Below are positions 1 through 64,000 of a stretch of 64,000 nt of DNA, in pieces. Every line of letters starts with the position of its first letter. The first letter of the stretch is position 1. Where the stretch lies: IMG/VR virus record IMGVR_UViG_3300045957_000047, positions 10,199-74,198 of that record. The stretch is one strand, 5' to 3'. The notes under the pieces were generated by a model, which was not told where the DNA came from, made no database searches, and saw nothing but the letters and a program-made list of their open reading frames with translations. The position numbers and the translations under genes were made by a program. This stretch comes from a virus.

Positions 1-96
1 ACCCTAGTGTTTTCAGGAGTGATTCTGATGGGGTTAGGCATTGTTAACTACTCGGAAGGGGTTTTTAGTCGCGACAAGAGACAACGAAAACAATGA
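1..96 (+). CDS. 3' end of a small membrane protein (partial)
   Basis: Open frame TLVFSGVILMGLGIVNYSEGVFSRDKRQRKQ*, hydrophobic stretch, stop overlaps the next ATG (ATGA). Confidence 0.6.
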   Translation, partial: TLVFSGVILMGLGIVNYSEGVFSRDKRQRKQ

Positions 97-530
97 AAAT
101 AATCAATAAATTGAAAAAACTATTCACAAAAAAGAAGAAGTTCCAGGTACAGGAACACTCGCAGCACTGGGTCATTGTCTTCACTAATCAAGATGAACTT
201 GCGTACTACCTTCAAGGCATCCAGACACGCTTTAGACAGGGAGGTAAGTTGCTACTCAACGTTGCGACTAAACAAATCCGGATGAACTTATGGGACAGTG
301 CCGATTATGTAGTCACACTGACGACTGAAAGCAGTAACAAGCGGTTCGAAGGGCATGAACTGACCGGCGTTGTCCTCAGATGTGCCGTCGGTCAAGAGTA
401 TTACGGGCACCTGGCGAGCAAAGTAAGGGTACCGAGTGAACTCAGCTACAGTGAGTTTTGTCAGGTCGCATCAATCGGTCAACAGATGATCAACGGGTTG
501 GAAATTAACATTGAGGAGAAGGAATTATGA
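93..530 (+). CDS. hypothetical protein, resembles a fragment of a terminase ATPase domain
   Basis: 145 aa, ATGA-coupled on both sides; pattern ...KRFEGHELTGVVL...YYGHLASKVR. Confidence 0.75.
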   Translation: MKIINKLKKLFTKKKKFQVQEHSQHWVIVFTNQDELAYYLQGIQTRFRQGGKLLLNVATKQIRMNLWDSADYVVTLTTESSNKRFEGHELTGVVLRCAVGQEYYGHLASKVRVPSELSYSEFCQVASIGQQMINGLEINIEEKEL

Positions 531-757
531 ACATTCTGGAGAAAGTAAAGGCTATCCAAGAACAATTGGACGAACATTTGGACATTGTCCGCCAGGTCAA
601 TGAGGAGAACAATAACTGGAAACCGGATTGGGAAAACACCCCAAACAGCAAAACGTTTTTAAGTTTGAACAACAGCACAGAAGAAGTAACTTTCAGGACT
701 TATTTCCATTGCCAAGCATTCCCTAAAGTTCTTGACTACTTTGTAGAAACCGTTTAA
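527..757 (+). CDS. hypothetical phage protein (WKPDW motif), possibly C-terminally truncated
   Basis: GAGGAGAAGGA RBS, ATGA overlap; the last codons overlap a predicted promoter. Confidence 0.7.
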   Translation: MNILEKVKAIQEQLDEHLDIVRQVNEENNNWKPDWENTPNSKTFLSLNNSTEEVTFRTYFHCQAFPKVLDYFVETV

Positions 758-760
758 TTT
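732..760 (+). promoter_or_regulatory. putative sigma70-type promoter
   Basis: TTGACT (732-737), 17 nt spacer, TAATTT (755-760), just upstream of the structured non-coding element. Confidence 0.45.
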
Positions 761-772
761 ATTAAGTCACAA

Positions 773-925
773 GCAGTGCAACGCTGCAGGGTTTTAGCAG
801 ACCCGACAAGAAACAGGTACAGTCAGTTTGTCAGTGAGAGTTTAGGGAGGGGGAACCCTGCCGTCTTCTTATTCTGCTTTCTTGTACGGTCTGCTAACCC
901 TAGGCTTTCACTGACAAACCGATTG
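773..925 (+). ncRNA. putative structured RNA or 5' leader with long crossing helices
   Basis: 786-793 pairs with 854-861; 794-816 pairs with 874-897; 820-847 pairs with 898-925 (23 WC, 4 GU, 1 mismatch). Confidence 0.55.
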
Positions 926-934
926 AGATAAGCG

Positions 935-1222
935 ATGAAACAATTCCCCAATCCGTTAATGGTCGCGTACCTTACCAAGACCAGTGCTACTAACAAGAAA
1001 GTACAGGTTCGCATGTTTGTCCAGAGCCTGTACAAAGGCAGACCTGCTACCTATACCCACCGTATTGATCATGCACTAAAGCTGCCTAGAAACGAGTGGC
1101 CCCGACTGCCTGAGCATACGTTGATGCGCCACGGTTTAGCACATCACAAGCAAAAGATTCACTTAGGATGTGGGAAATACATCACCGAGGTAACCGCACA
1201 AGACGTGAGTGCCGTGACATGA
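935..1222 (+). CDS. hypothetical basic, His-rich protein
   Basis: 95 aa ORF, ATGA-coupled to the next gene. Confidence 0.7.
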   Translation: MKQFPNPLMVAYLTKTSATNKKVQVRMFVQSLYKGRPATYTHRIDHALKLPRNEWPRLPEHTLMRHGLAHHKQKIHLGCGKYITEVTAQDVSAVT

Positions 1223-1392
1223 CTGACCAGGACATACTGGATCAGTTCATCAAGATCCTGGAAGAGGCCTGTGAAACAGATGAGCCTTGTCACACGCTTG
1301 AACTGGGATACAGCAGCTTCATCGACGACTATTTCGACACGCAAGTACTGGTTAACGGATTGCGTCAACTGATAGAGAGGGTAGGTTTCTGA
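1219..1392 (+). CDS. small acidic hypothetical protein
   Basis: MTDQDILDQF...; ATGA overlap upstream and TGATG overlap with the polymerase. Confidence 0.65.
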   Translation: MTDQDILDQFIKILEEACETDEPCHTLELGYSSFIDDYFDTQVLVNGLRQLIERVGF

Positions 1393-3353
1393 TGAAAAAA
1401 GAACTCTATTCTTTTGATTTGGAGACCTTTTTAATTCACACAGATTACCCGGAACCGTATGGGTACCAGGGGCTGTCACCTATCCCAGTGTGCATGTCTC
1501 ACTTGAGTTCAAAGGATTATAGGCCTCAGGTTATAGAAACGTTCTATGACAAGAAGCTCATTACAGACATTCTTATCAAGAAGCTTGAAGACGACAATGT
1601 TCTCTTTGCAAACCAATACATAGCGTTTGATTTCCTGGTTTCTGTCCGCCACCTGGATGTACCTATCGAACTGGTGTTTGCAAAGTATGACAAGGGATTG
1701 GTCCGAGATACTGCGGTGCGGGAAAGGCTCTTAACGCTGGCTAATGGAGACGCAGTAAAGAACCCTGGTATACGCTATGGTCTGGCGAATCTTGTACAGA
1801 AGTATCTGGACAAGGACATATCGTCTTCAAAGAAAGGTCCTGATGCTTGGCGATTAAAATACTCAGAACTGTACGGAGTACCCTTAAAACAATGGCCACA
1901 GGAAGCCATAGATTACCCTTTGGATGATGTCTCTCATGTCTTTCAGGTGATGGCTAAGCAACATAGAATGCGGCATCTGTTTGAGGCAAATGAGAAGGAG
2001 CAGACCCGTGCCGAGTTTGACTTGATTTTGTTGGCTGAGAAGTGTCCGAGGGTAGACCCCAAAGCAGTCCAAGCTCTTGAGGATCAACATAAGGAAAATG
2101 TAGAGAGAGCCCGACAGCCGTTCATCGACGCAAAGATGATGAAGTGGAATAAGAACAGGTACACCAAGTTTCCGAAAGGGGATAGTCGCAGAGAAGGCTG
2201 GACTATGGATACCAAGAAACTGCAGAAGGCTATTGACAAGGACTATGCGAAGCAGGGTCGAGTGGTCCCTACAACAGAGGCTGGCTGCATTAAGAAAGAT
2301 GCTGAGACCTTGTTGGGCTGCAAGAACAAAGCGCTACGTCAGTATGGGGAGACGGCAGGTGCTATAAAAGTGCTGGACGGTTTCTTGCCGGGTATGAAAA
2401 CGGCACTCGACAGGCCAACCCAGAGGATCACAACGCAGTACACAACTATCCTGGTGACGGGCAGAACCTCGTCTCGTAAAGTCAACCTGCAGAACGTTGG
2501 CAAGGCTCCCGGTGCCCGTGAGTGCTTTATGGCAGAGGATGGCCATGTCATTGTATCGATAGACTATGAGGCGCTAGAGATGTTCACCCTGGCGCAGGCT
2601 GCTTATACGTGGCACGGAGCTACAGCACTCCTCAATGCTCTGAACGAAGGATTAGACGCTCACCTGTTGATCGTCGAGACGATTACCGGACGGGCCTATG
2701 AGGAGCTGAATGATGCTAAGAAAGCAGGGGACAAAGAGGTGCTGTCTTATCGAGCGTTGGCGAAGGTGTTTAACTTTGGAGCAGGGGCGTTCTGTGGACC
2801 GGATACTCTGATCGGTAATATGAACACAGAACAACAGGAGACCCTACAGGGCTTGGAGCCCGATAGTGACCTACAGCAAATTGTTAGACGCATACTCAAC
2901 CAGTGGACAGATAAGTGGGAGTTAAGACCTTTTTTAAGCTATTCCCAGAAAGCCTGTAGTAACGGCAGACGGCCCAGCTACACATGCCCCATCACAGGCA
3001 GAACCAAGGCGCTCAATACCTTTTGTGGCCTCAATAACCTACGCTTTCAGGGACTAGGGGCTGATGCCATGAAGGAAGGTCTGGCACGGGTGCAGAGAGA
3101 TGCTCATATTCCAGGGCGTACCCTGCACAGGCACGGGGTGATACCTATGATCGAAGTTCACGATGAGATTATATTCAGTGGACCTGTGGAGGGTCTGGAG
3201 GAGTGGGTGAAGCGAGCTCAGTATCTGATGGAGTCAGGAGCTGAAAGAATGTTACCCGACTGTAGTATGAGAACCGAAGCAGGGGTGTGTGGAACCCATT
3301 GGAGTAAAGAGGATGTCCCTGTCAGCGTGTATTTAGAGAGCCTGGAGAGTTGA
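1392..3353 (+). CDS. polA: DNA polymerase family A with 3'-5' exonuclease
   Basis: ExoI SFDLET, ExoII YIAFDF, ExoIII YPLDD; TGRTSS; motif A DYEALE; motif B RALAKVFNFG; motif C VHDEI. Confidence 0.95.
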   Translation: MKKELYSFDLETFLIHTDYPEPYGYQGLSPIPVCMSHLSSKDYRPQVIETFYDKKLITDILIKKLEDDNVLFANQYIAFDFLVSVRHLDVPIELVFAKYDKGLVRDTAVRERLLTLANGDAVKNPGIRYGLANLVQKYLDKDISSSKKGPDAWRLKYSELYGVPLKQWPQEAIDYPLDDVSHVFQVMAKQHRMRHLFEANEKEQTRAEFDLILLAEKCPRVDPKAVQALEDQHKENVERARQPFIDAKMMKWNKNRYTKFPKGDSRREGWTMDTKKLQKAIDKDYAKQGRVVPTTEAGCIKKDAETLLGCKNKALRQYGETAGAIKVLDGFLPGMKTALDRPTQRITTQYTTILVTGRTSSRKVNLQNVGKAPGARECFMAEDGHVIVSIDYEALEMFTLAQAAYTWHGATALLNALNEGLDAHLLIVETITGRAYEELNDAKKAGDKEVLSYRALAKVFNFGAGAFCGPDTLIGNMNTEQQETLQGLEPDSDLQQIVRRILNQWTDKWELRPFLSYSQKACSNGRRPSYTCPITGRTKALNTFCGLNNLRFQGLGADAMKEGLARVQRDAHIPGRTLHRHGVIPMIEVHDEIIFSGPVEGLEEWVKRAQYLMESGAERMLPDCSMRTEAGVCGTHWSKEDVPVSVYLESLES

Positions 3354-3354
3354 G

Positions 3355-3606
3355 ATGAAAAACAATAACCCGCTGATTCCAGAGGAGCCTCTCAAGGCAA
3401 AGCACATGGAGGATTTTGTTTCGGATGCCTTATACGAATGGTGACTGAGACAAAAGAAACCTTTCTTTGTGCAAGGTGACAGGATACATGTGGAGGTCAC
3501 AGAGGATCAAATGTTTAGAGTGACCTCTTTATTGAAGGCCATGATCCATCAGAATGCTAATGTTATTGAATCTAAGCTGAACGCTAAACAACCGTTGGAG
3601 AATTAA
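3355..3606 (+). pseudogene. paralog of 5087-5314 interrupted by an in-frame TGA at 3442-3444
   Basis: MKNNNPL...SDALYEW*LRQKKPFFVQG..VEVTEDQ aligns with MNSNPL...DEAFYEWYMKQDKPMYVDGVEVTPED; the frame fills the gap exactly. Confidence 0.75.
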
Positions 3607-3610
3607 AATT

Positions 3611-4075
3611 ATGAATGAAGACTTGTACCACCACTACGCCGATGAAACTAACTACTGCCAAGAATGTGGGGAGGAGATGCCAGGGTCATGGTCAAGGCTC
3701 CTGTGTGAGGATTGTGATCCCCTTCCGACAGTCCTCCTAATTTTCCCTACTGAAGAGCTGCTTCGGCAAGCACGTCAACCTCTGCTAGCAAATATAGAAA
3801 GCTACTTAGGAGAACCGTGTAGTGTCGTTAGCACTCATCGAATTTTGACGAAGAGGTTTCAGCTACTACTAAAGTCGGGATTGAATGAGCGAAGTTACAA
3901 AGGATTGGTGTTTGAAGCCTTTGTATTTTGGGAGTCTCTTCATTCTTTTAATAGTGATAAGGTTAGACGGTTGTGGGATTACTTATGTCTGTCTAAAAGG
4001 AGGACCACTACTATAGAGGCTAGCAGGGTAGTTGCGGAGGCTGGCAGGGTAGTTGCGGAGTCTCTAACAGAGTAA
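3611..4075 (+). CDS. hypothetical protein: N-terminal CxxC..CxxC zinc ribbon plus a terminase-ATPase-like fragment
   Basis: CQEC...CEDC; VLLIFPTEELLRQA...LKSGLNERSYKGLVFEAFVFWE; GGAG RBS. Confidence 0.75.
   Translation: MNEDLYHHYADETNYCQECGEEMPGSWSRLLCEDCDPLPTVLLIFPTEELLRQARQPLLANIESYLGEPCSVVSTHRILTKRFQLLLKSGLNERSYKGLVFEAFVFWESLHSFNSDKVRRLWDYLCLSKRRTTTIEASRVVAEAGRVVAESLTE
4016..4060 (+). repeat. 21-bp tandem duplication within a CDS
   Basis: gaggct(a/g)gcagggtagttgcg x2, encoding EASRVVA EAGRVVA. Confidence 0.85.
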
Positions 4076-4098
4076 ACGGGAACTAAAAAGAGACGACA

Positions 4099-4461
4099 AT
4101 GAAAACTAAACTAACACTACTGACAGCCTTATTACTAGCTGCGTGTGATCACAAACAAACCGATACACAGCTGGATGTACACCAACCTACTCAGGTGGAG
4201 CTGAGTTACTACTACACCCAAGGTTACCAACAAGCAGGCCCTGTTATGGAGCCTGTGATCATTTTCATTGGGGAGATGTTTGTCGATGGCTGGACGGACT
4301 ATGAGATCGTAATCAATGGGGAGACCCTACGAAGACCTTTCACTTGGCATCAGCACGGGACTATCGGTGAGGTGACTATCGTGCTACCAGAAATACAAGT
4401 GTGTCAGTATACTACCTGTGCCTATGTAGACAGATATATTGATAGAGGTGTTAAGCATTGA
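4099..4461 (+). CDS. lipoprotein, paralog 1
   Basis: Signal peptide MKTKLTLLTALL with lipobox LAAC. Confidence 0.85.
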   Translation: MKTKLTLLTALLLAACDHKQTDTQLDVHQPTQVELSYYYTQGYQQAGPVMEPVIIFIGEMFVDGWTDYEIVINGETLRRPFTWHQHGTIGEVTIVLPEIQVCQYTTCAYVDRYIDRGVKH

Positions 4462-4733
4462 CTTGGGATAGGGTTATAAGTAGTGGCACCCGTGTCGCTA
4501 GAAAAGACTACCACTGTGAAGCCTGTGACTGGCTTGATAACTCATGCATCGAAGGAGAAATGGAACCAGAAGATGAGTTTCTGTGGCAGAAGATACAACA
4601 AGAAGGGTGTAAGATAAGTAAAGGCGAAGAGTACTACTTTGTCACTGGCAGCATTGGAGGTGAAATTAGTACATTCAAAGCACGGATAGATGCTAACAAT
4701 CTGTGTAACAAATATGATTTATATCAGGAGTAA
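4458..4733 (+). CDS. small phage protein with ARKxxxCxxC motif
   Basis: RVARKDYHCEAC...ISKGEEY; GAGGT RBS, TTG start. Confidence 0.75.
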   Translation: MTWDRVISSGTRVARKDYHCEACDWLDNSCIEGEMEPEDEFLWQKIQQEGCKISKGEEYYFVTGSIGGEISTFKARIDANNLCNKYDLYQE

Positions 4734-4745
4734 AGGAGAGAAGCC

Positions 4746-5066
4746 ATGAAAAAGAAACTAACAATGCTTGGAGTAGCATTAGTACTGACTGCATGTTCGG
4801 AAGGAGAGATACCTGAGAGTTTCAACGTTACGATAGATGCTGAAGCCATCTCGGAACTCATTCAAGCAACACCTGTGCAGCCTGTTAATCAACAGATAAA
4901 AGACCCTGAGATCACGGTGTACTATGCTGTTGCTCAAGAGTGGAGGTTCCTTTCAGGAGTACCGTTTCCGATAATGGTGTACTCAGGAACAGTCCAGACA
5001 CCTTCCTTAGAGGACTATCAGATTGTGCTCAATGGTGAGGTTGTTGCTGATGTTGCTTTGACCTAA
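4746..5066 (+). CDS. lipoprotein, paralog 2 (C-terminally shorter)
   Basis: Lipobox LTAC; SEGEIPESF and DYQIVLNG shared with the paralogs. Confidence 0.85.
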   Translation: MKKKLTMLGVALVLTACSEGEIPESFNVTIDAEAISELIQATPVQPVNQQIKDPEITVYYAVAQEWRFLSGVPFPIMVYSGTVQTPSLEDYQIVLNGEVVADVALT

Positions 5067-5086
5067 GACGGTGGAGGCTTTTATAG

Positions 5087-5314
5087 ATGAACAGTAATCC
5101 ACTACGTAAAAAGCCAAGCTTGACACATCACAGTCTAATAAGAATTTTGGATGAAGCTTTTTATGAGTGGTATATGAAGCAAGACAAACCGATGTATGTT
5201 GATGGCGTAGAGGTTACGCCAGAAGATGCCAGAGTAATAAGCACTATTGTCCGAACGCTTGTAGAGAAAGAAGCAGAAACGATTGATAAATTATTTAGAA
5301 GGAATGACTCATGA
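5087..5314 (+). CDS. hypothetical protein
   Basis: GGAGG RBS; paralog of 3355-3606. Confidence 0.8.
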   Translation: MNSNPLRKKPSLTHHSLIRILDEAFYEWYMKQDKPMYVDGVEVTPEDARVISTIVRTLVEKEAETIDKLFRRNDS

Positions 5315-5730
5315 AAAACAAAGTATTGGCAATATTCGCAGCAGGTTTTCTTACTGCGTGTGCAGAGGGTGAGATACCCAGCACATTTACTGTAGACATT
5401 GAAGATGATTTTCTATCGTTTTTGAACGACAATGTACAAGTCAGCGAAGGACAGGCAGCTCAGGCACAGCCAGAAGTATTGGCTTTTTATACAAGAAGTC
5501 AGTCGTTCCCTGTTGTATCAGGATCTCCAATAGCGGTGGTCACGCATACAGCCCGACTGGCTGTAACAGGTTTGGATGAATATGAGTTGCTGGTCGACGG
5601 GGATGTGTCTTTACCCCCTTTCCAGTGGCAAACAGTGGGCGAGCTTGACTACGCGCCACTGAACTTACCCATCGTCCAGCTGTGCAAAGCGGAAAACTGC
5701 TATGACGTTGACCAATGGATTGAGGAGTAG
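5311..5730 (+). CDS. lipoprotein, paralog 3
   Basis: Lipobox LTAC; AEGEIPSTF; C-terminal CKAENC. Confidence 0.85.
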   Translation: MKNKVLAIFAAGFLTACAEGEIPSTFTVDIEDDFLSFLNDNVQVSEGQAAQAQPEVLAFYTRSQSFPVVSGSPIAVVTHTARLAVTGLDEYELLVDGDVSLPPFQWQTVGELDYAPLNLPIVQLCKAENCYDVDQWIEE

Positions 5731-5732
5731 AG

Positions 5733-6503
5733 ATGTCTGAACGTACTCCTCAATTTTCTTACTCTAATACGGATGCCTACAATACCTGTGCCTTACAATG
5801 GCAGGAAGTGGTGTGGTTGAAGAAACACCCCAGTGGTACCAATGAGGCTGCTGAGCGTGGGACCATGATGCACCAGTGGTTAGAGGACTGCATTAAGGAC
5901 GGTAGCGCATACCCCGAAGATAAGTATCAGTGGATACTTGATGACGTGAGATCGGAAGTCGGTTTAGTAATGCCCGAGATGAAGCTTGCCATCAATGATG
6001 AATGGGAGCCGACGACTTTCTTTGCAGACGATGTGTTCTATCGAGCCATTATCGATGTCACTATCTTGAACGGGCACACTGCCAAAGTTCGAGATCTCAA
6101 GACAGGCAAGCGCAGGTTCAAAAAGCCTGATGTCAAGGATAGATGGTTGATCAAACAACACGATACAGGAGTAAGGTATGCTCCTGATATGCTGACAAAT
6201 GCAAGACAGGCCAATGATTATGCGCTGATGATATTTTTGCATTATCACTACATCAAAGAAATTGAGTTCTCGTTTGTGTGGTCAGACGCGGATGAGCAGT
6301 ATGATCATTATTACTTTGATCGTGAGACTCACGAGAAACAGATGTTGGCGACATTACTGAATACACCAAGAAAAATTATAGAGTCCTTGGAAACCGATAA
6401 CTTTCCACCCAACCCCAGCGGTTTGTGTTATGCGCATTGCCCTGTGAAAGACTGTGACTATAACGGCAAGCGCTGGGCTGAGATCAAGAAGGTGTTAGCG
6501 TAA
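5733..6503 (+). CDS. PD-(D/E)xK Cas4-like exonuclease
   Basis: FSYS...C, GTMMH, IIDV...DLKTGK, QxxxY, C-terminal CYAHCPVKDC. Confidence 0.9.
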   Translation: MSERTPQFSYSNTDAYNTCALQWQEVVWLKKHPSGTNEAAERGTMMHQWLEDCIKDGSAYPEDKYQWILDDVRSEVGLVMPEMKLAINDEWEPTTFFADDVFYRAIIDVTILNGHTAKVRDLKTGKRRFKKPDVKDRWLIKQHDTGVRYAPDMLTNARQANDYALMIFLHYHYIKEIEFSFVWSDADEQYDHYYFDRETHEKQMLATLLNTPRKIIESLETDNFPPNPSGLCYAHCPVKDCDYNGKRWAEIKKVLA

Positions 6504-6667
6504 TGGCAAGACTAAAGATAAAAGGGGGATCTCTTTCTTATGAGATTCGCCACTACAACAAAACAAAGCAGGTTATGACTCTAGTGCATCCACATACCGG
6601 GCATTCTTTCAAAGTCTTTGAGATCAAAGAGTTGTTAAAAACGACGGGCTATTATTTAGTCAAGTGA
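6503..6667 (+). CDS. small hypothetical protein (54 aa, not in the ORF track)
   Basis: MARLKIKGGSLSYEIRHY...YYLVK*; TAATG and GTGA overlaps. Confidence 0.65.
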   Translation: MARLKIKGGSLSYEIRHYNKTKQVMTLVHPHTGHSFKVFEIKELLKTTGYYLVK

Positions 6668-6879
6668 AAGTAAAACGCAGAATGCCCAGGTGGGAGTATC
6701 TTAGTGTTGATGAAAAGAGGGCTTGGCGTTCCATGGGTGTACTTAAAGAAGAGTACAACGGGTGTAGGAGAAAACTAACGTTTGCTAATGCCTATCAAGC
6801 AAGAAAGTTCGACAGAGGCAAAGTTCCTTATCGATGTCTCTATTGTGGGCATACTCATTTGGCAACAAGAAAGGCATGA
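6664..6879 (+). CDS. small zinc-finger-like phage protein
   Basis: CRRK...YRCLYCGHTHLAT. Confidence 0.7.
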   Translation: MKVKRRMPRWEYLSVDEKRAWRSMGVLKEEYNGCRRKLTFANAYQARKFDRGKVPYRCLYCGHTHLATRKA

Positions 6880-7304
6880 TTAAAAAGAAATATCGATCAG
6901 AACCCAGGGTTATAAGATTCGCATTTATTGAAGCTTGCCTTATTGCCTTTGGGCAATTTAGAAGAGAGATGTTACAAAGGACGATTAACATCACTAATCA
7001 GTCGGGAGTCTCAACGGTACGATTGTTTCTTGCTATCAATCCAGGAGCTATGGAGTACAGTACGATAGCCCGTGCTTATTTTGTATCTGAGAATTTCAAG
7101 AGAGAGATCCTGAAAGCCGATACAGACCCGGCACACTTTCTTAATTTGGTCTGTGTTATTCATGGGACAGAGGTAGATTTTGATGAGATTAATAGCCGGA
7201 TTGAGGTCATTCTTCGTAGCCGTGTTGGGGTCGATAGCCCTCGGTACATCAAGGAGCTTGACCAGAGAGAACGAAGACCTAAGAGAAGCAAGAAGAATCT
7301 CTGA
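6876..7304 (+). CDS. stand-alone winged-HTH resembling the N-terminal domain of BrxR/CapW WYL repressors
   Basis: RFAFIEACLIAFGQFRREML...FLAINPGAMEYSTIARAYFVSENF; ATGA start at 6876. Confidence 0.65.
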   Translation: MIKKKYRSEPRVIRFAFIEACLIAFGQFRREMLQRTINITNQSGVSTVRLFLAINPGAMEYSTIARAYFVSENFKREILKADTDPAHFLNLVCVIHGTEVDFDEINSRIEVILRSRVGVDSPRYIKELDQRERRPKRSKKNL

Positions 7305-7776
7305 AACACCCGAGCCTCAGAGGGTTCCAGATCTGTGGGATAAGATGATGTCTCACGATGATGTCTCCCGAGAAGAACAAGAAGTATTGTTTGGGGAAGA
7401 TGAAGAAGCGAGAAGACAAGCTGAGCTGGCTGTTATGAAAAGGCAGATAGAATTTAATAACATGTGGAATGATACAGAGTTTCGTCGCAAAGCTTTTCAA
7501 CAAGCCTACTTAAAAGATGCAGACTTCTCCAAACCTCAAACCGCTACAGAGTTGTTCGATGCACAAGAAGTCGATGAGACGTTTGTAGGAGTGAATGAAC
7601 AAGGAGATTTAGTTGAAACCAAATATGAGGACTGTGAAGAATGGCGACACCAGAGACAAGAATTAAGCAACGGCTTAACACCCGCGATGATACGATTACA
7701 AGCAGGCTTGACCAGAAATATAGGCGGCTTACCTTCGGCCCCTACTCGACAGCAGGACTCCCAGACAGATTCGTAA
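7183..7776 (+). CDS. hypothetical acidic protein with a hydrophobic N-terminus
   Basis: GAGGT RBS before the ATG at 7183; long overlaps with both neighbours. Confidence 0.65.
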   Translation: MRLIAGLRSFFVAVLGSIALGTSRSLTRENEDLREARRISETPEPQRVPDLWDKMMSHDDVSREEQEVLFGEDEEARRQAELAVMKRQIEFNNMWNDTEFRRKAFQQAYLKDADFSKPQTATELFDAQEVDETFVGVNEQGDLVETKYEDCEEWRHQRQELSNGLTPAMIRLQAGLTRNIGGLPSAPTRQQDSQTDS

Positions 7777-8033
7777 ACTTTGGATCAGTACAAGTAGCGA
7801 TTGAAGTCAAAAGAGAAGGCAAGGAACCTACTGCCTTGCAAAAGAAAAAAATAAGAGACTGTATTGAATTTGGAACACCCGCTTTTGCTGTTGCTGGAGA
7901 TCAAGGAGTAGAAAATTACTATGCAGATCTTATCGAGTGGTTTAGTGATGAGAAAATTGAGGGCAGACTAGAGAAGCTAAGACAAGACAGCTACGCATTG
8001 CAGGCTGTATTAAATGAGTTGACAACAGATTGA
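7641..8033 (+). CDS. VRR-NUC family nuclease / junction resolvase
   Basis: TPETRIK...GLPDRF...IEVKREGKEPTALQ. Confidence 0.9.
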   Translation: MATPETRIKQRLNTRDDTITSRLDQKYRRLTFGPYSTAGLPDRFVNFGSVQVAIEVKREGKEPTALQKKKIRDCIEFGTPAFAVAGDQGVENYYADLIEWFSDEKIEGRLEKLRQDSYALQAVLNELTTD

Positions 8034-8035
8034 CC

Positions 8036-9616
8036 ATGAAAGCGAAATTCTATCTCAAAAACAATGTTGTACTCATGATCTGGAAGGGAGAAGATTTTGG
8101 GTTTGGTAAGCCCATAAAGATAGGGGTCTATGCAGCGAAGTATTCTGATGTTAAGTACAGACATTTATTAGAACAAGGTGTTACATTTATTAACCGTTTT
8201 GTTGATGTATATCCTTTCCCAGGACATTATAAAAAACCTCGATCTGCACAGGTCGAGATGTTAGATTTCCAGATCCACCACCATCGCCGATACAATCTGT
8301 CTGAAATGCGTACGGGCAAGTCAGGGCCTGTGTGTTGGAATATTGACATAAACATGACGTACAACGGCATCAAACGATCTGTGATTTTTGCACCTCGATC
8401 TACGATGCTTGATACGTGGAAGACCGAACTGTTTGGTATCTGCATGAAGCGCAGGGTTTTCTATTCGGTCCATAAGACCGACGCTATCAAAAAACTCAAG
8501 CGGGCATTACTTCGAAAAGAGAATCCGTTCGAAGTATTCGTGATCAACGTGGACAAGATCTGGCGTGTGATCGAAGAATTGTTGACGTATGATCCTCAGG
8601 ATGTGTACATTGATGAGGCCAGTGACTATACCGACAGCTCTACTTCTCGGTACCGGGCATTGGCTGAACTGATGAGCAATCCTAAAAGAAGTTTACTGGC
8701 GCTTACTGGCACGCCCATGCCTAACAGGGCACCGGATGTCTGGTGTATTGCCCGGTTGATTAATCCGGAGACTCCTTCGAGTAAGACCATACTCAGGCAG
8801 AAGACTCAAACACAGGTTTTCCTTAAGGGAGGTCGAGCTGTTTGGGAAAACAAACCCACTGCTTCAAGAACTGTGGCCGAGCTGATGCAGCCGAGTATTC
8901 GATTCCGAACTGATGATGTTGACGATATGCCAGAGCATGAGGGTTTCATGGTCTCTTGTGACCTGACAGCTCAGCAGCAGAAAATGTATGATCAGATGCG
9001 CAAAGATCTGTACACTGAATTAAATGGCAAAGAGATCACTGCCGTGCATGCAGGTGCCAAATTGTGGAAGCTTCTTCAGATCGCCAGTGGTGTCTGTCGG
9101 GGAGAGGAGGGAGAGATTGTCCTGATCGGTGCTGAGCACAAGATGGCTGAGACTAAGCGACTCATTAAAGAGACACCACGCAAGACCGTTATCATGTCAG
9201 CCTTTACAGCTGTTCAGGATTACATCATATCTGAGCTTGAAGGAATGTACCGAGTAGGCCGTATCAATGGTTCGGTCAATGATCGTAATCGTAAGAAGAT
9301 GTTAGATGGCTTTCAAGGTGACAAGCTTGACATACTGGTGTGCCACCCTCGTACTACACGCTATGGTTTGAAAATGCACGCAGCCAGTCAGATGTTGTGG
9401 TTTGGTCCTGTTTACTCTGCGTTAGATTTCGAGCAAGGATCATTTCGTATCCGTGGACCTGGTACAGGCAAGACAATGTATGGTAAGCTTGCTGCCACTC
9501 CATTAGAGAGACAAGTGTTCGATCTGATTGACCGTCGGATGTCAGATCAACAAGAAATGCTGTCGATGACTCAGGTCATTGAACAGACTATACAGCAGTT
9601 CAAAGTAGCTGCATAA
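8036..9616 (+). CDS. SNF2-like superfamily 2 helicase
   Basis: EMRTGKS, YIDEAS, LTGTP, YGLKM, QGSFRIRGPG. Confidence 0.92.
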   Translation: MKAKFYLKNNVVLMIWKGEDFGFGKPIKIGVYAAKYSDVKYRHLLEQGVTFINRFVDVYPFPGHYKKPRSAQVEMLDFQIHHHRRYNLSEMRTGKSGPVCWNIDINMTYNGIKRSVIFAPRSTMLDTWKTELFGICMKRRVFYSVHKTDAIKKLKRALLRKENPFEVFVINVDKIWRVIEELLTYDPQDVYIDEASDYTDSSTSRYRALAELMSNPKRSLLALTGTPMPNRAPDVWCIARLINPETPSSKTILRQKTQTQVFLKGGRAVWENKPTASRTVAELMQPSIRFRTDDVDDMPEHEGFMVSCDLTAQQQKMYDQMRKDLYTELNGKEITAVHAGAKLWKLLQIASGVCRGEEGEIVLIGAEHKMAETKRLIKETPRKTVIMSAFTAVQDYIISELEGMYRVGRINGSVNDRNRKKMLDGFQGDKLDILVCHPRTTRYGLKMHAASQMLWFGPVYSALDFEQGSFRIRGPGTGKTMYGKLAATPLERQVFDLIDRRMSDQQEMLSMTQVIEQTIQQFKVAA

Positions 9617-9628
9617 TCATCGGGGAAA

Positions 9629-10096
9629 ATGATGGAAGTAAGAAAGATGCACGGGTTGATCCGCCATTGGCGAGATCGACATCTAGCTATTAAAGAGAAG
9701 GAAGATCAGCTGGCGGAGGACACGGCTACAGCTCGATCTGAAATAAAAAGGATTAAAGAGGCTCTCAAGGAGGTAGTATCGAAGAAAGAAGGGGCACAGA
9801 AAAAAGTCCCACTCAACGACAAGTCAGCCACAGTCAGTGCAGTGTGGACCGACAAGTACAACATTGTCGACCGGGATGAGTTGGAAGACTGGATTATGGA
9901 GGGTGTGCCTCAGAAGTATCAGAAGAAACTGCGATCTAGATTGCAAGTTTTTGGTAAGGGTCTTAACGGGGACTACTGCAGGCAGCACCGGGCGGACTCG
10001 GGAGCAGAGGAGATCAACGAGCACTTGCAAGGGGGTACAAACGTACCGGGTACCGGTGTGTACACAAACAAAGACGTGCGTCTTTGGACTAAATAG
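9629..10096 (+). CDS. hypothetical replication-module protein with an N-terminal coiled coil
   Basis: 155 aa between helicase and SSB-like gene; GGGGA RBS. Confidence 0.8.
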   Translation: MMEVRKMHGLIRHWRDRHLAIKEKEDQLAEDTATARSEIKRIKEALKEVVSKKEGAQKKVPLNDKSATVSAVWTDKYNIVDRDELEDWIMEGVPQKYQKKLRSRLQVFGKGLNGDYCRQHRADSGAEEINEHLQGGTNVPGTGVYTNKDVRLWTK

Positions 10097-10120
10097 AAAT
10101 TTAACTTTCGGGGAAATACA

Positions 10121-11320
10121 ATGACAGAAGATAATCAAGAAATCGTAGTTATATCAAATAAAGCCGTGGAACCCAAGAGGAACTTTGCAGCGTTGGCCAA
10201 GAAGGTCAAGGGACTTGCTGAGGACAGTCCTCTTCGAAAGATTCAGGGAAGTGCCCCCTATCGTCTTACGCTGAACGGTAGTACCTTTCAGGTCAAGCAG
10301 GGAAGTAAAGTTCTTCAAGAGTTGACCACAATCGAAAAACGAGGTACACGGAAAGTCAAAGTTCCGATTAAGGAGTTGGACATTGTCATACACGCAGTAA
10401 GCCCGGTAATTCAACAACAGCTGTTGAAGAAATACGATCCAACTAATCCAACTTTTGAGCCACTGGGTTGCTGGTCTAATGGGGATGAATGGGGTAAACC
10501 CGATCCTGAGTCCTGGAACATGCAGTCAGAGTCTTGTGATACTTGTGCCTATGGACCGAACGGTACCTCTGAAGAGGCAAATTGCTCGCTCACTAGATCG
10601 GCGGTAGTGAGCATCTACTCAGAGAGTGTGGTACCTGAGCATAGGCTTTTGATGAACTTCAACTGGTCATCTAACAAGGTAAAAGGGAATCTTGGTGAAG
10701 ACCCGGATGAGAATGTGTTTGGTCTGATTAACTACTTAAATACTTTGGCAACATTAGAAGTAGAGACGCACCGGGTCAGGACTCGGCTGATTGTTGATGA
10801 CTACAGTCACGAGAAAAACAACAGCAAGTTGCTATTCCAACCTATAGACATACTGGAAGATGATGATGCGCCGAACATGGTTGCTCACAATAAGTGGTCG
10901 ACTGAAGATGATCTCCAGAAATTGTGCAGGATCACTCAGCGCCGACCGGCATCTGAAGAAGGTCTGCCTGCTACTGGCTTAGAGGATAAACCAGCCGCAA
11001 AGCCCAAGCCCAAGCCCAAGTTTTCCCCCGAACAGGAATTGGAGGATGAGTGGGACGAGGCTCTGGAGGAAGATGAAGTAGAAGAAACACCTCCCGTCCG
11101 AAAGAAGAAGGTGGCGGCCAAGAAGAAAGCAGCAGCCAAGAAGAAACGCGCCCCAGCTCCTGAGCCGGAAGATGAAGAGGAAGATGAGGATGAGGAGCTG
11201 TCACTCGATGAGCTGGAAAGCTTCGGCGAAGAGGTCGTAGATGAAGAGGACGAAGAAGATCTGGAAGCCGAAGATGAAGATGACTACGGAGGTCTTGAAG
11301 AGCTGTTAGAAGACGACTGA
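10121..11320 (+). CDS. putative single-stranded DNA-binding protein with a long acidic tail
   Basis: CWS...CDTC...C Cys cluster, very acidic C-terminus, position before the primase. Confidence 0.7.
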   Translation: MTEDNQEIVVISNKAVEPKRNFAALAKKVKGLAEDSPLRKIQGSAPYRLTLNGSTFQVKQGSKVLQELTTIEKRGTRKVKVPIKELDIVIHAVSPVIQQQLLKKYDPTNPTFEPLGCWSNGDEWGKPDPESWNMQSESCDTCAYGPNGTSEEANCSLTRSAVVSIYSESVVPEHRLLMNFNWSSNKVKGNLGEDPDENVFGLINYLNTLATLEVETHRVRTRLIVDDYSHEKNNSKLLFQPIDILEDDDAPNMVAHNKWSTEDDLQKLCRITQRRPASEEGLPATGLEDKPAAKPKPKPKFSPEQELEDEWDEALEEDEVEETPPVRKKKVAAKKKAAAKKKRAPAPEPEDEEEDEDEELSLDELESFGEEVVDEEDEEDLEAEDEDDYGGLEELLEDD

Positions 11321-11328
11321 TTTTCCCC

Positions 11329-11344
11329 AGGCCAAGGACGGCCT
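11329..11344 (+). promoter_or_regulatory. hairpin with an AGGA loop (CsrA/RsmA-site-like)
   Basis: AGGCC-AAGGAC-GGCCT about 8 nt upstream of the primase RBS. Confidence 0.4.
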
Positions 11345-11367
11345 ATTACTTTGGAGAGAGTAGATAA

Positions 11368-14334
11368 ATGATCGAAGCTTTTTACCAGGACATCTCTGTC
11401 CCCGGCCAGAAAGTGGTTGCCACAATAGATGACTATAAAGTAATCACGCATTATGTTCTTGGAACGACCGAAGAAATCATTCCCTTCCTTTCTCAGTTCG
11501 AAGAGTTAAACACTTACCATTCAGTAGGGGGATATCAAGGTCTGCCTACCGGGAAGCAATTCGAAAAGAAAGGCTCTTTGAAGAACCTCACGGGCTGCGT
11601 AGGGGCTTCCTCTTTCGTTTTTGATTTGGATGTCGGGGATAAGGATGGGCAGTATGATTCTCTCGAAGAAGCGTTTGACGATATTTCTGCAGCCGTAGAG
11701 CAGGGTAATCTTCCAGAGCCTCGCTGGATCTTGTATTCAGGCGGAGGTCTTCAGATCTATTATGTGGTCGATGAGATACTGGATGAAGTCATCTGGACTC
11801 CCCGATTCCAGCAGCTCAAGCGACATGTCGCACGTTTTTTAAAAGTAGACCCCACGGTAGGCAGTAAGCCCTATCGTTTGGTGAGAAGCCCCTGTACTGC
11901 CAATTGGAAGTATGAGGAGCCGGTCATGCCTCAGATCATCACGGAGGTACCAGGAGACTATCTGAGTCTGGACTGGCTCGATCAAGTAGCTCCTCAAGGA
12001 GTAAAGCCTAAGGCATCTAAGGTAGCCATAGACCCCACGGAGAGTGAGCTGAAAGTCGACAGCCCCATCTCGGCCAAGCGGATTATAAAAGCTTGTAAGT
12101 TTTTCCAGAACCTGTACCAGCACCGAGGTAGTAATGCCACCTACCCTGTGTGGTTTTCTTCTCTCAATGTAGCCGCGCACACCAAAGAGTTTCGTACCTT
12201 TGCACATATACTGTCTAAGGGTCATTCAGGGTACAGTCGGGAAGAGACAGATCTTCGCTTTGATGAGGTGATTCAAAACGCGAGTGCCGGTCCGCACGGT
12301 TGTCACCACTTTGGTGATACAGATAATCCCGATTCCCCATGTCATGGGTGTTGGGCAGCTAAGGCCGGTCTTAAGAATCCGGTCTCGGCGGCCAGGCATT
12401 TCAATCCGATCGCGCATAACAACACAACTCTGCGGGACATGTTGGGCAAATCGTCTAAGAAAAAACCGGCACCGGTATTGGTCAACTTGGACGAGCCAGA
12501 GATAGAGACCTCTGTTCCCCTGGTGTCGCTTGACGATATTGCAGTCGATGACGATGATGAAACGCTTGGCCTTAAGAAGAAAGTCGAATATGAATATTTT
12601 TTACCCGACGGGTGGGAAGTGGTAGAGGGGATCATACAAGACTCTGAACAGAATCCGGTTTGCCAAGACTTATGTATCGGCAGCAAACAGAGATCGTTGA
12701 CACGTAATGATGCCTGTATTCCGATCTCTGCTGACTACGGAGAGAACTGGACAACGATACCGGCGGGAGCTGTTGGCAGTATTGGAGCTGTCGTCACTAA
12801 CTTGGCTAATGCAGGTATCTATATTATTAATACAAAGAAAACTCACTTCCTTTTAATGCAGGCGATGAGTCAAAAGTTACACTACCAGATTACCTCGTAT
12901 GGGTTCTCTGAAGACCTCAAGCGAATTGTAATCCCTAAACACCAACTGGGCCACATGCCAGATAACGTTTGTCTCTCTCCTCGAATGAGACCTTTGGAAG
13001 CCAAGTGGGGTGGTCAAAGAGGTACGATGAAGAAGTGGCTTAAGGCTGTACAGATTTACGAGAGACCTGGGCAAGAGCCTTACTTGATGGCGTTGTTAGC
13101 AAGCCTGGCAAGCCCTCTTTTGAAGTATCACGATCTTGAAAAAGGGGTACTGCTGTCTCTCATCGGAGCAGGAGGGGCAGGTAAAACTACATCGATGTTG
13201 GCAGCTACTTCAGTGTGGGGTAAGCCTCTGGGTACACTGGCTGTGGCTAACAGTACGTACAACGCTATACGTCATACAATGACTCAGTGCGGGAATCTGC
13301 CATTTATTCTTGATGACGTGTCACAAACCAAGTCCCAGATCTTGAAAAATCTTGCACTCGATATCAGCCAAGGAGAGAACAAGGCACGGTTAGATCGAAA
13401 TTCAGAACGGATGGATGATGAGAACTGGCAATTGATTTGTCTGACGACCAGTAACGTCAGCGTTTTGAAAAGATTGGCAGAGGAAGTCGATCAAGGTGTG
13501 GCTGACATGGACCGGGTATTTGAAGTTCCTGTTACGTTGTCTACATCGGTCTCTATTGAAGAAGGCCGTATGACAGCAACGCTTCTGAAACAAAACTTTG
13601 GGCACATAGGGCCTAAGTGGATGGAGGCTTTAATGGATGCTGACATGGAAGAAGAGCGTAAAAGTTTCAAAGCGTTCAGTGATGGTTTCTGGAGAGAGCA
13701 TGGGTTAGAGGGTCGCAACCGGTTCTATGCTTCACTGATTACCAGCTGTTACTGGGCACACAGAAGGATCAAAGAAATGTACCCTGACTTTCCCGGTGAT
13801 CCATTGATGACGCTGCGTTGGATGTCAGGAAAAATCTATACGAATGCCAGCTATGTATCTGATGTACTGAATAGTCGAGTACCGTCTATTGACGATTTTG
13901 TTACAGAGTTCTCGATAGAGGGTTGTGTGTTGTCACCTACTATCAGCCCCAAAGGGGATCAGACAGCCAGAACGTACATCGGTATGGGCCAAAACATGAA
14001 GGGTTATATATTCGAGTATGGCCAGTATTATGCGATTCCTACGCAAACATTCGACAAGTGGTGTACACGCAATGCGCTCAAGACAAACACAGTGCTAGAC
14101 TACTGGCAAGGATCAGGCCGGGTAGTCAATCATGATAAGAAAGACGGCCACTTCAGAGCGCGAGTCAGGCTTCAGAAGGGATTGATTATTGATGGTGTAA
14201 GACAAAAACCTACAGTCATTTTAGTCTATCGGGGAGATACTATTGAAAGCGAATCAAGTCCAAAGGGAGCTACGGCAGGTAGCCAGCATCAGAAAGAAAC
14301 TTCAAATCCTTACGCATCCGTTGAGGATTACTGA
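11368..14334 (+). CDS. primase-helicase (AEP-type primase, DUF927-like region, P-loop helicase)
   Basis: FDLDV, SGGGLQIYY, RLVRSP; GAGGAGKTT Walker A, ILDD Walker B. Confidence 0.9.
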   Translation: MIEAFYQDISVPGQKVVATIDDYKVITHYVLGTTEEIIPFLSQFEELNTYHSVGGYQGLPTGKQFEKKGSLKNLTGCVGASSFVFDLDVGDKDGQYDSLEEAFDDISAAVEQGNLPEPRWILYSGGGLQIYYVVDEILDEVIWTPRFQQLKRHVARFLKVDPTVGSKPYRLVRSPCTANWKYEEPVMPQIITEVPGDYLSLDWLDQVAPQGVKPKASKVAIDPTESELKVDSPISAKRIIKACKFFQNLYQHRGSNATYPVWFSSLNVAAHTKEFRTFAHILSKGHSGYSREETDLRFDEVIQNASAGPHGCHHFGDTDNPDSPCHGCWAAKAGLKNPVSAARHFNPIAHNNTTLRDMLGKSSKKKPAPVLVNLDEPEIETSVPLVSLDDIAVDDDDETLGLKKKVEYEYFLPDGWEVVEGIIQDSEQNPVCQDLCIGSKQRSLTRNDACIPISADYGENWTTIPAGAVGSIGAVVTNLANAGIYIINTKKTHFLLMQAMSQKLHYQITSYGFSEDLKRIVIPKHQLGHMPDNVCLSPRMRPLEAKWGGQRGTMKKWLKAVQIYERPGQEPYLMALLASLASPLLKYHDLEKGVLLSLIGAGGAGKTTSMLAATSVWGKPLGTLAVANSTYNAIRHTMTQCGNLPFILDDVSQTKSQILKNLALDISQGENKARLDRNSERMDDENWQLICLTTSNVSVLKRLAEEVDQGVADMDRVFEVPVTLSTSVSIEEGRMTATLLKQNFGHIGPKWMEALMDADMEEERKSFKAFSDGFWREHGLEGRNRFYASLITSCYWAHRRIKEMYPDFPGDPLMTLRWMSGKIYTNASYVSDVLNSRVPSIDDFVTEFSIEGCVLSPTISPKGDQTARTYIGMGQNMKGYIFEYGQYYAIPTQTFDKWCTRNALKTNTVLDYWQGSGRVVNHDKKDGHFRARVRLQKGLIIDGVRQKPTVILVYRGDTIESESSPKGATAGSQHQKETSNPYASVEDY

Positions 14335-14830
14335 TCATGTATGGGAGAAGAAATCTGACCCACTGCAAGCCTGTAGGTTGAATAAGCGATACAATAAACT
14401 ACAAAACTGGAAGTCAAATGTCGTCGCTGAGCTTCGCAGAAACTTCGAACATCACACAGAGTTTGGACGTTGGGAAGCCTGGAGGCAGGATCGGTGGGGT
14501 GCCTTGACTGAGGAAGCACAACTTGTTTCAAAGGCCTGGAACCTTAAGTACGGCAAGGACATTCATGTCGCCATCCTGGCAATAGAGGCCAATTTGATGT
14601 TTGCCCATACCAAAGGGAATCGCTTCTTGCTTCGTGAGCCGTTACATGGTTTTCCTTGTATGAGTTATGTGACAGCAGAGGGTCCCAAATTGTTCGACTC
14701 TTATGAGCAGTTTGGACTTGAGGATTACCACTGCATATTACAGGGAGACGGAGGTCAGTTGTTTTACTTCGAGCCGGAGAAGTACGGGCTGGACCAAGCG
14801 TATTTCATAGAGCAGGTGGGTAGACCATGA
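14243..14830 (+). CDS. hypothetical protein
   Basis: GGGGAG RBS before TTG; overlaps the primase end by 92 nt. Confidence 0.7.
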   Translation: MKANQVQRELRQVASIRKKLQILTHPLRITDHVWEKKSDPLQACRLNKRYNKLQNWKSNVVAELRRNFEHHTEFGRWEAWRQDRWGALTEEAQLVSKAWNLKYGKDIHVAILAIEANLMFAHTKGNRFLLREPLHGFPCMSYVTAEGPKLFDSYEQFGLEDYHCILQGDGGQLFYFEPEKYGLDQAYFIEQVGRP

Positions 14831-15060
14831 GTCAAATACCGGGTGTTTTACTGATAGTCGGTATTTGGTTTTTTTGCATACTGTATAAAATGGGTATGCT
14901 TTGTATGTCCGTTGTTGAGGACTATAAAAAAGCCCTTCTTGAGCAGAGAAGTGATAAAGATGAGAAATTTAGAAGAGTCACTTCCACGTTTTTAACCAGT
15001 GGAATAACTCTGCTGGTAGCGACTTCGTACCTTATCTATTTAGCGGATACCTACTTTTGA
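14827..15060 (+). CDS. small membrane protein (2 TM)
   Basis: Two hydrophobic segments; ATGA coupling. Confidence 0.7.
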   Translation: MSQIPGVLLIVGIWFFCILYKMGMLCMSVVEDYKKALLEQRSDKDEKFRRVTSTFLTSGITLLVATSYLIYLADTYF

Positions 15061-15266
15061 CTGCTTTGGGTTTATTAGTAGTGCCCATGGTGTGGCTTCT
15101 TTGTCTGGCTCTGATTATGTTCTTGGAAGGAATCAGAGCCAGACAAGTCTATCGAAAGAGAAAAAATAAAGGTCACTTTAAATACTGGGTATTGGTAAAC
15201 GTATTCAGTACAATAACCTTTCTGTGTGCATTACTGCTCAGTATCTTAATTCCTCACTTGGTCTAA
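15057..15266 (+). CDS. small membrane protein (2 TM)
   Basis: Two hydrophobic segments around a basic loop; TTGA coupling. Confidence 0.6.
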   Translation: MTALGLLVVPMVWLLCLALIMFLEGIRARQVYRKRKNKGHFKYWVLVNVFSTITFLCALLLSILIPHLV

Positions 15267-18200
15267 GTACAAGTGATACACCTGCATCCTTTCCCGGTCT
15301 CTTACTTCCTGTAAGTTTCTCTTTTGTGCTTTGGTCGTGTTGTCGTTGATAAACTGGGGTCTGTGTCTTCTGTTTATCGCAACCATCTGTCTCTGCGCTC
15401 TCTCAAAAGAACCTTTGTGTTGCCTGTAGAAGTCACTTTGTTCGATAGCCTGTGCTCCTGCAGTATCTCCGACTTGTTTTAAGGCATTAACCCGTTGACT
15501 GAGTTCCTGCATGCGGTTGAAGTGTCTATAGAAATCGGTACTGACTTGGTTGAAGTCAGAGGCTACAAAGTTTCGAGCAAAGTACAGCCCAGCTTTCTGG
15601 TTGTATGCATAGTCTTCATCTCGGGTAGCGTATTTAATATTCTCAAACGCTGATTCGACCAAATAAGTAATGCTGCCACCAAAAGATCTCATCAAATGCC
15701 TGAGTTTATCCGGGTTCATTTCTGCATACCCATTTCTGGATAGATGTTGAGTGATCTGGTCATACATTTCTTGTTGGCTGTTGTAGCGCACACCAAAAGA
15801 TTCTGTCATGTCCCCCTGACCTGCTCCCACCACATCGGTGTACACCGGGATACCCAGGCCATTGAGATTCACGGCAACTTCGTAAAAGGGTTTAGTCACA
15901 GAGGGCAGGGCGGTACCTATTAAGGCAAGCGTAGGGTCGGCAGCAAAGAGACCAGCTACAGGGAATGGCGACACGTTGAGCGTAGGTTCGGAAGCTGCAA
16001 TCATATTCTCAAACGTATTGTTCAAGCCCTGGTGGCCCAGAGCGTAGCGCATGGCTTGGACACCGGCACTAAACGCAGAAGCGGGTGCTCCGAAACCCAA
16101 ACCAAATTGCAATTTTTGATCACCAAATTGCATGACAAAGTTTGTGGTGTAAAGCTTACCTTCTACTTTAGCCAGCTCATCGATGCCTTCCTCTTCATCG
16201 TAACCGGCAATCATGTTGGCCATGAGATATAGCCCAGCGCCTGCACCAAACGTAATGGCCAGGGTCTCTCCAGCGTAGTCACCCGTCAGTACTGAGTTGA
16301 TCAAAGCGGAGGTACCTACACCTGCTGAGCGTGCGAACGCATAGAAGACAGACAAGGGGCCTGTGATACTGCCGCGTTGCTCGAAGTTGGCCACACTCTT
16401 GGCAAGACCTGCCGCCACATCTTTGGGCTGGCCTTGGGCTTGCAGGGCTTTGTAGTAGGCAAAACGTGACAGGGTATCGGCTACCGAGTTCATGACAGCA
16501 AAGGTTTGATCCAACTGCTGTAGCCTTTTGGTAGCTGAACCGCGTCCAGGATTGACTTGAGACAGATCAGCGAAGCTGTTGGGTTGGCTGTCTTTAAGTG
16601 CTGCCACAAGGGATGTAGGGCCACCCAGTTTGAAAAACTCGTTGAGTTCTGCAATGGTAGATCCTGGTCCTTCCGAAGCCACCACCTCTGCTAAGCGATC
16701 AAACTGGTTGGTCTGCCACAGAGTGATGAAACGTGACACGTCTTTACCGTAATTCAAGCCCCCTTCTGTAAAGGTGTTCATATACTGCCTGAAACCTTGG
16801 CCCCCTTCCTGAACACTGATGTTGTATCCCAGGGTCAGGATATTCCTGATGGCGTCGTAGGGGATAAAAGCCGGGTTACGCCATGTTTTCAGAGAGGCAA
16901 TAAAAGAGGTGAAATCTCCCAGTCCCTGCCCTGCGGAAGTCGTTAGGGTCTCTCGGAATAGCCGGTCGACGGCATCGGCTGTAGCGTTACGCACACCGGT
17001 AATCACATCAGCCCCTTCAGGAGTAGACAGCTGACCCACAATAGCTTGGTCTTGCCCTGGGATATAATAAATCACAGTGCCTTTTGTTCGCCGGGCCATA
17101 GCCCTTTTGAACTCACGACTGTTGGTATCGAACAGCTCAATACCGCCTTTGAACAAGTCTCCACCAAAGCCGTCATCAGCCATGCCATCTCGGTATTCAG
17201 AGGACGCTTTGTTTGCGGCCATGTGGGTGAGTAGGGCCAAGGCATAGTCCCCGGACGTGGACTGTTCAAGAGATCCCATGGCCAGCTGCTGTAGCCCACC
17301 GAACACATCTTGTGCCAGACTCTCCCGGCCTTCAAAGGCTTTGAAGCTTGAGCTGAATACATCGTTACCATAAAACACACTCAAGGCCTCGTCCTCGTTG
17401 TCGGGGTTGAACCCTTTACCGCGCAAAGGCACGTAGTTCTGCCACCCGTAGGCAGCAATCCGATCTTTCAAACTCTGGCTGAACGCACCTTGCCGTTCTC
17501 GTAACGTGTTACTGGCTGCAACTACTTTCTGAGAAGAGGCTGCAATAGCCTCATAGAACTGCAGGTCATTACCTTGGAACTTGCTGAGTACTTGGTCGGC
17601 CTCAGCATCAGTCAGACCCGAACCTTTCCATGACGCCCTTTGCTGGGTGTCGGTGTGGGTGTAGACAATATCCCGGATATCCTGCATGTTCTGAGGAGTC
17701 AGATTCTCCGCCAAAGCATCCCGTTGACTATTGAGGGCAGAGTCATTGAGTTTGACCTGGAGTAAGAACGAGGTCTCGTTACGCTCTTTGGCATGCTTGG
17801 CTGTCATGTACAAACCGGCACTGGTTTTGGCAGCATCGATACTGACACCCAGAGCATTGGCCAAGTCTGCCACAGAGCTGTTCAGCTCCGCCATGACTTC
17901 GAAAAAGGTCATGTCATTACCTTGAGCATCCTGGCCCACGACTACCATGTCAGCATCTTTATTCTTGGCCAGGGCTTCCGCTCGGGAGGCATATAACGCG
18001 CCCAGCGAGTGAACAGAGAAACGCGACTTGAGTTGCTCTACATGCCCTGTGATCAGATCTCGGAGTTCTTGAGGTATTTGCTCGTTGCTCTGAATCTCGT
18101 TGACGACTGCCTGGATACGGTTGTCATCAAAGCGTTTGCGAAACAAAGTCTCAACGACCTGAGTTGTGAATTTAGAATCGGCGATAGCCTGCTGCACAGC

Positions 18201-21200
18201 TCTCCAGGTTTTGCTTTTAAAGAACTGCTCTCGTTTGTTGGGGGATCGAGAGAAGTCTAATGCTGCCTGTGCCTGCCTCTGTGCGAAGTCTCGGAAGTCT
18301 TCGAGTGGAGAGTTTACGGAGCTGACAACCTCACTGCTGCCTACTACGATACGTTCTTGCACGGTGTTTCCAGAGCCATCTCGATAGACGATAGCATCAG
18401 GCTGAGGCCTGGCTGCCCGGACTCGTACAGGTTGGTCCAGTGCTCCTGACTCTCTACCCTGTCGGTTTGCCTCGGAGATCATGGCCATCAAGTCAGCATC
18501 CGATACTTTGTCAAACCATTGAGCAGGTAAGAATCGCTTCAGGTACTTCTTAAACTTGTTGACAATCTGCTTGAGGGTCTTGGCAATGCCTTTGTCTATA
18601 AAAGGACTTTGAGCAAGTTGAGCCAATACCTCATCAGTGAGTTCAATCTGAGAATCGCGATCACCACTCTGGGCTTGAGCAATCAGATTCTGGTAACGAG
18701 TTTCGAAGGTGTTGGTAGGCACATTTTCTCGTAGCAACTCAAGAAGCCCGGTAACACCTCCGCGTGTGCGGAACGTCCGTTGTAGCGTGAGATCGTAGTT
18801 GCCGCCCAGGGATCGTGACAAGCCTCGGTGGAAGAGTTCCTCTGTTAGAACATTACCCACCTCAAAAGCACTCTGAATCTGATCGGCTACCAGGTAGGCG
18901 ACATTGCCGTCTGTGAAACCAGATACAGGAATATCAGGCCTGATGTCAGAAGGTAGGTCACTGGTCGTTTGGACAATTACAACACCGTCCGTTGCTTTCT
19001 TGGGCCACGAGGCTGTGAAGTCGCGTAATGCCTGGTCTACGTCGGCTGTTGAAAACTGTTGGGGCGCAGGTAACCCGTTAAGATCCGCATCGGGGAGAGT
19101 ACGTGTTCCGTCCGGTATGGCCTGCGCCCCAACAGAGCGGGTTAGAACAGGACGAGCTGCCCGTGTTCGTGCTGGGTTGCCGGTATTATTGCCCCCGGCT
19201 TCAGGGGCGTCGAGCTTTTTTGCATTATCAATAGCTTTGAGGTAAGTAGCAACACCTTTGCGAATCGTATTCGCCTCTTTTTCAGTATACGGACCGTCCG
19301 GTTTTTCTTTTAGAATTTTCCGGTAATCCGTAACTGCTTGTAATTTAGAAATACGAGTACGTTTTTTTCTGGGTATCAGCGTAGCATCAGGGTCTTTGTT
19401 TTTACCTGTGTTAGCAAACGTTCGAAACCTCTTGACCGTGTCGGGATCACTGACGACAAACTGACCTTCACTATCTGTATCGGGTGTAAACAGTTCCTCA
19501 AGAGAAATGATGTTGTCTACAGTGGTCTCTTCCTCTTGCAACGGAGGGGCGTCAAAGTCTACTTCGCCTTGTATTTCCGACTCGATTTCTTCTTCGACTT
19601 GTTCTTGGACATTTTCTTCTTGCTGCGTTGAGGCATTAGGGATCTCGGCAAACGGGTTATAGACAGACGCTACTGTATCTTGAAACTCTCTAGGTGTCAT
19701 GTCCTCATTGATTTGAGCAGTCACTTGCTGAGAGAAACTTTGAGCATCTTCAAGAGACAGCCCAGAGTTTAAGGCCATCTGCTCCAGTTCGGAGCCTACA
19801 GATGTGCGGCGTCCCTGAGTCAAGGATGTGGCTTTCTCCAGATAGTCAGCAATGGCTTTCTTTTGAGGTGCTGCCAGTTGATCAAACTCTAAATCAAGCC
19901 TGAAACTATTGACAACACTGGCAGCAGCCGCTCTTCGACGTTGTGCAGGAGTGATCTCGGCAACATCCACCGCAGGGGAGGCACCCAATAAAGGCTTGAA
20001 CGCCGCCCGGATGGATTTGTTGAGGGGCACACTCTCGGGTCGGAACTCTGAAAACTGGTTATCCGCTTCCTGTTGAACTTGAGACAGCAAGTCAGAAGAG
20101 GCTTGCTCGCTAAGCTGTCTTTGGAACTCTATCTCTTGGGCTTGAGCCAGGTTACCCGAACGGACAGCCTCGCTCATCTGACTAAACAGCTCTGCATCTG
20201 TCTGCTGAGAACGAGCCTCTCTACTCTCTAAGGTCGCTTGTCGAGCCACCTGAGCAGACTCTCTACCCTGCTGTACCCTCTCTATCTCATCTCGGATGCT
20301 GTCAGCCAAAGCTTGTCGCTCTTGGGCTTGAGCCAGGTTACCCGAACGGACAGCCTCGGCCATACTCTGAGCTGCTTGCTCAAATTCCAGTTCCTGTTGT
20401 CTTTCTTGTTCTTGTCTTTGCTGGAGCCTTTCTTGTTCTTGTCGCGTCAACTCATCAGAAGCCAGTTGCTGATCCCTACGAGCATCCCTAAATGCTCTCT
20501 CTGAAATACGTGTTCGCAACTGCTCAGTTTGTTCTGCCTGAGTCAGAGGCCTATTAAAATCCAAAGGGTCAGGAGACTGAGGCTCAACTGGAGCGATGTC
20601 AGCACTGGGATTATCCGGGTTGTTGATATCCAGCTCTCTTGATATTCTGCTTTGCTCTCTTTCAGAGCGTACTCTTGCGATCTCAGAAATCAGACTGTTC
20701 TGCTCTTGGGCCAAGCGTTGTAGCCGAGCTTCCCCTCTGGATATAAGATCCTCTTCTGTGTCTCCCGCCTGGCTTCCAGGCAAAGACTGCAGTAAGTTCT
20801 GTTGTTGTTCCTGAGTTCGAGCCTGTGATAGTGCTTCTCTTTGAGCACCTATCTGATCAGCCAATCGAGCGTTGGAAGCGCCTTGCCGAGCATCTAAAGC
20901 AACACTGCCTGCACCCAATGCCCCTCCCAAACCGGCCCCCAAGGGAGCACCTACGGCCCCACTGGCCAAAGCCTGGCGTTGTGCTTCCTGGTTGGTTAAT
21001 ACCTGCCCTACGCTCAGATTGGGATTCTGCTGTGCGAATTGACCTAAAGCCTCACCACCACCTTCAACAAATTCTTGTGCAGCCTCGCCCGTGGCTGACA
21101 CTCCCACACGACCAGCTGCCTGCCCAATAGAGGGCGCTGACGATACAACGGGATTCGCACCCGGCTGGATACGGGCAGGCAATACTTGACCGGCCCTTCG

Positions 21201-22370
21201 ACCCAGGTTACCCAAGGCCTGTTCAGCCACCTGCCCACCCAGAGCACCCGTAAGACCGGCAATGGGTGCTGATATGGCCCCTGCTCCAGCCAGAATCCGG
21301 GCTTGTTCAGTGGTCAGATTTTCATCGACTCCTGAGCCCAAGCCAACCCCTATGGCAGGAGTTGCAGCTGCTGTCCCTTGGATAACACCACCTGTAGGAG
21401 CGGCACGGGTACCCAGGTTTGTCAGTGCCTGACCGGTTCCGGTAGCACCTGCCCGACCTGCCACAGACCCTGCCAAGCGAGCACCTGCACGGGCTGCTCC
21501 GGTGACAGCACCGCCACCCAATGCTGCCCCGGCTGTATTGGCCAAGAGATCTGCTGCGAAGTCTCCATCAGTTAATGTCAATGAGCCTACTTGTCGGGCA
21601 GCATCAAGGAGAGAAATTTTATCGGGATCGTTGTCAGCTAAGCCTGCCCGGCGAATAATTTCAGACGCTTGGAGACTTGCCGCCTCCGAGCCAATATCGG
21701 TAGGGGCTGCGCTTCGAATATCTGAGGCCAATCCGCCTAGTGATTGACCTAAATCTTCAGCCCCGGCGGCACTGGCTGCAATACCGGCAAGTCCTGGAAT
21801 CCCGGCAAGTCCGGTAGCGGCTGCTTTTTTTACACCGTCAAAGAAGGTATCGGCACTCGCTAAGTCTTGTCTTCGATCCGTAGGTACGCTGGTATAGGGT
21901 TGAGCATCGGGGTTTTGCTGTAAGAAATCAGCCTCCTCGGCTGCCAGCACCTGTTTAGCCTGCCGAATGATGTTTCTTTCGAACTCTGTATCTGGATCAC
22001 GCCCGGCTCTTGAGAGTCTTTGCAGCTCCTCATCGAGTTTGAAATCAATAGTTGCCCCCAAGTCACCGGATAACCTGGACAAGTAAGCTTCGTTGTTGTC
22101 CAGTCCCAGATCTGAGTAGATGGAGCTGACTCGTTCGACGGCTAACTGTTGGATTTGTTGCTGCTCAAGCGCCTGTTCATTGGCCTGCCTGATCTGAGAA
22201 GCACTGGGTTGATTGGCCTGTTGAAGTCTCAGGGCTTCGTTCTGTTGAGCAAGGGCCTCGGCAATATCATCCAAGCGTTGATCTTGCCGGATTTGCTGGA
22301 CGGTATTGTCGGTGGCTCCGAAGTCGATAAGTAGTTTGATCTGTTCTGTTGCGTCGTTCGCATTTGCCAT
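15246..22370 (-). CDS. giant internal virion / DNA-ejection protein (large polyvalent protein type)
   Basis: 2374 aa, last late gene; Gly/Ala-rich membrane-like region, degenerate zincin-like LTEELFHRGL, NYVPLRG, NFEQRG..FYAF C-terminal region; no Cys seen. Confidence 0.8.
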   Translation of the reverse strand: MANANDATEQIKLLIDFGATDNTVQQIRQDQRLDDIAEALAQQNEALRLQQANQPSASQIRQANEQALEQQQIQQLAVERVSSIYSDLGLDNNEAYLSRLSGDLGATIDFKLDEELQRLSRAGRDPDTEFERNIIRQAKQVLAAEEADFLQQNPDAQPYTSVPTDRRQDLASADTFFDGVKKAAATGLAGIPGLAGIAASAAGAEDLGQSLGGLASDIRSAAPTDIGSEAASLQASEIIRRAGLADNDPDKISLLDAARQVGSLTLTDGDFAADLLANTAGAALGGGAVTGAARAGARLAGSVAGRAGATGTGQALTNLGTRAAPTGGVIQGTAAATPAIGVGLGSGVDENLTTEQARILAGAGAISAPIAGLTGALGGQVAEQALGNLGRRAGQVLPARIQPGANPVVSSAPSIGQAAGRVGVSATGEAAQEFVEGGGEALGQFAQQNPNLSVGQVLTNQEAQRQALASGAVGAPLGAGLGGALGAGSVALDARQGASNARLADQIGAQREALSQARTQEQQQNLLQSLPGSQAGDTEEDLISRGEARLQRLAQEQNSLISEIARVRSEREQSRISRELDINNPDNPSADIAPVEPQSPDPLDFNRPLTQAEQTEQLRTRISERAFRDARRDQQLASDELTRQEQERLQQRQEQERQQELEFEQAAQSMAEAVRSGNLAQAQERQALADSIRDEIERVQQGRESAQVARQATLESREARSQQTDAELFSQMSEAVRSGNLAQAQEIEFQRQLSEQASSDLLSQVQQEADNQFSEFRPESVPLNKSIRAAFKPLLGASPAVDVAEITPAQRRRAAAASVVNSFRLDLEFDQLAAPQKKAIADYLEKATSLTQGRRTSVGSELEQMALNSGLSLEDAQSFSQQVTAQINEDMTPREFQDTVASVYNPFAEIPNASTQQEENVQEQVEEEIESEIQGEVDFDAPPLQEEETTVDNIISLEELFTPDTDSEGQFVVSDPDTVKRFRTFANTGKNKDPDATLIPRKKRTRISKLQAVTDYRKILKEKPDGPYTEKEANTIRKGVATYLKAIDNAKKLDAPEAGGNNTGNPARTRAARPVLTRSVGAQAIPDGTRTLPDADLNGLPAPQQFSTADVDQALRDFTASWPKKATDGVVIVQTTSDLPSDIRPDIPVSGFTDGNVAYLVADQIQSAFEVGNVLTEELFHRGLSRSLGGNYDLTLQRTFRTRGGVTGLLELLRENVPTNTFETRYQNLIAQAQSGDRDSQIELTDEVLAQLAQSPFIDKGIAKTLKQIVNKFKKYLKRFLPAQWFDKVSDADLMAMISEANRQGRESGALDQPVRVRAARPQPDAIVYRDGSGNTVQERIVVGSSEVVSSVNSPLEDFRDFAQRQAQAALDFSRSPNKREQFFKSKTWRAVQQAIADSKFTTQVVETLFRKRFDDNRIQAVVNEIQSNEQIPQELRDLITGHVEQLKSRFSVHSLGALYASRAEALAKNKDADMVVVGQDAQGNDMTFFEVMAELNSSVADLANALGVSIDAAKTSAGLYMTAKHAKERNETSFLLQVKLNDSALNSQRDALAENLTPQNMQDIRDIVYTHTDTQQRASWKGSGLTDAEADQVLSKFQGNDLQFYEAIAASSQKVVAASNTLRERQGAFSQSLKDRIAAYGWQNYVPLRGKGFNPDNEDEALSVFYGNDVFSSSFKAFEGRESLAQDVFGGLQQLAMGSLEQSTSGDYALALLTHMAANKASSEYRDGMADDGFGGDLFKGGIELFDTNSREFKRAMARRTKGTVIYYIPGQDQAIVGQLSTPEGADVITGVRNATADAVDRLFRETLTTSAGQGLGDFTSFIASLKTWRNPAFIPYDAIRNILTLGYNISVQEGGQGFRQYMNTFTEGGLNYGKDVSRFITLWQTNQFDRLAEVVASEGPGSTIAELNEFFKLGGPTSLVAALKDSQPNSFADLSQVNPGRGSATKRLQQLDQTFAVMNSVADTLSRFAYYKALQAQGQPKDVAAGLAKSVANFEQRGSITGPLSVFYAFARSAGVGTSALINSVLTGDYAGETLAITFGAGAGLYLMANMIAGYDEEEGIDELAKVEGKLYTTNFVMQFGDQKLQFGLGFGAPASAFSAGVQAMRYALGHQGLNNTFENMIAASEPTLNVSPFPVAGLFAADPTLALIGTALPSVTKPFYEVAVNLNGLGIPVYTDVVGAGQGDMTESFGVRYNSQQEMYDQITQHLSRNGYAEMNPDKLRHLMRSFGGSITYLVESAFENIKYATRDEDYAYNQKAGLYFARNFVASDFNQVSTDFYRHFNRMQELSQRVNALKQVGDTAGAQAIEQSDFYRQHKGSFERAQRQMVAINRRHRPQFINDNTTKAQKRNLQEVRDRERMQVYHLYLDQVRN
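20133..20358. repeat. 40-bp exact direct repeat (20133-20172, 20319-20358)
   Basis: ctcttgggcttgagccaggttacccgaacggacagcctcg twice; EAVRSGNLAQAQE. Confidence 0.9.
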
Positions 22371-23506
22371 TATGATCGCCGGTCTTGTAAGATAGGTCTC
22401 ACCGTGTCTCGGGTAAATGCTTGCAAAGCCAACTGTAGAGATTCAAGCTCAGCTTGCCGTAGTCGTCCATCAACACGCTCTTGTGCGTTACTGGTTTGTA
22501 TACGCTGGTTGATGTTAGCACGAGCTGTAGGAACTAAACTGGGCACCTCGGCAGATTGTCCCAACTGTGCCAGCGTAGCAATGTTTTGTTGAATGTTTGC
22601 CGGGTTCACAGAAGCCTGTGCTTGCTGAGCGAATTGGGAAGCCAGTGCCAGGTTATCGTCTACCTGCACAGGGACTTGTAGTTGGATCTGGTCGTTAAGT
22701 CTTCTCAGCTGTAACTGGTCTTGCATCAATTGACCTTGGGCAGCTGATTGAGCGATAACCGCTTGTTGGATCTGTTGGTTGAACGCATCAAGCTGTTGTT
22801 GTCTTTGAGCGTCAGAGGCAATCTGATTGGCTTGAGCGGTGCCTTGAACCTGAGCGGCCAGAGAACTTGGAGGCAGTCCAGCAGGCACGTTCAGAGACTG
22901 CAGTGCCTGGATTTGAGCCTGTTGATCACTGGCAGGCGGTGTGTTCACAAATTGTTGGGGTTGAGCCTGCTCAGCCAGTGCTTGCTGTTCTCTTTGAAAG
23001 GCAGCCTCTCGTTGCCGCGCCTCTATAAAACCCCGCGTCGCGGCATCTTGTGCTTGCTGATTCAGTTGTCTTTGAACAAACCCTTGAGGATCGATGAAAC
23101 TGAAAACATCGTTGGCCTCATCAACTATGTTTCGAGGAGCTTCAGTGGGTTGTTGGAAGCCTGCAAACTCATCAACCGGATTAATATTGTTGCGCTGTCC
23201 AAGAGGTTGGTTGATGTTTAGAGCCGATGGTTGCGGTTGTTGGAAGCCTGCAAACTCATCAACCGGATTGATATTGCCGGTACCATCAGCTTGCCATAAG
23301 AGACTGCGGGCATTCTCTACTCCACGTACTAAACCTTCTCGGGCTTGAACAATACGCAAAAGCCTCTGACCTTCAGCAACACCGTTCTGTCTCTGGTATT
23401 CCTCAAAGGCTTGCCGGGCCAGCTCTTGTTCTTGAGGATCTCCAGACGCTGCTAAGATAGACAGACTGCGAGAGATCTGTTTCTGCTCTTCGGTAAGTTC
23501 TGCCAT
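22370..23506 (-). CDS. putative internal virion (ejection) protein, Gln/Ala-rich
   Basis: 378 aa, TAATG-coupled, no Cys; internal repeat NINPVDEFAGFQQP. Confidence 0.75.
   Translation of the reverse strand: MAELTEEQKQISRSLSILAASGDPQEQELARQAFEEYQRQNGVAEGQRLLRIVQAREGLVRGVENARSLLWQADGTGNINPVDEFAGFQQPQPSALNINQPLGQRNNINPVDEFAGFQQPTEAPRNIVDEANDVFSFIDPQGFVQRQLNQQAQDAATRGFIEARQREAAFQREQQALAEQAQPQQFVNTPPASDQQAQIQALQSLNVPAGLPPSSLAAQVQGTAQANQIASDAQRQQQLDAFNQQIQQAVIAQSAAQGQLMQDQLQLRRLNDQIQLQVPVQVDDNLALASQFAQQAQASVNPANIQQNIATLAQLGQSAEVPSLVPTARANINQRIQTSNAQERVDGRLRQAELESLQLALQAFTRDTVRPILQDRRS
23148..23269. repeat. 35-bp exact direct repeat (23148-23182, 23235-23269)
   Basis: ggttgttggaagcctgcaaactcatcaaccggatt twice, 87 nt apart. 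Confidence 0.9.
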
Positions 23507-24213
23507 TAGTCAATAGTATAGGTAGGTAGGGTGGAGCGGGTAGGCGCTTGAATAGGCTTTCCAGCCGTACTGCCTACTGTAGGCGTTTGGTTTTGCTGAG
23601 CTTGTAGAGCCTGTTGGCTTTGCTGAGTCACCAATCGTTCCAACTCTTTGATTCTGTTCTGGTAATCTATCTCACGCTGTTGTTGGGCAGCCTCGGCTTG
23701 ATTGCCGAACTCTTGTGCAGTAGCGGATGCAGCTGTGCCTGCAAAGGTACCGGGAGCCAGTTGTGGATTGTTTAATGCCAGTGCTTGCTGGATCTGTAGA
23801 TTAGCCTGCTGTTGCAAATAGGGGTTGATTCCGAACCCCAGGCTGTTGATAGCCGGGTTGACTGTAGTGGCCAAGCCTTGTTGTGCTCCAAAGGCCGGGT
23901 TATTTATCGCTGCCGCAGAGACCAGAGGTGTGATGGCAGCACGTTGAGCCACTGCTTGAGTCAAAGCAAACGGATTACTGGTCGCTCCGGCAAAGTTGTC
24001 CAGCCGATCAAGAATGCTGGTACCTTGAGGCTGGTTCTGGAACCCTTGTCGGAACTCCAGGTTGTCAGACGTGTTGAGACCGGTGTTGAATGCATTGAGA
24101 ATGTCTACAAAAGACCGGGCTCGATTGCTGTCGGCAACGGCTGTATTGTTGAGCTGGTTAATGGCAGAATCTCTGCCAGTGCTGAAATCAAAAAGTCCTG
24201 GTAATACGGCCAC
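23506..24213 (-). CDS. putative internal virion protein
   Basis: 235 aa, Gln/Ala/Asn-rich, no Cys; GGAGG RBS, GTG start. Confidence 0.75.
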   Translation of the reverse strand: MAVLPGLFDFSTGRDSAINQLNNTAVADSNRARSFVDILNAFNTGLNTSDNLEFRQGFQNQPQGTSILDRLDNFAGATSNPFALTQAVAQRAAITPLVSAAAINNPAFGAQQGLATTVNPAINSLGFGINPYLQQQANLQIQQALALNNPQLAPGTFAGTAASATAQEFGNQAEAAQQQREIDYQNRIKELERLVTQQSQQALQAQQNQTPTVGSTAGKPIQAPTRSTLPTYTID

Positions 24214-24214
24214 G

Positions 24215-27200
24215 TTAGAAACCTCCTCCGGCGAAAGACAGACCTGTGCCTAATCCTACACCACCTTGCCCAAACCCACCCGTTGGAAATGGCGCTGGTT
24301 GATTGTTTTGAATAGCCCCTTGTACAGAGTTTCCGAGCAGACCAAAAGAACTGCCGACGGCATTCTCTGCATTGCCCTGCAACAAACGACTGTTGTCTAA
24401 TACATCCTGTCCATGGATAGCTTGGAGGTAGGACAAATGGTTTTTCTGTAGGAAGTTCTTGGCATACGACAGCATTTCGAAATTCATAGAGTAACTGGCT
24501 TCGTTGGCTTGCATTCCAAAAATCCCTTGATCCAGTCCATGACGAAATAGTCCTCGCATCTCTTGTGCTGCGCCCAGTCCATAACTACCAGCGAGCTGAT
24601 AGCTGTTTCGCCCTTCTCTCATCAGCTCAACGCCGACACCCATGGAACTGATTCCAGCTTTCAGGTGCTCCAAGCCGTTTAACGTCATGCGATTCTCGTA
24701 TTCCAGAGCCTGCTGCAGTTTCTGGTTACCCACCTCTGCTGCCCCTAATCCCATTTGGCTGGCTTGTACGGATGACCCTAAAGCCCCTTGGGTACGATCT
24801 CCGGCAATACGGTTCAGGTTGTGACCTGTCTGAGCAAACTGGTTACCCAATTGGCCGGCACCACTGGCAATAGAGGCGACCTGTGCGTTACTCGATTGAG
24901 CCTGTGCCAAGTAGAACTGACCGAGTTGCGACAATCTTAAGCCGACATCGAAAGCCTGCTGCATGACATCGACCCCTCGATCTTTATTACGCTGAGCATG
25001 CTCTGGCCAGAATCGACCGAGTTGTAACAGGTTCTGACTATCATCCAGAACGTTCTGTACCTGAGCGTTGAACTCACCAGATTCTCGCAATGCCAGCTCC
25101 GGCCAGAAGTGCCACAACTGAACAGTCTGTAACAGGTTATTGATTTGATTCTGTTGCATGTTGGCGGTTAGTCCACCTGAGTTCTGGAACGCATCAATGT
25201 ACACCCGGCCTCGTTCAACTGACTGATTCAACCGATCGAGGAGGGCCGCAGAGGAACTGCTTTCAGCCTGAGTTAGTTCCAAATGCCGGGTCAAAAGTCC
25301 ATCGACGACCTGTAGGCCACCTGATTGCTCCTCGACCATCCTGCGACGAAGGGCTTCGTTGGCTACAAAGCGCCATCTTTGAGAGGCTTCAAATGCGGCC
25401 CCTTCAGACCTGGCTCCCTGATTTTTCAATTGCATACTGGCGGCAAGGAGATGTCCTGACGCATACCGGGATGTACACCGTTCCAGCTCTTCTTGCGCAG
25501 CATCAATGCGATCTCTGACGTGAAGAGCCGCAGGCACCTCTAAGGCATAATCAAAAAGATCAGCCTCCTGAAACACTTTGTCCAGGTATGTCTGAGCATG
25601 CTGTATCCCGGACTCAACGACGGGCAGTACCGTAGCGGCCTGCTTGCCTAAGTCTTCAATGTTTCGTTCCAAGACTTGAAGAGGGTCCATACGGTCCCAG
25701 ACCTTTTCATGGTGCAGCAGGTTGTTGATGTCTGCCGGTAACCAGTTATGGTTATACACCTCGTGAAAGTCTCTGGACTTTTGCTCGAACCACTGCCCAA
25801 ATTTAGTCATGTCTTCGGCAGCAGTCTTACCGGTGAACACCAGCTCTTGGGTGGCCTCAACCTCCCGGCTTCTAAAATGGTCGTCATAAAGACTTCTGTC
25901 CGCATTGGACCACTTGTCAATTTTCTCTAACGACTTATTCAGCCCGTCCAAAAGAGTGCATGCATGCCTAAAATGTTGCATGACCAGGTCACATTCTGAG
26001 TCTCGGTAGATACGTTCAAAAAAATCCTGGTCTTTAACCGCTTGATTCTTGAACCACTCGAAACATCGACCAACTTCCGGGGCCAGATTTTCTGCCTGTT
26101 GAAAAAGGGCAGGGTTCAGAGTCGCCTGCGGATCTCCGTAGCAGCTTTTGAAGATACTCTCGACATGTCGGGTGTTGTCTTCGAACCAACGTACTCGGTC
26201 AGCAATCTTCGGGATCAGCTCTGCAGCAGAGGCCATGGCAGCACGGGCTTGTGGCCCTTCTGAAGATCCGTAGTATTCTCGGTATGTGCTGTCGTCACAC
26301 TGAGCCTTCTGGTGTAACCAGTCACGAAGCTCGCACACGCGGCTGACCATGCACTCAGTCATATTCATCAGCAGAGGAATCATGGACGCTTCCCCAGGCA
26401 GGTGGTGCTGATCAACGTGGTTGTATACACGCTGGGTTTTATCCCTGACCTCTTGTCGCCAGCCGTTGAGATTGTTGGCAGCACAGTTGGCACTGTCAAC
26501 GAAGGCGTTGTAATCCTTTTTGATTGACGGCAGTACGGTTTCTTGCAAGGTGTCGTCGAGGTTCCTTGCCCAGCTCATGGTGTACTCGGAGGTGAACTTG
26601 CCGTTGTCGAGCATCGTGTGTAGCCGGTCAGCCAAGTGTGGAGCTTCTTGGTGCTGGATACCTCTCCAAAGCTGGTAGTACGCATCAAACTCATCGGTTG
26701 CAACTTGACAAGCGTATTGCCCTCGACAGTTGATCATACCAATACGGTCGTTGTGTCCCTCCAGTAACGCAGTCTCGCACTGCTTAACCAAGCCAGGAGA
26801 GTCTTCAGTACCGATCAACGCATCAGAACAGGCTGCCATCAAATTGAAGTTATCGTTCGATGTACAGATCCTGTCCAGGTTCTTGTCTAAGAGCTTATTG
26901 TACAAGTCCAGAGACTCAATCAGGCCATAGATAGCCAACGGAATCTGAGCTTGGTACACCCTCTGCTGCAAACATTTGGCTTTTTTCTCTGTCTTCCACC
27001 AGTCTTCCCAGAGCATGTAGTATTGCTCTTGAGGTGTCTTGCCTTTCAGCTCCAGGTGGGTGACGTTATCGCAGGTGATGTAATCGATTAAGTCACTGAC
27101 CCCCAGAAAGTTCAGAGCTGTGTCGATAAACCCTTCTTTGGGTACCGCATCACTGGCCTCAGCACCATCCCAAGCAGGACAGTATGCGCCCAGTGCGGTG

Positions 27201-28195
27201 AAAGCCCCCCGAGGGAGGATGCCGTCAATGACCAGTTTCCTGCGCATCGAGATCTGCAGAGGGTGGAAGGCGTCGTCCCCGGCGGGGCAGAACAACGTAC
27301 TGCCATCAGCATTGATCGCTCTGTTGGTGGAGTTAATCTGGGTAGGATTGCTTACCGTGTGAGCGGCTACAACAGTACTGTCATTGGTCAAGGCCAGAGT
27401 AGGGAAGCAGAAAAAGTCATCCCCAGCACCATCAGCACCTATCGGTAACGTAGCGTCAGGTTGAGGCAAGACAGTAACATTGCCTTCGTCATCCTCCTCG
27501 TAAGTAATCGTCCCACAAGAATACAAGCGACCGCCTACCTCCGCACGAATAGAGCCTCCAGCAGGTGTGATAAACGGATCATTAAGCTCTGCCAAGCGGT
27601 CTTCGTTATCAGTAATCCATTGTATGAAGCTTTTTGAATCCACCCCTCCCCACGCAAAAGCGTAAGCGTATCCAGGCATACAGAATATGGGATTACCAAA
27701 ATCAGAAACCAGTGGAATGTAGTGTTCTCGGTAAGGCTGGCCAGGTGTGCGCGGTGGGCACGTCGCGTTCGGGTCACCGGTGACAACACAAAGGTTATTG
27801 TTTTCGTCAAAAATGACAGTAGATGCTGTCGGGTCTGCATTGGCGACAATCTTTGTACAGGTGTCCCCGCTGGCATAAGTGATAAAATCAGTGACCTGAC
27901 CGTCGTCACAGGTGGTACGCTCTGTTGTATCTCCCGCTTCGGGGGTGTCTACCAGAGTCTCAGTCTGACAACAAACGGGTTGGTTGTTTATCGACGCCAA
28001 AGCCTCTTGCTCTTCTTCACTCGCTCCACACAAGGGAGTTTGTGCAATGTTCTGAAGAGCCTGACCTTGGCAAGCAGCCAAAGCTTCCATAGCTGCTGTC
28101 TGAGCTTCTATCGCTTCGGTAGTCGCATCTACTGACTTGGTGACAGGATCAGCCAGATCCGGTTTGAGGTTACTAACTGTAGTGCTGCCACCCAT
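24215..28195 (-). CDS. large virion protein with a Cys-rich N-terminal half and 44-aa and 32-aa helical repeats
   Basis: 1326 aa, MGGSTT start, periodic aromatic motifs, Gly-rich C-terminus. Confidence 0.75.
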   Translation of the reverse strand: MGGSTTVSNLKPDLADPVTKSVDATTEAIEAQTAAMEALAACQGQALQNIAQTPLCGASEEEQEALASINNQPVCCQTETLVDTPEAGDTTERTTCDDGQVTDFITYASGDTCTKIVANADPTASTVIFDENNNLCVVTGDPNATCPPRTPGQPYREHYIPLVSDFGNPIFCMPGYAYAFAWGGVDSKSFIQWITDNEDRLAELNDPFITPAGGSIRAEVGGRLYSCGTITYEEDDEGNVTVLPQPDATLPIGADGAGDDFFCFPTLALTNDSTVVAAHTVSNPTQINSTNRAINADGSTLFCPAGDDAFHPLQISMRRKLVIDGILPRGAFTALGAYCPAWDGAEASDAVPKEGFIDTALNFLGVSDLIDYITCDNVTHLELKGKTPQEQYYMLWEDWWKTEKKAKCLQQRVYQAQIPLAIYGLIESLDLYNKLLDKNLDRICTSNDNFNLMAACSDALIGTEDSPGLVKQCETALLEGHNDRIGMINCRGQYACQVATDEFDAYYQLWRGIQHQEAPHLADRLHTMLDNGKFTSEYTMSWARNLDDTLQETVLPSIKKDYNAFVDSANCAANNLNGWRQEVRDKTQRVYNHVDQHHLPGEASMIPLLMNMTECMVSRVCELRDWLHQKAQCDDSTYREYYGSSEGPQARAAMASAAELIPKIADRVRWFEDNTRHVESIFKSCYGDPQATLNPALFQQAENLAPEVGRCFEWFKNQAVKDQDFFERIYRDSECDLVMQHFRHACTLLDGLNKSLEKIDKWSNADRSLYDDHFRSREVEATQELVFTGKTAAEDMTKFGQWFEQKSRDFHEVYNHNWLPADINNLLHHEKVWDRMDPLQVLERNIEDLGKQAATVLPVVESGIQHAQTYLDKVFQEADLFDYALEVPAALHVRDRIDAAQEELERCTSRYASGHLLAASMQLKNQGARSEGAAFEASQRWRFVANEALRRRMVEEQSGGLQVVDGLLTRHLELTQAESSSSAALLDRLNQSVERGRVYIDAFQNSGGLTANMQQNQINNLLQTVQLWHFWPELALRESGEFNAQVQNVLDDSQNLLQLGRFWPEHAQRNKDRGVDVMQQAFDVGLRLSQLGQFYLAQAQSSNAQVASIASGAGQLGNQFAQTGHNLNRIAGDRTQGALGSSVQASQMGLGAAEVGNQKLQQALEYENRMTLNGLEHLKAGISSMGVGVELMREGRNSYQLAGSYGLGAAQEMRGLFRHGLDQGIFGMQANEASYSMNFEMLSYAKNFLQKNHLSYLQAIHGQDVLDNSRLLQGNAENAVGSSFGLLGNSVQGAIQNNQPAPFPTGGFGQGGVGLGTGLSFAGGGF

Positions 28196-28199
28196 GTGA

Positions 28200-28724
28200 T
28201 TAATCCCAGTCTAAAACATAGACTATCTTATTGTTTCTGGTTTCTTGACGCCAGCCCAACGTGTCGAGGGACTGGTATTTGTCCCGGATCTCCGGGTTTT
28301 CTCCGGCATAATAAGCCACTAACCTCAGTAAACCTCTCTCAGTCAGAGTGTCTTTGAGCCTATTGTTCAACGATCCATGAATCATCAAGCGATAGATCCG
28401 ACGCATGGCCGCAGGGTAATAACTGGAGGATGTCTTGTTGTTGTGATTGGTTATGGCATCAATGTAACTACTGCCGGTAGCCAGTGCCAAGTTGGCCTCT
28501 TTGGTGTGATCAAACAGATCGTTGAAGGGCGTGCAGTGGTGCTGGAAGAACAGCAACCCACAACTGTCGTCAGCTACCTTGGCACAAAAGACTCGAATCC
28601 AGTCAAACTCCTGCTTGTAGTCAATAGTAGTAAAGCCTTGGTCAGTAATCATCGTATTTTCCGCGAGATACCCCGTACTTAGGGAGGGGAGGATGTCAAA
28701 ACTGCTGATATGTTCGAGGATCAC
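28200..28724 (-). CDS. hypothetical protein
   Basis: 174 aa ORF packed in the late operon. Confidence 0.65.
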   Translation of the reverse strand: MILEHISSFDILPSLSTGYLAENTMITDQGFTTIDYKQEFDWIRVFCAKVADDSCGLLFFQHHCTPFNDLFDHTKEANLALATGSSYIDAITNHNNKTSSSYYPAAMRRIYRLMIHGSLNNRLKDTLTERGLLRLVAYYAGENPEIRDKYQSLDTLGWRQETRNNKIVYVLDWD

Positions 28725-29208
28725 TAATCAAATCAGCGACGCTACGGGCATGCTCCCAGCCCTGTGACGTGTTGGCCAGAATAGGTGCAATCTTTTTTAT
28801 AAGAAGTTCAGGTAGCCGGTTCTGTACTTGGTACCCTCGACCCATCAAATGCCAGCTGAAATACTCGGCATGGATGATTTTGGCCAGGTTGTTACTGTAT
28901 GTGGCCTCCCACAAATAGGCATTGCCAAACCCGACAAAGGGCGCTTGCATGGCGGCATAGGCCTCGTCGGTCCATTCAATCGGTTTACGCTCCAAGAGGT
29001 TTTGACACAGCACAGACCAGTGAATTACGGAGATAAAGGTGTTGAAAGCATTGGTTGTCATGTGCTTTGCAAACTCATTCAGACCCAGGTTATTTAGAGC
29101 GGGATTCTGATGAGCTGTATCCTGGCTTGCCGGAGTAGGTGTTTGCAAAGTCTCTTGCAGAGCAGTGTCGTCTCCCGCCATCTGTCTCATGTAATCTGCT
29201 TTCTCCAT
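28696..29208 (-). CDS. hypothetical protein
   Basis: 170 aa, TGATG coupling. Confidence 0.7.
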   Translation of the reverse strand: MEKADYMRQMAGDDTALQETLQTPTPASQDTAHQNPALNNLGLNEFAKHMTTNAFNTFISVIHWSVLCQNLLERKPIEWTDEAYAAMQAPFVGFGNAYLWEATYSNNLAKIIHAEYFSWHLMGRGYQVQNRLPELLIKKIAPILANTSQGWEHARSVADLISDPRTYQQF

Positions 29209-30845
29209 CAGCTGTCCCCTTTAATGTTAGCGTAACCTTGGCCATAGTATAAAGCACACATAGGACTGTCTCCGAAAACCTGTAACTGGTAGCACGGCAG
29301 TAACCTACTTCGGATCTTTACAAATCCCTCTTTGAGCTGTTTACTCTGACTCTCACAACCTTCTTTTAACACCGTGATCCTGTTGCCTGGCTGCACTTCT
29401 TTGTCTACATACTCCACACCCAACGTACTGATCTTGTTCAGCACTGAGTCTCTTTGCTCACCTTGCCTCCAACACATGGTCATGTAAGAATCGGCAGCAT
29501 CAAACTGATAGACACCTCCATGGACTACAAAGAAAAGGTCATCACAATGATCAACAAACCAGCAATTGACCTCAAAAGTTAAACTGGTTACATCTGGAGG
29601 TAACAGACCTGAGTCATCAAATCGATAGTCCCAGACCACAATATCTGAGTAACTGCTGACAAATAACCGGCTACGCCACAGGATCAGTTGACTGACTTGT
29701 CCTAACTGCTGCCAGGTATCATCGTCGAAAGCCGCCGTTGAGATAGTTCGGTAATTACCCTGCCTATCAATAGAGACCAGCCCAGTCTCTGAGGCATACA
29801 GTAGCCCGGATGAGGTGTTGACTACGGCAGTACAGTACTGAGGAGAGGGTATTTCTTTAAGTTCCCGAACAGGTCTTTCACTGCTGTTCTTGCAGTCAAT
29901 GTCGTCATCAAGCAGGTATATCCCACCTTTTGTGAATACAAAGACACTGTTGTCACAGACTGCCACATTCTCCACAGACTCTGGGAAATCGTGGTAAGTC
30001 TTCAGGGGGAATCCCCAAGGTTTGTTACGTTCCGAGAAGGCAATAGAGTTCTCCCAGAACACAACCACCGAACCTTTGAAAGTCTCGCCAGCTACACAGG
30101 CACCCATAGCAGGAGGCAGCAGTTCATCGGTCAGTAATGCATTCTGAGGTTCCTGGCACGGAAGTAGTATGATTTGTCTTTCGCATACGTATCCTCGAAA
30201 CACCAGGAACCATTGCTGCTCTTGTAATAGGGGTGTATACCCTTCCTGTACCTGACCCTGGAAGTCAGTCAGTCCTTGACTGCTGTCCCACAAAGATCGA
30301 GACTCATAGATGTTCACCTCTGTCACACCCCACTTATCTTCCGGTGGGGGAGGTAAGTACAAAGACACTGAGGTCTTCGGGTCTACACACACGGATGCGG
30401 ACACACAACTCGCTGGTCCCTCTTCGCAGTCAGTACCATAAGTAATCCGGTACGTTCTCTGCTCTGTGTCAGGTCCGTAGCTGGGTGTGTAGCCAGGGTC
30501 TACCAGCACCTCAGGAGGCTCAGGTACCGGGTATCCCAGATTCTTCCAGTCACCAGAGGATTCAAGACGCTGAACTCTGCCTTGAGCGTTCGAGCGCAAG
30601 AGACTCTTTGGCAGCTGAGTTTTAAAGAATCGGGTCTGGCTACTCGCATGGCCGTACCACTGACCTTCAAACTGTGTGAACGATCTCGTACTGTCTGGTA
30701 ATTTGTGCTTCAATACAGGCCGATGCCAGGGCTCAAAACGACCACTGGCTAAATTCATATTGACTGCTTCGGCAGCAAACTCTATGGGCAGATTACACGA
30801 TTTTGACCGAGGGACCCTACCACGAGGGCGACGAATGGCTACCAC
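29208..30845 (-). CDS. tail nozzle / DNA stabilisation protein
   Basis: AVNMNLASGRFEPW, YRITY...EEGPAS, IAFSE..PWGFP, LLYASETGLV beta-propeller-like motifs; position after the adaptors. Confidence 0.75.
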   Translation of the reverse strand: MVAIRRPRGRVPRSKSCNLPIEFAAEAVNMNLASGRFEPWHRPVLKHKLPDSTRSFTQFEGQWYGHASSQTRFFKTQLPKSLLRSNAQGRVQRLESSGDWKNLGYPVPEPPEVLVDPGYTPSYGPDTEQRTYRITYGTDCEEGPASCVSASVCVDPKTSVSLYLPPPPEDKWGVTEVNIYESRSLWDSSQGLTDFQGQVQEGYTPLLQEQQWFLVFRGYVCERQIILLPCQEPQNALLTDELLPPAMGACVAGETFKGSVVVFWENSIAFSERNKPWGFPLKTYHDFPESVENVAVCDNSVFVFTKGGIYLLDDDIDCKNSSERPVRELKEIPSPQYCTAVVNTSSGLLYASETGLVSIDRQGNYRTISTAAFDDDTWQQLGQVSQLILWRSRLFVSSYSDIVVWDYRFDDSGLLPPDVTSLTFEVNCWFVDHCDDLFFVVHGGVYQFDAADSYMTMCWRQGEQRDSVLNKISTLGVEYVDKEVQPGNRITVLKEGCESQSKQLKEGFVKIRSRLLPCYQLQVFGDSPMCALYYGQGYANIKGDS

Positions 30846-31411
30846 TCGAAAGGCCCTTTATCAGTTTTGATCTCGGAGCTACGAGTCATGGAACGTTCGG
30901 TAATCTCAACAATGTGACCGTCCCTTACAACGACACTGTCCACTTCATAGCGCCCATCTGGAATATAGCCTTTACCGAGAGTTCTCTGGATGGCTACCCC
31001 ATCAGTAAATTCGATCAAACAATTGCCTGATTTAAGGGTACCAGTGAACGTCTGCGTAGGACAGGTCTCTTCCTCTGGATCTACAGGCTTATCTGAGCTG
31101 CATGATTGGATCGCTTTCTTAGTCCAGCCCCACCGGATATCAGTACCACAGACCCAGTGAGTGGGGATCGTGTTCTCAATCCCTCTTTCAAGAAGCAGGT
31201 AGCCCCCTTTTTGATAGACTTTGACCACCTCAAAGCAAGTACCGTCAGTCAAGGTCAGATACGTGTACCCGGTGTCAGACAGCAGGTGACACAGTTTAGT
31301 GCCTACCTGATGGGGAATAGCGAGCTGACAACTGTCTATTGCCAAGTCTTCGGTCAGAAAAGAACACCAACCGTAGAGGGGGGTGTACTCAGTTGCATGG
31401 GCCATGGTCAT
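30839..31411 (-). CDS. virion structural protein (tail-associated)
   Basis: YLTLTDGTCFEVVKV...ERGIENT..W..G motif common in phage tail proteins. Confidence 0.7.
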   Translation of the reverse strand: MTMAHATEYTPLYGWCSFLTEDLAIDSCQLAIPHQVGTKLCHLLSDTGYTYLTLTDGTCFEVVKVYQKGGYLLLERGIENTIPTHWVCGTDIRWGWTKKAIQSCSSDKPVDPEEETCPTQTFTGTLKSGNCLIEFTDGVAIQRTLGKGYIPDGRYEVDSVVVRDGHIVEITERSMTRSSEIKTDKGPFEW

Positions 31412-31736
31412 AGGAGTCCTGTTTCACTGTTGCTTGAGCGATGATACATGGCTGACTGTCTAGCATCACCTCATGCCGACACAGCTCATTGCATTGCTCG
31501 TCGGTGAGCACCACTTCATAGCGGCCAGGACCACACTCGGCTATCTCAGGAGGCAACAATACTGTCAGATGTAGCGAATTACGCGCTGTCTGAGATAGGC
31601 CACACAGTCGCTCTTCACAATTGAGTTGATGCCAGTCAGATCGGACTTCTACGCTGGGATGGATAGGATGACAGAACTCCAGAGTCAGCCTGGCAGGTAG
31701 TTCCGTGATGACGGTATGGCAAGTCTCCAATCTCAA
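31389..31736 (-). CDS. Cys-rich virion protein
   Basis: 115 aa, 9 Cys, GRYEV. Confidence 0.7.
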   Translation of the reverse strand: MRLETCHTVITELPARLTLEFCHPIHPSVEVRSDWHQLNCEERLCGLSQTARNSLHLTVLLPPEIAECGPGRYEVVLTDEQCNELCRHEVMLDSQPCIIAQATVKQDSYDHGPCN

Positions 31737-32380
31737 AATAGACTCCCGGTACAGCGCCCTTTCTTTCTGCCTAACAGAAGCTCAGGCTCTATTCGGTTGT
31801 CTTTGGGATCTACATCAAAGCCATTGCCTATCAGTACCTTGGCAGAAGCCATGCCTCCTTGGAACTGGTTTTCATAGAACTCACCCAATTGTAAGTTGGT
31901 CCAAGGTTTGCCTCCCATCAATAGAAGTTGCGCCATGACGCCATGCCGGAATTCTGTCTCAAACCGTTCCACCAATTCACAGGGATACTCACAAGCCTCA
32001 GAAGTCATTCGCAAAGTGACCTCAACTTCCAAGCTATCTTCATTACACGGGTAATACCCATGCAGTCGAATCGTGTGTAACCCCTCTACTTCATACCCTT
32101 GAGGGCAAGGGTGGCATTTATCCTTGACCTGTTGAAGGCAACACTGGTTGTACCTGACGTTGTGAACATACTGAGTGGTAAAACCTTTTGGCATGAATCG
32201 CTTAAAGGGATAGTGGTGGACTTTCTCTTGAGTCGGTATGGATATCCAGACCCGGTAAGGCTGGGCGCAGCTGAACTCTTGCACCACGCGGGTCAAAGCT
32301 CGTCGAATCAATATCGTGGGAATATTGTCATACTCTGCAGCGATATCGGTAATGATCCACGTTGCATCACACAGTCTCAA
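31733..32380 (-). CDS. head-tail adaptor-like protein
   Basis: VQEFS...GVMAQLLLMGGKPWTN...YENQF; 10 Cys. Confidence 0.7.
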   Translation of the reverse strand: MRLCDATWIITDIAAEYDNIPTILIRRALTRVVQEFSCAQPYRVWISIPTQEKVHHYPFKRFMPKGFTTQYVHNVRYNQCCLQQVKDKCHPCPQGYEVEGLHTIRLHGYYPCNEDSLEVEVTLRMTSEACEYPCELVERFETEFRHGVMAQLLLMGGKPWTNLQLGEFYENQFQGGMASAKVLIGNGFDVDPKDNRIEPELLLGRKKGRCTGSLF

Positions 32381-33048
32381 GAGGTCTGCTCCTGTCGTCG
32401 GGCAACAGGGGCCAAGTCAAAGAAGGAAGATCGGTGTCGGTCAGCTGTTGTTTGAGTGACCCCATTCACGGTGTCCATACTCTGAGCCTGGTACATCACA
32501 TATTCGATGACTGTGTTCACCCACTTCAGAACTTCGCAGTCCAGCTCTTTGGTAGGGTCATCAAAGAAACGTTTCATGTTGGAGCAGTTGATCATGAGAT
32601 GGACCTCTTTGCCTACATTGACCAAAGGTGTCAGTAGTAACCGTTGGGAATCCCCTGGCAGCATGGCGTAGTGGTATAGACCCGAACCACTACAGTCATT
32701 AATCAACGAGTTGTACAAGAAGCTTGCTTTGAGCGAAGCATAATCTGATTCAAAGACGGGCAGTGGCTTACCGTCAACAGAGACACTGAGAACTTCTAAT
32801 AGCCTCTCACACTCTGGGGGTAAGGTGTAAGCCATACCATCCCAAGTTAAAGACACCTCGGTCACATGGCCAAACAGACTAGGTCGTCTGCCCTGTAGCC
32901 ACTTAAAGGTATCGAATAGTCGAGCAGTAATCCATTTCAGAGGGTACTGGGAATAAGGATCTAACGGATCGTCATCCCCCAACTGGAATGCAATACGTTC
33001 AGCAATCCCTTGGATGCTGTTGGCATACTCGTGCTCTTCGATACCCAT
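32377..33048 (-). CDS. head-tail adaptor-like protein
   Basis: QLGDDDP...RPSLF...LPPECERLLEV...YVMYQAQSMD. Confidence 0.7.
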   Translation of the reverse strand: MGIEEHEYANSIQGIAERIAFQLGDDDPLDPYSQYPLKWITARLFDTFKWLQGRRPSLFGHVTEVSLTWDGMAYTLPPECERLLEVLSVSVDGKPLPVFESDYASLKASFLYNSLINDCSGSGLYHYAMLPGDSQRLLLTPLVNVGKEVHLMINCSNMKRFFDDPTKELDCEVLKWVNTVIEYVMYQAQSMDTVNGVTQTTADRHRSSFFDLAPVARRQEQTS

Positions 33049-33095
33049 TAACCATTACTCAGAAGCCAGGAGGTCTAGCGATTGCCCTAACCAAA

Positions 33096-33680
33096 TTATT
33101 CTCCTACTACCAAGTCATCAGGACTGGTACGAGCACCTTGAAGCTCCAGAACCTGTGCTCGAAGGGCAAGAAGCTCAGTTTTGTATTCATCAAGCTGTGC
33201 CTGGTACTGGCCAGGTACCTCTCCTTCAAGATCGGGATTACGTGGATTGTCTCCAGCCCCTCCTACCCCATCAAAGTTATGAGGTCCCCCAGAGTGAGTA
33301 TCTCGGGCATAAGCGGGTGGCTTGTAATCGAACGGTGGAGGCTGAGCTGCTGGATGATCATCAAACAGAGCACGTTTCTCCCCTTGACTGTTGCCAATAA
33401 AGTACTCAGGAGGCACAGGCGCATCAGGAGCATGTTGCCATATAGGCATGTTGTCCTTGTCCAGAGCCACACACACTTCTCGGACAATGCCTTCTGGAAT
33501 GTACCAAGAAGTAAACAAAAACTCTGGCAGCACTACCTTTACGCCATCCTCTTCCGTCTGAGTGTATCGAAAACGACCGACCCAATACTCCGTCAGTTGC
33601 TCTCGAATACGGCTTTTCTCTATGGCAGTGAGTTTCTTACCTCGCTGTCGGGCTTCAATCTTTTCGTTAAAGGCACTCAT
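33096..33680 (-). CDS. hypothetical late protein
   Basis: GGGGAG RBS before the ATG at 33680; C-terminal coiled coil. Confidence 0.75.
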   Translation of the reverse strand: MSAFNEKIEARQRGKKLTAIEKSRIREQLTEYWVGRFRYTQTEEDGVKVVLPEFLFTSWYIPEGIVREVCVALDKDNMPIWQHAPDAPVPPEYFIGNSQGEKRALFDDHPAAQPPPFDYKPPAYARDTHSGGPHNFDGVGGAGDNPRNPDLEGEVPGQYQAQLDEYKTELLALRAQVLELQGARTSPDDLVVGE

Positions 33681-33703
33681 AGTCAATCTCCCCGAATGTT
33701 AAA

Positions 33704-34450
33704 TTACTTGCCTGTCTTGACAGTCATGGTATTGACTGTAGCCGTCAGCACAAAATTATCCAATCGACCTGAAGCCGGGCGACAATCTTCCGCAGGGATA
33801 TCATCAGGCATGGCTTCAATCTCAAACAGGATAACATCATAGCCATCACACAGGCTACTGAACTGAAGATCGGGGTCAATGTCTTTGATGTCTACACACT
33901 GCATCTTCTCAGTAGTTTGGCCAAAGTCAATACTGCCCGTCAGATCTGTGTTGGCTGCCATCAATTTGAACTTACCCATAACCCCAGGAGTCGGTTTGGT
34001 TACTGACCAGACGAAGTCAGTAAACTTCTCTTTGGCTGGCACCAAGTGCGTGGCAATACAGTCGCCCACCTTTAACTTGGGTCGCATCGTCTTGCAGTAG
34101 TAGTAATTCAGTCCTACTTGGTTTGGGTGACCCTGGATGTCTTCAATGAACACCGGACAGTTCTTGTCTTCAGGAAGGCAAGATCGAGGGCGCTCGGTCA
34201 GACATAGAGGTCGACAGTACACAATGTCCTTTGGATCTCTAAAGTCCAAGATACGTTCATTGGCAAAAACGCCGTGTCCTCGGTGTCCTGTAGTAGGACC
34301 GTTCCAAGGCACTCCTTCTTCCACATTGTAACCATATGATTCCGCAGCTGATGGTGGGATCATGGGGTGGGAAGGCCACTGACATAGGCCTTGGTCATCG
34401 TTGACTACTGGCATGCCGCCCAACTGCAACCAGTAAATAGTTCCGCTCAT
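33704..34450 (-). CDS. putative capsid decoration / minor capsid protein
   Basis: Directly after the major capsid gene; GAGG RBS; 10 Cys. Confidence 0.65.
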   Translation of the reverse strand: MSGTIYWLQLGGMPVVNDDQGLCQWPSHPMIPPSAAESYGYNVEEGVPWNGPTTGHRGHGVFANERILDFRDPKDIVYCRPLCLTERPRSCLPEDKNCPVFIEDIQGHPNQVGLNYYYCKTMRPKLKVGDCIATHLVPAKEKFTDFVWSVTKPTPGVMGKFKLMAANTDLTGSIDFGQTTEKMQCVDIKDIDPDLQFSSLCDGYDVILFEIEAMPDDIPAEDCRPASGRLDNFVLTATVNTMTVKTGK

Positions 34451-34471
34451 TTTGTGTTCCTCTGTTACTGG

Positions 34472-35488
34472 TTATTTAAGGGAAGTGCTTACGAAAGTCA
34501 CCCAAGCCAAACCGAGACCTTGACGAGTAATGACCGACTGTCCATAAACAAAAAGACCTTGCATAAAAGACGCGAAATAATCTGGATGATCATTAACTTC
34601 CCGACTTTTATCCAGCGTCACTACAGCTCCAGTAGCGTCTTTGCGACCAAAGATAATGGGGTAGACAATCTCACCAGTAGGCAACTCGTGAGCAAATTCA
34701 TCAAGCATTGAACTGGTCCACATATCGAAGTTGCCTAGATCCAATCGAATACTGCCGTCTTCCAAAGCAGAACGCTCCACTGCCGGGCAACATCCTTTTG
34801 CTTGTGATTCTTGCCACACTTCCCAATAACAATCAGGAACCAACATGAATGGATCAGTTCCTGGGTTATTGCTGGTTTGCCCCCGACGTTGAGCCACTAC
34901 AGACGCTGAAGTCAGAACACCATGAGCATGCTGATTGAATTTGGCTATACGGTCACAATCAATACGCAGAGGATCATCACACTCCCCCAGGCAGTATTTC
35001 TTTTTCTTGTGTCCTGCACAGTTACCTCGATTCTTGGGGTGTGCTCCCAAAATCATTTCACGGATAGTAGCAGCTGTCAGTATATCGGCTTTCTGACGCA
35101 TGAGATCTGCCATGACCTCATTGAAGATATCTCGACTGTCACACATCATCTGCATGTCAACATCGTCAATCTTCATGTTGTAATACTTAGCATGCCCGAT
35201 GGTGACTTCGTTCTTGGACCATTCTGGAAAATCATTCTCCAGCCGCATGTTGATGTAGTAATCTCGGATGACTCCGTGCGGCTGGGTACGCCATTCAATA
35301 GTCTGACCACACCGGCGTAGAGGTTCTAACGTCTGATTTGTCGCCAGCTGAGAGATATCCGTGATGTTGTAAAACTCATCCTCAAACTGTTCCCGGAACA
35401 GTTTTTCCATCGGATATTGGTTATGACCCGCCGCCGTAGGGACACCCCGAGGCTTTGAGTCGTAGTTTAAATCATTTCGTCCTGCCAT
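34472..35488 (-). CDS. major capsid protein (HK97 fold, P22-coat-like)
   Basis: GQTIEWRTQP, TIGHAKYYNMKIDDVD, IIFGRKDA...GLFVYGQSV; follows the scaffold. Confidence 0.85.
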   Translation of the reverse strand: MAGRNDLNYDSKPRGVPTAAGHNQYPMEKLFREQFEDEFYNITDISQLATNQTLEPLRRCGQTIEWRTQPHGVIRDYYINMRLENDFPEWSKNEVTIGHAKYYNMKIDDVDMQMMCDSRDIFNEVMADLMRQKADILTAATIREMILGAHPKNRGNCAGHKKKKYCLGECDDPLRIDCDRIAKFNQHAHGVLTSASVVAQRRGQTSNNPGTDPFMLVPDCYWEVWQESQAKGCCPAVERSALEDGSIRLDLGNFDMWTSSMLDEFAHELPTGEIVYPIIFGRKDATGAVVTLDKSREVNDHPDYFASFMQGLFVYGQSVITRQGLGLAWVTFVSTSLK

Positions 35489-35509
35489 CAGGGTAAAATC
35501 CTATGGTGG

Positions 35510-36547
35510 TTATGCGCCCGCTTGGGCTTGTAGAAGGTTGATCTTGGTTTGAATTTCCGCTTGATACTTACGGTACTCAGGTCGAGTCATCGTCTGACCG
35601 TTAGCCTTTTTTGGGAAGTATCCTTGATTAGCGTTGGACATATTCTCACGGTACTTCTCTGTCCAGGCACGAGCCTCTGCCAACTTGGATTGTGCCTCTG
35701 AACTAAGATCTTGTGCTTGAGGCATACTGCCGGTTGGCACAACAGAGGTATCCGACTGAGACTGCTGGCCTAAATCAGTGTGCTGGTCACGAAAGTCTTG
35801 GAGCATACCAATAGCTGACTGAAAGTCTGCTGGTGTTTTTCCTTTAACGTGTGCTGTCAACTGGTCTCCCCAAGCAATCGTACTGCCAGGATAGAGAGGC
35901 TGATTGTACCGCTGTTTAAATGCAGGCATATCCACCAGTTTAGCCATAGAGCCTAAGCCCATCTGGGACATCCGATTTAGAAGCTCAGTATCGAAACTGG
36001 CACGCTGTTGCTGTTGCTGGGATTCCAGGATTGCTTGGGTTTGCTGGAGCTGTTGCTGAAGAGGGCCTGTAGCTTCTTGCTGCCACTTTACCTTCTCTTG
36101 CTCCAGACGCTCTTGGAACATACGCTCCATATCACTCTGAGTTTTAGCAACGGCTTTATTGATAATAGGCAGTACGTCACCATGCTGCTCGATCTCATCA
36201 TCTGTGAAGGCAAACTGAGTATCTACCTGTGCTTGACGTTGTGCCTGAGCCTGTGCCTGTTGCATGGCATCAAGTTGTCCAGACAGATGAGAAAAGTTAT
36301 TCTGAACTTGATTCAACTGATTAGTAGTCTGACCCAGCTGGGCTTGAAGAGCAGCATTCTGTTGCTCCATTTTCTGTAGTTGATAATTTTCTTCAACACT
36401 ACGTTCCCGGATATCCTGCTCTTGAAAATCAGACAAAATGTCCGTAGGTGGTTGTGTGCCGTCATCCAAGTATTTCTGCTCTTGTGCAGTCAAACCCAGA
36501 TTTCGAACATTAACAGGTGGAATGGATGGATCTGTAAGAACGCTCAT
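35510..36547 (-). CDS. capsid scaffolding protein
   Basis: Gln-rich coiled coil, no Cys, immediately upstream of the capsid gene. Confidence 0.75.
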   Translation of the reverse strand: MSVLTDPSIPPVNVRNLGLTAQEQKYLDDGTQPPTDILSDFQEQDIRERSVEENYQLQKMEQQNAALQAQLGQTTNQLNQVQNNFSHLSGQLDAMQQAQAQAQRQAQVDTQFAFTDDEIEQHGDVLPIINKAVAKTQSDMERMFQERLEQEKVKWQQEATGPLQQQLQQTQAILESQQQQQRASFDTELLNRMSQMGLGSMAKLVDMPAFKQRYNQPLYPGSTIAWGDQLTAHVKGKTPADFQSAIGMLQDFRDQHTDLGQQSQSDTSVVPTGSMPQAQDLSSEAQSKLAEARAWTEKYRENMSNANQGYFPKKANGQTMTRPEYRKYQAEIQTKINLLQAQAGA

Positions 36548-36572
36548 GATATTTCAATCTCCCCGATTGTAT

Positions 36573-36734
36573 TTAGCGAACGCGATTCTGACGGCATTTG
36601 GCACAGCCTCGATTACCATTGTTCGAAAGAACACGACGTTGAGTAGGCTGCCGAACAGGAGGCTTGGTTTTACTGTGATCAACAACACGAGAAACACCTG
36701 AGATCACAGTGTGGTTTGGATTTTCTGTTGTCAT
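36573..36734 (-). CDS. small basic protein with CxxC (53 aa, not in the ORF track)
   Basis: MTTENPNHTV...NRGCAKCRQNRVR*. Confidence 0.55.
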   Translation of the reverse strand: MTTENPNHTVISGVSRVVDHSKTKPPVRQPTQRRVLSNNGNRGCAKCRQNRVR

Positions 36735-36744
36735 AATAAGACCT

Positions 36745-36773
36745 TAGATACGTGAAACTGGTTACATTGTCAA
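36745..36773 (-). promoter_or_regulatory. possible sigma70 promoter for the capsid operon
   Basis: TTGACA, 17 nt spacer, TATCTA (imperfect -10). Confidence 0.35.
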
Positions 36774-36774
36774 G

Positions 36775-37524
36775 TCAGAATATTCTTCCGACTTTAAATC
36801 CCAACACATTATCTTCATGAAAATGTACCCCCAAAAAGGTACGGCCTTGTGCAAAACACCAGCATGCATGTAGCACTTCCTGGTACAAATCAGGACTCAG
36901 GTCGAAGTGATCTTTGACAACATTGGCAGTCACTCCAGATACTGCTCCATGGCCAGCACCATAAGACCAGTGCCCCGGTGCCGGGTACCCATTCACGGTA
37001 AAGATAGTGCCGTGAACTTGGAAGAAATCTTCAGGCCTGGGCTGTTTCCAATAATACTTGATATCAAACATCCGATCCAAAGCTTCAGGCCATCGTCTAT
37101 TCAGGTCTCCCATAAAGGCAGCCATCGAGCCATCTTTATCGCAAAACTGAATCGTTCCCGGTTTGTCTACCTTGTAAGGGACATTCAAGCGGCGCAGCTC
37201 ATCGTGTAAGAACTCCCCTAGATGCCAGGGTTTGTCCATGCTTACAGCCTGAGCCAAGGCAACAGGTCTTGGGTTTTTATTGGTACCCAACCGAAGCTTC
37301 TGGGCCAACAGTCGAGGTACTTGACCTTCAAGCTCAGACGGGTTTTGTTTGCTCAGAAAATCACCCGACCACTCACCTGCCTGAGTACGGGCAACAGTCT
37401 GCTCTACTTCTCGCAACGAATCTGCGAACTCAGGAGTCCCCGGAATTAGAGGTGCTGGCGTATTCCAACGCTTGCCTTCCCTTGGAGAGACAACATCACG
37501 AGGTGTTTGAATAAAAGCTTCCAT
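36775..37524 (-). CDS. vanadium-dependent haloperoxidase-like / PAP2 superfamily enzyme
   Basis: KYYWKQPRP (Kx6RP), PGHWSYGAGH, GRTFLGVHFHED; N-terminal PAP..GTPEFADSLREV. Confidence 0.8.
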   Translation of the reverse strand: MEAFIQTPRDVVSPREGKRWNTPAPLIPGTPEFADSLREVEQTVARTQAGEWSGDFLSKQNPSELEGQVPRLLAQKLRLGTNKNPRPVALAQAVSMDKPWHLGEFLHDELRRLNVPYKVDKPGTIQFCDKDGSMAAFMGDLNRRWPEALDRMFDIKYYWKQPRPEDFFQVHGTIFTVNGYPAPGHWSYGAGHGAVSGVTANVVKDHFDLSPDLYQEVLHACWCFAQGRTFLGVHFHEDNVLGFKVGRIF

Positions 37525-37525
37525 A

Positions 37526-47291: not shown

Positions 47292-47747
47292 TTATTGGCA
47301 GTATGTAGGGTAAGAGTCTTCGTCTTTTTCGTGAGCACACACCCATTCAATCAACAGACCTTGAGTGTTCATCGAAATCACTTGTTGCTCTTCTACACGA
47401 GCTAAGCGCTCTATGATAGTGAAAATCTTTTCACCTTGAGCATCCAATCTTGTGACCACTTCATCCAGTGCTTCTATCATTTGATCAAGCTTAACATTCG
47501 ATTCTTGAGTGACCTCAAACTGCATCTCTTGCATTCTCAGCTGAGCTTCAAACTGCATCTTCCTCTGCTCAAGCTCTGCATCTGCAATCTTGTTCATCAG
47601 ATTGCCTAAATCAAATCCGGTAAATACTGACCAGATAGTAAACATAAACATAAAAGCGACCATAGCCTTAGCCCATGGTGGCAATTGTTGCATCCATATT
47701 GTAGCGGCATGAGCATTTCCATGTTCATTATCCTTGCAATCATTCAC
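47292..47747 (-). CDS. membrane-anchored coiled-coil protein
   Basis: One TM segment then heptad repeats; C-terminal Cys pair. Confidence 0.7.
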   Translation of the reverse strand: MNDCKDNEHGNAHAATIWMQQLPPWAKAMVAFMFMFTIWSVFTGFDLGNLMNKIADAELEQRKMQFEAQLRMQEMQFEVTQESNVKLDQMIEALDEVVTRLDAQGEKIFTIIERLARVEEQQVISMNTQGLLIEWVCAHEKDEDSYPTYCQ

Positions 47748-48040
47748 TGTTTACAATCCAGAAGATCGTTGAACAGGTCCATAATCTTACACAGAGCTTG
47801 AGTCAAAGCTGCTGCCCGCCGTTCGTCCTTGGGAAACGGAATGATCGCTGGGGGTCTGTGGAACAGCGTAATAATCTGACTGTCTCCGTTGACCCCTCGA
47901 TTAGTGAATTTGTAAGGTCGCCCCTTACCAAAAGACACGTAGATATCACAACCGTCAACGCGGGTCACTTTACCCGGACCACGGCAAATATCGTAGACAG
48001 TATCCTCTGGGTATATTGCTTCGTCGTGTAAAGTAGTCAT
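47744..48040 (-). CDS. hypothetical virion protein
   Basis: DTVYDICRGPGKV; gene after the portal. Confidence 0.7.
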   Translation of the reverse strand: MTTLHDEAIYPEDTVYDICRGPGKVTRVDGCDIYVSFGKGRPYKFTNRGVNGDSQIITLFHRPPAIIPFPKDERRAAALTQALCKIMDLFNDLLDCKQ

Positions 48041-48095
48041 AAGCTCAGTCTACAAACTTTCTCACCCTTTAGGATACAATTCTACACCTTTGATA

Positions 48096-50231
48096 CTAGG
48101 CTGCTTGGGTAGGCACTTGGGCAGTATCGGCACTCAAGGTAGCAGGCGGCTGACTAACCCCTCCGGCAATCCCGCCACCAGACTGAGCGATACCTAATTG
48201 CTGCTGTCTGAGAAGTCTTTCCTCATTGCGAGCCTCTACGCTGTCTGGATCTTTGACAAACTTATCCGGGTCTTGCCCATGAGTTGAAGCCAACTCTCTA
48301 ACAAGGCAAGCCATACCATATGGCTCAATAAGACCTGGCTGAGTTTGACTGATTGGCGCGAGTGTGTTGAAGAACTGAAGTAGATTGGCCCTGTTGAGCT
48401 GCCTGTCCAAGAGGTGCGAAGACCCCTTAGCCTTGGCTTTGGCATCGGCTTTAAGTAACGGATCTTCGGTCGTGCGCATAATCTGATCGGCCACGGCATT
48501 TAAAACGTTCTCTAACATATCGTCAATAGGTACCAACATAGAGCGAAGTGCGGTCGTAGCATTGGCTTGTAGGATATTGGCCTCCCCCAGCGTCCCGATA
48601 CCTGGCTGGGCTTGGCCCAACATCTGGCGATTAAAGCCTGTGTTAATCTCAGCATTAACAAAAAACGTATTGATCAGCCCCATAAATGTAGGTGCTTGAG
48701 AAGTCAATTGCTCGAACGTGATTGCCTTGCCTTGTGCCCCTCTCATTCGAGAGTTCACCAACGTAGTGGAGCCTGCGTGAAACCTTTTTGGTATTGACTG
48801 ATTCTTGTCTAAAAAAGACACATCCACTTGACTGATTGGACCTGACGTGTATCCAATGTCTCGAATGGCAGCACGTAGTGAAGCGTTAGCGGATCGCTGC
48901 TCGTCTTGTGCTCTGTGTGGGATGGCAAAGCCCCAGAAACTCCCTGCTACTGGGTACAAAGATGCAATCTCAAAAGGTCTTTTTTGACCTTTGTCAGGGT
49001 AGACGGCACGGATTATCTGATCGCATGTCATCCAGACCTCAACTTCGTAGCTGTCTTTATCGTCTATCTGTTTGCTGTCGAGTGTTTTAACGTCTGCCTT
49101 TTTCAAGATGTAGCCAGGAACCTGTCCATAATACTTTATGACATCAGTACCCTCGTAGTCCCTCCACCTTCCGACTCGATCTTCCAAAGCTGCCATCTCA
49201 ATATCATACTGAGGTGACAGCCAATCTCGTGATTTGAACTCAAATTCGGTCAATACCAAGTCAATATTCTCGGCAACAAAACCATCCATTTTTCGAGCGT
49301 CTTGCAGTTGACCTCGGGTCATTGTGCAAAACTCAAATAAACCGGTTCCTGAATGTGGGTCTTTACTGTCAGGAGTGGGGTAGATATTCTCACAAGGCAC
49401 GACTTCCATGTGCTGATACTTCTTTTTTGGATAGACCTTCTCGCCGTCTTTCCACTCCGAAACTTCCTTCACCCCAATAACAGGGCCTTTCATGACAGCA
49501 ATGGGGTCAACGACTAATCGCTGAAGAAACTCGTCCAAAACCTTATAGAAATCAGCAGTCTCAAGATTGGCATGCATCTGTCGTTGTAGGTTACGAGTAT
49601 GCTTTTCCGCTTCTCTATCCAGCATCTGGAACAATTCATCACGAAGCTCTTTAACAATCTCAGTTGCGCGCTCTTCGGTCATGGGAGTTACTTGGCCATC
49701 AGGGCCTGGAGCACGAGACTCTTCTATGATTCTCAGAACGGCAAAATCTTCTGCCCGGCTGACCACAAACTCAGGAAGCTCAGGAATAGGGGATGCCCGT
49801 AATTCCCAAATGGGGTTGTCAGCATCTGCCTGGTTGAGGATAGAGCGGAGAAAAGCCAATCCGATATTGACCAGAGGTGCCACCAAATGAAACCAGACAT
49901 CAATCTCTGGCATCAACCGCTTTTCTTCTTCTGTGTACTCACCCCGGTATAGTCGTCTGCCACAAGATATCCGGTCGTCAATATCCGCAGAAAGCCTAGC
50001 CGATTTAGAGTCTTGAAACATCTGCAAGATATAACTCTTGAGTGTCTCGATAGGGGCCTCTTCATCTGCAAGGTCAGACTCCATGAAGTCTTCCCAAGCC
50101 TCGTTGGCTGCCTCTACCCGCTCTTCTTTATCCTGGAACTGAGTCGCCTGTTGTTGTAACTCGTTACTCAGTGGCGCTGCTGTGGCGCTCAGTTCCCCTG
50201 TCAGATCATCAGGGTTTGTCAGTGCTGCCAC
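48096..50231 (-). CDS. portal protein
   Basis: 711 aa; LYRGEY, VMKGP, NIYPTPD, SFWGFAIP, SGP, GQAQPG..TLG pattern of podovirus portals. Confidence 0.85.
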   Translation of the reverse strand: MAALTNPDDLTGELSATAAPLSNELQQQATQFQDKEERVEAANEAWEDFMESDLADEEAPIETLKSYILQMFQDSKSARLSADIDDRISCGRRLYRGEYTEEEKRLMPEIDVWFHLVAPLVNIGLAFLRSILNQADADNPIWELRASPIPELPEFVVSRAEDFAVLRIIEESRAPGPDGQVTPMTEERATEIVKELRDELFQMLDREAEKHTRNLQRQMHANLETADFYKVLDEFLQRLVVDPIAVMKGPVIGVKEVSEWKDGEKVYPKKKYQHMEVVPCENIYPTPDSKDPHSGTGLFEFCTMTRGQLQDARKMDGFVAENIDLVLTEFEFKSRDWLSPQYDIEMAALEDRVGRWRDYEGTDVIKYYGQVPGYILKKADVKTLDSKQIDDKDSYEVEVWMTCDQIIRAVYPDKGQKRPFEIASLYPVAGSFWGFAIPHRAQDEQRSANASLRAAIRDIGYTSGPISQVDVSFLDKNQSIPKRFHAGSTTLVNSRMRGAQGKAITFEQLTSQAPTFMGLINTFFVNAEINTGFNRQMLGQAQPGIGTLGEANILQANATTALRSMLVPIDDMLENVLNAVADQIMRTTEDPLLKADAKAKAKGSSHLLDRQLNRANLLQFFNTLAPISQTQPGLIEPYGMACLVRELASTHGQDPDKFVKDPDSVEARNEERLLRQQQLGIAQSGGGIAGGVSQPPATLSADTAQVPTQAA

Positions 50232-50508
50232 TTGCTGAATCCTTTGGTTTGATGTAGACCTCGTATCCTAGCCTATCCATCAGGTAAACAAAACGATTAA
50301 ACCCTGGAGACCTTTGCCCGAGGACGTACTTAGACATCGTACCTTCCCTGATTCCAGCCCTTCGACTGAAGTCTCTGTTCGTCCAAAAATGAATATGCTG
50401 GATAGCCCAAAAGATATTCACCCCTATGAGGGGGCAGACTTGAGCTGGTTTACCCTCAGCTAATCGACTTTGAAAGTATGCCAACTGCTGTTTTGATTCA
50501 TCAATCAT
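50209..50508 (-). CDS. XRE-family HTH transcriptional regulator
   Basis: WTNRDFSRRAGIREGTMSKYVLGQRSP...MDRLGYEV; likely ATG at 50508. Confidence 0.8.
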   Translation of the reverse strand: MIDESKQQLAYFQSRLAEGKPAQVCPLIGVNIFWAIQHIHFWTNRDFSRRAGIREGTMSKYVLGQRSPGFNRFVYLMDRLGYEVYIKPKDSASGSTDKP

Positions 50509-50625
50509 GCTGTAATTGTAGAAAATAGTTACTAAAGTGTAGCACAATTATCTAATGACTTTTACTTAAGTAGTGTGAACTGTTACGGTCTCTAAGAACT
50601 TGCCTTTTTCAAAGGATGCTTAACC

Positions 50626-51174
50626 ATGTCTACCTCTCCTGTTTTTCAGCCTTTCTGTCCATCCACCAAACCGAACTATTCTATGATGTTACCCTGTGAC
50701 ATAACTTCCTTAGTTACAGATGTTTCTGTAATTGTTGACGACAACGCTGACACCGTCTCACTGTCAGTAACAAAAATGACCCAGGCTTCTGGATGCTGGA
50801 AAGAGACTACTGAACTCATCGATGTCTTATCTCCTGACTTAATTGCGAACCTACTGAAGTCTTTTCCTCCTGGAAGCACTGAGACTCTTCCCGACTTCAA
50901 TGGAGTTATTACCGTAGATACTCTCAATGAAGACGGCAGTATTGGAACTGTCGATGTCATTGGTGGCTCTGTGTCTCCAAGCAACATGTTAGGCTCTCTT
51001 TTGTTTATCAACGGAGCCATGCATTACATCAACAATACGCCTCCTCCTGAGGCCATCCACACGGGTCCTACAGCCCCCACCAATCCAGACACCTCTTTGT
51101 GGGTCTCAAACAATATTGTTAAAACGAAGAACGCCAGTGGTTTCTGGGTTCAAAACACACCTTTTGGAGCATAA
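50626..51174 (+). CDS. virion accessory / fibre-associated protein
   Basis: AAGGA RBS; C-terminal GPTAPTNP..LWV motif. Confidence 0.7.
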   Translation: MSTSPVFQPFCPSTKPNYSMMLPCDITSLVTDVSVIVDDNADTVSLSVTKMTQASGCWKETTELIDVLSPDLIANLLKSFPPGSTETLPDFNGVITVDTLNEDGSIGTVDVIGGSVSPSNMLGSLLFINGAMHYINNTPPPEAIHTGPTAPTNPDTSLWVSNNIVKTKNASGFWVQNTPFGA

Positions 51175-51176
51175 TA

Positions 51177-53621
51177 ATGATTGATTTTGGTCCCGGTCCT
51201 TTTGTTACAGGGCAAACTTACACAGGTACTAATGGTCTCGACTACGTCTGGGACGGTCAGTGTTTTCTGCTGTCTCTTCCTAACCAGTCGGCAGCTACTC
51301 CTGTTGACACCGACGGAGACGGTACTGTTGATCAGCACGTAGTGATCACAGCAGACGGCGTTGAGACTCCTGTCAACCTCGGCGCTATTAACGCTCTGAG
51401 TGTAAATGGAGTCGCTGTGACGACTACTCCTGAAGGAGGCGCTGACCTGGCTGTACTGACAGGTGCTACTTTAAATGGCGATCCTGTAGCTGTTATCGAT
51501 GGTGTTCTCGACATCGAGGCTCTGGAAGGCGCTGTCTCTGGTAATACCGTCGAGCTGTCTATCCCTGGAGAGTCACCTGTCACCCTGTCTACTGATTCTC
51601 TTACCGGCTTGGTACAAAACCCTGATGGTTCTATTGGTACCTTAGGTGTAGACGGCTCACCGAGTACTGCATCCATGGGTATGACCTCCGTTGTCGATAC
51701 AGGTAACGGTACTTCAGGAATTGTCAGTAACTGGGATGGTACCGGCTCTTGTGAGTTTCTGAAAGCTTCCGCCTATCAACCGTCTATGACTGAAGGAGTT
51801 GATCTGTCAGGAGACGGTAATGTCGATACCAACATTATTACCACGTCCGATGGCGACTCAACTTCCGTTCCTCGCGATCCTGTACGCGATGTCGTAAACT
51901 CAGCAGGCACCAGTTTCAAAGGCGCTTTGGGCGTAGTCACCCTACCTGATATGCCCACCAACATGGTGGAAGATGTTCTTGACTCAAACGGAGTCAGCCT
52001 TAAAGACGCCTCAAACATTGTAACCCTACCCGCTATTGCAGCAGACGAACGCTTGATTGCTCTGCGTGTTGTTGAGAACCCTGCCGGTACTTACACTTGG
52101 GAAGTTGACGTAGGGCCAGGAGATGGGACTGTCAGCAACACTTACAACGCAGGCCCTGTGGTTGATATTGACACCTTTGCTCAAGTAGCACTGGACAACA
52201 CTGCGGGTACTGCTACTGTCACAGATCCTCAAGGAAACTCAGTCTCCGTTCCTTTAAATGCCGTTGCGAGCATCACCCCTGACGGCAATGGAGACTACAC
52301 AATAACAAATGCGGATGGTACTTCAAGCACTCTTAGTACCCTAACAACCCTCTCTTCTACAGACAGTTCAGTAACCGTGACACCTACGGTAACCGGTTTC
52401 GACCTCTCTGTACCTCCAGGAGCCGGAGCGACCACTGTTGTCTCTACTGACAGCTCTGTTACTGTAGCGACCACAGCCACTGGTGTGGATCTGTCTGTAC
52501 CTCCGGGAGCCGGAGCCACCACTGTTGTCTCTACTGATAATACGGTTGCTGTAGCAGCCACAGCCACTGGTGTAGATTTATCTGTACCTGCTCCTCCTGT
52601 TGTAGAATCTACTGACAGCTCTGTTACTGTAGCAACCACTGCTTCTGGTTTCGACCTCTCTGTACCTCCAGGAGCCGGAGCGACCACTGTTGTCTCTACT
52701 GACAGCTCTGTTACTGTAGCGGCCACAGCCACTGGTGTGGATCTGTCTGTACCTCCGGGAGCCGGAGCCACCACTGTTGTCTCTACTGACAACTCTGTTA
52801 CTGTAGCTACTACAGCCACCGGTGTAGATTTATCTGTACCTCCGGGAGCCGGAGCAACCACTGTTGTCTCTACTGATAATACGGTTGCTGTAGCAGCCAC
52901 GGCAACGGGTGTGGATATCTCTGCTCCACAAGTCACTTTGACTGACTGTGATGGAGCTACGATTCCTACATCTGCCACAATCTCTCCCAGACTACACGGT
53001 GAGCACGGGGGTCTTATTCAGCTTCCCACTATCCCTTCGCCTGCCAGCTGTATTCCTCCTGATGCGCCGTGCGTCTCCGAAGGGTTCATTGTTTACGACG
53101 AACATGGTGGAGCTTGGGAAAAGGCACCCGGAGCAGCTGTAGACGCATGGGTGCGCACTAAAAAGGCAACTGTTGTTAGCATTGTAGAGGCGGCTACATC
53201 ACCTGGTCCATTAGGTACCTCCTACGATCATGCGGGTCAAGGTGGTGCAAGCCTGGTTAAAATCGTCTCAGTCGATGTAGATTTTCCAAACCCGACCTGC
53301 GATGAGATGACTTACATTGTAGACTTCACTGCACGTTTGAATTTCTTTCTTCAGGGAACACCCCCTGTCACTCAAGCTGGTGTTTCTTTGGTGATGGGAG
53401 GATCTTACGTTTGGTTCTACTATGTCCAAGTCAATGCTACTGGAGAGCATAGTTTAGATAACTCTCACATCGGACCTTTGACTGTTGTAGTGCCGCCTAA
53501 GAGTACAGAGACCCGAGAAATGTACTTTGAGACTTGGAACTCTCAGGGATTGGATATTCCTTTGTTTCATGAAAATCTGTTTGGTTTTGCAACAGGTCGT
53601 GGAACGTGTAACAACATCTAA
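51177..53621 (+). CDS. long fibre protein with a repetitive shaft
   Basis: N-terminal TGQTYTGTNGLDYVWDG; seven STDxxVxV..G.D.S repeats; beta-rich C-terminal head. Confidence 0.8.
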   Translation: MIDFGPGPFVTGQTYTGTNGLDYVWDGQCFLLSLPNQSAATPVDTDGDGTVDQHVVITADGVETPVNLGAINALSVNGVAVTTTPEGGADLAVLTGATLNGDPVAVIDGVLDIEALEGAVSGNTVELSIPGESPVTLSTDSLTGLVQNPDGSIGTLGVDGSPSTASMGMTSVVDTGNGTSGIVSNWDGTGSCEFLKASAYQPSMTEGVDLSGDGNVDTNIITTSDGDSTSVPRDPVRDVVNSAGTSFKGALGVVTLPDMPTNMVEDVLDSNGVSLKDASNIVTLPAIAADERLIALRVVENPAGTYTWEVDVGPGDGTVSNTYNAGPVVDIDTFAQVALDNTAGTATVTDPQGNSVSVPLNAVASITPDGNGDYTITNADGTSSTLSTLTTLSSTDSSVTVTPTVTGFDLSVPPGAGATTVVSTDSSVTVATTATGVDLSVPPGAGATTVVSTDNTVAVAATATGVDLSVPAPPVVESTDSSVTVATTASGFDLSVPPGAGATTVVSTDSSVTVAATATGVDLSVPPGAGATTVVSTDNSVTVATTATGVDLSVPPGAGATTVVSTDNTVAVAATATGVDISAPQVTLTDCDGATIPTSATISPRLHGEHGGLIQLPTIPSPASCIPPDAPCVSEGFIVYDEHGGAWEKAPGAAVDAWVRTKKATVVSIVEAATSPGPLGTSYDHAGQGGASLVKIVSVDVDFPNPTCDEMTYIVDFTARLNFFLQGTPPVTQAGVSLVMGGSYVWFYYVQVNATGEHSLDNSHIGPLTVVVPPKSTETREMYFETWNSQGLDIPLFHENLFGFATGRGTCNNI
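52350..52925 (+). repeat. 87-bp (29-aa) tandem repeats, 7 units
   Basis: VPPGAGATTVVSTDSSVTVATTATGVDLS. Confidence 0.92.
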
Positions 53622-53632
53622 TTGATGTACTA

Positions 53633-53662
53633 TTGCTCTCCTTATCCGCTTAGGGAGAGCAA
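53633..53662 (+). terminator. 12-bp intergenic hairpin (weak terminator or mRNA-stabilising stem)
   Basis: ttgctctcctta-tccgct-tagggagagcaa; no strong U tract. Confidence 0.5.
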
Positions 53663-53682
53663 CTTAGTTAGAGGAACTTTTC

Positions 53683-54861
53683 GTGCCAATCGCTTGTCCT
53701 CAAAAACAGTCTATTACCATTCCCTTAAATGTACTTGATTGTACTGGGACTGATATCTGGTCACTGATAAGGCCCAACCCACAACCGTATATCCCCAAAA
53801 CTATCGACGAAAATTTCACCTCTTGGCCTAACCTTGTCAATGCTATAAGTAATCAAGATCACGGAGGTAAAGTATTTGGGTTCACGGGTAACAACGAAAG
53901 TATGTCCAGCACTGTAATCTCCAATGCTCAGAACTTTGTTATCGAAGGACAAGGCATTGGCAGAATAAATGGTCAATCCAGCAACCTCAGTACCGATGGT
54001 GCCTTTTTTCAGGGTATGTTTGAAGGGTGCAATGTAGGCACTATAAGAGGCATGACCATTGAAAACATGAGAAACTCAGGTATCTCTTTTGGCCAAGGAC
54101 CTAGCCTACGCCCCGGATGTACTGACATGATCTGTGAGTACAATACTTTCCATCGAATAGGACAGGCGGCAGTGGTCGCAGTCAACGGATCTCGAAGAAT
54201 CACTTGTCGATATAACCACATCTCAGAGATAGGACAAGGAAACACTTTTACTGGTGAAGGATTCTATGGCGGCTTTGGTGATCGCTATGACAATTTTGCA
54301 GAAGAGCTGTATATCGGATACAACACTTTTAGCAATCTCAGAGGTGAGGCTATTGATATAAAAAGGGACTCGACCAATGTCTTGATAGAACACAACCTGA
54401 TCGAAGGTATTGAGGTACACAGTCAAGGTGCCATCACTTTGGGTCTCAACGAACACCCTGGCAACATTAATGCCACTGTTCGCCATAACATCATCAACGG
54501 TGTCACGACTCGTAATTTTGACGGAAATGGTATTGTCATTGCTGCTGGAAACGTCTCAGTCTACGGCAATATTGTTATGAACACAGTAGCGTCTTCAATC
54601 GATATCTATGCTGATGGCGTAGTACCAGAAAGTAACCTTGTGGATATCTTTGAAAACATACTGGTCAGCCCTGCTGGTATTGTTTCTGTCCAACAAAATG
54701 TATTGAACTCATCTGAGTCACCTAACTTCAACCCATTAAATGTCACTCGAACAAACAATCTGGTGTCTTCCAACCCCACGCCTTCCGAATGCCTATTGTC
54801 TTCTGAGCCTTTACTCTCTGGAAGGGCTTTCACTCAACCTACTGACTTTATAATCAACTAA
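53683..54861 (+). CDS. right-handed beta-helix protein (pectate-lyase-like depolymerase)
   Basis: Repeated YNTF / HNLI / HNII coils; GEGFY, GEAIDIK. Confidence 0.85.
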   Translation: MPIACPQKQSITIPLNVLDCTGTDIWSLIRPNPQPYIPKTIDENFTSWPNLVNAISNQDHGGKVFGFTGNNESMSSTVISNAQNFVIEGQGIGRINGQSSNLSTDGAFFQGMFEGCNVGTIRGMTIENMRNSGISFGQGPSLRPGCTDMICEYNTFHRIGQAAVVAVNGSRRITCRYNHISEIGQGNTFTGEGFYGGFGDRYDNFAEELYIGYNTFSNLRGEAIDIKRDSTNVLIEHNLIEGIEVHSQGAITLGLNEHPGNINATVRHNIINGVTTRNFDGNGIVIAAGNVSVYGNIVMNTVASSIDIYADGVVPESNLVDIFENILVSPAGIVSVQQNVLNSSESPNFNPLNVTRTNNLVSSNPTPSECLLSSEPLLSGRAFTQPTDFIIN

Positions 54862-56399
54862 TGTTCACTTGTCCCCCTGCTAAAGTGACCTCTATTCAAG
54901 AGAGCACTACTCTTCAAGATTACTTAAACTCCTCGGTCGTTATTGATAGCGAGTTTATTGAGACTTCTGGGTACACTTCTCCTGGAGATGGTGGACAGGG
55001 AATATATCGACAAATCTCTACCAACCCTTTATCTGTAGACTGGCCTAAGGGCTCTTTCTTCTTACGACCTGTTGACGACGTTTTAAACCCTTTGCAATTT
55101 GGAGCAGAAACTTCTCCGACTTTCAACAGTACTTCTGCTTTTGCCTTGATGACTGAAGCTTCTCGCCTCTTACATAAAGGCATAGAGATCCCTGGCAGTG
55201 CTGATGGATTCTCTATCGATAACTGGATATTACATTCTCAAATAAAAATATGGGCGACTGGAGGTGTTTCAGATTCAGTCATTACACAAAGACCTGGTGC
55301 TACAGGTGGACTTCTTGCCTGGAATGGGACTGACCGAGTAACCAATGCACTGATCCAGGGTTTGTATTTATTCGGCAACAGTGGTGCTGACACTCAAGGA
55401 CTGTTATTAGACGGCATATCCTACTCGACCTTTATCAACATCTGGTCCCGGAACTTTGAAGACGGCATCTTTGCAGACGGTCAAATTACCCCGAACTTTC
55501 AGCAAGTATCCAATAACACACTGATCAACGTGCGCAGTAACAACAACAAGCGAAACGGCTTACGTATGATCAACTCCAGTCCAAACCCTTTGAAAAACGC
55601 CAACACGGCTATGACATTTGTCGGTTGTGAGTTTGCAGGTAATGATGGTGCCGGAATTTACGACGATCAGTCTGAAGTAGTGGTTATGCAAGGAGTCACT
55701 ATTCAAGGCAATGGGGGAACGAATTACATTAATAGTGTATCCTCAAAATTTGTTGTATACACTGAAGAAGGACCTGATGCCTTTGCGTTTGGTCCAGATG
55801 CTCGCGTAGACTTTGAGTTCCGTTCCTCTTACAACTGGACTCGAAATTTCATACTCGACGACAATCTGTTCAATCAGAAAATTAGGTGGTTGGGCAGTAC
55901 TGATGATCCTTTACATCTCTTTAATTCTGTCAATAAGTTAGACAGTTCAGAAGTCAACATGTTGGGAGGTGGCTCAACACTGACCAACAAAGTTTTCAAC
56001 TCTCCTGACTCTTTCTCTGGTATTGAATTTCTGTTGAACAAATCTGCCTTGGCCTTGCAAGGACAATGGGTGACACTGGCTATCCAGATGGACACTTCAA
56101 GTATTGTTAATCCTTTAGAGTGGCGATGCTATGCCGTTGCCGATGGTTCCTCAAGTAACGTCAATGGAGAAGTAGATGTCTCTACCTTCCCAGGAGGTAT
56201 TAGTGGCGGAATGCATATTTACTATTTTGTTATGCGCTTTCCGAACTCAGGCACTACTGCCGCCACTATTCAACTTTATCTCAACTACGGAACAGGTGGT
56301 ACAACTGTCAACATCCCCATCCAAAACGCCTGGGTCTACGAAGGTTATCATTGTTCCCTTCCAATGAATGCCAACATGCAAATGTTTGAAGATGTATAA
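54861..56399 (+). CDS. tailspike-like beta-helix protein
   Basis: GYTSPGDGGQGIY, LNPLQFGA..NSTSAF, Asn-rich coils. Confidence 0.85.
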   Translation: MFTCPPAKVTSIQESTTLQDYLNSSVVIDSEFIETSGYTSPGDGGQGIYRQISTNPLSVDWPKGSFFLRPVDDVLNPLQFGAETSPTFNSTSAFALMTEASRLLHKGIEIPGSADGFSIDNWILHSQIKIWATGGVSDSVITQRPGATGGLLAWNGTDRVTNALIQGLYLFGNSGADTQGLLLDGISYSTFINIWSRNFEDGIFADGQITPNFQQVSNNTLINVRSNNNKRNGLRMINSSPNPLKNANTAMTFVGCEFAGNDGAGIYDDQSEVVVMQGVTIQGNGGTNYINSVSSKFVVYTEEGPDAFAFGPDARVDFEFRSSYNWTRNFILDDNLFNQKIRWLGSTDDPLHLFNSVNKLDSSEVNMLGGGSTLTNKVFNSPDSFSGIEFLLNKSALALQGQWVTLAIQMDTSSIVNPLEWRCYAVADGSSSNVNGEVDVSTFPGGISGGMHIYYFVMRFPNSGTTAATIQLYLNYGTGGTTVNIPIQNAWVYEGYHCSLPMNANMQMFEDV

Positions 56400-56427
56400 A
56401 TATTTACCTTCCACCTGAGAATATCTG

Positions 56428-57699
56428 ATGAGTAAAGGTTGTCAAATTCAAGTCATTAACGGGGCTTACGTCTGCGACGTAGGTCAACTTATTGTTTACA
56501 GTGGTTACATTGGTCAAGTCCGGTACCATAACCTCCCCTTAACTACGCTTGAGAAAAATGTAGCCGAAGAGACCTGGATGTCTGCATCACCTGCTGAGAT
56601 AGAGGGAGATGGCCTACTACACCTTACAGCCCCTGGTACCTACCGATTCAACATTGACTGTGATGCTATCAAGGCCACTGCAGTACCTGCTGATGAAGAA
56701 GAGTATATCGTGCTGTGTTATGAAGGCATTAAAGTCTCTGACTGGGGTCAGCTTATCTCTCAACAACTGGAAGCGTTGTGTGAAAAGATAGAAGAGCCTA
56801 AAGCCATCATGGAATGCTTGGCCGAACTTAAACTCTTGACCGCTGCCAACAATAACCTGGTCGCTTTGGCTGGGCTTATGGATCAGCTAAAGGAGCTGTG
56901 CGACAAGCTTCTCAAACAAGCTGAGCAAAATGACGGCATTATTGAAAGCTTGGAAAACTTGGCCAGTGAACTGATCGAATTGTGTGAGAAGGTCGCTTCT
57001 GGCAATGAGGAGCTGGTCTCTTGTTTACAGGACCTGAAAACCTTGCAGGAAACCAGTAACGCATTAGACACTGAATCGATCGCACTGGCCACCGAGGCTA
57101 ACACTCTTGCCATACAAGCCAATGAGATAGCGGAGAAACTGTCAGAGCAGGCTCAAGCTACCTGTGACAAGATTGAAGCGAATAATGCTTTGCTTACGCA
57201 AGCCAATACCTTGGCCGAGGCAGGTAACCAGGCAGCTGAAGATCAGTGTGACAAGATTGAAGCGGGTAATGCTTTGCTTACGCAAGCCAATACCTTGGCC
57301 GAGGCAGGTAACCAGGCAGCTGAAGATCAGTGTGACAAGATTGAAGCGGGTAATGCTCTGTTACAACAATTGTCTGAAAACGGCAGTACAACTGCTGACC
57401 AGATTACTCAGCTGGTAGAGGCCAACTCTGCTGAAAATGCTGCCCTTGAGCAGTGCCTTCAAGACCAGAAAACCTTAGATATTGCCGGAAATAATACGCT
57501 TGAGTCGATCCAAGCGGAGCTTGATCAAATCCGGCAACAAGTAGAAGTACGGACTCACGTCATTGAAGGCTGTCTATTATCCGACCCGGCTGATCCTAAC
57601 TCAGACAAGATCTCTGCCTTTACTGTTGTTGATGACACAGGCACGGCTCTTTTTGCCCCTATTGCTTTGACCTCTCTCGGCTTTGTGGAGTGTTGTTAA
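56428..57699 (+). CDS. coiled-coil virion protein with periodic Cys
   Basis: N-terminal domain paralogous to 40903-41502; 28-aa repeats; ends in ECC. Confidence 0.8.
   Translation: MSKGCQIQVINGAYVCDVGQLIVYSGYIGQVRYHNLPLTTLEKNVAEETWMSASPAEIEGDGLLHLTAPGTYRFNIDCDAIKATAVPADEEEYIVLCYEGIKVSDWGQLISQQLEALCEKIEEPKAIMECLAELKLLTAANNNLVALAGLMDQLKELCDKLLKQAEQNDGIIESLENLASELIELCEKVASGNEELVSCLQDLKTLQETSNALDTESIALATEANTLAIQANEIAEKLSEQAQATCDKIEANNALLTQANTLAEAGNQAAEDQCDKIEAGNALLTQANTLAEAGNQAAEDQCDKIEAGNALLQQLSENGSTTADQITQLVEANSAENAALEQCLQDQKTLDIAGNNTLESIQAELDQIRQQVEVRTHVIEGCLLSDPADPNSDKISAFTVVDDTGTALFAPIALTSLGFVECC
57163..57357 (+). repeat. 84-bp (28-aa) tandem repeat, about 2.3 units
   Basis: CDKIEAGNALLTQANTLAEAGNQAAEDQ starting at 57163, 57247 and 57331. 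Confidence 0.92.
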
Positions 57700-57700
57700 G

Positions 57701-59077
57701 ATGGCTGCCAAATGTTGTTCTATCCCTCCGTTCCAAATCGATGCCTGTGACAATAATCGGTCCCTCATAGGGCAAACAGGTCTCAGTTTTTTTGCTCAAG
57801 CTTTCAACGTCAAAAATGCTCCTGTCTCTTGGTCAATAGACGGTTTTGATGGCGATATTCAAAACGTCACTATTGACAGCGTGACGGGTGAAATTACTTA
57901 CGACGCCCCAGATAGCATCACCAATAATGGTCTGGGTCAAATCACTGTCACTGCGACAGATGTCAAAGATAATCGTGTCAGTGCAATCATCTGCACAAAA
58001 TCTGCTGATCCAGTAAACAGAATCATCCTCGCCTGTAATGCGGACTTAGCCAATAACCTACCGACTCTTCAAAGCAAACTCGTGTTCGATGGGCGTGTTA
58101 CAGAAACGAGCGTGTTCACAGATCTTGCAAAAACAACTCAAGCCAACGACGGAGATACTGTTGAGGTCTGGGAAGACGGTACAGGTAATGGCGATGTCAC
58201 CCTACGTATTGACGATGAAGGCCCTACTTTTATGCAGGGTGGTGCTCCTAACGGACACAACTCTTTAAACTTCTCTGGTTCCAACCAGTCCCTTCAGTAT
58301 GATGTACCAGGTGCTCCAGCTCCCGGCTCGCCGTTTAAACTTTTTTTCTTGGTCAGGATTGACCCAAGCGCTAACGACAGCAATGCTACGGTTGTGTCGT
58401 CCACATTCCAAGCCTCCAATAACAGTACAGCGAACAACAGCTGGCAAGTCTCCAGAGACGGTAGCACTCAAGACTTTGTTTTTCGAATCGCCTCTTCTGG
58501 ATCAACTATTATTTCTGGCTCAAATACAAACGGTCAGACTTCAGGAGTCTCCAATGATTCAGATTTTATCTTAGCTCCGTGGAGTATAGCCAAGAACGGT
58601 AACTGGCATCTGGTCTACATCAACTACGACGGCAGTATTGTCCAAGGGTATTTTGACGGAGCGTTATCTTTCGAGATTGATACCACTCCGAGTGGTCAGC
58701 AATTGGCAGCAGAGCACTTCAAGTTTGGAGAGAACCGGGCAGGTGGTAATTACTTGGCCATGGACTTGGCAGAATTGACCTTTGCCAACGCAGCTGTTGA
58801 CGACACGGAGGCCACACAGATTCAGGCTTACTACTTGTGCAAGTTTGGACTGGACGCTTCTCTACTCTCTGACCCTGGTCCCTTTGCTGTTAATGAGAAA
58901 GCCTTCTTTAGCCAGGTTTCGCAATTTGAACTGCAGGTCTACAGCGATGGTAGATCCCTGGTCTACGATTTAATGAACGCGGTCTACTACGACAAGTCTG
59001 ATGTTCCTGCTCCAGACTTGGGACTGTTCCGAGACCCCGCAACCGCCTGTCTGATTGAACAGATTGCTAATGTCTGA
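57701..59077 (+). CDS. Ig/cadherin-like plus LamG (concanavalin A-like) protein
   Basis: IDSVTGEITY...ITVTATD; NWHLVYINYDG...YFDG; GGAG RBS before the ATG at 57701. Confidence 0.8.
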   Translation: MAAKCCSIPPFQIDACDNNRSLIGQTGLSFFAQAFNVKNAPVSWSIDGFDGDIQNVTIDSVTGEITYDAPDSITNNGLGQITVTATDVKDNRVSAIICTKSADPVNRIILACNADLANNLPTLQSKLVFDGRVTETSVFTDLAKTTQANDGDTVEVWEDGTGNGDVTLRIDDEGPTFMQGGAPNGHNSLNFSGSNQSLQYDVPGAPAPGSPFKLFFLVRIDPSANDSNATVVSSTFQASNNSTANNSWQVSRDGSTQDFVFRIASSGSTIISGSNTNGQTSGVSNDSDFILAPWSIAKNGNWHLVYINYDGSIVQGYFDGALSFEIDTTPSGQQLAAEHFKFGENRAGGNYLAMDLAELTFANAAVDDTEATQIQAYYLCKFGLDASLLSDPGPFAVNEKAFFSQVSQFELQVYSDGRSLVYDLMNAVYYDKSDVPAPDLGLFRDPATACLIEQIANV

Positions 59078-59141
59078 TTGAATGTGATACACTCAAGCTG
59101 TAGTCTCTATTATTGAACTACTCCTCCAAGTGGTGATACTC

Positions 59142-59176
59142 CCCTCAGTTGTCTGTATGAAGCTGAGGGATTTTTT
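59142..59176 (+). terminator. Rho-independent terminator of the plus-strand cassette
   Basis: ccctcagtt / agctgaggg stem followed by ATTTTTT. Confidence 0.75.
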
Positions 59177-59182
59177 CAAGGG

Positions 59183-59254
59183 AGGCGCTGGAGAGAATCG
59201 AACCCTCTTACAATGGATTTGCAATCCATCCCCTGACCATTCGGGATCAGCGCC
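59183..59254 (-). tRNA. tRNA-Cys (GCA)
   Basis: GGCGCTG/CAGCGCC acceptor, ATGGA-TTGCAAA-TCCAT anticodon arm, GAGGG-TTCGATT-CTCTC T arm, U73; CCA not fully encoded. Confidence 0.9.
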
Positions 59255-59681
59255 GTATAATCTGACGTACCGCGATGGACGTTCTGTTAGCAAACCACCA
59301 GCTGAACGACATGTTAAACGGTGCCAAGAAGGTCTCAGGCTTCCAGAAGCACCCTAAAAGACACAGCGTTGTCAGACCTGGGCGGACCAGCCTTAAGATA
59401 TTGTTCACCCACTGAGACGTTTCTCCTACGTTAGCGTCATGCTCGTAGCTGGCATTGAGTTGATCTGTCAGTTGCTGAGCTTGGTGTACGACTAAACCCA
59501 ATTTCATCCTCTGGTCTTCTCGATCAGACTGCAACTCGTGCATCCTTTCGATGTGTTTCCACTCTAACCTTTTCTGCTCGTTCTCTTGCTTGGTACCCAA
59601 GTAATCCTGCAAAATGCCTGCCACAGCCCCTAAAGCAGAACTGATAGGAGATCCTGTAATAATATCTAAAATGGCCGACAT
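59247..59681 (-). CDS. putative holin (3TM-like)
   Basis: Hydrophobic N-terminus, WV..LRLVRP.LT and WWF..R motifs; next to the endolysin. Confidence 0.65.
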   Translation of the reverse strand: MSAILDIITGSPISSALGAVAGILQDYLGTKQENEQKRLEWKHIERMHELQSDREDQRMKLGLVVHQAQQLTDQLNASYEHDANVGETSQWVNNILRLVRPGLTTLCLLGCFWKPETFLAPFNMSFSWWFANRTSIAVRQIIRR

Positions 59682-59700
59682 TCGTTTACCTTGCTTGCGC

Positions 59701-60171
59701 TTATGCTAATTTCACATCAATATCTTGGCTAACCTGAGCATACCATTGTTTGTCATTCTGGTTGCCAAACCAGAAACGCACAGGCCCTCGATCAACATGA
59801 ATGAAATTGCGAGAAGGGTACAAACCAATGCCTGTAAAACCTGCCGCTTTGGCAGCTGTAACCACAGTCAGATAGTCTTTACCATAAGTACTGAGGTCAA
59901 AGGCGATATGGACCTTGTGTTGTGAATTGGGCTCACCACCTACATACGCATTGTGTAACGGCGAGCGGTATCCGCTGATCACCACTAAAGGCCCTACTAC
60001 ATCTCTGAGTCTCTGGAGACACACCAAAGAGGCGATATCGATCCGTATGGCTCCTGTGTCGGGCGAGGCCAGTTTTTTATCTGAACGTGGGTGAAAGTTA
60101 GGAGTTAGATCCCAAATCCACTCAGGCACTTGTGACCAGTGCTTATATAGACCTTCTACATTGGATCTCAT
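59701..60171 (-). CDS. endolysin, peptidase M15 family
   Basis: SGYRSPLHN..VGG..NSQH....AFD, FIHVD. Confidence 0.9.
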   Translation of the reverse strand: MRSNVEGLYKHWSQVPEWIWDLTPNFHPRSDKKLASPDTGAIRIDIASLVCLQRLRDVVGPLVVISGYRSPLHNAYVGGEPNSQHKVHIAFDLSTYGKDYLTVVTAAKAAGFTGIGLYPSRNFIHVDRGPVRFWFGNQNDKQWYAQVSQDIDVKLA

Positions 60172-60174
60172 CGT

Positions 60175-60441
60175 TCAAAAAGCTTCACTCAGACAACGTG
60201 TTTCATGAATATGGTCCAAGAACAGATTGACCTGGTCCTGATTCATGCCAAAACAATGCCTGTCATAGAAACACAGAATAGGCATCCAACCTTGAAAGTC
60301 AGGGTCTGGTACAAAACTGACTTCTTCTGCCGGGATTCGAGAAACAGCTTTTTCACCATTACTATTGATGAAACTGGTTATCAGAAGTGCGATGGCAAAT
60401 ATAAACAAACATACGACAGTGGTTTTATTTTCTATGTCCAT
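60175..60441 (-). CDS. small membrane-anchored protein
   Basis: N-terminal TM segment. Confidence 0.7.
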   Translation of the reverse strand: MDIENKTTVVCLFIFAIALLITSFINSNGEKAVSRIPAEEVSFVPDPDFQGWMPILCFYDRHCFGMNQDQVNLFLDHIHETRCLSEAF

Positions 60442-60444
60442 ACA

Positions 60445-62079
60445 TTAGACCCAGAGGATTTCCTCTTCTTGATAATTCGTTTGTTGCTTGTCATAAGGAT
60501 CAGTAGCTTGCCAGCTGTTATTACTACCTGTTTCAAATCCTCCCAGTACCAGTTGACAAATAGCCTGCAAACAATCCTGAGGCGCTGTTACGTGCTTCGT
60601 TTTGTCCACACTCCGTAGCGATTCACCCGCCTTGTTTGTTCTAAAAACATACCCGCCTTCCAACCCCTCTAAAAGGTCCACACAATTTTCATCAATCTCC
60701 AGGCCTCCGTGCAAATTCAAAAAGTGATCGACTGCAGACCACCTGTCTTCTGGATCGTTAGACAAATATTTCTCTGTCTCATAGCCTGCATCTTCAAAAA
60801 GCATGAAAGGCCCTTCGCCTGAGTTTGTCTGGTACCGACCTGATGGGTCTCCAGTGACAATAATATCGTAAGACCTGTACTCTACTCGTATATGCGGCAG
60901 CACCAGATTACGCACAAACTCGTAGGCCGGTATGCCGTTGCCTGATAACTCCTCTACGACTCTGACCCCCTCAGCGTACTGAGCAAACAGGCAATGACCT
61001 TTATTGCCCCAGTCCAGGGAGACAATCAGACGCAAGTTTCTGCTCAATTGAATCTCTGGAACGCAGTGAATTGCCGGATTATAGGACAAATGAACCAGTC
61101 TACCGCTACTTCCGGTGGTATATTCACCGAGTACATCTCGCCGGATTTTGTCTGGATCATGCCGGGAAGAGTCAATAATGTCTCCCCAATGCTTTAATCC
61201 CTTGGCCGCATAGATCCCTTCTCGGTCAGGATTAGGCCTAAATGAGGCTTTGAAAAAATTATTGGGGTCTTTTTTATCCGGTGTGATTAGATAAGGAGGC
61301 TGCATCCGATACAGCTTACGACCGTACTTCTCGTTTTGCTTGCTAAAAAATTTCTCAGTAAAGCATTTCTTCTTCGGAGGGTTATACGCCAAGTTAATTT
61401 GAGAGCAGGTAATCGGTGCTATCTCTGCTGCCGGGTACCGGCCTACTCGGGTTGGCATCTTGGGTAGCACTTCGTGAATATTGCTCATTGAGTCTGGCTC
61501 ATCAAAGTTCACGCAGGTGTACTCTGTTCCAAGCAACATCGCTTCCCACTCTGTATTGTCAAGTGGAACAAAATCGACTATGGCATTGACAAAGGTACCC
61601 TGGGGGAACATGTCTCCGATTCTCTGGCCGGAGACATTGATGGCATCGTCAAAGAACTCTTCCTTGTCCGTGTCATACCCACCGAGCATGTACGGGTGAA
61701 CCTTGCCGTTGACAGTACAGGTTTCAGGGAAGTTTTGATTCTGATCGTTTAGAGGCAGCATTCTGATCGTCCCACCAATGGGTGAAGACTTTCGTATGGT
61801 CAACACATCACTGTGTACCCGTTGCTCGAATGTTCTTACAACCCCTCGTAGAAGATCTCCGGCGGAACCTCGAACAAAAAGATGAGAGCTGTGTCTCACA
61901 CCATTTTTGTCCGGGTGCTGCAGTGCCGCGATGTGCATAGTTTTCATGACCATGCACGTCGTCTTGCCCGAGTTTACATGACTCATAATGGCACAGATCG
62001 GCGTAGTCCGATCATAGAAATAGTGCAGCAGAGTGGGGCTGTTGGATATGTTGTACGGTCTTGAGAGGAGCCTGTTCAT
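60445..62079 (-). CDS. terL: terminase large subunit
   Basis: VNSGKT Walker A, GTEYTCVNFDE Walker B, RVGRYP, YNPP, LDWG, GDPSG, QDCLQ. Confidence 0.9.
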   Translation of the reverse strand: MNRLLSRPYNISNSPTLLHYFYDRTTPICAIMSHVNSGKTTCMVMKTMHIAALQHPDKNGVRHSSHLFVRGSAGDLLRGVVRTFEQRVHSDVLTIRKSSPIGGTIRMLPLNDQNQNFPETCTVNGKVHPYMLGGYDTDKEEFFDDAINVSGQRIGDMFPQGTFVNAIVDFVPLDNTEWEAMLLGTEYTCVNFDEPDSMSNIHEVLPKMPTRVGRYPAAEIAPITCSQINLAYNPPKKKCFTEKFFSKQNEKYGRKLYRMQPPYLITPDKKDPNNFFKASFRPNPDREGIYAAKGLKHWGDIIDSSRHDPDKIRRDVLGEYTTGSSGRLVHLSYNPAIHCVPEIQLSRNLRLIVSLDWGNKGHCLFAQYAEGVRVVEELSGNGIPAYEFVRNLVLPHIRVEYRSYDIIVTGDPSGRYQTNSGEGPFMLFEDAGYETEKYLSNDPEDRWSAVDHFLNLHGGLEIDENCVDLLEGLEGGYVFRTNKAGESLRSVDKTKHVTAPQDCLQAICQLVLGGFETGSNNSWQATDPYDKQQTNYQEEEILWV

Positions 62080-62082
62080 CGG

Positions 62083-62427
62083 TTACTCGTTGGGTAATTC
62101 TGGATCTTTGCAATTATGAATCACCATGAGAGAACCGTCCTCAAGATTATCGTAATCAGGATCACAAGAACAATCTGACACAAACATACAATCTGGCTCG
62201 TAAAACAGAAAAGTATCATGCCTAAAGCTATCGTGCTCCGGGATGACATGAGTGACTTCGTAGAAGGGTGGTATTCCTTCATCCTCCGATAACTGCTCCG
62301 GGTAGTAAAACCACCCAGCTTTACTACTTCCATTAGCCGACATAGGCCAGTGGTCTGTTAAGTGAATACCGTGTATCTGTGGTGTATCTTGTATCCAATG
62401 AAAAGGGACTGAAGTGATTGTCCTCAC
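62083..62427 (-). CDS. hypothetical protein
   Basis: HVIP..D...H...CSCDP...VIHN metal-binding-like pattern. Confidence 0.65.
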   Translation of the reverse strand: MRTITSVPFHWIQDTPQIHGIHLTDHWPMSANGSSKAGWFYYPEQLSEDEGIPPFYEVTHVIPEHDSFRHDTFLFYEPDCMFVSDCSCDPDYDNLEDGSLMVIHNCKDPELPNE

Positions 62428-62429
62428 AT

Positions 62430-62501
62430 TTATCGGTTCTCAGATTGTTCTTTGACAAACGCAAACACAACCGCTACGACTACGATCAAAATAAAACTCA
62501 T
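62430..62501 (-). CDS. single-TM micropeptide (23 aa)
   Basis: MSFILIVVVAVVFAFVKEQSENR; GGGAGG RBS, ATGA coupling. Confidence 0.55.
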   Translation of the reverse strand: MSFILIVVVAVVFAFVKEQSENR

Positions 62502-62575
62502 TGACTGCCCTCCCGAATAATCTTGTAAAAAACCCAGCCTATGATCAGGGCCACTACGATGAACATTAAAGTCAT
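62498..62575 (-). CDS. single-TM micropeptide (25 aa)
   Basis: MTLMFIVVALIIGWVFYKIIREGSQ; GAGG RBS, TGATG coupling. Confidence 0.55.
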   Translation of the reverse strand: MTLMFIVVALIIGWVFYKIIREGSQ

Positions 62576-63375
62576 CAGTCATCATCCTCAAAAAAAGTGA
62601 ACTCGCCATCAACAATGCCTGGCAAGTTTTTGATTCCTACACTTTCTTCCTGCTCCTGAAATCTATGCGGCTTAAGCGCAGGCAAATCATCCGGGTCATG
62701 GTGGACAATCTGTAGAAAGGCCGTAGGTGCTGAACCTGCGGAAGTCATTGACTCTCCTTCGTACATGTTGTTAATTTGAACAGCAGTACGTGGAGCAGGG
62801 GCTGGCTTCTTCTCGACATACTTATCACTATTGTAAACTCTGGCAAGCTTCAGATTGAAGTCTGCAATGGCTTTAGCTTGCGAGATCTCCTCAGACTCTT
62901 GGGCCGCATGGAGTTTATTCTGGGCCTCGGAGATTAGACTGTCGGCTGCCAAAGCCTGAGCACGAAATCGTTGCTCGTCGGAGGCGGCAAGATCGAAGTA
63001 CTCGTGGAAAGTGTCGTAACTGACGCCAATTATTTTTGCAATGTCTACCGGCGATATCCCTTGAGAGACCAGTGACAAATAAAATTCCACTGGATACTTG
63101 GCTAATTGGTCAAACTGTTTAGACCTATCCAAGACATAGTCAGAGAGCAAGGCACCCACCCGCTTTGAAGCAAAACTGTGCTCAACCTCGTAAACCAGTT
63201 TCTCCAGGGCAGAACGTTGACTGAAATTATCAGGCAGTCGATCTCGTGCTGCCGCCATCTCTCCTTCAAACGTCGATATGGGTCGGAACAATTCAGCACA
63301 AGAATCGATCTCTCGAAGTTTTGTGGGGTTGAGTTTTTTCAACCCCTTGGCAATATCAGGAAGCTTCCGGCTCAT
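62575..63375 (-). CDS. putative terminase small subunit
   Basis: HTH (GISPVDIAKIIGVSYDTF), helical middle, KY.EK..VQIN tail; upstream of terL. Confidence 0.7.
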   Translation of the reverse strand: MSRKLPDIAKGLKKLNPTKLREIDSCAELFRPISTFEGEMAAARDRLPDNFSQRSALEKLVYEVEHSFASKRVGALLSDYVLDRSKQFDQLAKYPVEFYLSLVSQGISPVDIAKIIGVSYDTFHEYFDLAASDEQRFRAQALAADSLISEAQNKLHAAQESEEISQAKAIADFNLKLARVYNSDKYVEKKPAPAPRTAVQINNMYEGESMTSAGSAPTAFLQIVHHDPDDLPALKPHRFQEQEESVGIKNLPGIVDGEFTFFEDDD

Positions 63376-63712
63376 CTTCGAGTAACTCGTTTAGTTCTTC
63401 GAACTTCATTTGCTTTGATTGACCTTCTTCTACTTGCGTATCTGGTTGTGGTTTAGATTCCATGAAATCAATCTCTGTTTCTGACCCATAGATCTGTTGA
63501 TGGTGCCTGTCTGTGTTGGTCAGTGCTTCTACATACCTGGCTGTCACTGTGGCCAGGTCATCGTCTTGGTGCAGTCTGACCGCAATGGGATTGGGTCTGT
63601 CTCGCATGTAGATGTTCAACATAGTCGGGCTTTGCAAATGAATGCAGTCTATTGTTAAAGCAGAGGCTGTGAAGTTCTCCAGTCGGAAAAGCGTGTCGAG
63701 TACCGTAGTCAT
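63356..63712 (-). CDS. hypothetical protein
   Basis: 118 aa, first gene after the tandem promoters. Confidence 0.7.
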   Translation of the reverse strand: MTTVLDTLFRLENFTASALTIDCIHLQSPTMLNIYMRDRPNPIAVRLHQDDDLATVTARYVEALTNTDRHHQQIYGSETEIDFMESKPQPDTQVEEGQSKQMKFEELNELLEDEPEAS

Positions 63713-63735
63713 ATAAGCATTTCATTGTCTGAGGT

Positions 63736-63817
63736 TGTCAAGAGTATGCCTCTTGTGTAGAACTTTGTCAACGCTGTATTTTTGTTATGATTGTATAATG
63801 TTCTACGAAAATGTCAA
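63736..63817 (-). promoter_or_regulatory. tandem sigma70-type promoters for the packaging operon
   Basis: TTGACA(63817)-16-TACAAT; TTGACA(63771)-17-CATACT; a third TTGACA at 63741. Confidence 0.7.
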
Positions 63818-63843
63818 GACGGTTTGTACTGGCAGTATGAAGA

Positions 63844-64000
63844 GAGCTGGGATTTTTTGAGCTGGGATTTTTTGAGCTGGGATTTTTTGAGCTGGGATTT
63901 TTTGAGCTGGGATTTTTTGAGCTGGGATTTTTTGAGCTGGGATTTTTTGAGCTGGGATTTTTTGAGCTGGGATTTTTTGAGCTGGGATTTTTTGAGCTGG
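63844..64000. repeat. perfect 15-bp tandem array running off the window edge
   Basis: GAGCTGGGATTTTTT x10 plus a partial unit. Confidence 0.97.

Follow-up and report, generated by a model that had tools for sequence, protein, structure and literature searches.

The c4 RNA of phages P1 and P7 and the CI RNA of the satellite P4 are immunity factors of temperate elements. C4 is released by processing as a discrete RNA of about 77 nt, and in P1 the enzyme involved is RNase P. The layout of the system can be taken from the annotation of the P1 record: two sites, a1 and b1, lie upstream of c4 and two more, a2 and b2, downstream of it over the start of icd; in the RNA itself the P3 loop serves as b' and the junction CUGUCAA as a'. 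The upstream sites belong to the a1b1 motif, a pair of hairpins of which the second holds a1 and is closely followed on its 3' side by b1, as the motif is described in the supplement to Weinberg 2010 (PMC2864571), where competition with a2/b2 is put forward only as a proposed role of a1/b1 in P1. Two other systems come close. In P4, CI acts with seqA and seqC in the antisense-RNA control of replication genes, according to the summary in PMC4825925. IsrK/STnc1160 of the Gifsy-1 prophage is a leader RNA with alternative structures, whose long isoform is the target of a small RNA encoded at that locus; acting in trans, this small RNA alters how accessible the ribosome-binding site of the first ORF is (PMC4825925).

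We have found what is probably another member of this group in an uncultured sediment phage with a genome of 74 kb. Its stretch 773-925 is best read as a compact and divergent antisense-RNA cassette of the P1/P7 c4 type (P4 CI-like), located on the plus strand at the head of a replication operon and working by feedback between leader and RNA, a reading to which we give a probability of about 0.72. The source genome is an IMG/VR record of 74,198 bp with terminal repeats of 106 bp; the window is the 64-kb stretch analysed as a whole, and coordinates refer to it unless the genome is named (Table 1).

Table 1. Features of the element and of the genes around it (window coordinates).
Feature	Position	Strand	Description	Basis
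Promoter-like hexamers	732-760	+	TTGACT, 17-nt spacer, TAATTT; overlap end of ORF 527-757	
Gap of 177 nt	between ORF 527-757 and ORF 935-1222		holds stretch 773-925; neighbouring genes all +	
Leader hairpin 1	773-787	+	6-bp stem, CAA loop	MFE folds, R1 alignment
Leader hairpin 2	789-804	+	GGG...CCC stem, presents a1-like heptamer	MFE folds, R1 alignment
a1-like heptamer TTAGCAG	794-800	+	complementary to a' junction 891-897	
b1-like target	806-816	+	complementary to 3' part of P3 loop, 874-885	
P1 5' strand	820-847	+	helix B 5' arm	Rfam C4 alignment, R2 match, pair counts
P2 hairpin	848-859	+	AGGG/CCCU stem, GGAA (GNRA) tetraloop at 852-855	cmscan alignment
P3 hairpin	860-890	+	stem 860-864/886-890; 21-nt pyrimidine-rich loop 865-885 carries b'	
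a' junction	891-897	+	CUGCUAA, 7 nt, single-stranded in C4 fold, before AACCC	
P1 3' strand	898-925	+	helix B 3' arm	
ORF 935-1222	935-1222	+	95 aa, first ORF downstream of element, orphan	
ORF 1168-1392	1168-1392		74 aa, between ORF 935-1222 and polA	
polA	1392-3353	+	family A DNA polymerase, 653 aa	Pfam PF00476 2.4e-21, PHROG 17

The region 773-925 is non-coding by codon usage, and the ORF that spans it (776-931) was rejected as coding with negative scores in all frames. The next ORF, 935-1222, scores best in frame 0 (+0.08 vs -0.80 and -0.25) and on this measure plausibly codes for a protein, for which we found no Pfam or PHROG family and no homologue. The first recognisable gene of the replication operon is polA, followed by an exonuclease, an SNF2 helicase and a primase-helicase. 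No compositional anomaly was found, and no intrinsic terminator either after the element or between the neighbouring same-strand genes. The promoter-like site, with 8 of 12 consensus matches, was not reported by the consensus scan; it is placed like the P1c4 promoter of phage P1, just upstream of the a1b1 hairpins. What a previous reading of the sequence alone (the sequence-only reading) had proposed, a non-coding plus strand RNA heading the operon that leads into polA, is supported, and the distance it gave between the end of the 3' arm of helix B and the ATG at 935, 9 nt, is correct. Among the about 65 phage proteins scanned with Pfam there were an SU10-type portal, collagen-like proteins and an M15 peptidase, and no integrase or repressor family that would indicate lysogeny. 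The search for runs containing the sequence returned only the likely source sediment metagenome, with no RNA run among them. The Logan assembly of that run is the same as 500-1500 without any difference or variant, and an artefact specific to IMG/VR, one of the conditions under which the pattern was to be discarded, is thus unlikely.

The early region of this genome contains other structured elements. Upstream of the window, at genome positions 1171-1260 and 2327-2414 (L142), there are two similar intergenic leader elements of ca. 85 nt, each with a long interrupted hairpin and a CAACAA-rich tract followed by the next start codon; they have no Rfam match and are not C4-like. At window 4013-4060, inside ORF 3611-4075, a short GCAGGGTAGTTGCGGAGGCTG-like tandem repeat is found in coding sequence.

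The non-coding stretch had first attracted attention by three complementarities, called A, B and C, whose arms follow each other in the order C-A-B-C'-A'-B' rather than nested. A repeat finder and a count by hand returned A and B with the coordinates and pairs originally claimed. Helix B (820-847/898-925) has 28 positions, 23 of them Watson-Crick, four G-U (822/923, 838/907, 841/904 and 842/903) and one an A-C mismatch (825/920). Helix A has a core at 794-813/878-897 that extends past a one-base bulge (C877) to 814-816/874-876; it has 21 Watson-Crick pairs in all, interrupted at 804-805/886-887 by a 2x2 loop. Both are well beyond chance. In 2000 dinucleotide-preserving shuffles of 773-925 none reached the score of B (23.5, shuffle maximum 17.5), and none had a crossing helix with the score of A (15.0, shuffle maximum 11.5). 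Helix C (786-793/854-861) consists of eight perfect pairs, a level (a score of at least 8) attained by a crossing helix in 13% of the shuffles and therefore not significant. Most of its 5' arm coincides with that of the leader hairpin at 789-804, and its 3' arm, if paired, would destroy P2. We treat helix C as incidental. The order of the arms and helices A and B hence stand, and C as a designed third helix does not.

The G-U pairs of helix B had been taken as a sign of selection on a plus strand RNA, which fits the better fold of this strand (-66.3 kcal/mol, z -4.46, vs -54.4 kcal/mol, z -2.56, for the minus strand). Helix A is entirely Watson-Crick, without any G-U, and hence carries no strand information. 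This last point, together with the position directly upstream of the replication module, is what could favour a feature of the DNA itself, either interleaved inverted repeats serving as a protein-binding or origin-like site or the scar of a duplication or inversion. However, the four G-U pairs of B become A-C mismatches on the other strand, which folds 12 kcal/mol worse, the covariance models described below (R1 and R2) match the plus strand only, and the compensatory changes with respect to other C4 RNAs keep the RNA fold and not the sequence. We consider a DNA-level origin very improbable.

Judged by sequence and predicted fold, 820-925 is an antisense RNA of the C4 type (P1/P7 c4, Rfam RF01695), in which helix B makes up P1, the outer stem. 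The Rfam scan, which covered 500-1300 and all families, had a single meaningful match, C4 aligned to 831-915 of the plus strand with 29.3 bits, below the curated gathering threshold of 45 bits, and an E-value of 0.0022 over the 800 nt and all families. When the phage genome was searched with RF01695, the element was the only match (E 4.7e-5, one family searched). Another covariance model, R2, was derived from the cores of 18 canonical C4 RNAs of IMG/VR; it also had one match only in the 64-kb window, at 820-919 on the plus strand (44.8 bits, E 4.8e-9), and gave 55.8 bits for P1's own c4; the modules behind R2, and behind the leader model R1 used below, were selected for sharing the a'/a1 letters of the element, and their scores are partly ascertainment and their E-values rough. 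The element keeps 26 of the 27 R2 consensus pairs, 13 of them via changes on both sides with respect to the commonest pair, in an alignment fitted to the model. In the alignment of the C4 family pairing holds in 97.7% of the cells, and 23 of the 27 pairs covary, with both partners changed. The homologue of this particular variant that had been sought was not found.

The details of the fold point in the same direction. P1 encloses P2 and P3 and the 7-nt junction comes before its 3' strand, as in C4. P2 has a stable GNRA loop, like that of P1/P7 c4; in the data of Weinberg 2010 (PMC2864571) as given there for P2, 374 of 492 unique sequences have GNRA, UNCG or CUUG loops. P3 is closed by G860-U890; in the alignment 24 of 24 C4 RNAs close this hairpin with a G-U, and P1/P7 c4 does likewise. 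As in P1/P7, b' is located in the P3 loop and a' in a 7-nt junction before the conserved AACCC. The a' heptamer is identical to that of the 18 canonical IMG/VR modules, and so is the whole of GGUCUGCUAACCC at 887-899 to the corresponding stretch of the 18 canonical C4 RNAs. Other traits set the element apart. The outer stem has 28 bp vs ca. 17 in canonical C4 and the P3 loop here has 21 nt, the Rfam score is below the cut-off, the Rfam leader family is unmatched, and the CCACC-like 3' end that canonical members have is absent next to P1. The last pair of P1, C820-G925, touches a weak SD-like GAGA (925-928).

A stem as long as this could have a simpler role. Helix B might be a processing hairpin for RNase III that punctuates an early polycistronic RNA, as in T7-like phages, the leader complementarity having no antisense function. 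A nearly perfect dsRNA helix of 28 bp is long enough for the enzyme, the neighbouring genes all share one strand and are not separated by terminators, and there are other structured leaders in the early region of the genome. However, this would leave unexplained helix A (0 of 2000 shuffles), the three-way C4 fold with its 26 of 27 pairs, the junction motif, the a1 heptamer and the two-hairpin leader. Besides, RNase III cutting of an extended P1 is compatible with the C4 explanation and so is no true alternative to it. As an explanation of the whole element the hairpin is improbable.

The second half of the C4 reading concerns the leader, 773-816, which from its layout and complementarities is an a1b1-type leader, helix A being a1/b1 facing b'/a'. 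We draw this equivalence because the P1 annotation and the description of the a1b1 motif place the sites in this way: here too two hairpins adjoin, the second has a1 in its loop, and b1 comes immediately after it on the 3' side, the two sites being complementary to a' and b' respectively. The spacing between a1 and b1 is 5 nt vs 7 nt in P1 and 6 nt in L145. The layout of 773-816 recurs in the leaders of the 18 canonical modules, some of which have an almost identical a1 hairpin, and the second hairpin is nearly identical in form to those of L077, L079 and L104. R1, a covariance model from the 18 canonical a1b1 leaders, found in the 64-kb window a single match, 773-816 on the plus strand with both hairpins aligned (13.3 bits, E 0.027, with the same ascertainment as R2). 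The Rfam family c4-a1b1 (RF03163; clan CL00128, together with RF01695) did not match the leader at E-values up to 10, its sole match in the genome being elsewhere with 10.3 bits. R1 also matched weakly ahead of polA in L118, L128 and L131, but we discarded these matches; that of L118 overlaps the end of a coding region, and the alignment of L128 is identical to that of L118.

The a1-like heptamer TTAGCAG has a single plus strand copy in the whole 74-kb genome, that of the leader. A scan of IMG/VR with a 14-mer around a' gave 115 occurrences, 20 of which (15 distinct) fold as canonical C4. All 20 copies have TTAGCAG upstream, at -113 to -159, and 18 of them also downstream, at +32 to +37; it was found near none of the ca. 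95 chance matches of the 14-mer. The element's own copy lies 93 nt before the motif (-93). Leader and RNA interior form a duplex of 22 bp and -29.2 kcal/mol, vs 18-22 bp and -18 to -29 in the canonical modules, and helix A can be considered typical of the C4 family because both length and energy match. Also like in P1/P7 c4, the complementarity covers about 20 bp and has an internal loop over the 3' arm of P3. One departure is distance: the leader abuts the RNA here (3 nt), against a separation of 66 nt in P1 and of ca. 20-90 nt among the IMG/VR modules.

That the arms cross is what had suggested a knotted RNA. Neither this nor any new class of element is supported. Phage P1 and 18 of 18 canonical modules have their arms in the sequence seen here: a1 and b1, the 5' strand of P1, b' and a', and the 3' strand of P1. 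It is normal for the family because the pairing there is that of antisense and target or an alternative fold. The idea of a pseudoknot or knot in which A and B, or C as well, are formed at once has this order as its sole support. In an H-type pseudoknot the loops would have 3 nt (817-819) to cross the 28-bp stem and 0 nt (897/898) to cross the 21-bp stem, which standard pseudoknot geometry would not allow, and constrained folds give A and B as alternatives; the antisense pairing explains the order in every canonical C4 module, and C is at chance level. Co-formation is, then, extremely improbable.

The earlier argument that A and B could not fully co-form was well founded. We take them as alternatives because stems of 21 and 28 bp have linkers of only 3 and 0 nt. 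Constrained folding gave -60.9 kcal/mol with A enforced and -65.5 kcal/mol with B enforced, within 5 kcal/mol of each other, and in prefix folding of the growing transcript A was the best fold until about nt 915. In these models A and B are plausibly two mutually exclusive states. The bistable switch proposed before survives to this extent; it would belong to a kind of cassette that is already known and not to a new class. Something similar applies to the proposal of intermolecular pairing, which comes near the known mode of the family, a processed antisense RNA acting on the targets of other transcripts; it too would describe a known kind of cassette.

In the P1 immI operon c4 represses icd/ant. 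Here there is no a2/b2 over a ribosome-binding site, there are no icd/ant genes, and the next genes are an orphan ORF and then polA. No a2/b2 target was detected in the 74-kb genome by scans for exact runs, duplex energy, bipartite sites or all start regions, all of which gave background values. The downstream duplex energy, -13.6, is at background vs -15 to -34 in the canonical modules, and no ribosome-binding site stands out as a target in the start-region scan. The classical action of C4, blocking of the ribosome-binding site, which is the best understood mode, is therefore missing in this locus. Some shorter complementarities were seen in passing. The 9-nt complement of the P3 loop ACAAGAAAG is found at window 6865-6873, directly before the ATG (6876) of a small gene, and again at 993-1001 inside ORF 935-1222; neither match exceeds what chance gives genome-wide. 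At genome 1102-1127 (L142), inside ORF 792-1172, TACAAGAAA is complementary to the P3 loop of the C4-type RNA and is followed 6 nt later by CGGTCTGCTTT, which has the sense of RNA positions 887-895; roughly estimated, chance alone would place two 9-mers this near to each other ca. 0.2 times.

A leader that acts purely in cis, as a folding timer or sensor with two states that resembles C4 and has neither released RNA nor action in trans, would fit the genome without an a2/b2 target and the absence of the canonical CCACC-like 3' end next to P1. The small energy difference between the A and B folds and the precedence of A during transcription would also agree with it. Against this, the family match is specific and the canonical modules combine the same leader complementarity with a processed, trans-acting RNA, so that we regard a cis-only leader as unlikely.

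The architecture as a whole resembles the P1/P7 c4 locus, with promoter-like site, two leader hairpins, b1 and P1 enclosing P2/P3 following in this order. P4 CI can also be compared. According to the summary in PMC4825925, this small RNA originates in the untranslated part at the head of an operon whose expression it governs and which includes replication genes, and it can pair with a site (seqA) that precedes it in the transcript. Our element would resemble it in these points, and an upstream site is present. P4, a temperate satellite with seqB in CI, has in addition the downstream site seqC, and premature transcription termination is established in it; in our phage no such site was found, no intrinsic terminator follows the element and no lysogeny genes were detected. 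With IsrK (isrK, RF01394) the element shares a leader with alternative structures, here predicted, and a trans-acting small RNA of the same locus, here proposed. IsrK has in addition a terminator at its end and activates an antiterminator gene, neither of which is seen in this locus. The a1b1 region of P1 also scores against isrK, for which there was no match up to E 10 in 500-1300. C4 RNAs can be repeated within a locus: there are four in L030, one IMG/VR locus, and two in L145, and some of these copies have a different a' (e.g., UGCAAAC in L145:8800-8892), each copy having presumably its own specificity.

We searched the DNA of relatives (viral, metagenome and genome contigs) for a homologue of this cassette variant and found none. 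Megablast of 1-3500 against phage records gave nothing and tblastn with polA only matches below 30% identity; polA scans of viral and metagenome contigs gave relatives of 25-35% only, and three related viral records had no C4. In the scan of genome contigs one relative of polA appeared, 50% identical, in an Acidimicrobiales MAG contig (L149, JAHDCC010000044.1). Upstream of its polA there are dense small ORFs and no C4 or leader match. Because this relative is without the element, the cassette looks lineage-specific. At 60-1400 the same contig has three paralogues in tandem (44-49% identical) of the phage protein from genome 7984-8676, and may hint at the host or be a binning artefact. PolA proteins 46-56% identical over the aligned part came from Logan/ENA only. 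Three of these relatives (P0004, P0007 and P0009, 927 aa, 50-56% identical over the aligned part) are ca. 275 aa longer and carry the intein-splicing domain PF14890, which the 653-aa protein of this phage does not have. The pattern scan for the compact form retrieved only canonical modules and one unrelated repeat, L146:290-470 (IMGVR_UViG_3300002916_000001), at the start of a 75.5-kb viral contig. It consists of three tandem units of ca. 37 nt, each beginning with ATGTCTGCTAA(CCC), with the complementary TTAGCAGACAT ca. 50 nt upstream. The repeat has the a'/a1 letters of this C4 class and no C4 fold, and the contig has no protein similarity to this phage.

The way in which the C4-type cassette would work can be sketched from the logic of the family, adapted to this layout. 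The nascent leader would pair with b'/a' before the 3' strand of P1 is made (A state). In that state there would be no C4 fold, and 898-925 and the start region of ORF 935 would be left open. The B state would be reached by refolding, or by an already released C4 RNA capturing the nascent leader in trans; capture of the leaders of other transcripts would meet no topological constraint. In the B state the C4 fold would form, the 28-bp helix would abut the weak ribosome-binding site and the RNA would be excised, probably by RNase III or RNase P, the long helix being a plausible substrate of the former. The cassette would in this manner act back on the transcript that carries it and determine how strongly or when ORF 935 and polA are expressed, an outcome that we liken to the limitation of the P4 replication genes by CI RNA.

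One specific form of this mechanism, which we regard as doubtful, is that of a self-contained C4 cassette with no mRNA target, acting as a feedback timer in an apparently virulent phage. Early in the infection nascent transcripts would be trapped in the A state, and ORF 935 and polA would be translated. The C4 RNA released would later capture the a1/b1 leaders in trans and force the B state, which would yield more C4 RNA plus a message either cleaved or with the ribosome-binding site occluded. If true, the replication operon would shut itself off without a protein repressor. In a less likely variant the RNA would be aimed at the a2/b2 of resident prophages sharing its a' heptamer.

The locus is a variant of the C4/CI antisense theme that is compact, has a long P1 and an upstream target only, and stands before a replication operon in a phage with no lysogeny genes detected. 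A false lead has been removed, since the crossing helices are not a knotted RNA. Divergent C4 members that keep the fold are missed by the Rfam thresholds. C4/CI-type cassettes reach beyond the temperate phages of proteobacteria, in this case to the head of a DNA-replication operon in a genome with no detectable lysogeny genes. The compact form devoid of a2/b2 leaves the upstream a1/b1 sites on their own, which are what is least understood in the classical system, and a cassette with a1/b1 only is a natural test case for the pairing of leader and C4 alone.

Follow-up and report, generated by a model that had tools for sequence, protein, structure and literature searches.

Cysteine-rich outer proteins, cysteine-free putative ejection proteins and a single tRNA-Cys in a sediment phage with a likely disulfide-braced particle

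Two cysteine classes among the virion proteins

We analyzed a window of 64,000 nucleotides, positions 10,199 to 74,198 of IMG/VR record IMGVR_UViG_3300045957_000047, which belongs to a complete phage genome of 74,198 bp (~74 kb) from a sediment metagenome; the phage looks like a podovirus. Its minus-strand structural block terminates in three genes, for proteins of 235, 378 and 2374 amino acids, which converge on a primase-helicase gene, and relatives have the same layout. These three proteins, part of their neighbor and a scaffold-like protein are devoid of cysteine:

15246-22370, minus strand: giant polyvalent virion cargo/ejection protein of 2374 aa (Pfam LPD38), 0 Cys
22370-23506, minus strand: Gln/Ala-rich putative ejection protein of 378 aa, directly upstream of the giant gene, 0 Cys
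23506-24213, minus strand: putative ejection protein of 235 aa, in the same operon as the 378- and 2374-aa genes, 0 Cys
24215-28195, minus strand: two-part virion protein of 1326 aa, 29 Cys in the N-terminal 907 aa and 0 in the C-terminal 419 aa
35510-36547, minus strand: Gln-rich scaffold-like protein of 345 aa, 0 Cys

The second class comprises capsid, neck and fiber proteins rich in cysteine:

29208-30845, minus strand: nozzle or head-closure-like protein of 545 aa, 16 Cys (phrog_511, E = 1.4e-26)
30839-31411, minus strand: Cys-rich neck-region protein of 190 aa, 8 Cys
31389-31736, minus strand: 115-aa protein with 9 Cys (7.8%), some of them near both ends of its sequence
31733-32380, minus strand: adaptor-like protein of 215 aa, 10 Cys, including residue 4 and one near the C terminus (phrog_437, E = 4e-13)
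33704-34450, minus strand: "decoration-like" protein of 248 aa, 10 Cys, gene adjoining the capsid gene
34472-35488, minus strand: major capsid protein of 338 aa, 9 Cys, with an invariant vicinal pair in K-G-C-C-P (phrog_267, E = 1.3e-7)
39353-40903, minus strand: collagen-like protein of 516 aa, 17 Cys, with G-C-C-G between Gly-X-Y tracts (Pfam Collagen, E = 4e-35)
40903-41502, minus strand: fiber-anchor protein of 199 aa, 8 Cys, paralogous to the product of 56428-57699
42572-43075, minus strand: collagen-like protein of 167 aa, 6 Cys, CC pair near the C terminus (Pfam Collagen)
43196-44668, minus strand: collagen-like protein of 490 aa, 12 Cys, N-terminal CC pair and an 11-unit His-Gly repeat (Pfam Collagen)
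44678-45100, minus strand: 140-aa protein, 8 Cys, ending its sequence with C-C-C
56428-57699, plus strand: coiled-coil fiber protein of 423 aa, 16 Cys at repeating positions and a C-C end (from sequence and paralogy)

The original prediction, made from hand counts, had proposed this division between cysteine-rich outer proteins and cysteine-free ejected and scaffold proteins, and our recount bears it out. The counts for the capsid protein (9/338), the 248-aa protein (10/248), the adaptor (10/215) and the product of 31389-31736 (9/115) are exact, while the product of 44678-45100 has 8 cysteines in 140 residues rather than 7; the 2374-, 378-, 235- and 345-aa proteins have none. Together these four make up 3,332 residues; with Cys at 2.09% across the remaining 20,058 residues, the probability of such an absence by chance is ~10^-30.5 (10^-21.8 when the 2374-aa protein is taken by itself). 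The partition is genuine and results from selection, not from chance. The cysteine-free stretch is longer than first described: it extends into the 1326-aa protein, whose last 419 residues (24215-25474) adjoin the cysteine-free operon and likewise contain no Cys.

Cysteine exclusion follows a general rule for ejected proteins and scaffolds

The LPD38 domain (Pfam PF18857) of the giant protein scores 43 bits, with a cut-off of 27, over residues 2076-2243. The C-terminal part of the protein is distantly related (about 22% identity) to the "DarB-like" giant virion proteins found in Bcep22-like podophages (Lessievirus; JC1) and in Ralstonia podophages; in JC1, the homologue gp69 and its neighbor gp68 were detected in virions by mass spectrometry (PMC9144972). 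Cysteine is avoided across the family: homologues P0002 to P0006 have none in ~10,200 aa, 80 distant homologues from IMG/VR have 3 in 159,867 aa, and the open reading frames (ORFs) that immediately precede the giant gene in its relatives have 2 in 41,198 aa. The 235-aa protein gave no match in Pfam or PHROG searches. The block closes the structural operon, following the tail genes, and this location, together with the near-total absence of Cys across homologues, marks its products as putative ejection proteins. For the 345-aa protein, the location upstream of the capsid gene suggests a scaffold role, and its 21 homologues (23-40% identity) have 3 Cys in about 6,100 aa; the count for the family is 3 Cys in 6,449 aa.

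The cysteine-free proteins are rich in Gln and Ala and poor in His and Trp, which raised the option that the absence of Cys is a by-product of composition. We rejected this, since across the family of the giant protein Trp and His (0.57% and 0.85%, respectively, in the 80 distant homologues) drop only ~2.5-fold, against ~700-fold for Cys.

For ejected phage proteins and scaffolds, exclusion of cysteine is the usual rule and is already in the literature. By our counts, there is no Cys in gp15, gp16 and gp9 of T7, in gp7, gp20, gp16 and gp8 of P22, in gp75 (4602 aa), gp74 and gp70 of Bcep22, or in the 778-aa tape measure protein of phage Milano. Cysteine-free ejection proteins have been published for N4-like phages together with a rationale based on the periplasm, Cys being suppressed in the genome-ejection operon of the Schitoviridae (N4 gp50-52 and DEV gp71-73; Nat Commun 2024, PMC11445570). 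Like the operon described here, the latter is terminal and encodes large virion proteins that are essentially cysteine-free across hundreds of homologues, the reason given being the oxidizing periplasm; the giant protein here, however, is an LPD38 polyvalent protein and distant "DarB-like" relative, not an RNA polymerase. The giant cargo proteins of the cyanopodophage A4 pre-ejectosome are also nearly cysteine-free, but single terminal cysteines link consecutive cargo proteins in A4 (PNAS 2025, PMC12002296), whereas the cargo proteins here lack Cys even at their ends. The claim that proteins that must leave the particle stay cysteine-free stands, but the pattern is not special to this phage. 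In the literature searched, we found no statement of the rule for the LPD38/"DarB-like" giant family, so the present data extend the N4-like rule to the giants of the Bcep22-like group and many metagenomic relatives.

We propose that the class that must leave the particle would comprise the scaffold-like protein, the three products of the terminal operon (235, 378 and 2374 aa) and the cysteine-free C-terminal stretch (419 aa) of the 1326-aa protein. Oxidation of their thiols, whether during storage of the particle or through the Dsb enzymes of the host periplasm, would prevent the proteins from threading along the tail channel and from refolding. The exclusion is observed, and oxidation is its likely reason. 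In practical terms, absence of Cys offers a cheap way, from sequence alone, to recognize the ejected proteins and scaffolds of uncultured phages, and in this genome it picks out the cargo operon without family annotation. The 80 uncultured relatives that follow the cysteine-free cargo rule have cysteine-poor shells, as does Bcep22.

Only the virion module is enriched in cysteine

The original prediction had asked for a comparison of Cys frequencies with other phages, and the comparison agrees with it. The strand that carries the giant gene encodes 2.38% Cys, compared with 0.66-1.15% in five relatives that are 91-100% complete, and the opposite strand encodes 1.88%, compared with 1.44-2.2% in the same relatives. 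Within the genome, the late block without the cysteine-free proteins reaches 2.49% Cys versus 1.6-1.9% in the other blocks. The SNF2 and primase-helicase orthologues have the same Cys counts as in the relatives. The head and neck proteins had no BLASTP match in the five complete relatives, and the comparison at the level of orthologues covers the replication genes and the giant protein. We rejected the option of a uniformly cysteine-rich proteome, because the relatives' replication genes are equally rich and the difference is confined to the virion module. The cysteine-rich half of the pattern is specific to this clade.

The placement of the cysteines is also nonrandom. Virion proteins have 23 terminal cysteines where 10.7 are expected (P = 0.0007), versus 5 where 11.7 are expected in nonvirion proteins, and the residues flanking Cys are more polar than background, whereas the relatives show the reverse (P = 0.004). 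The 199-aa fiber-anchor protein is 37% identical to the N terminus of the 56428-57699 product, with four cysteines aligned. There is no preference for even Cys numbers among the virion proteins (17 of 34 are even).

One explanation for such an enrichment is that the outer cysteines are free thiols used for packing or folding, or that Cys is simply cheap in a reduced, sulfidic habitat, so that the virion would lack covalent cross-links. The sediment origin of the sample suits this idea, as do the indifference to even counts and the finding of no phage-encoded thiol oxidase, Dsb or thioredoxin gene among the ORFs in the family scans. Moreover, a 2026 preprint reports that conserved cysteines in gut-phage capsids are mostly buried, isolated free thiols in models (10.64898/2026.07.03.736451). 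On the other hand, cheap or structural Cys does not fit well with an enrichment limited to the virion module in a phage whose replication genes have no more Cys than those of relatives, with polar surroundings unlike those in relatives, or with a crowding at chain ends seen in virion proteins only. Some cysteines are also gained or lost in pairs (see below), and the CC pairs of the collagen-like trimers resemble known interchain knots. We regard the free-thiol explanation as unlikely.

Conserved cysteines in the major capsid protein

Besides its PHROG match, the capsid protein is 24% identical, over 95% of its length, to annotated capsid proteins of Rhizobium phages (tblastn), and its neighbors in Atlas clusters carry Phage_capsid_4 or Gp10A-like domains; by these matches it is a putative HK97-fold capsid protein. 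A profile search against the PDB gave no match. Searches with the capsid alignment found no locus in GTDB genomes or JGI metagenomes and one weak locus in IMG/VR; the giant protein alone found no locus in IMG/VR, nor did the giant alignment of the close clade in JGI metagenomes.

Among homologues that are 43-75% identical, seven of the nine capsid cysteines are invariant, compared with 24% of all alignment columns (Fisher P = 8e-4), making Cys the most conserved residue type of the protein. The homologues have 11-17 Cys in about 336 aa, and in 11 columns Cys is shared by 12 or more of the 14 sequences. Cys 95 and Cys 318 are jointly lost in two sequences, and the pairs 41/196 and 43/259 also covary. 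Capsid Cys densities in this clade are 10-20 times the median for cultured phages. An AlphaFold2 model built from the 14 sequences reached a pLDDT of 51, i.e., low confidence. For the 248-aa protein encoded beside the capsid gene, family searches returned no match, and "decoration-like" reflects this position only; a search for adaptor homologues retrieved nothing beyond the query sequence.

A likely disulfide-braced particle

Cross-linking of the outer proteins is supported at the sequence level by the virion-only enrichment, the conservation of capsid Cys, their paired gain and loss, the chain-end positions, the polar surroundings, the G-C-C-G motif and the precedent of Milano. That Agrobacterium myophage (and 7-7-1) has a disulfide-networked virion: its structural proteins contain 2.4% Cys, cryo-electron microscopy (cryo-EM) resolved the disulfide network, and the particles lost stability in DTT (Commun Biol 2023, PMC10491603). 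The phage described here resembles it in having cysteine-dense structural proteins (2.4-2.5%), richer than both its own other proteins and those of relatives, with Cys positions conserved among close relatives (for the capsid protein only). In our counts, Milano also shows the same partition, with 10 Cys in 465 residues of the capsid protein, 16 in 503 of the sheath and 4-5% in baseplate proteins, set against the cysteine-free tape measure. It differs in having a contractile tail and unrelated proteins, in a capsid protein less dense in Cys than the homologues found here, and in that its bonds were seen by cryo-EM and tested with DTT, while those proposed here are predicted from sequence. The Bcep22-like phages, for their part, share with our phage the PHROG families of the adaptor and nozzle-like proteins and a cysteine-free giant protein with a cysteine-free upstream neighbor, but their virion proteins are cysteine-poor (1 Cys in 364 aa of the Bcep22 capsid protein), and they are temperate, with recombinases, none of which was found here.

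A second comparison is offered by the collagen-like proteins. Type III collagen ends in a C-terminal cystine knot with the motif G-P-C-C-G. The 516-aa protein likewise has a Gly-flanked vicinal CC beside Gly-X-Y triple-helix tracts, and CC pairs also occur at the ends of other collagen-like and fiber proteins; in the phage proteins, however, this is a resemblance of motif, and interchain bonding is putative.

The capsid, capsid-adjacent, adaptor, neck, nozzle-like, collagen-like and coiled-coil fiber proteins would accordingly constitute the class that stays outside, having apparently gained conserved Cys in this clade alone (2.4-2.5% versus 0.7-1.15% in relatives). Upon release into an oxidizing medium, these cysteines would form disulfides within and between subunits, as solved for Milano. 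Enrichment and conservation are observed, and such disulfides are their most likely purpose; spontaneous oxidation is uncertain, because the sediment may be anoxic.

The thiols could also bind a metal (Zn, Fe, or Cu or Ni from the sediment) that bridges subunits or protects the particle, in place of disulfides. A possibly reducing habitat would favor this, and candidate ligands include the cluster of invariant capsid residues 157, 170, 178, 233 and 234 as well as the His-Gly repeat of the 490-aa collagen-like protein. The original prediction had noted many CC and CxxC motifs, which over the virion blocks is partly true for CC (12 versus 6.9 expected, P = 0.05) but fails for CxxC (6 versus 6.9). 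The classical CxxC pairs are enriched in small nonvirion proteins instead (9 versus 3.7 expected in nonvirion genes, P = 0.012), and pairwise gain and loss and single cysteines at chain ends suit disulfides better. Metal bridges are thus less likely than disulfides, and we consider the metal explanation improbable.

On the disulfide reading, this is likely a new case of a disulfide-braced virus particle, as far as genes can tell, and both halves of its pattern are already known from other phages. Since each half has a published precedent, current concepts are unchanged. After Milano, it would be the second lineage in which heavily Cys-braced virions arose independently, this time in a podovirus, and such virions are useful for understanding and engineering particle robustness.

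A single tRNA-Cys

A tRNA gene closes the minus-strand block of terminase and endolysin genes at its 3' end:

59181-59254, minus strand: tRNA-Cys with anticodon GCA (ARAGORN; Rfam RF00005)
59701-62079, minus strand: late genes upstream of the tRNA, namely large terminase (60445-62079), an 88-aa membrane protein and a Peptidase_M15 endolysin (59701-60171), with matches to phrog_2, phrog_17373/894 and Pfam Peptidase_M15_3

ARAGORN finds no other tRNA in the window or in the whole 74,198-bp genome, as had been noted for the window, and so the concern that many other tRNAs might be encoded elsewhere does not apply. The gene is full length (model positions 1-71) and scores 51.2 bits in Rfam, with a threshold of 29. 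Its last base is U; a U at the discriminator position is an identity element for CysRS. The GCA anticodon reads both TGT (266 codons) and TGC (153 codons), and of the 20 amino acids, Cys is the one most overrepresented in comparison with kin (2.5-fold over all ORFs). No integrase was found among the ~70 ORFs scanned with Pfam or PHROGs, and given the full-length tRNA we rejected the option that it is the remnant of an attachment site.

The tRNA would raise the supply of Cys-tRNA during synthesis of the cysteine-dense late proteins. This link between tRNA and demand is plausible but circumstantial, and it is the weakest step of the proposal. A competing account, to which we give somewhat less than an even chance, is that the tRNA has nothing to do with the cysteine-rich virion, having been acquired by chance, for help with codon choice, or as a spare that escapes a host tRNA-directed nuclease. 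In its favor, Milano, whose disulfide-rich virion has been solved, has no tRNA, and the Bcep22-like phages carry one lone tRNA-Ser each rather than tRNA-Cys (PMC9144972), so that a single tRNA of some kind may be common in the wider group. Further, the expected correlation between tRNA-Cys and Cys content was absent, at low power, across 80 IMG/VR loci with a similar tRNA-Cys, some of which may be prophage edges: loci in which tRNA-Cys is the only tRNA have 0.36-1.47% Cys (n = 7) and are thus not cysteine-rich, and those with several tRNAs have a median of 1.29% (range, 0.3-2.4%; n = 37). A pattern derived from the tRNA (anticodon arm, T-arm and acceptor-3' motifs, intervening bases free) also had no match in GTDB representative genomes. 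Against an unrelated tRNA stand its exact match to the most overrepresented amino acid, its reading of both Cys codons, its full length with no integrase found, and the finding of no tRNA in the five complete relatives, whose virion genes are cysteine-poor. Another relative, G005, lacks any tRNA despite a Cys content of 1.7%, which speaks against the demand link.

Taken as a whole, the combination of two Cys classes of virion proteins, a disulfide-braced shell and a supply of tRNA-Cys is the best explanation that we can offer, and we hold its chances of being right in full to be about even. In a stronger version, the invariant capsid cysteines, including the K-G-C-C-P pair, would link neighboring capsomers into a cystine "chainmail," chain-end cysteines would tie the neck, decoration and collagen-like fiber proteins into one covalent shell, and the lone tRNA-Cys would be carried specifically to meet its cost; we put this version forward as a speculative one that is probably too strong. 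Should the tRNA prove to be linked to demand, the phage would offer a clear case of a tRNA adjusted to amino acid demand rather than to codon bias. In a blastn search against cultured phages, the tRNA matched only the tRNA arrays of large phages.

Genome and gene content

The window covers bases 10199-74198 of a single 74,198-bp contig. An identical 15-bp tandem repeat at both contig ends makes a complete genome probable. The unit, GGGATTTTTTGAGCT, occurs in ∼7 to 10 copies at each end (upstream of the window and at window positions 63900-64000) and could represent a terminal repeat or a by-product of how a circular or permuted genome was assembled. The only public run containing the contig was a sediment metagenome. 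As annotated, the gene content fits a podovirus-like phage, with no recognised genes for a tail tube, sheath, or tape measure.

Gene content by position and strand
+ strand: family A DNA polymerase, SNF2 helicase, DUF927 primase-helicase
15246-24213: genes for 2374-aa (15246-22370, - strand), 378-aa, and 235-aa proteins
Minus strand, structural block: portal (phrog_332/1216), adaptor-like protein (phrog_437), nozzle-like protein (phrog_511)
34472-35488, - strand, structural block: capsid (phrog_267)
35510-36547, - strand, long structural block: scaffold-like protein, 345 aa
36775-39393 and 39353-44668, - strand, within the head genes: extracellular-matrix-like module (PAP2-like protein, matrixin M10 protease, GH16 protein, three collagen-like proteins)
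+ strand: fibre block
Minus strand: terminase-endolysin block
59181-59254, - strand: tRNA-Cys(GCA)

Cysteine is enriched in the virion module

We counted Cys across 91 called ORFs. The per-protein counts of the original prediction were correct except at 44678-45100, which encodes 8 Cys rather than 7, and its four Cys-free proteins were confirmed: the 2374-, 378-, and 235-aa products of consecutive genes and the 345-aa protein encoded upstream of the capsid gene. The remaining 20,058 residues contain 2.09% Cys, a background at which 3,332 residues without Cys have a probability of ∼10^-30. By block, Cys amounts to 1.92% (early), 2.49% (late, minus the Cys-free proteins), 1.58% (fibre), and 1.61% (terminase-lysis).

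Our first reading, that the whole genome is Cys-rich, was overturned by a strand comparison with five IMG/VR relatives (91 to 100% complete) in which both the replication genes and the giant gene (2374 aa here) have homologues.

Cysteine content of this phage and of five relatives
Giant-gene (late/structural) strand, minus ORFs ≥200 aa long that lack Cys: 2.38% here; 0.66-1.15% in relatives
Opposite (replication) strand: 1.88% here; 1.44-2.2% in relatives
Late-strand ORFs (≥100 aa) that reach 3% Cys or more: 10 of 34 here; 0-4 of 28-43 in relatives

Orthologous replication proteins are level in Cys (SNF2, 6 here versus 4 to 7; primase-helicase, 15 versus 11 to 19), and the excess therefore lies in the virion proteins, as had been proposed. 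The Cys-rich half is peculiar to this clade's virion module. In the five relatives, the late-gene strand contains 0.4 to 0.7% Cys overall versus 1.4 to 2.2% on the replication strand, and low virion-gene Cys seems to be the default of their group.

The claim of many CC and CxxC motifs held marginally for CC in the virion blocks (12 versus 6.9 expected; P = 0.05) and failed for CxxC (6 versus 6.9 expected). CxxC is instead enriched in non-virion genes (9 versus 3.7 expected; P = 0.012), suggestive of zinc ribbons. Several small non-virion proteins (genome bases 792-3180; window 3611-4733 and 6664-6879) contain 4 to 6% Cys, often as CxxC pairs; these are probably zinc-ribbon proteins, whose use of Cys is unlike that of the virion proteins.

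Outer cysteines are consistent with cross-links between subunits

Fourteen capsid sequences (43 to 75% identity) contain 9 to 17 Cys per ∼336 residues; the median for cultured-phage capsids is ∼0.2% Cys (preprint 10.64898/2026.07.03.736451). In the alignment, no residue type is as well conserved as Cys, which ranks ahead of Gly, and 7 of the 9 capsid Cys in the window are invariant, versus 24% of columns overall (Fisher P = 8e-4). The pair 95/318 is jointly absent in this capsid and one homologue (P0016) and jointly present in the other 12, and the pairs 41/196 and 43/259 covary.

Virion-block proteins also have 23 Cys within 6 residues of a chain end versus 10.7 expected (P = 0.0007), compared with 5 versus 11.7 expected in other proteins, and their Cys surroundings are more polar than background, whereas those of the five relatives are more hydrophobic (P = 0.004). 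G-C-C-G separates Gly-X-Y tracts in the 516-aa collagen-like protein, CC or CCC stands at the start or end of further collagen-like and fibre proteins, and a 423-aa coiled-coil fibre places one Cys at a fixed position of every repeat unit. Two fibre paralogues, at 40903-41502 (- strand) and 56428-57699 (+ strand), share an N-terminal region of ∼110 aa (37% identity) with four aligned Cys, probably a common virion-anchoring domain with differing distal parts. All of this evidence fits inter-subunit cross-links. The capsid structure model (pLDDT 51) was too poor for reading Cys contacts, and Cys counts showed no preference for even numbers.

The disulfide-armoured virion is a known kind, because that of Agrobacterium phage Milano (1.4% Cys overall, 2.4% in structural proteins) has been solved by cryo-EM, with a disulfide network across capsid, neck, collar, and sheath and loss of stability in DTT (PMC10491603), and its Cys is partitioned in the same way (capsid, 10/465; sheath, 16/503; baseplate proteins, 4 to 5%; tape measure, 0/778). 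With Milano as the solved precedent, sequence features suggest that this phage likely has a Cys-braced shell and would likely represent a new, independent disulfide-armoured virion. A scan of ∼70 ORFs revealed no gene for a thiol oxidase or Dsb-like protein, and the sediment habitat may be reducing. The PAP2-like protein scores 26.2 bits, slightly below the Pfam cutoff of 27.2; as pure speculation, it could oxidise thiols if it were a haloperoxidase. In the 490-aa collagen-like protein (43196-44668, - strand), an 11-unit His-Gly repeat that may bind metal lies near the N terminus, directly after a CC pair.

A single tRNA-Cys

ARAGORN extended the observation of a lone tRNA-Cys from the window to the entire genome. 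The tRNA matches Rfam over its full length (51.2 bits), ends in a U discriminator, and looks functional. With no integrase found among the ∼70 ORFs scanned, a remnant of an attachment site is an unlikely origin for it. That it meets a late demand for Cys agrees with its position at the 3' end of the terminase-lysis block, with Cys ranking first of 20 amino acids in excess over kin (2.5-fold), and with its absence from the five complete relatives, whose virion genes are Cys-poor. However, Milano has no tRNA at all despite its disulfide network, the relative G005 lacks one at 1.7% Cys, IMG/VR loci with a similar tRNA-Cys were not Cys-rich (a test of low power), and Bcep22-like phages carry one tRNA-Ser each (PMC9144972). 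We give Cys demand roughly even odds, and regard the tRNA link as a reasonable but unproven addition.

Cysteine-free cargo follows a general rule

The observation behind the original prediction was confirmed and its interpretation gained partial support. Its Cys-free cargo (putatively ejected proteins) is real but not specific to this phage. The 2374-aa protein contains the Pfam domain LPD38, found in polyvalent phage proteins, and five database homologues (22 to 43% identity) have no Cys in ∼10,200 residues. At 80 IMG/VR loci with homologues at ∼22% identity and, as here, a convergent primase-helicase neighbor, the giant ORFs contain 3 Cys in 159,867 residues, versus 1.08% in flanking ORFs, and the ORFs immediately upstream contain 2 in 41,198. 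Absence of Cys as a side effect of composition was rejected: Trp (0.57%) and His (0.85%) are ∼2.5-fold below the flanks and Cys ∼700-fold, so the exclusion is specific to Cys. The scaffold-like family has 3 Cys in 6,449 residues (22 sequences, 23 to 100% identity). The Cys-free proteins here are also low in His (0.5% versus 2.3%), Trp (0.3% versus 1.5%), Met, and Tyr, all oxidation-prone, and high in Gln and Ala.

Cultured relatives are Bcep22-like Burkholderia phages and Ralstonia podophages, in which the homologue bears the annotation "DarB-like antirestriction." Bcep22 gp75 (4602 aa), gp74 (532 aa), and gp70 (331 aa) likewise lack Cys, and in JC1 the homologue and its neighbor were detected in virions by mass spectrometry (PMC9144972). 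T7 and P22 served as controls.

Cysteines in T7 and P22 proteins
T7: gp14 (196 aa), 1; gp15 (747 aa), 0; gp16 (1318 aa), 0; scaffold gp9 (307 aa), 0
P22: gp7 (229 aa), 0; gp20 (471 aa), 0; gp16 (609 aa), 0; scaffold gp8 (303 aa), 0

In N4-like phages, homologues of DEV gp71, gp72, and gp73 contain 0.00075 to 0.0055% Cys versus 0.865% in the proteome, and passage through the Dsb-containing periplasm was suggested earlier as the reason (cited in PMC11445570). Cys-free cargo and scaffold are thus the ordinary published rule for particle-leaving proteins, to which our counts add the LPD38/"DarB-like" family. Unlike the solved A4 pre-ejectosome, whose cargo bears single terminal Cys "clasps" (PMC12002296), the cargo here lacks any Cys.

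The partition also runs within one virion protein of 1326 aa (24215-28195, - strand), whose 29 Cys all lie within residues 42 to 907; its last 419 residues, adjoining the Cys-free operon, are Cys-free and Gln/Ala/Gly-rich. The arrangement points to an outer domain joined to an ejection-protein-like segment, or to one that is cleaved off. Many of the 80 loci have, upstream of the giant gene and inside the otherwise Cys-free operon, a small ORF of ∼130 to 150 aa with regularly 2 to 3 Cys, which has no counterpart in this phage.
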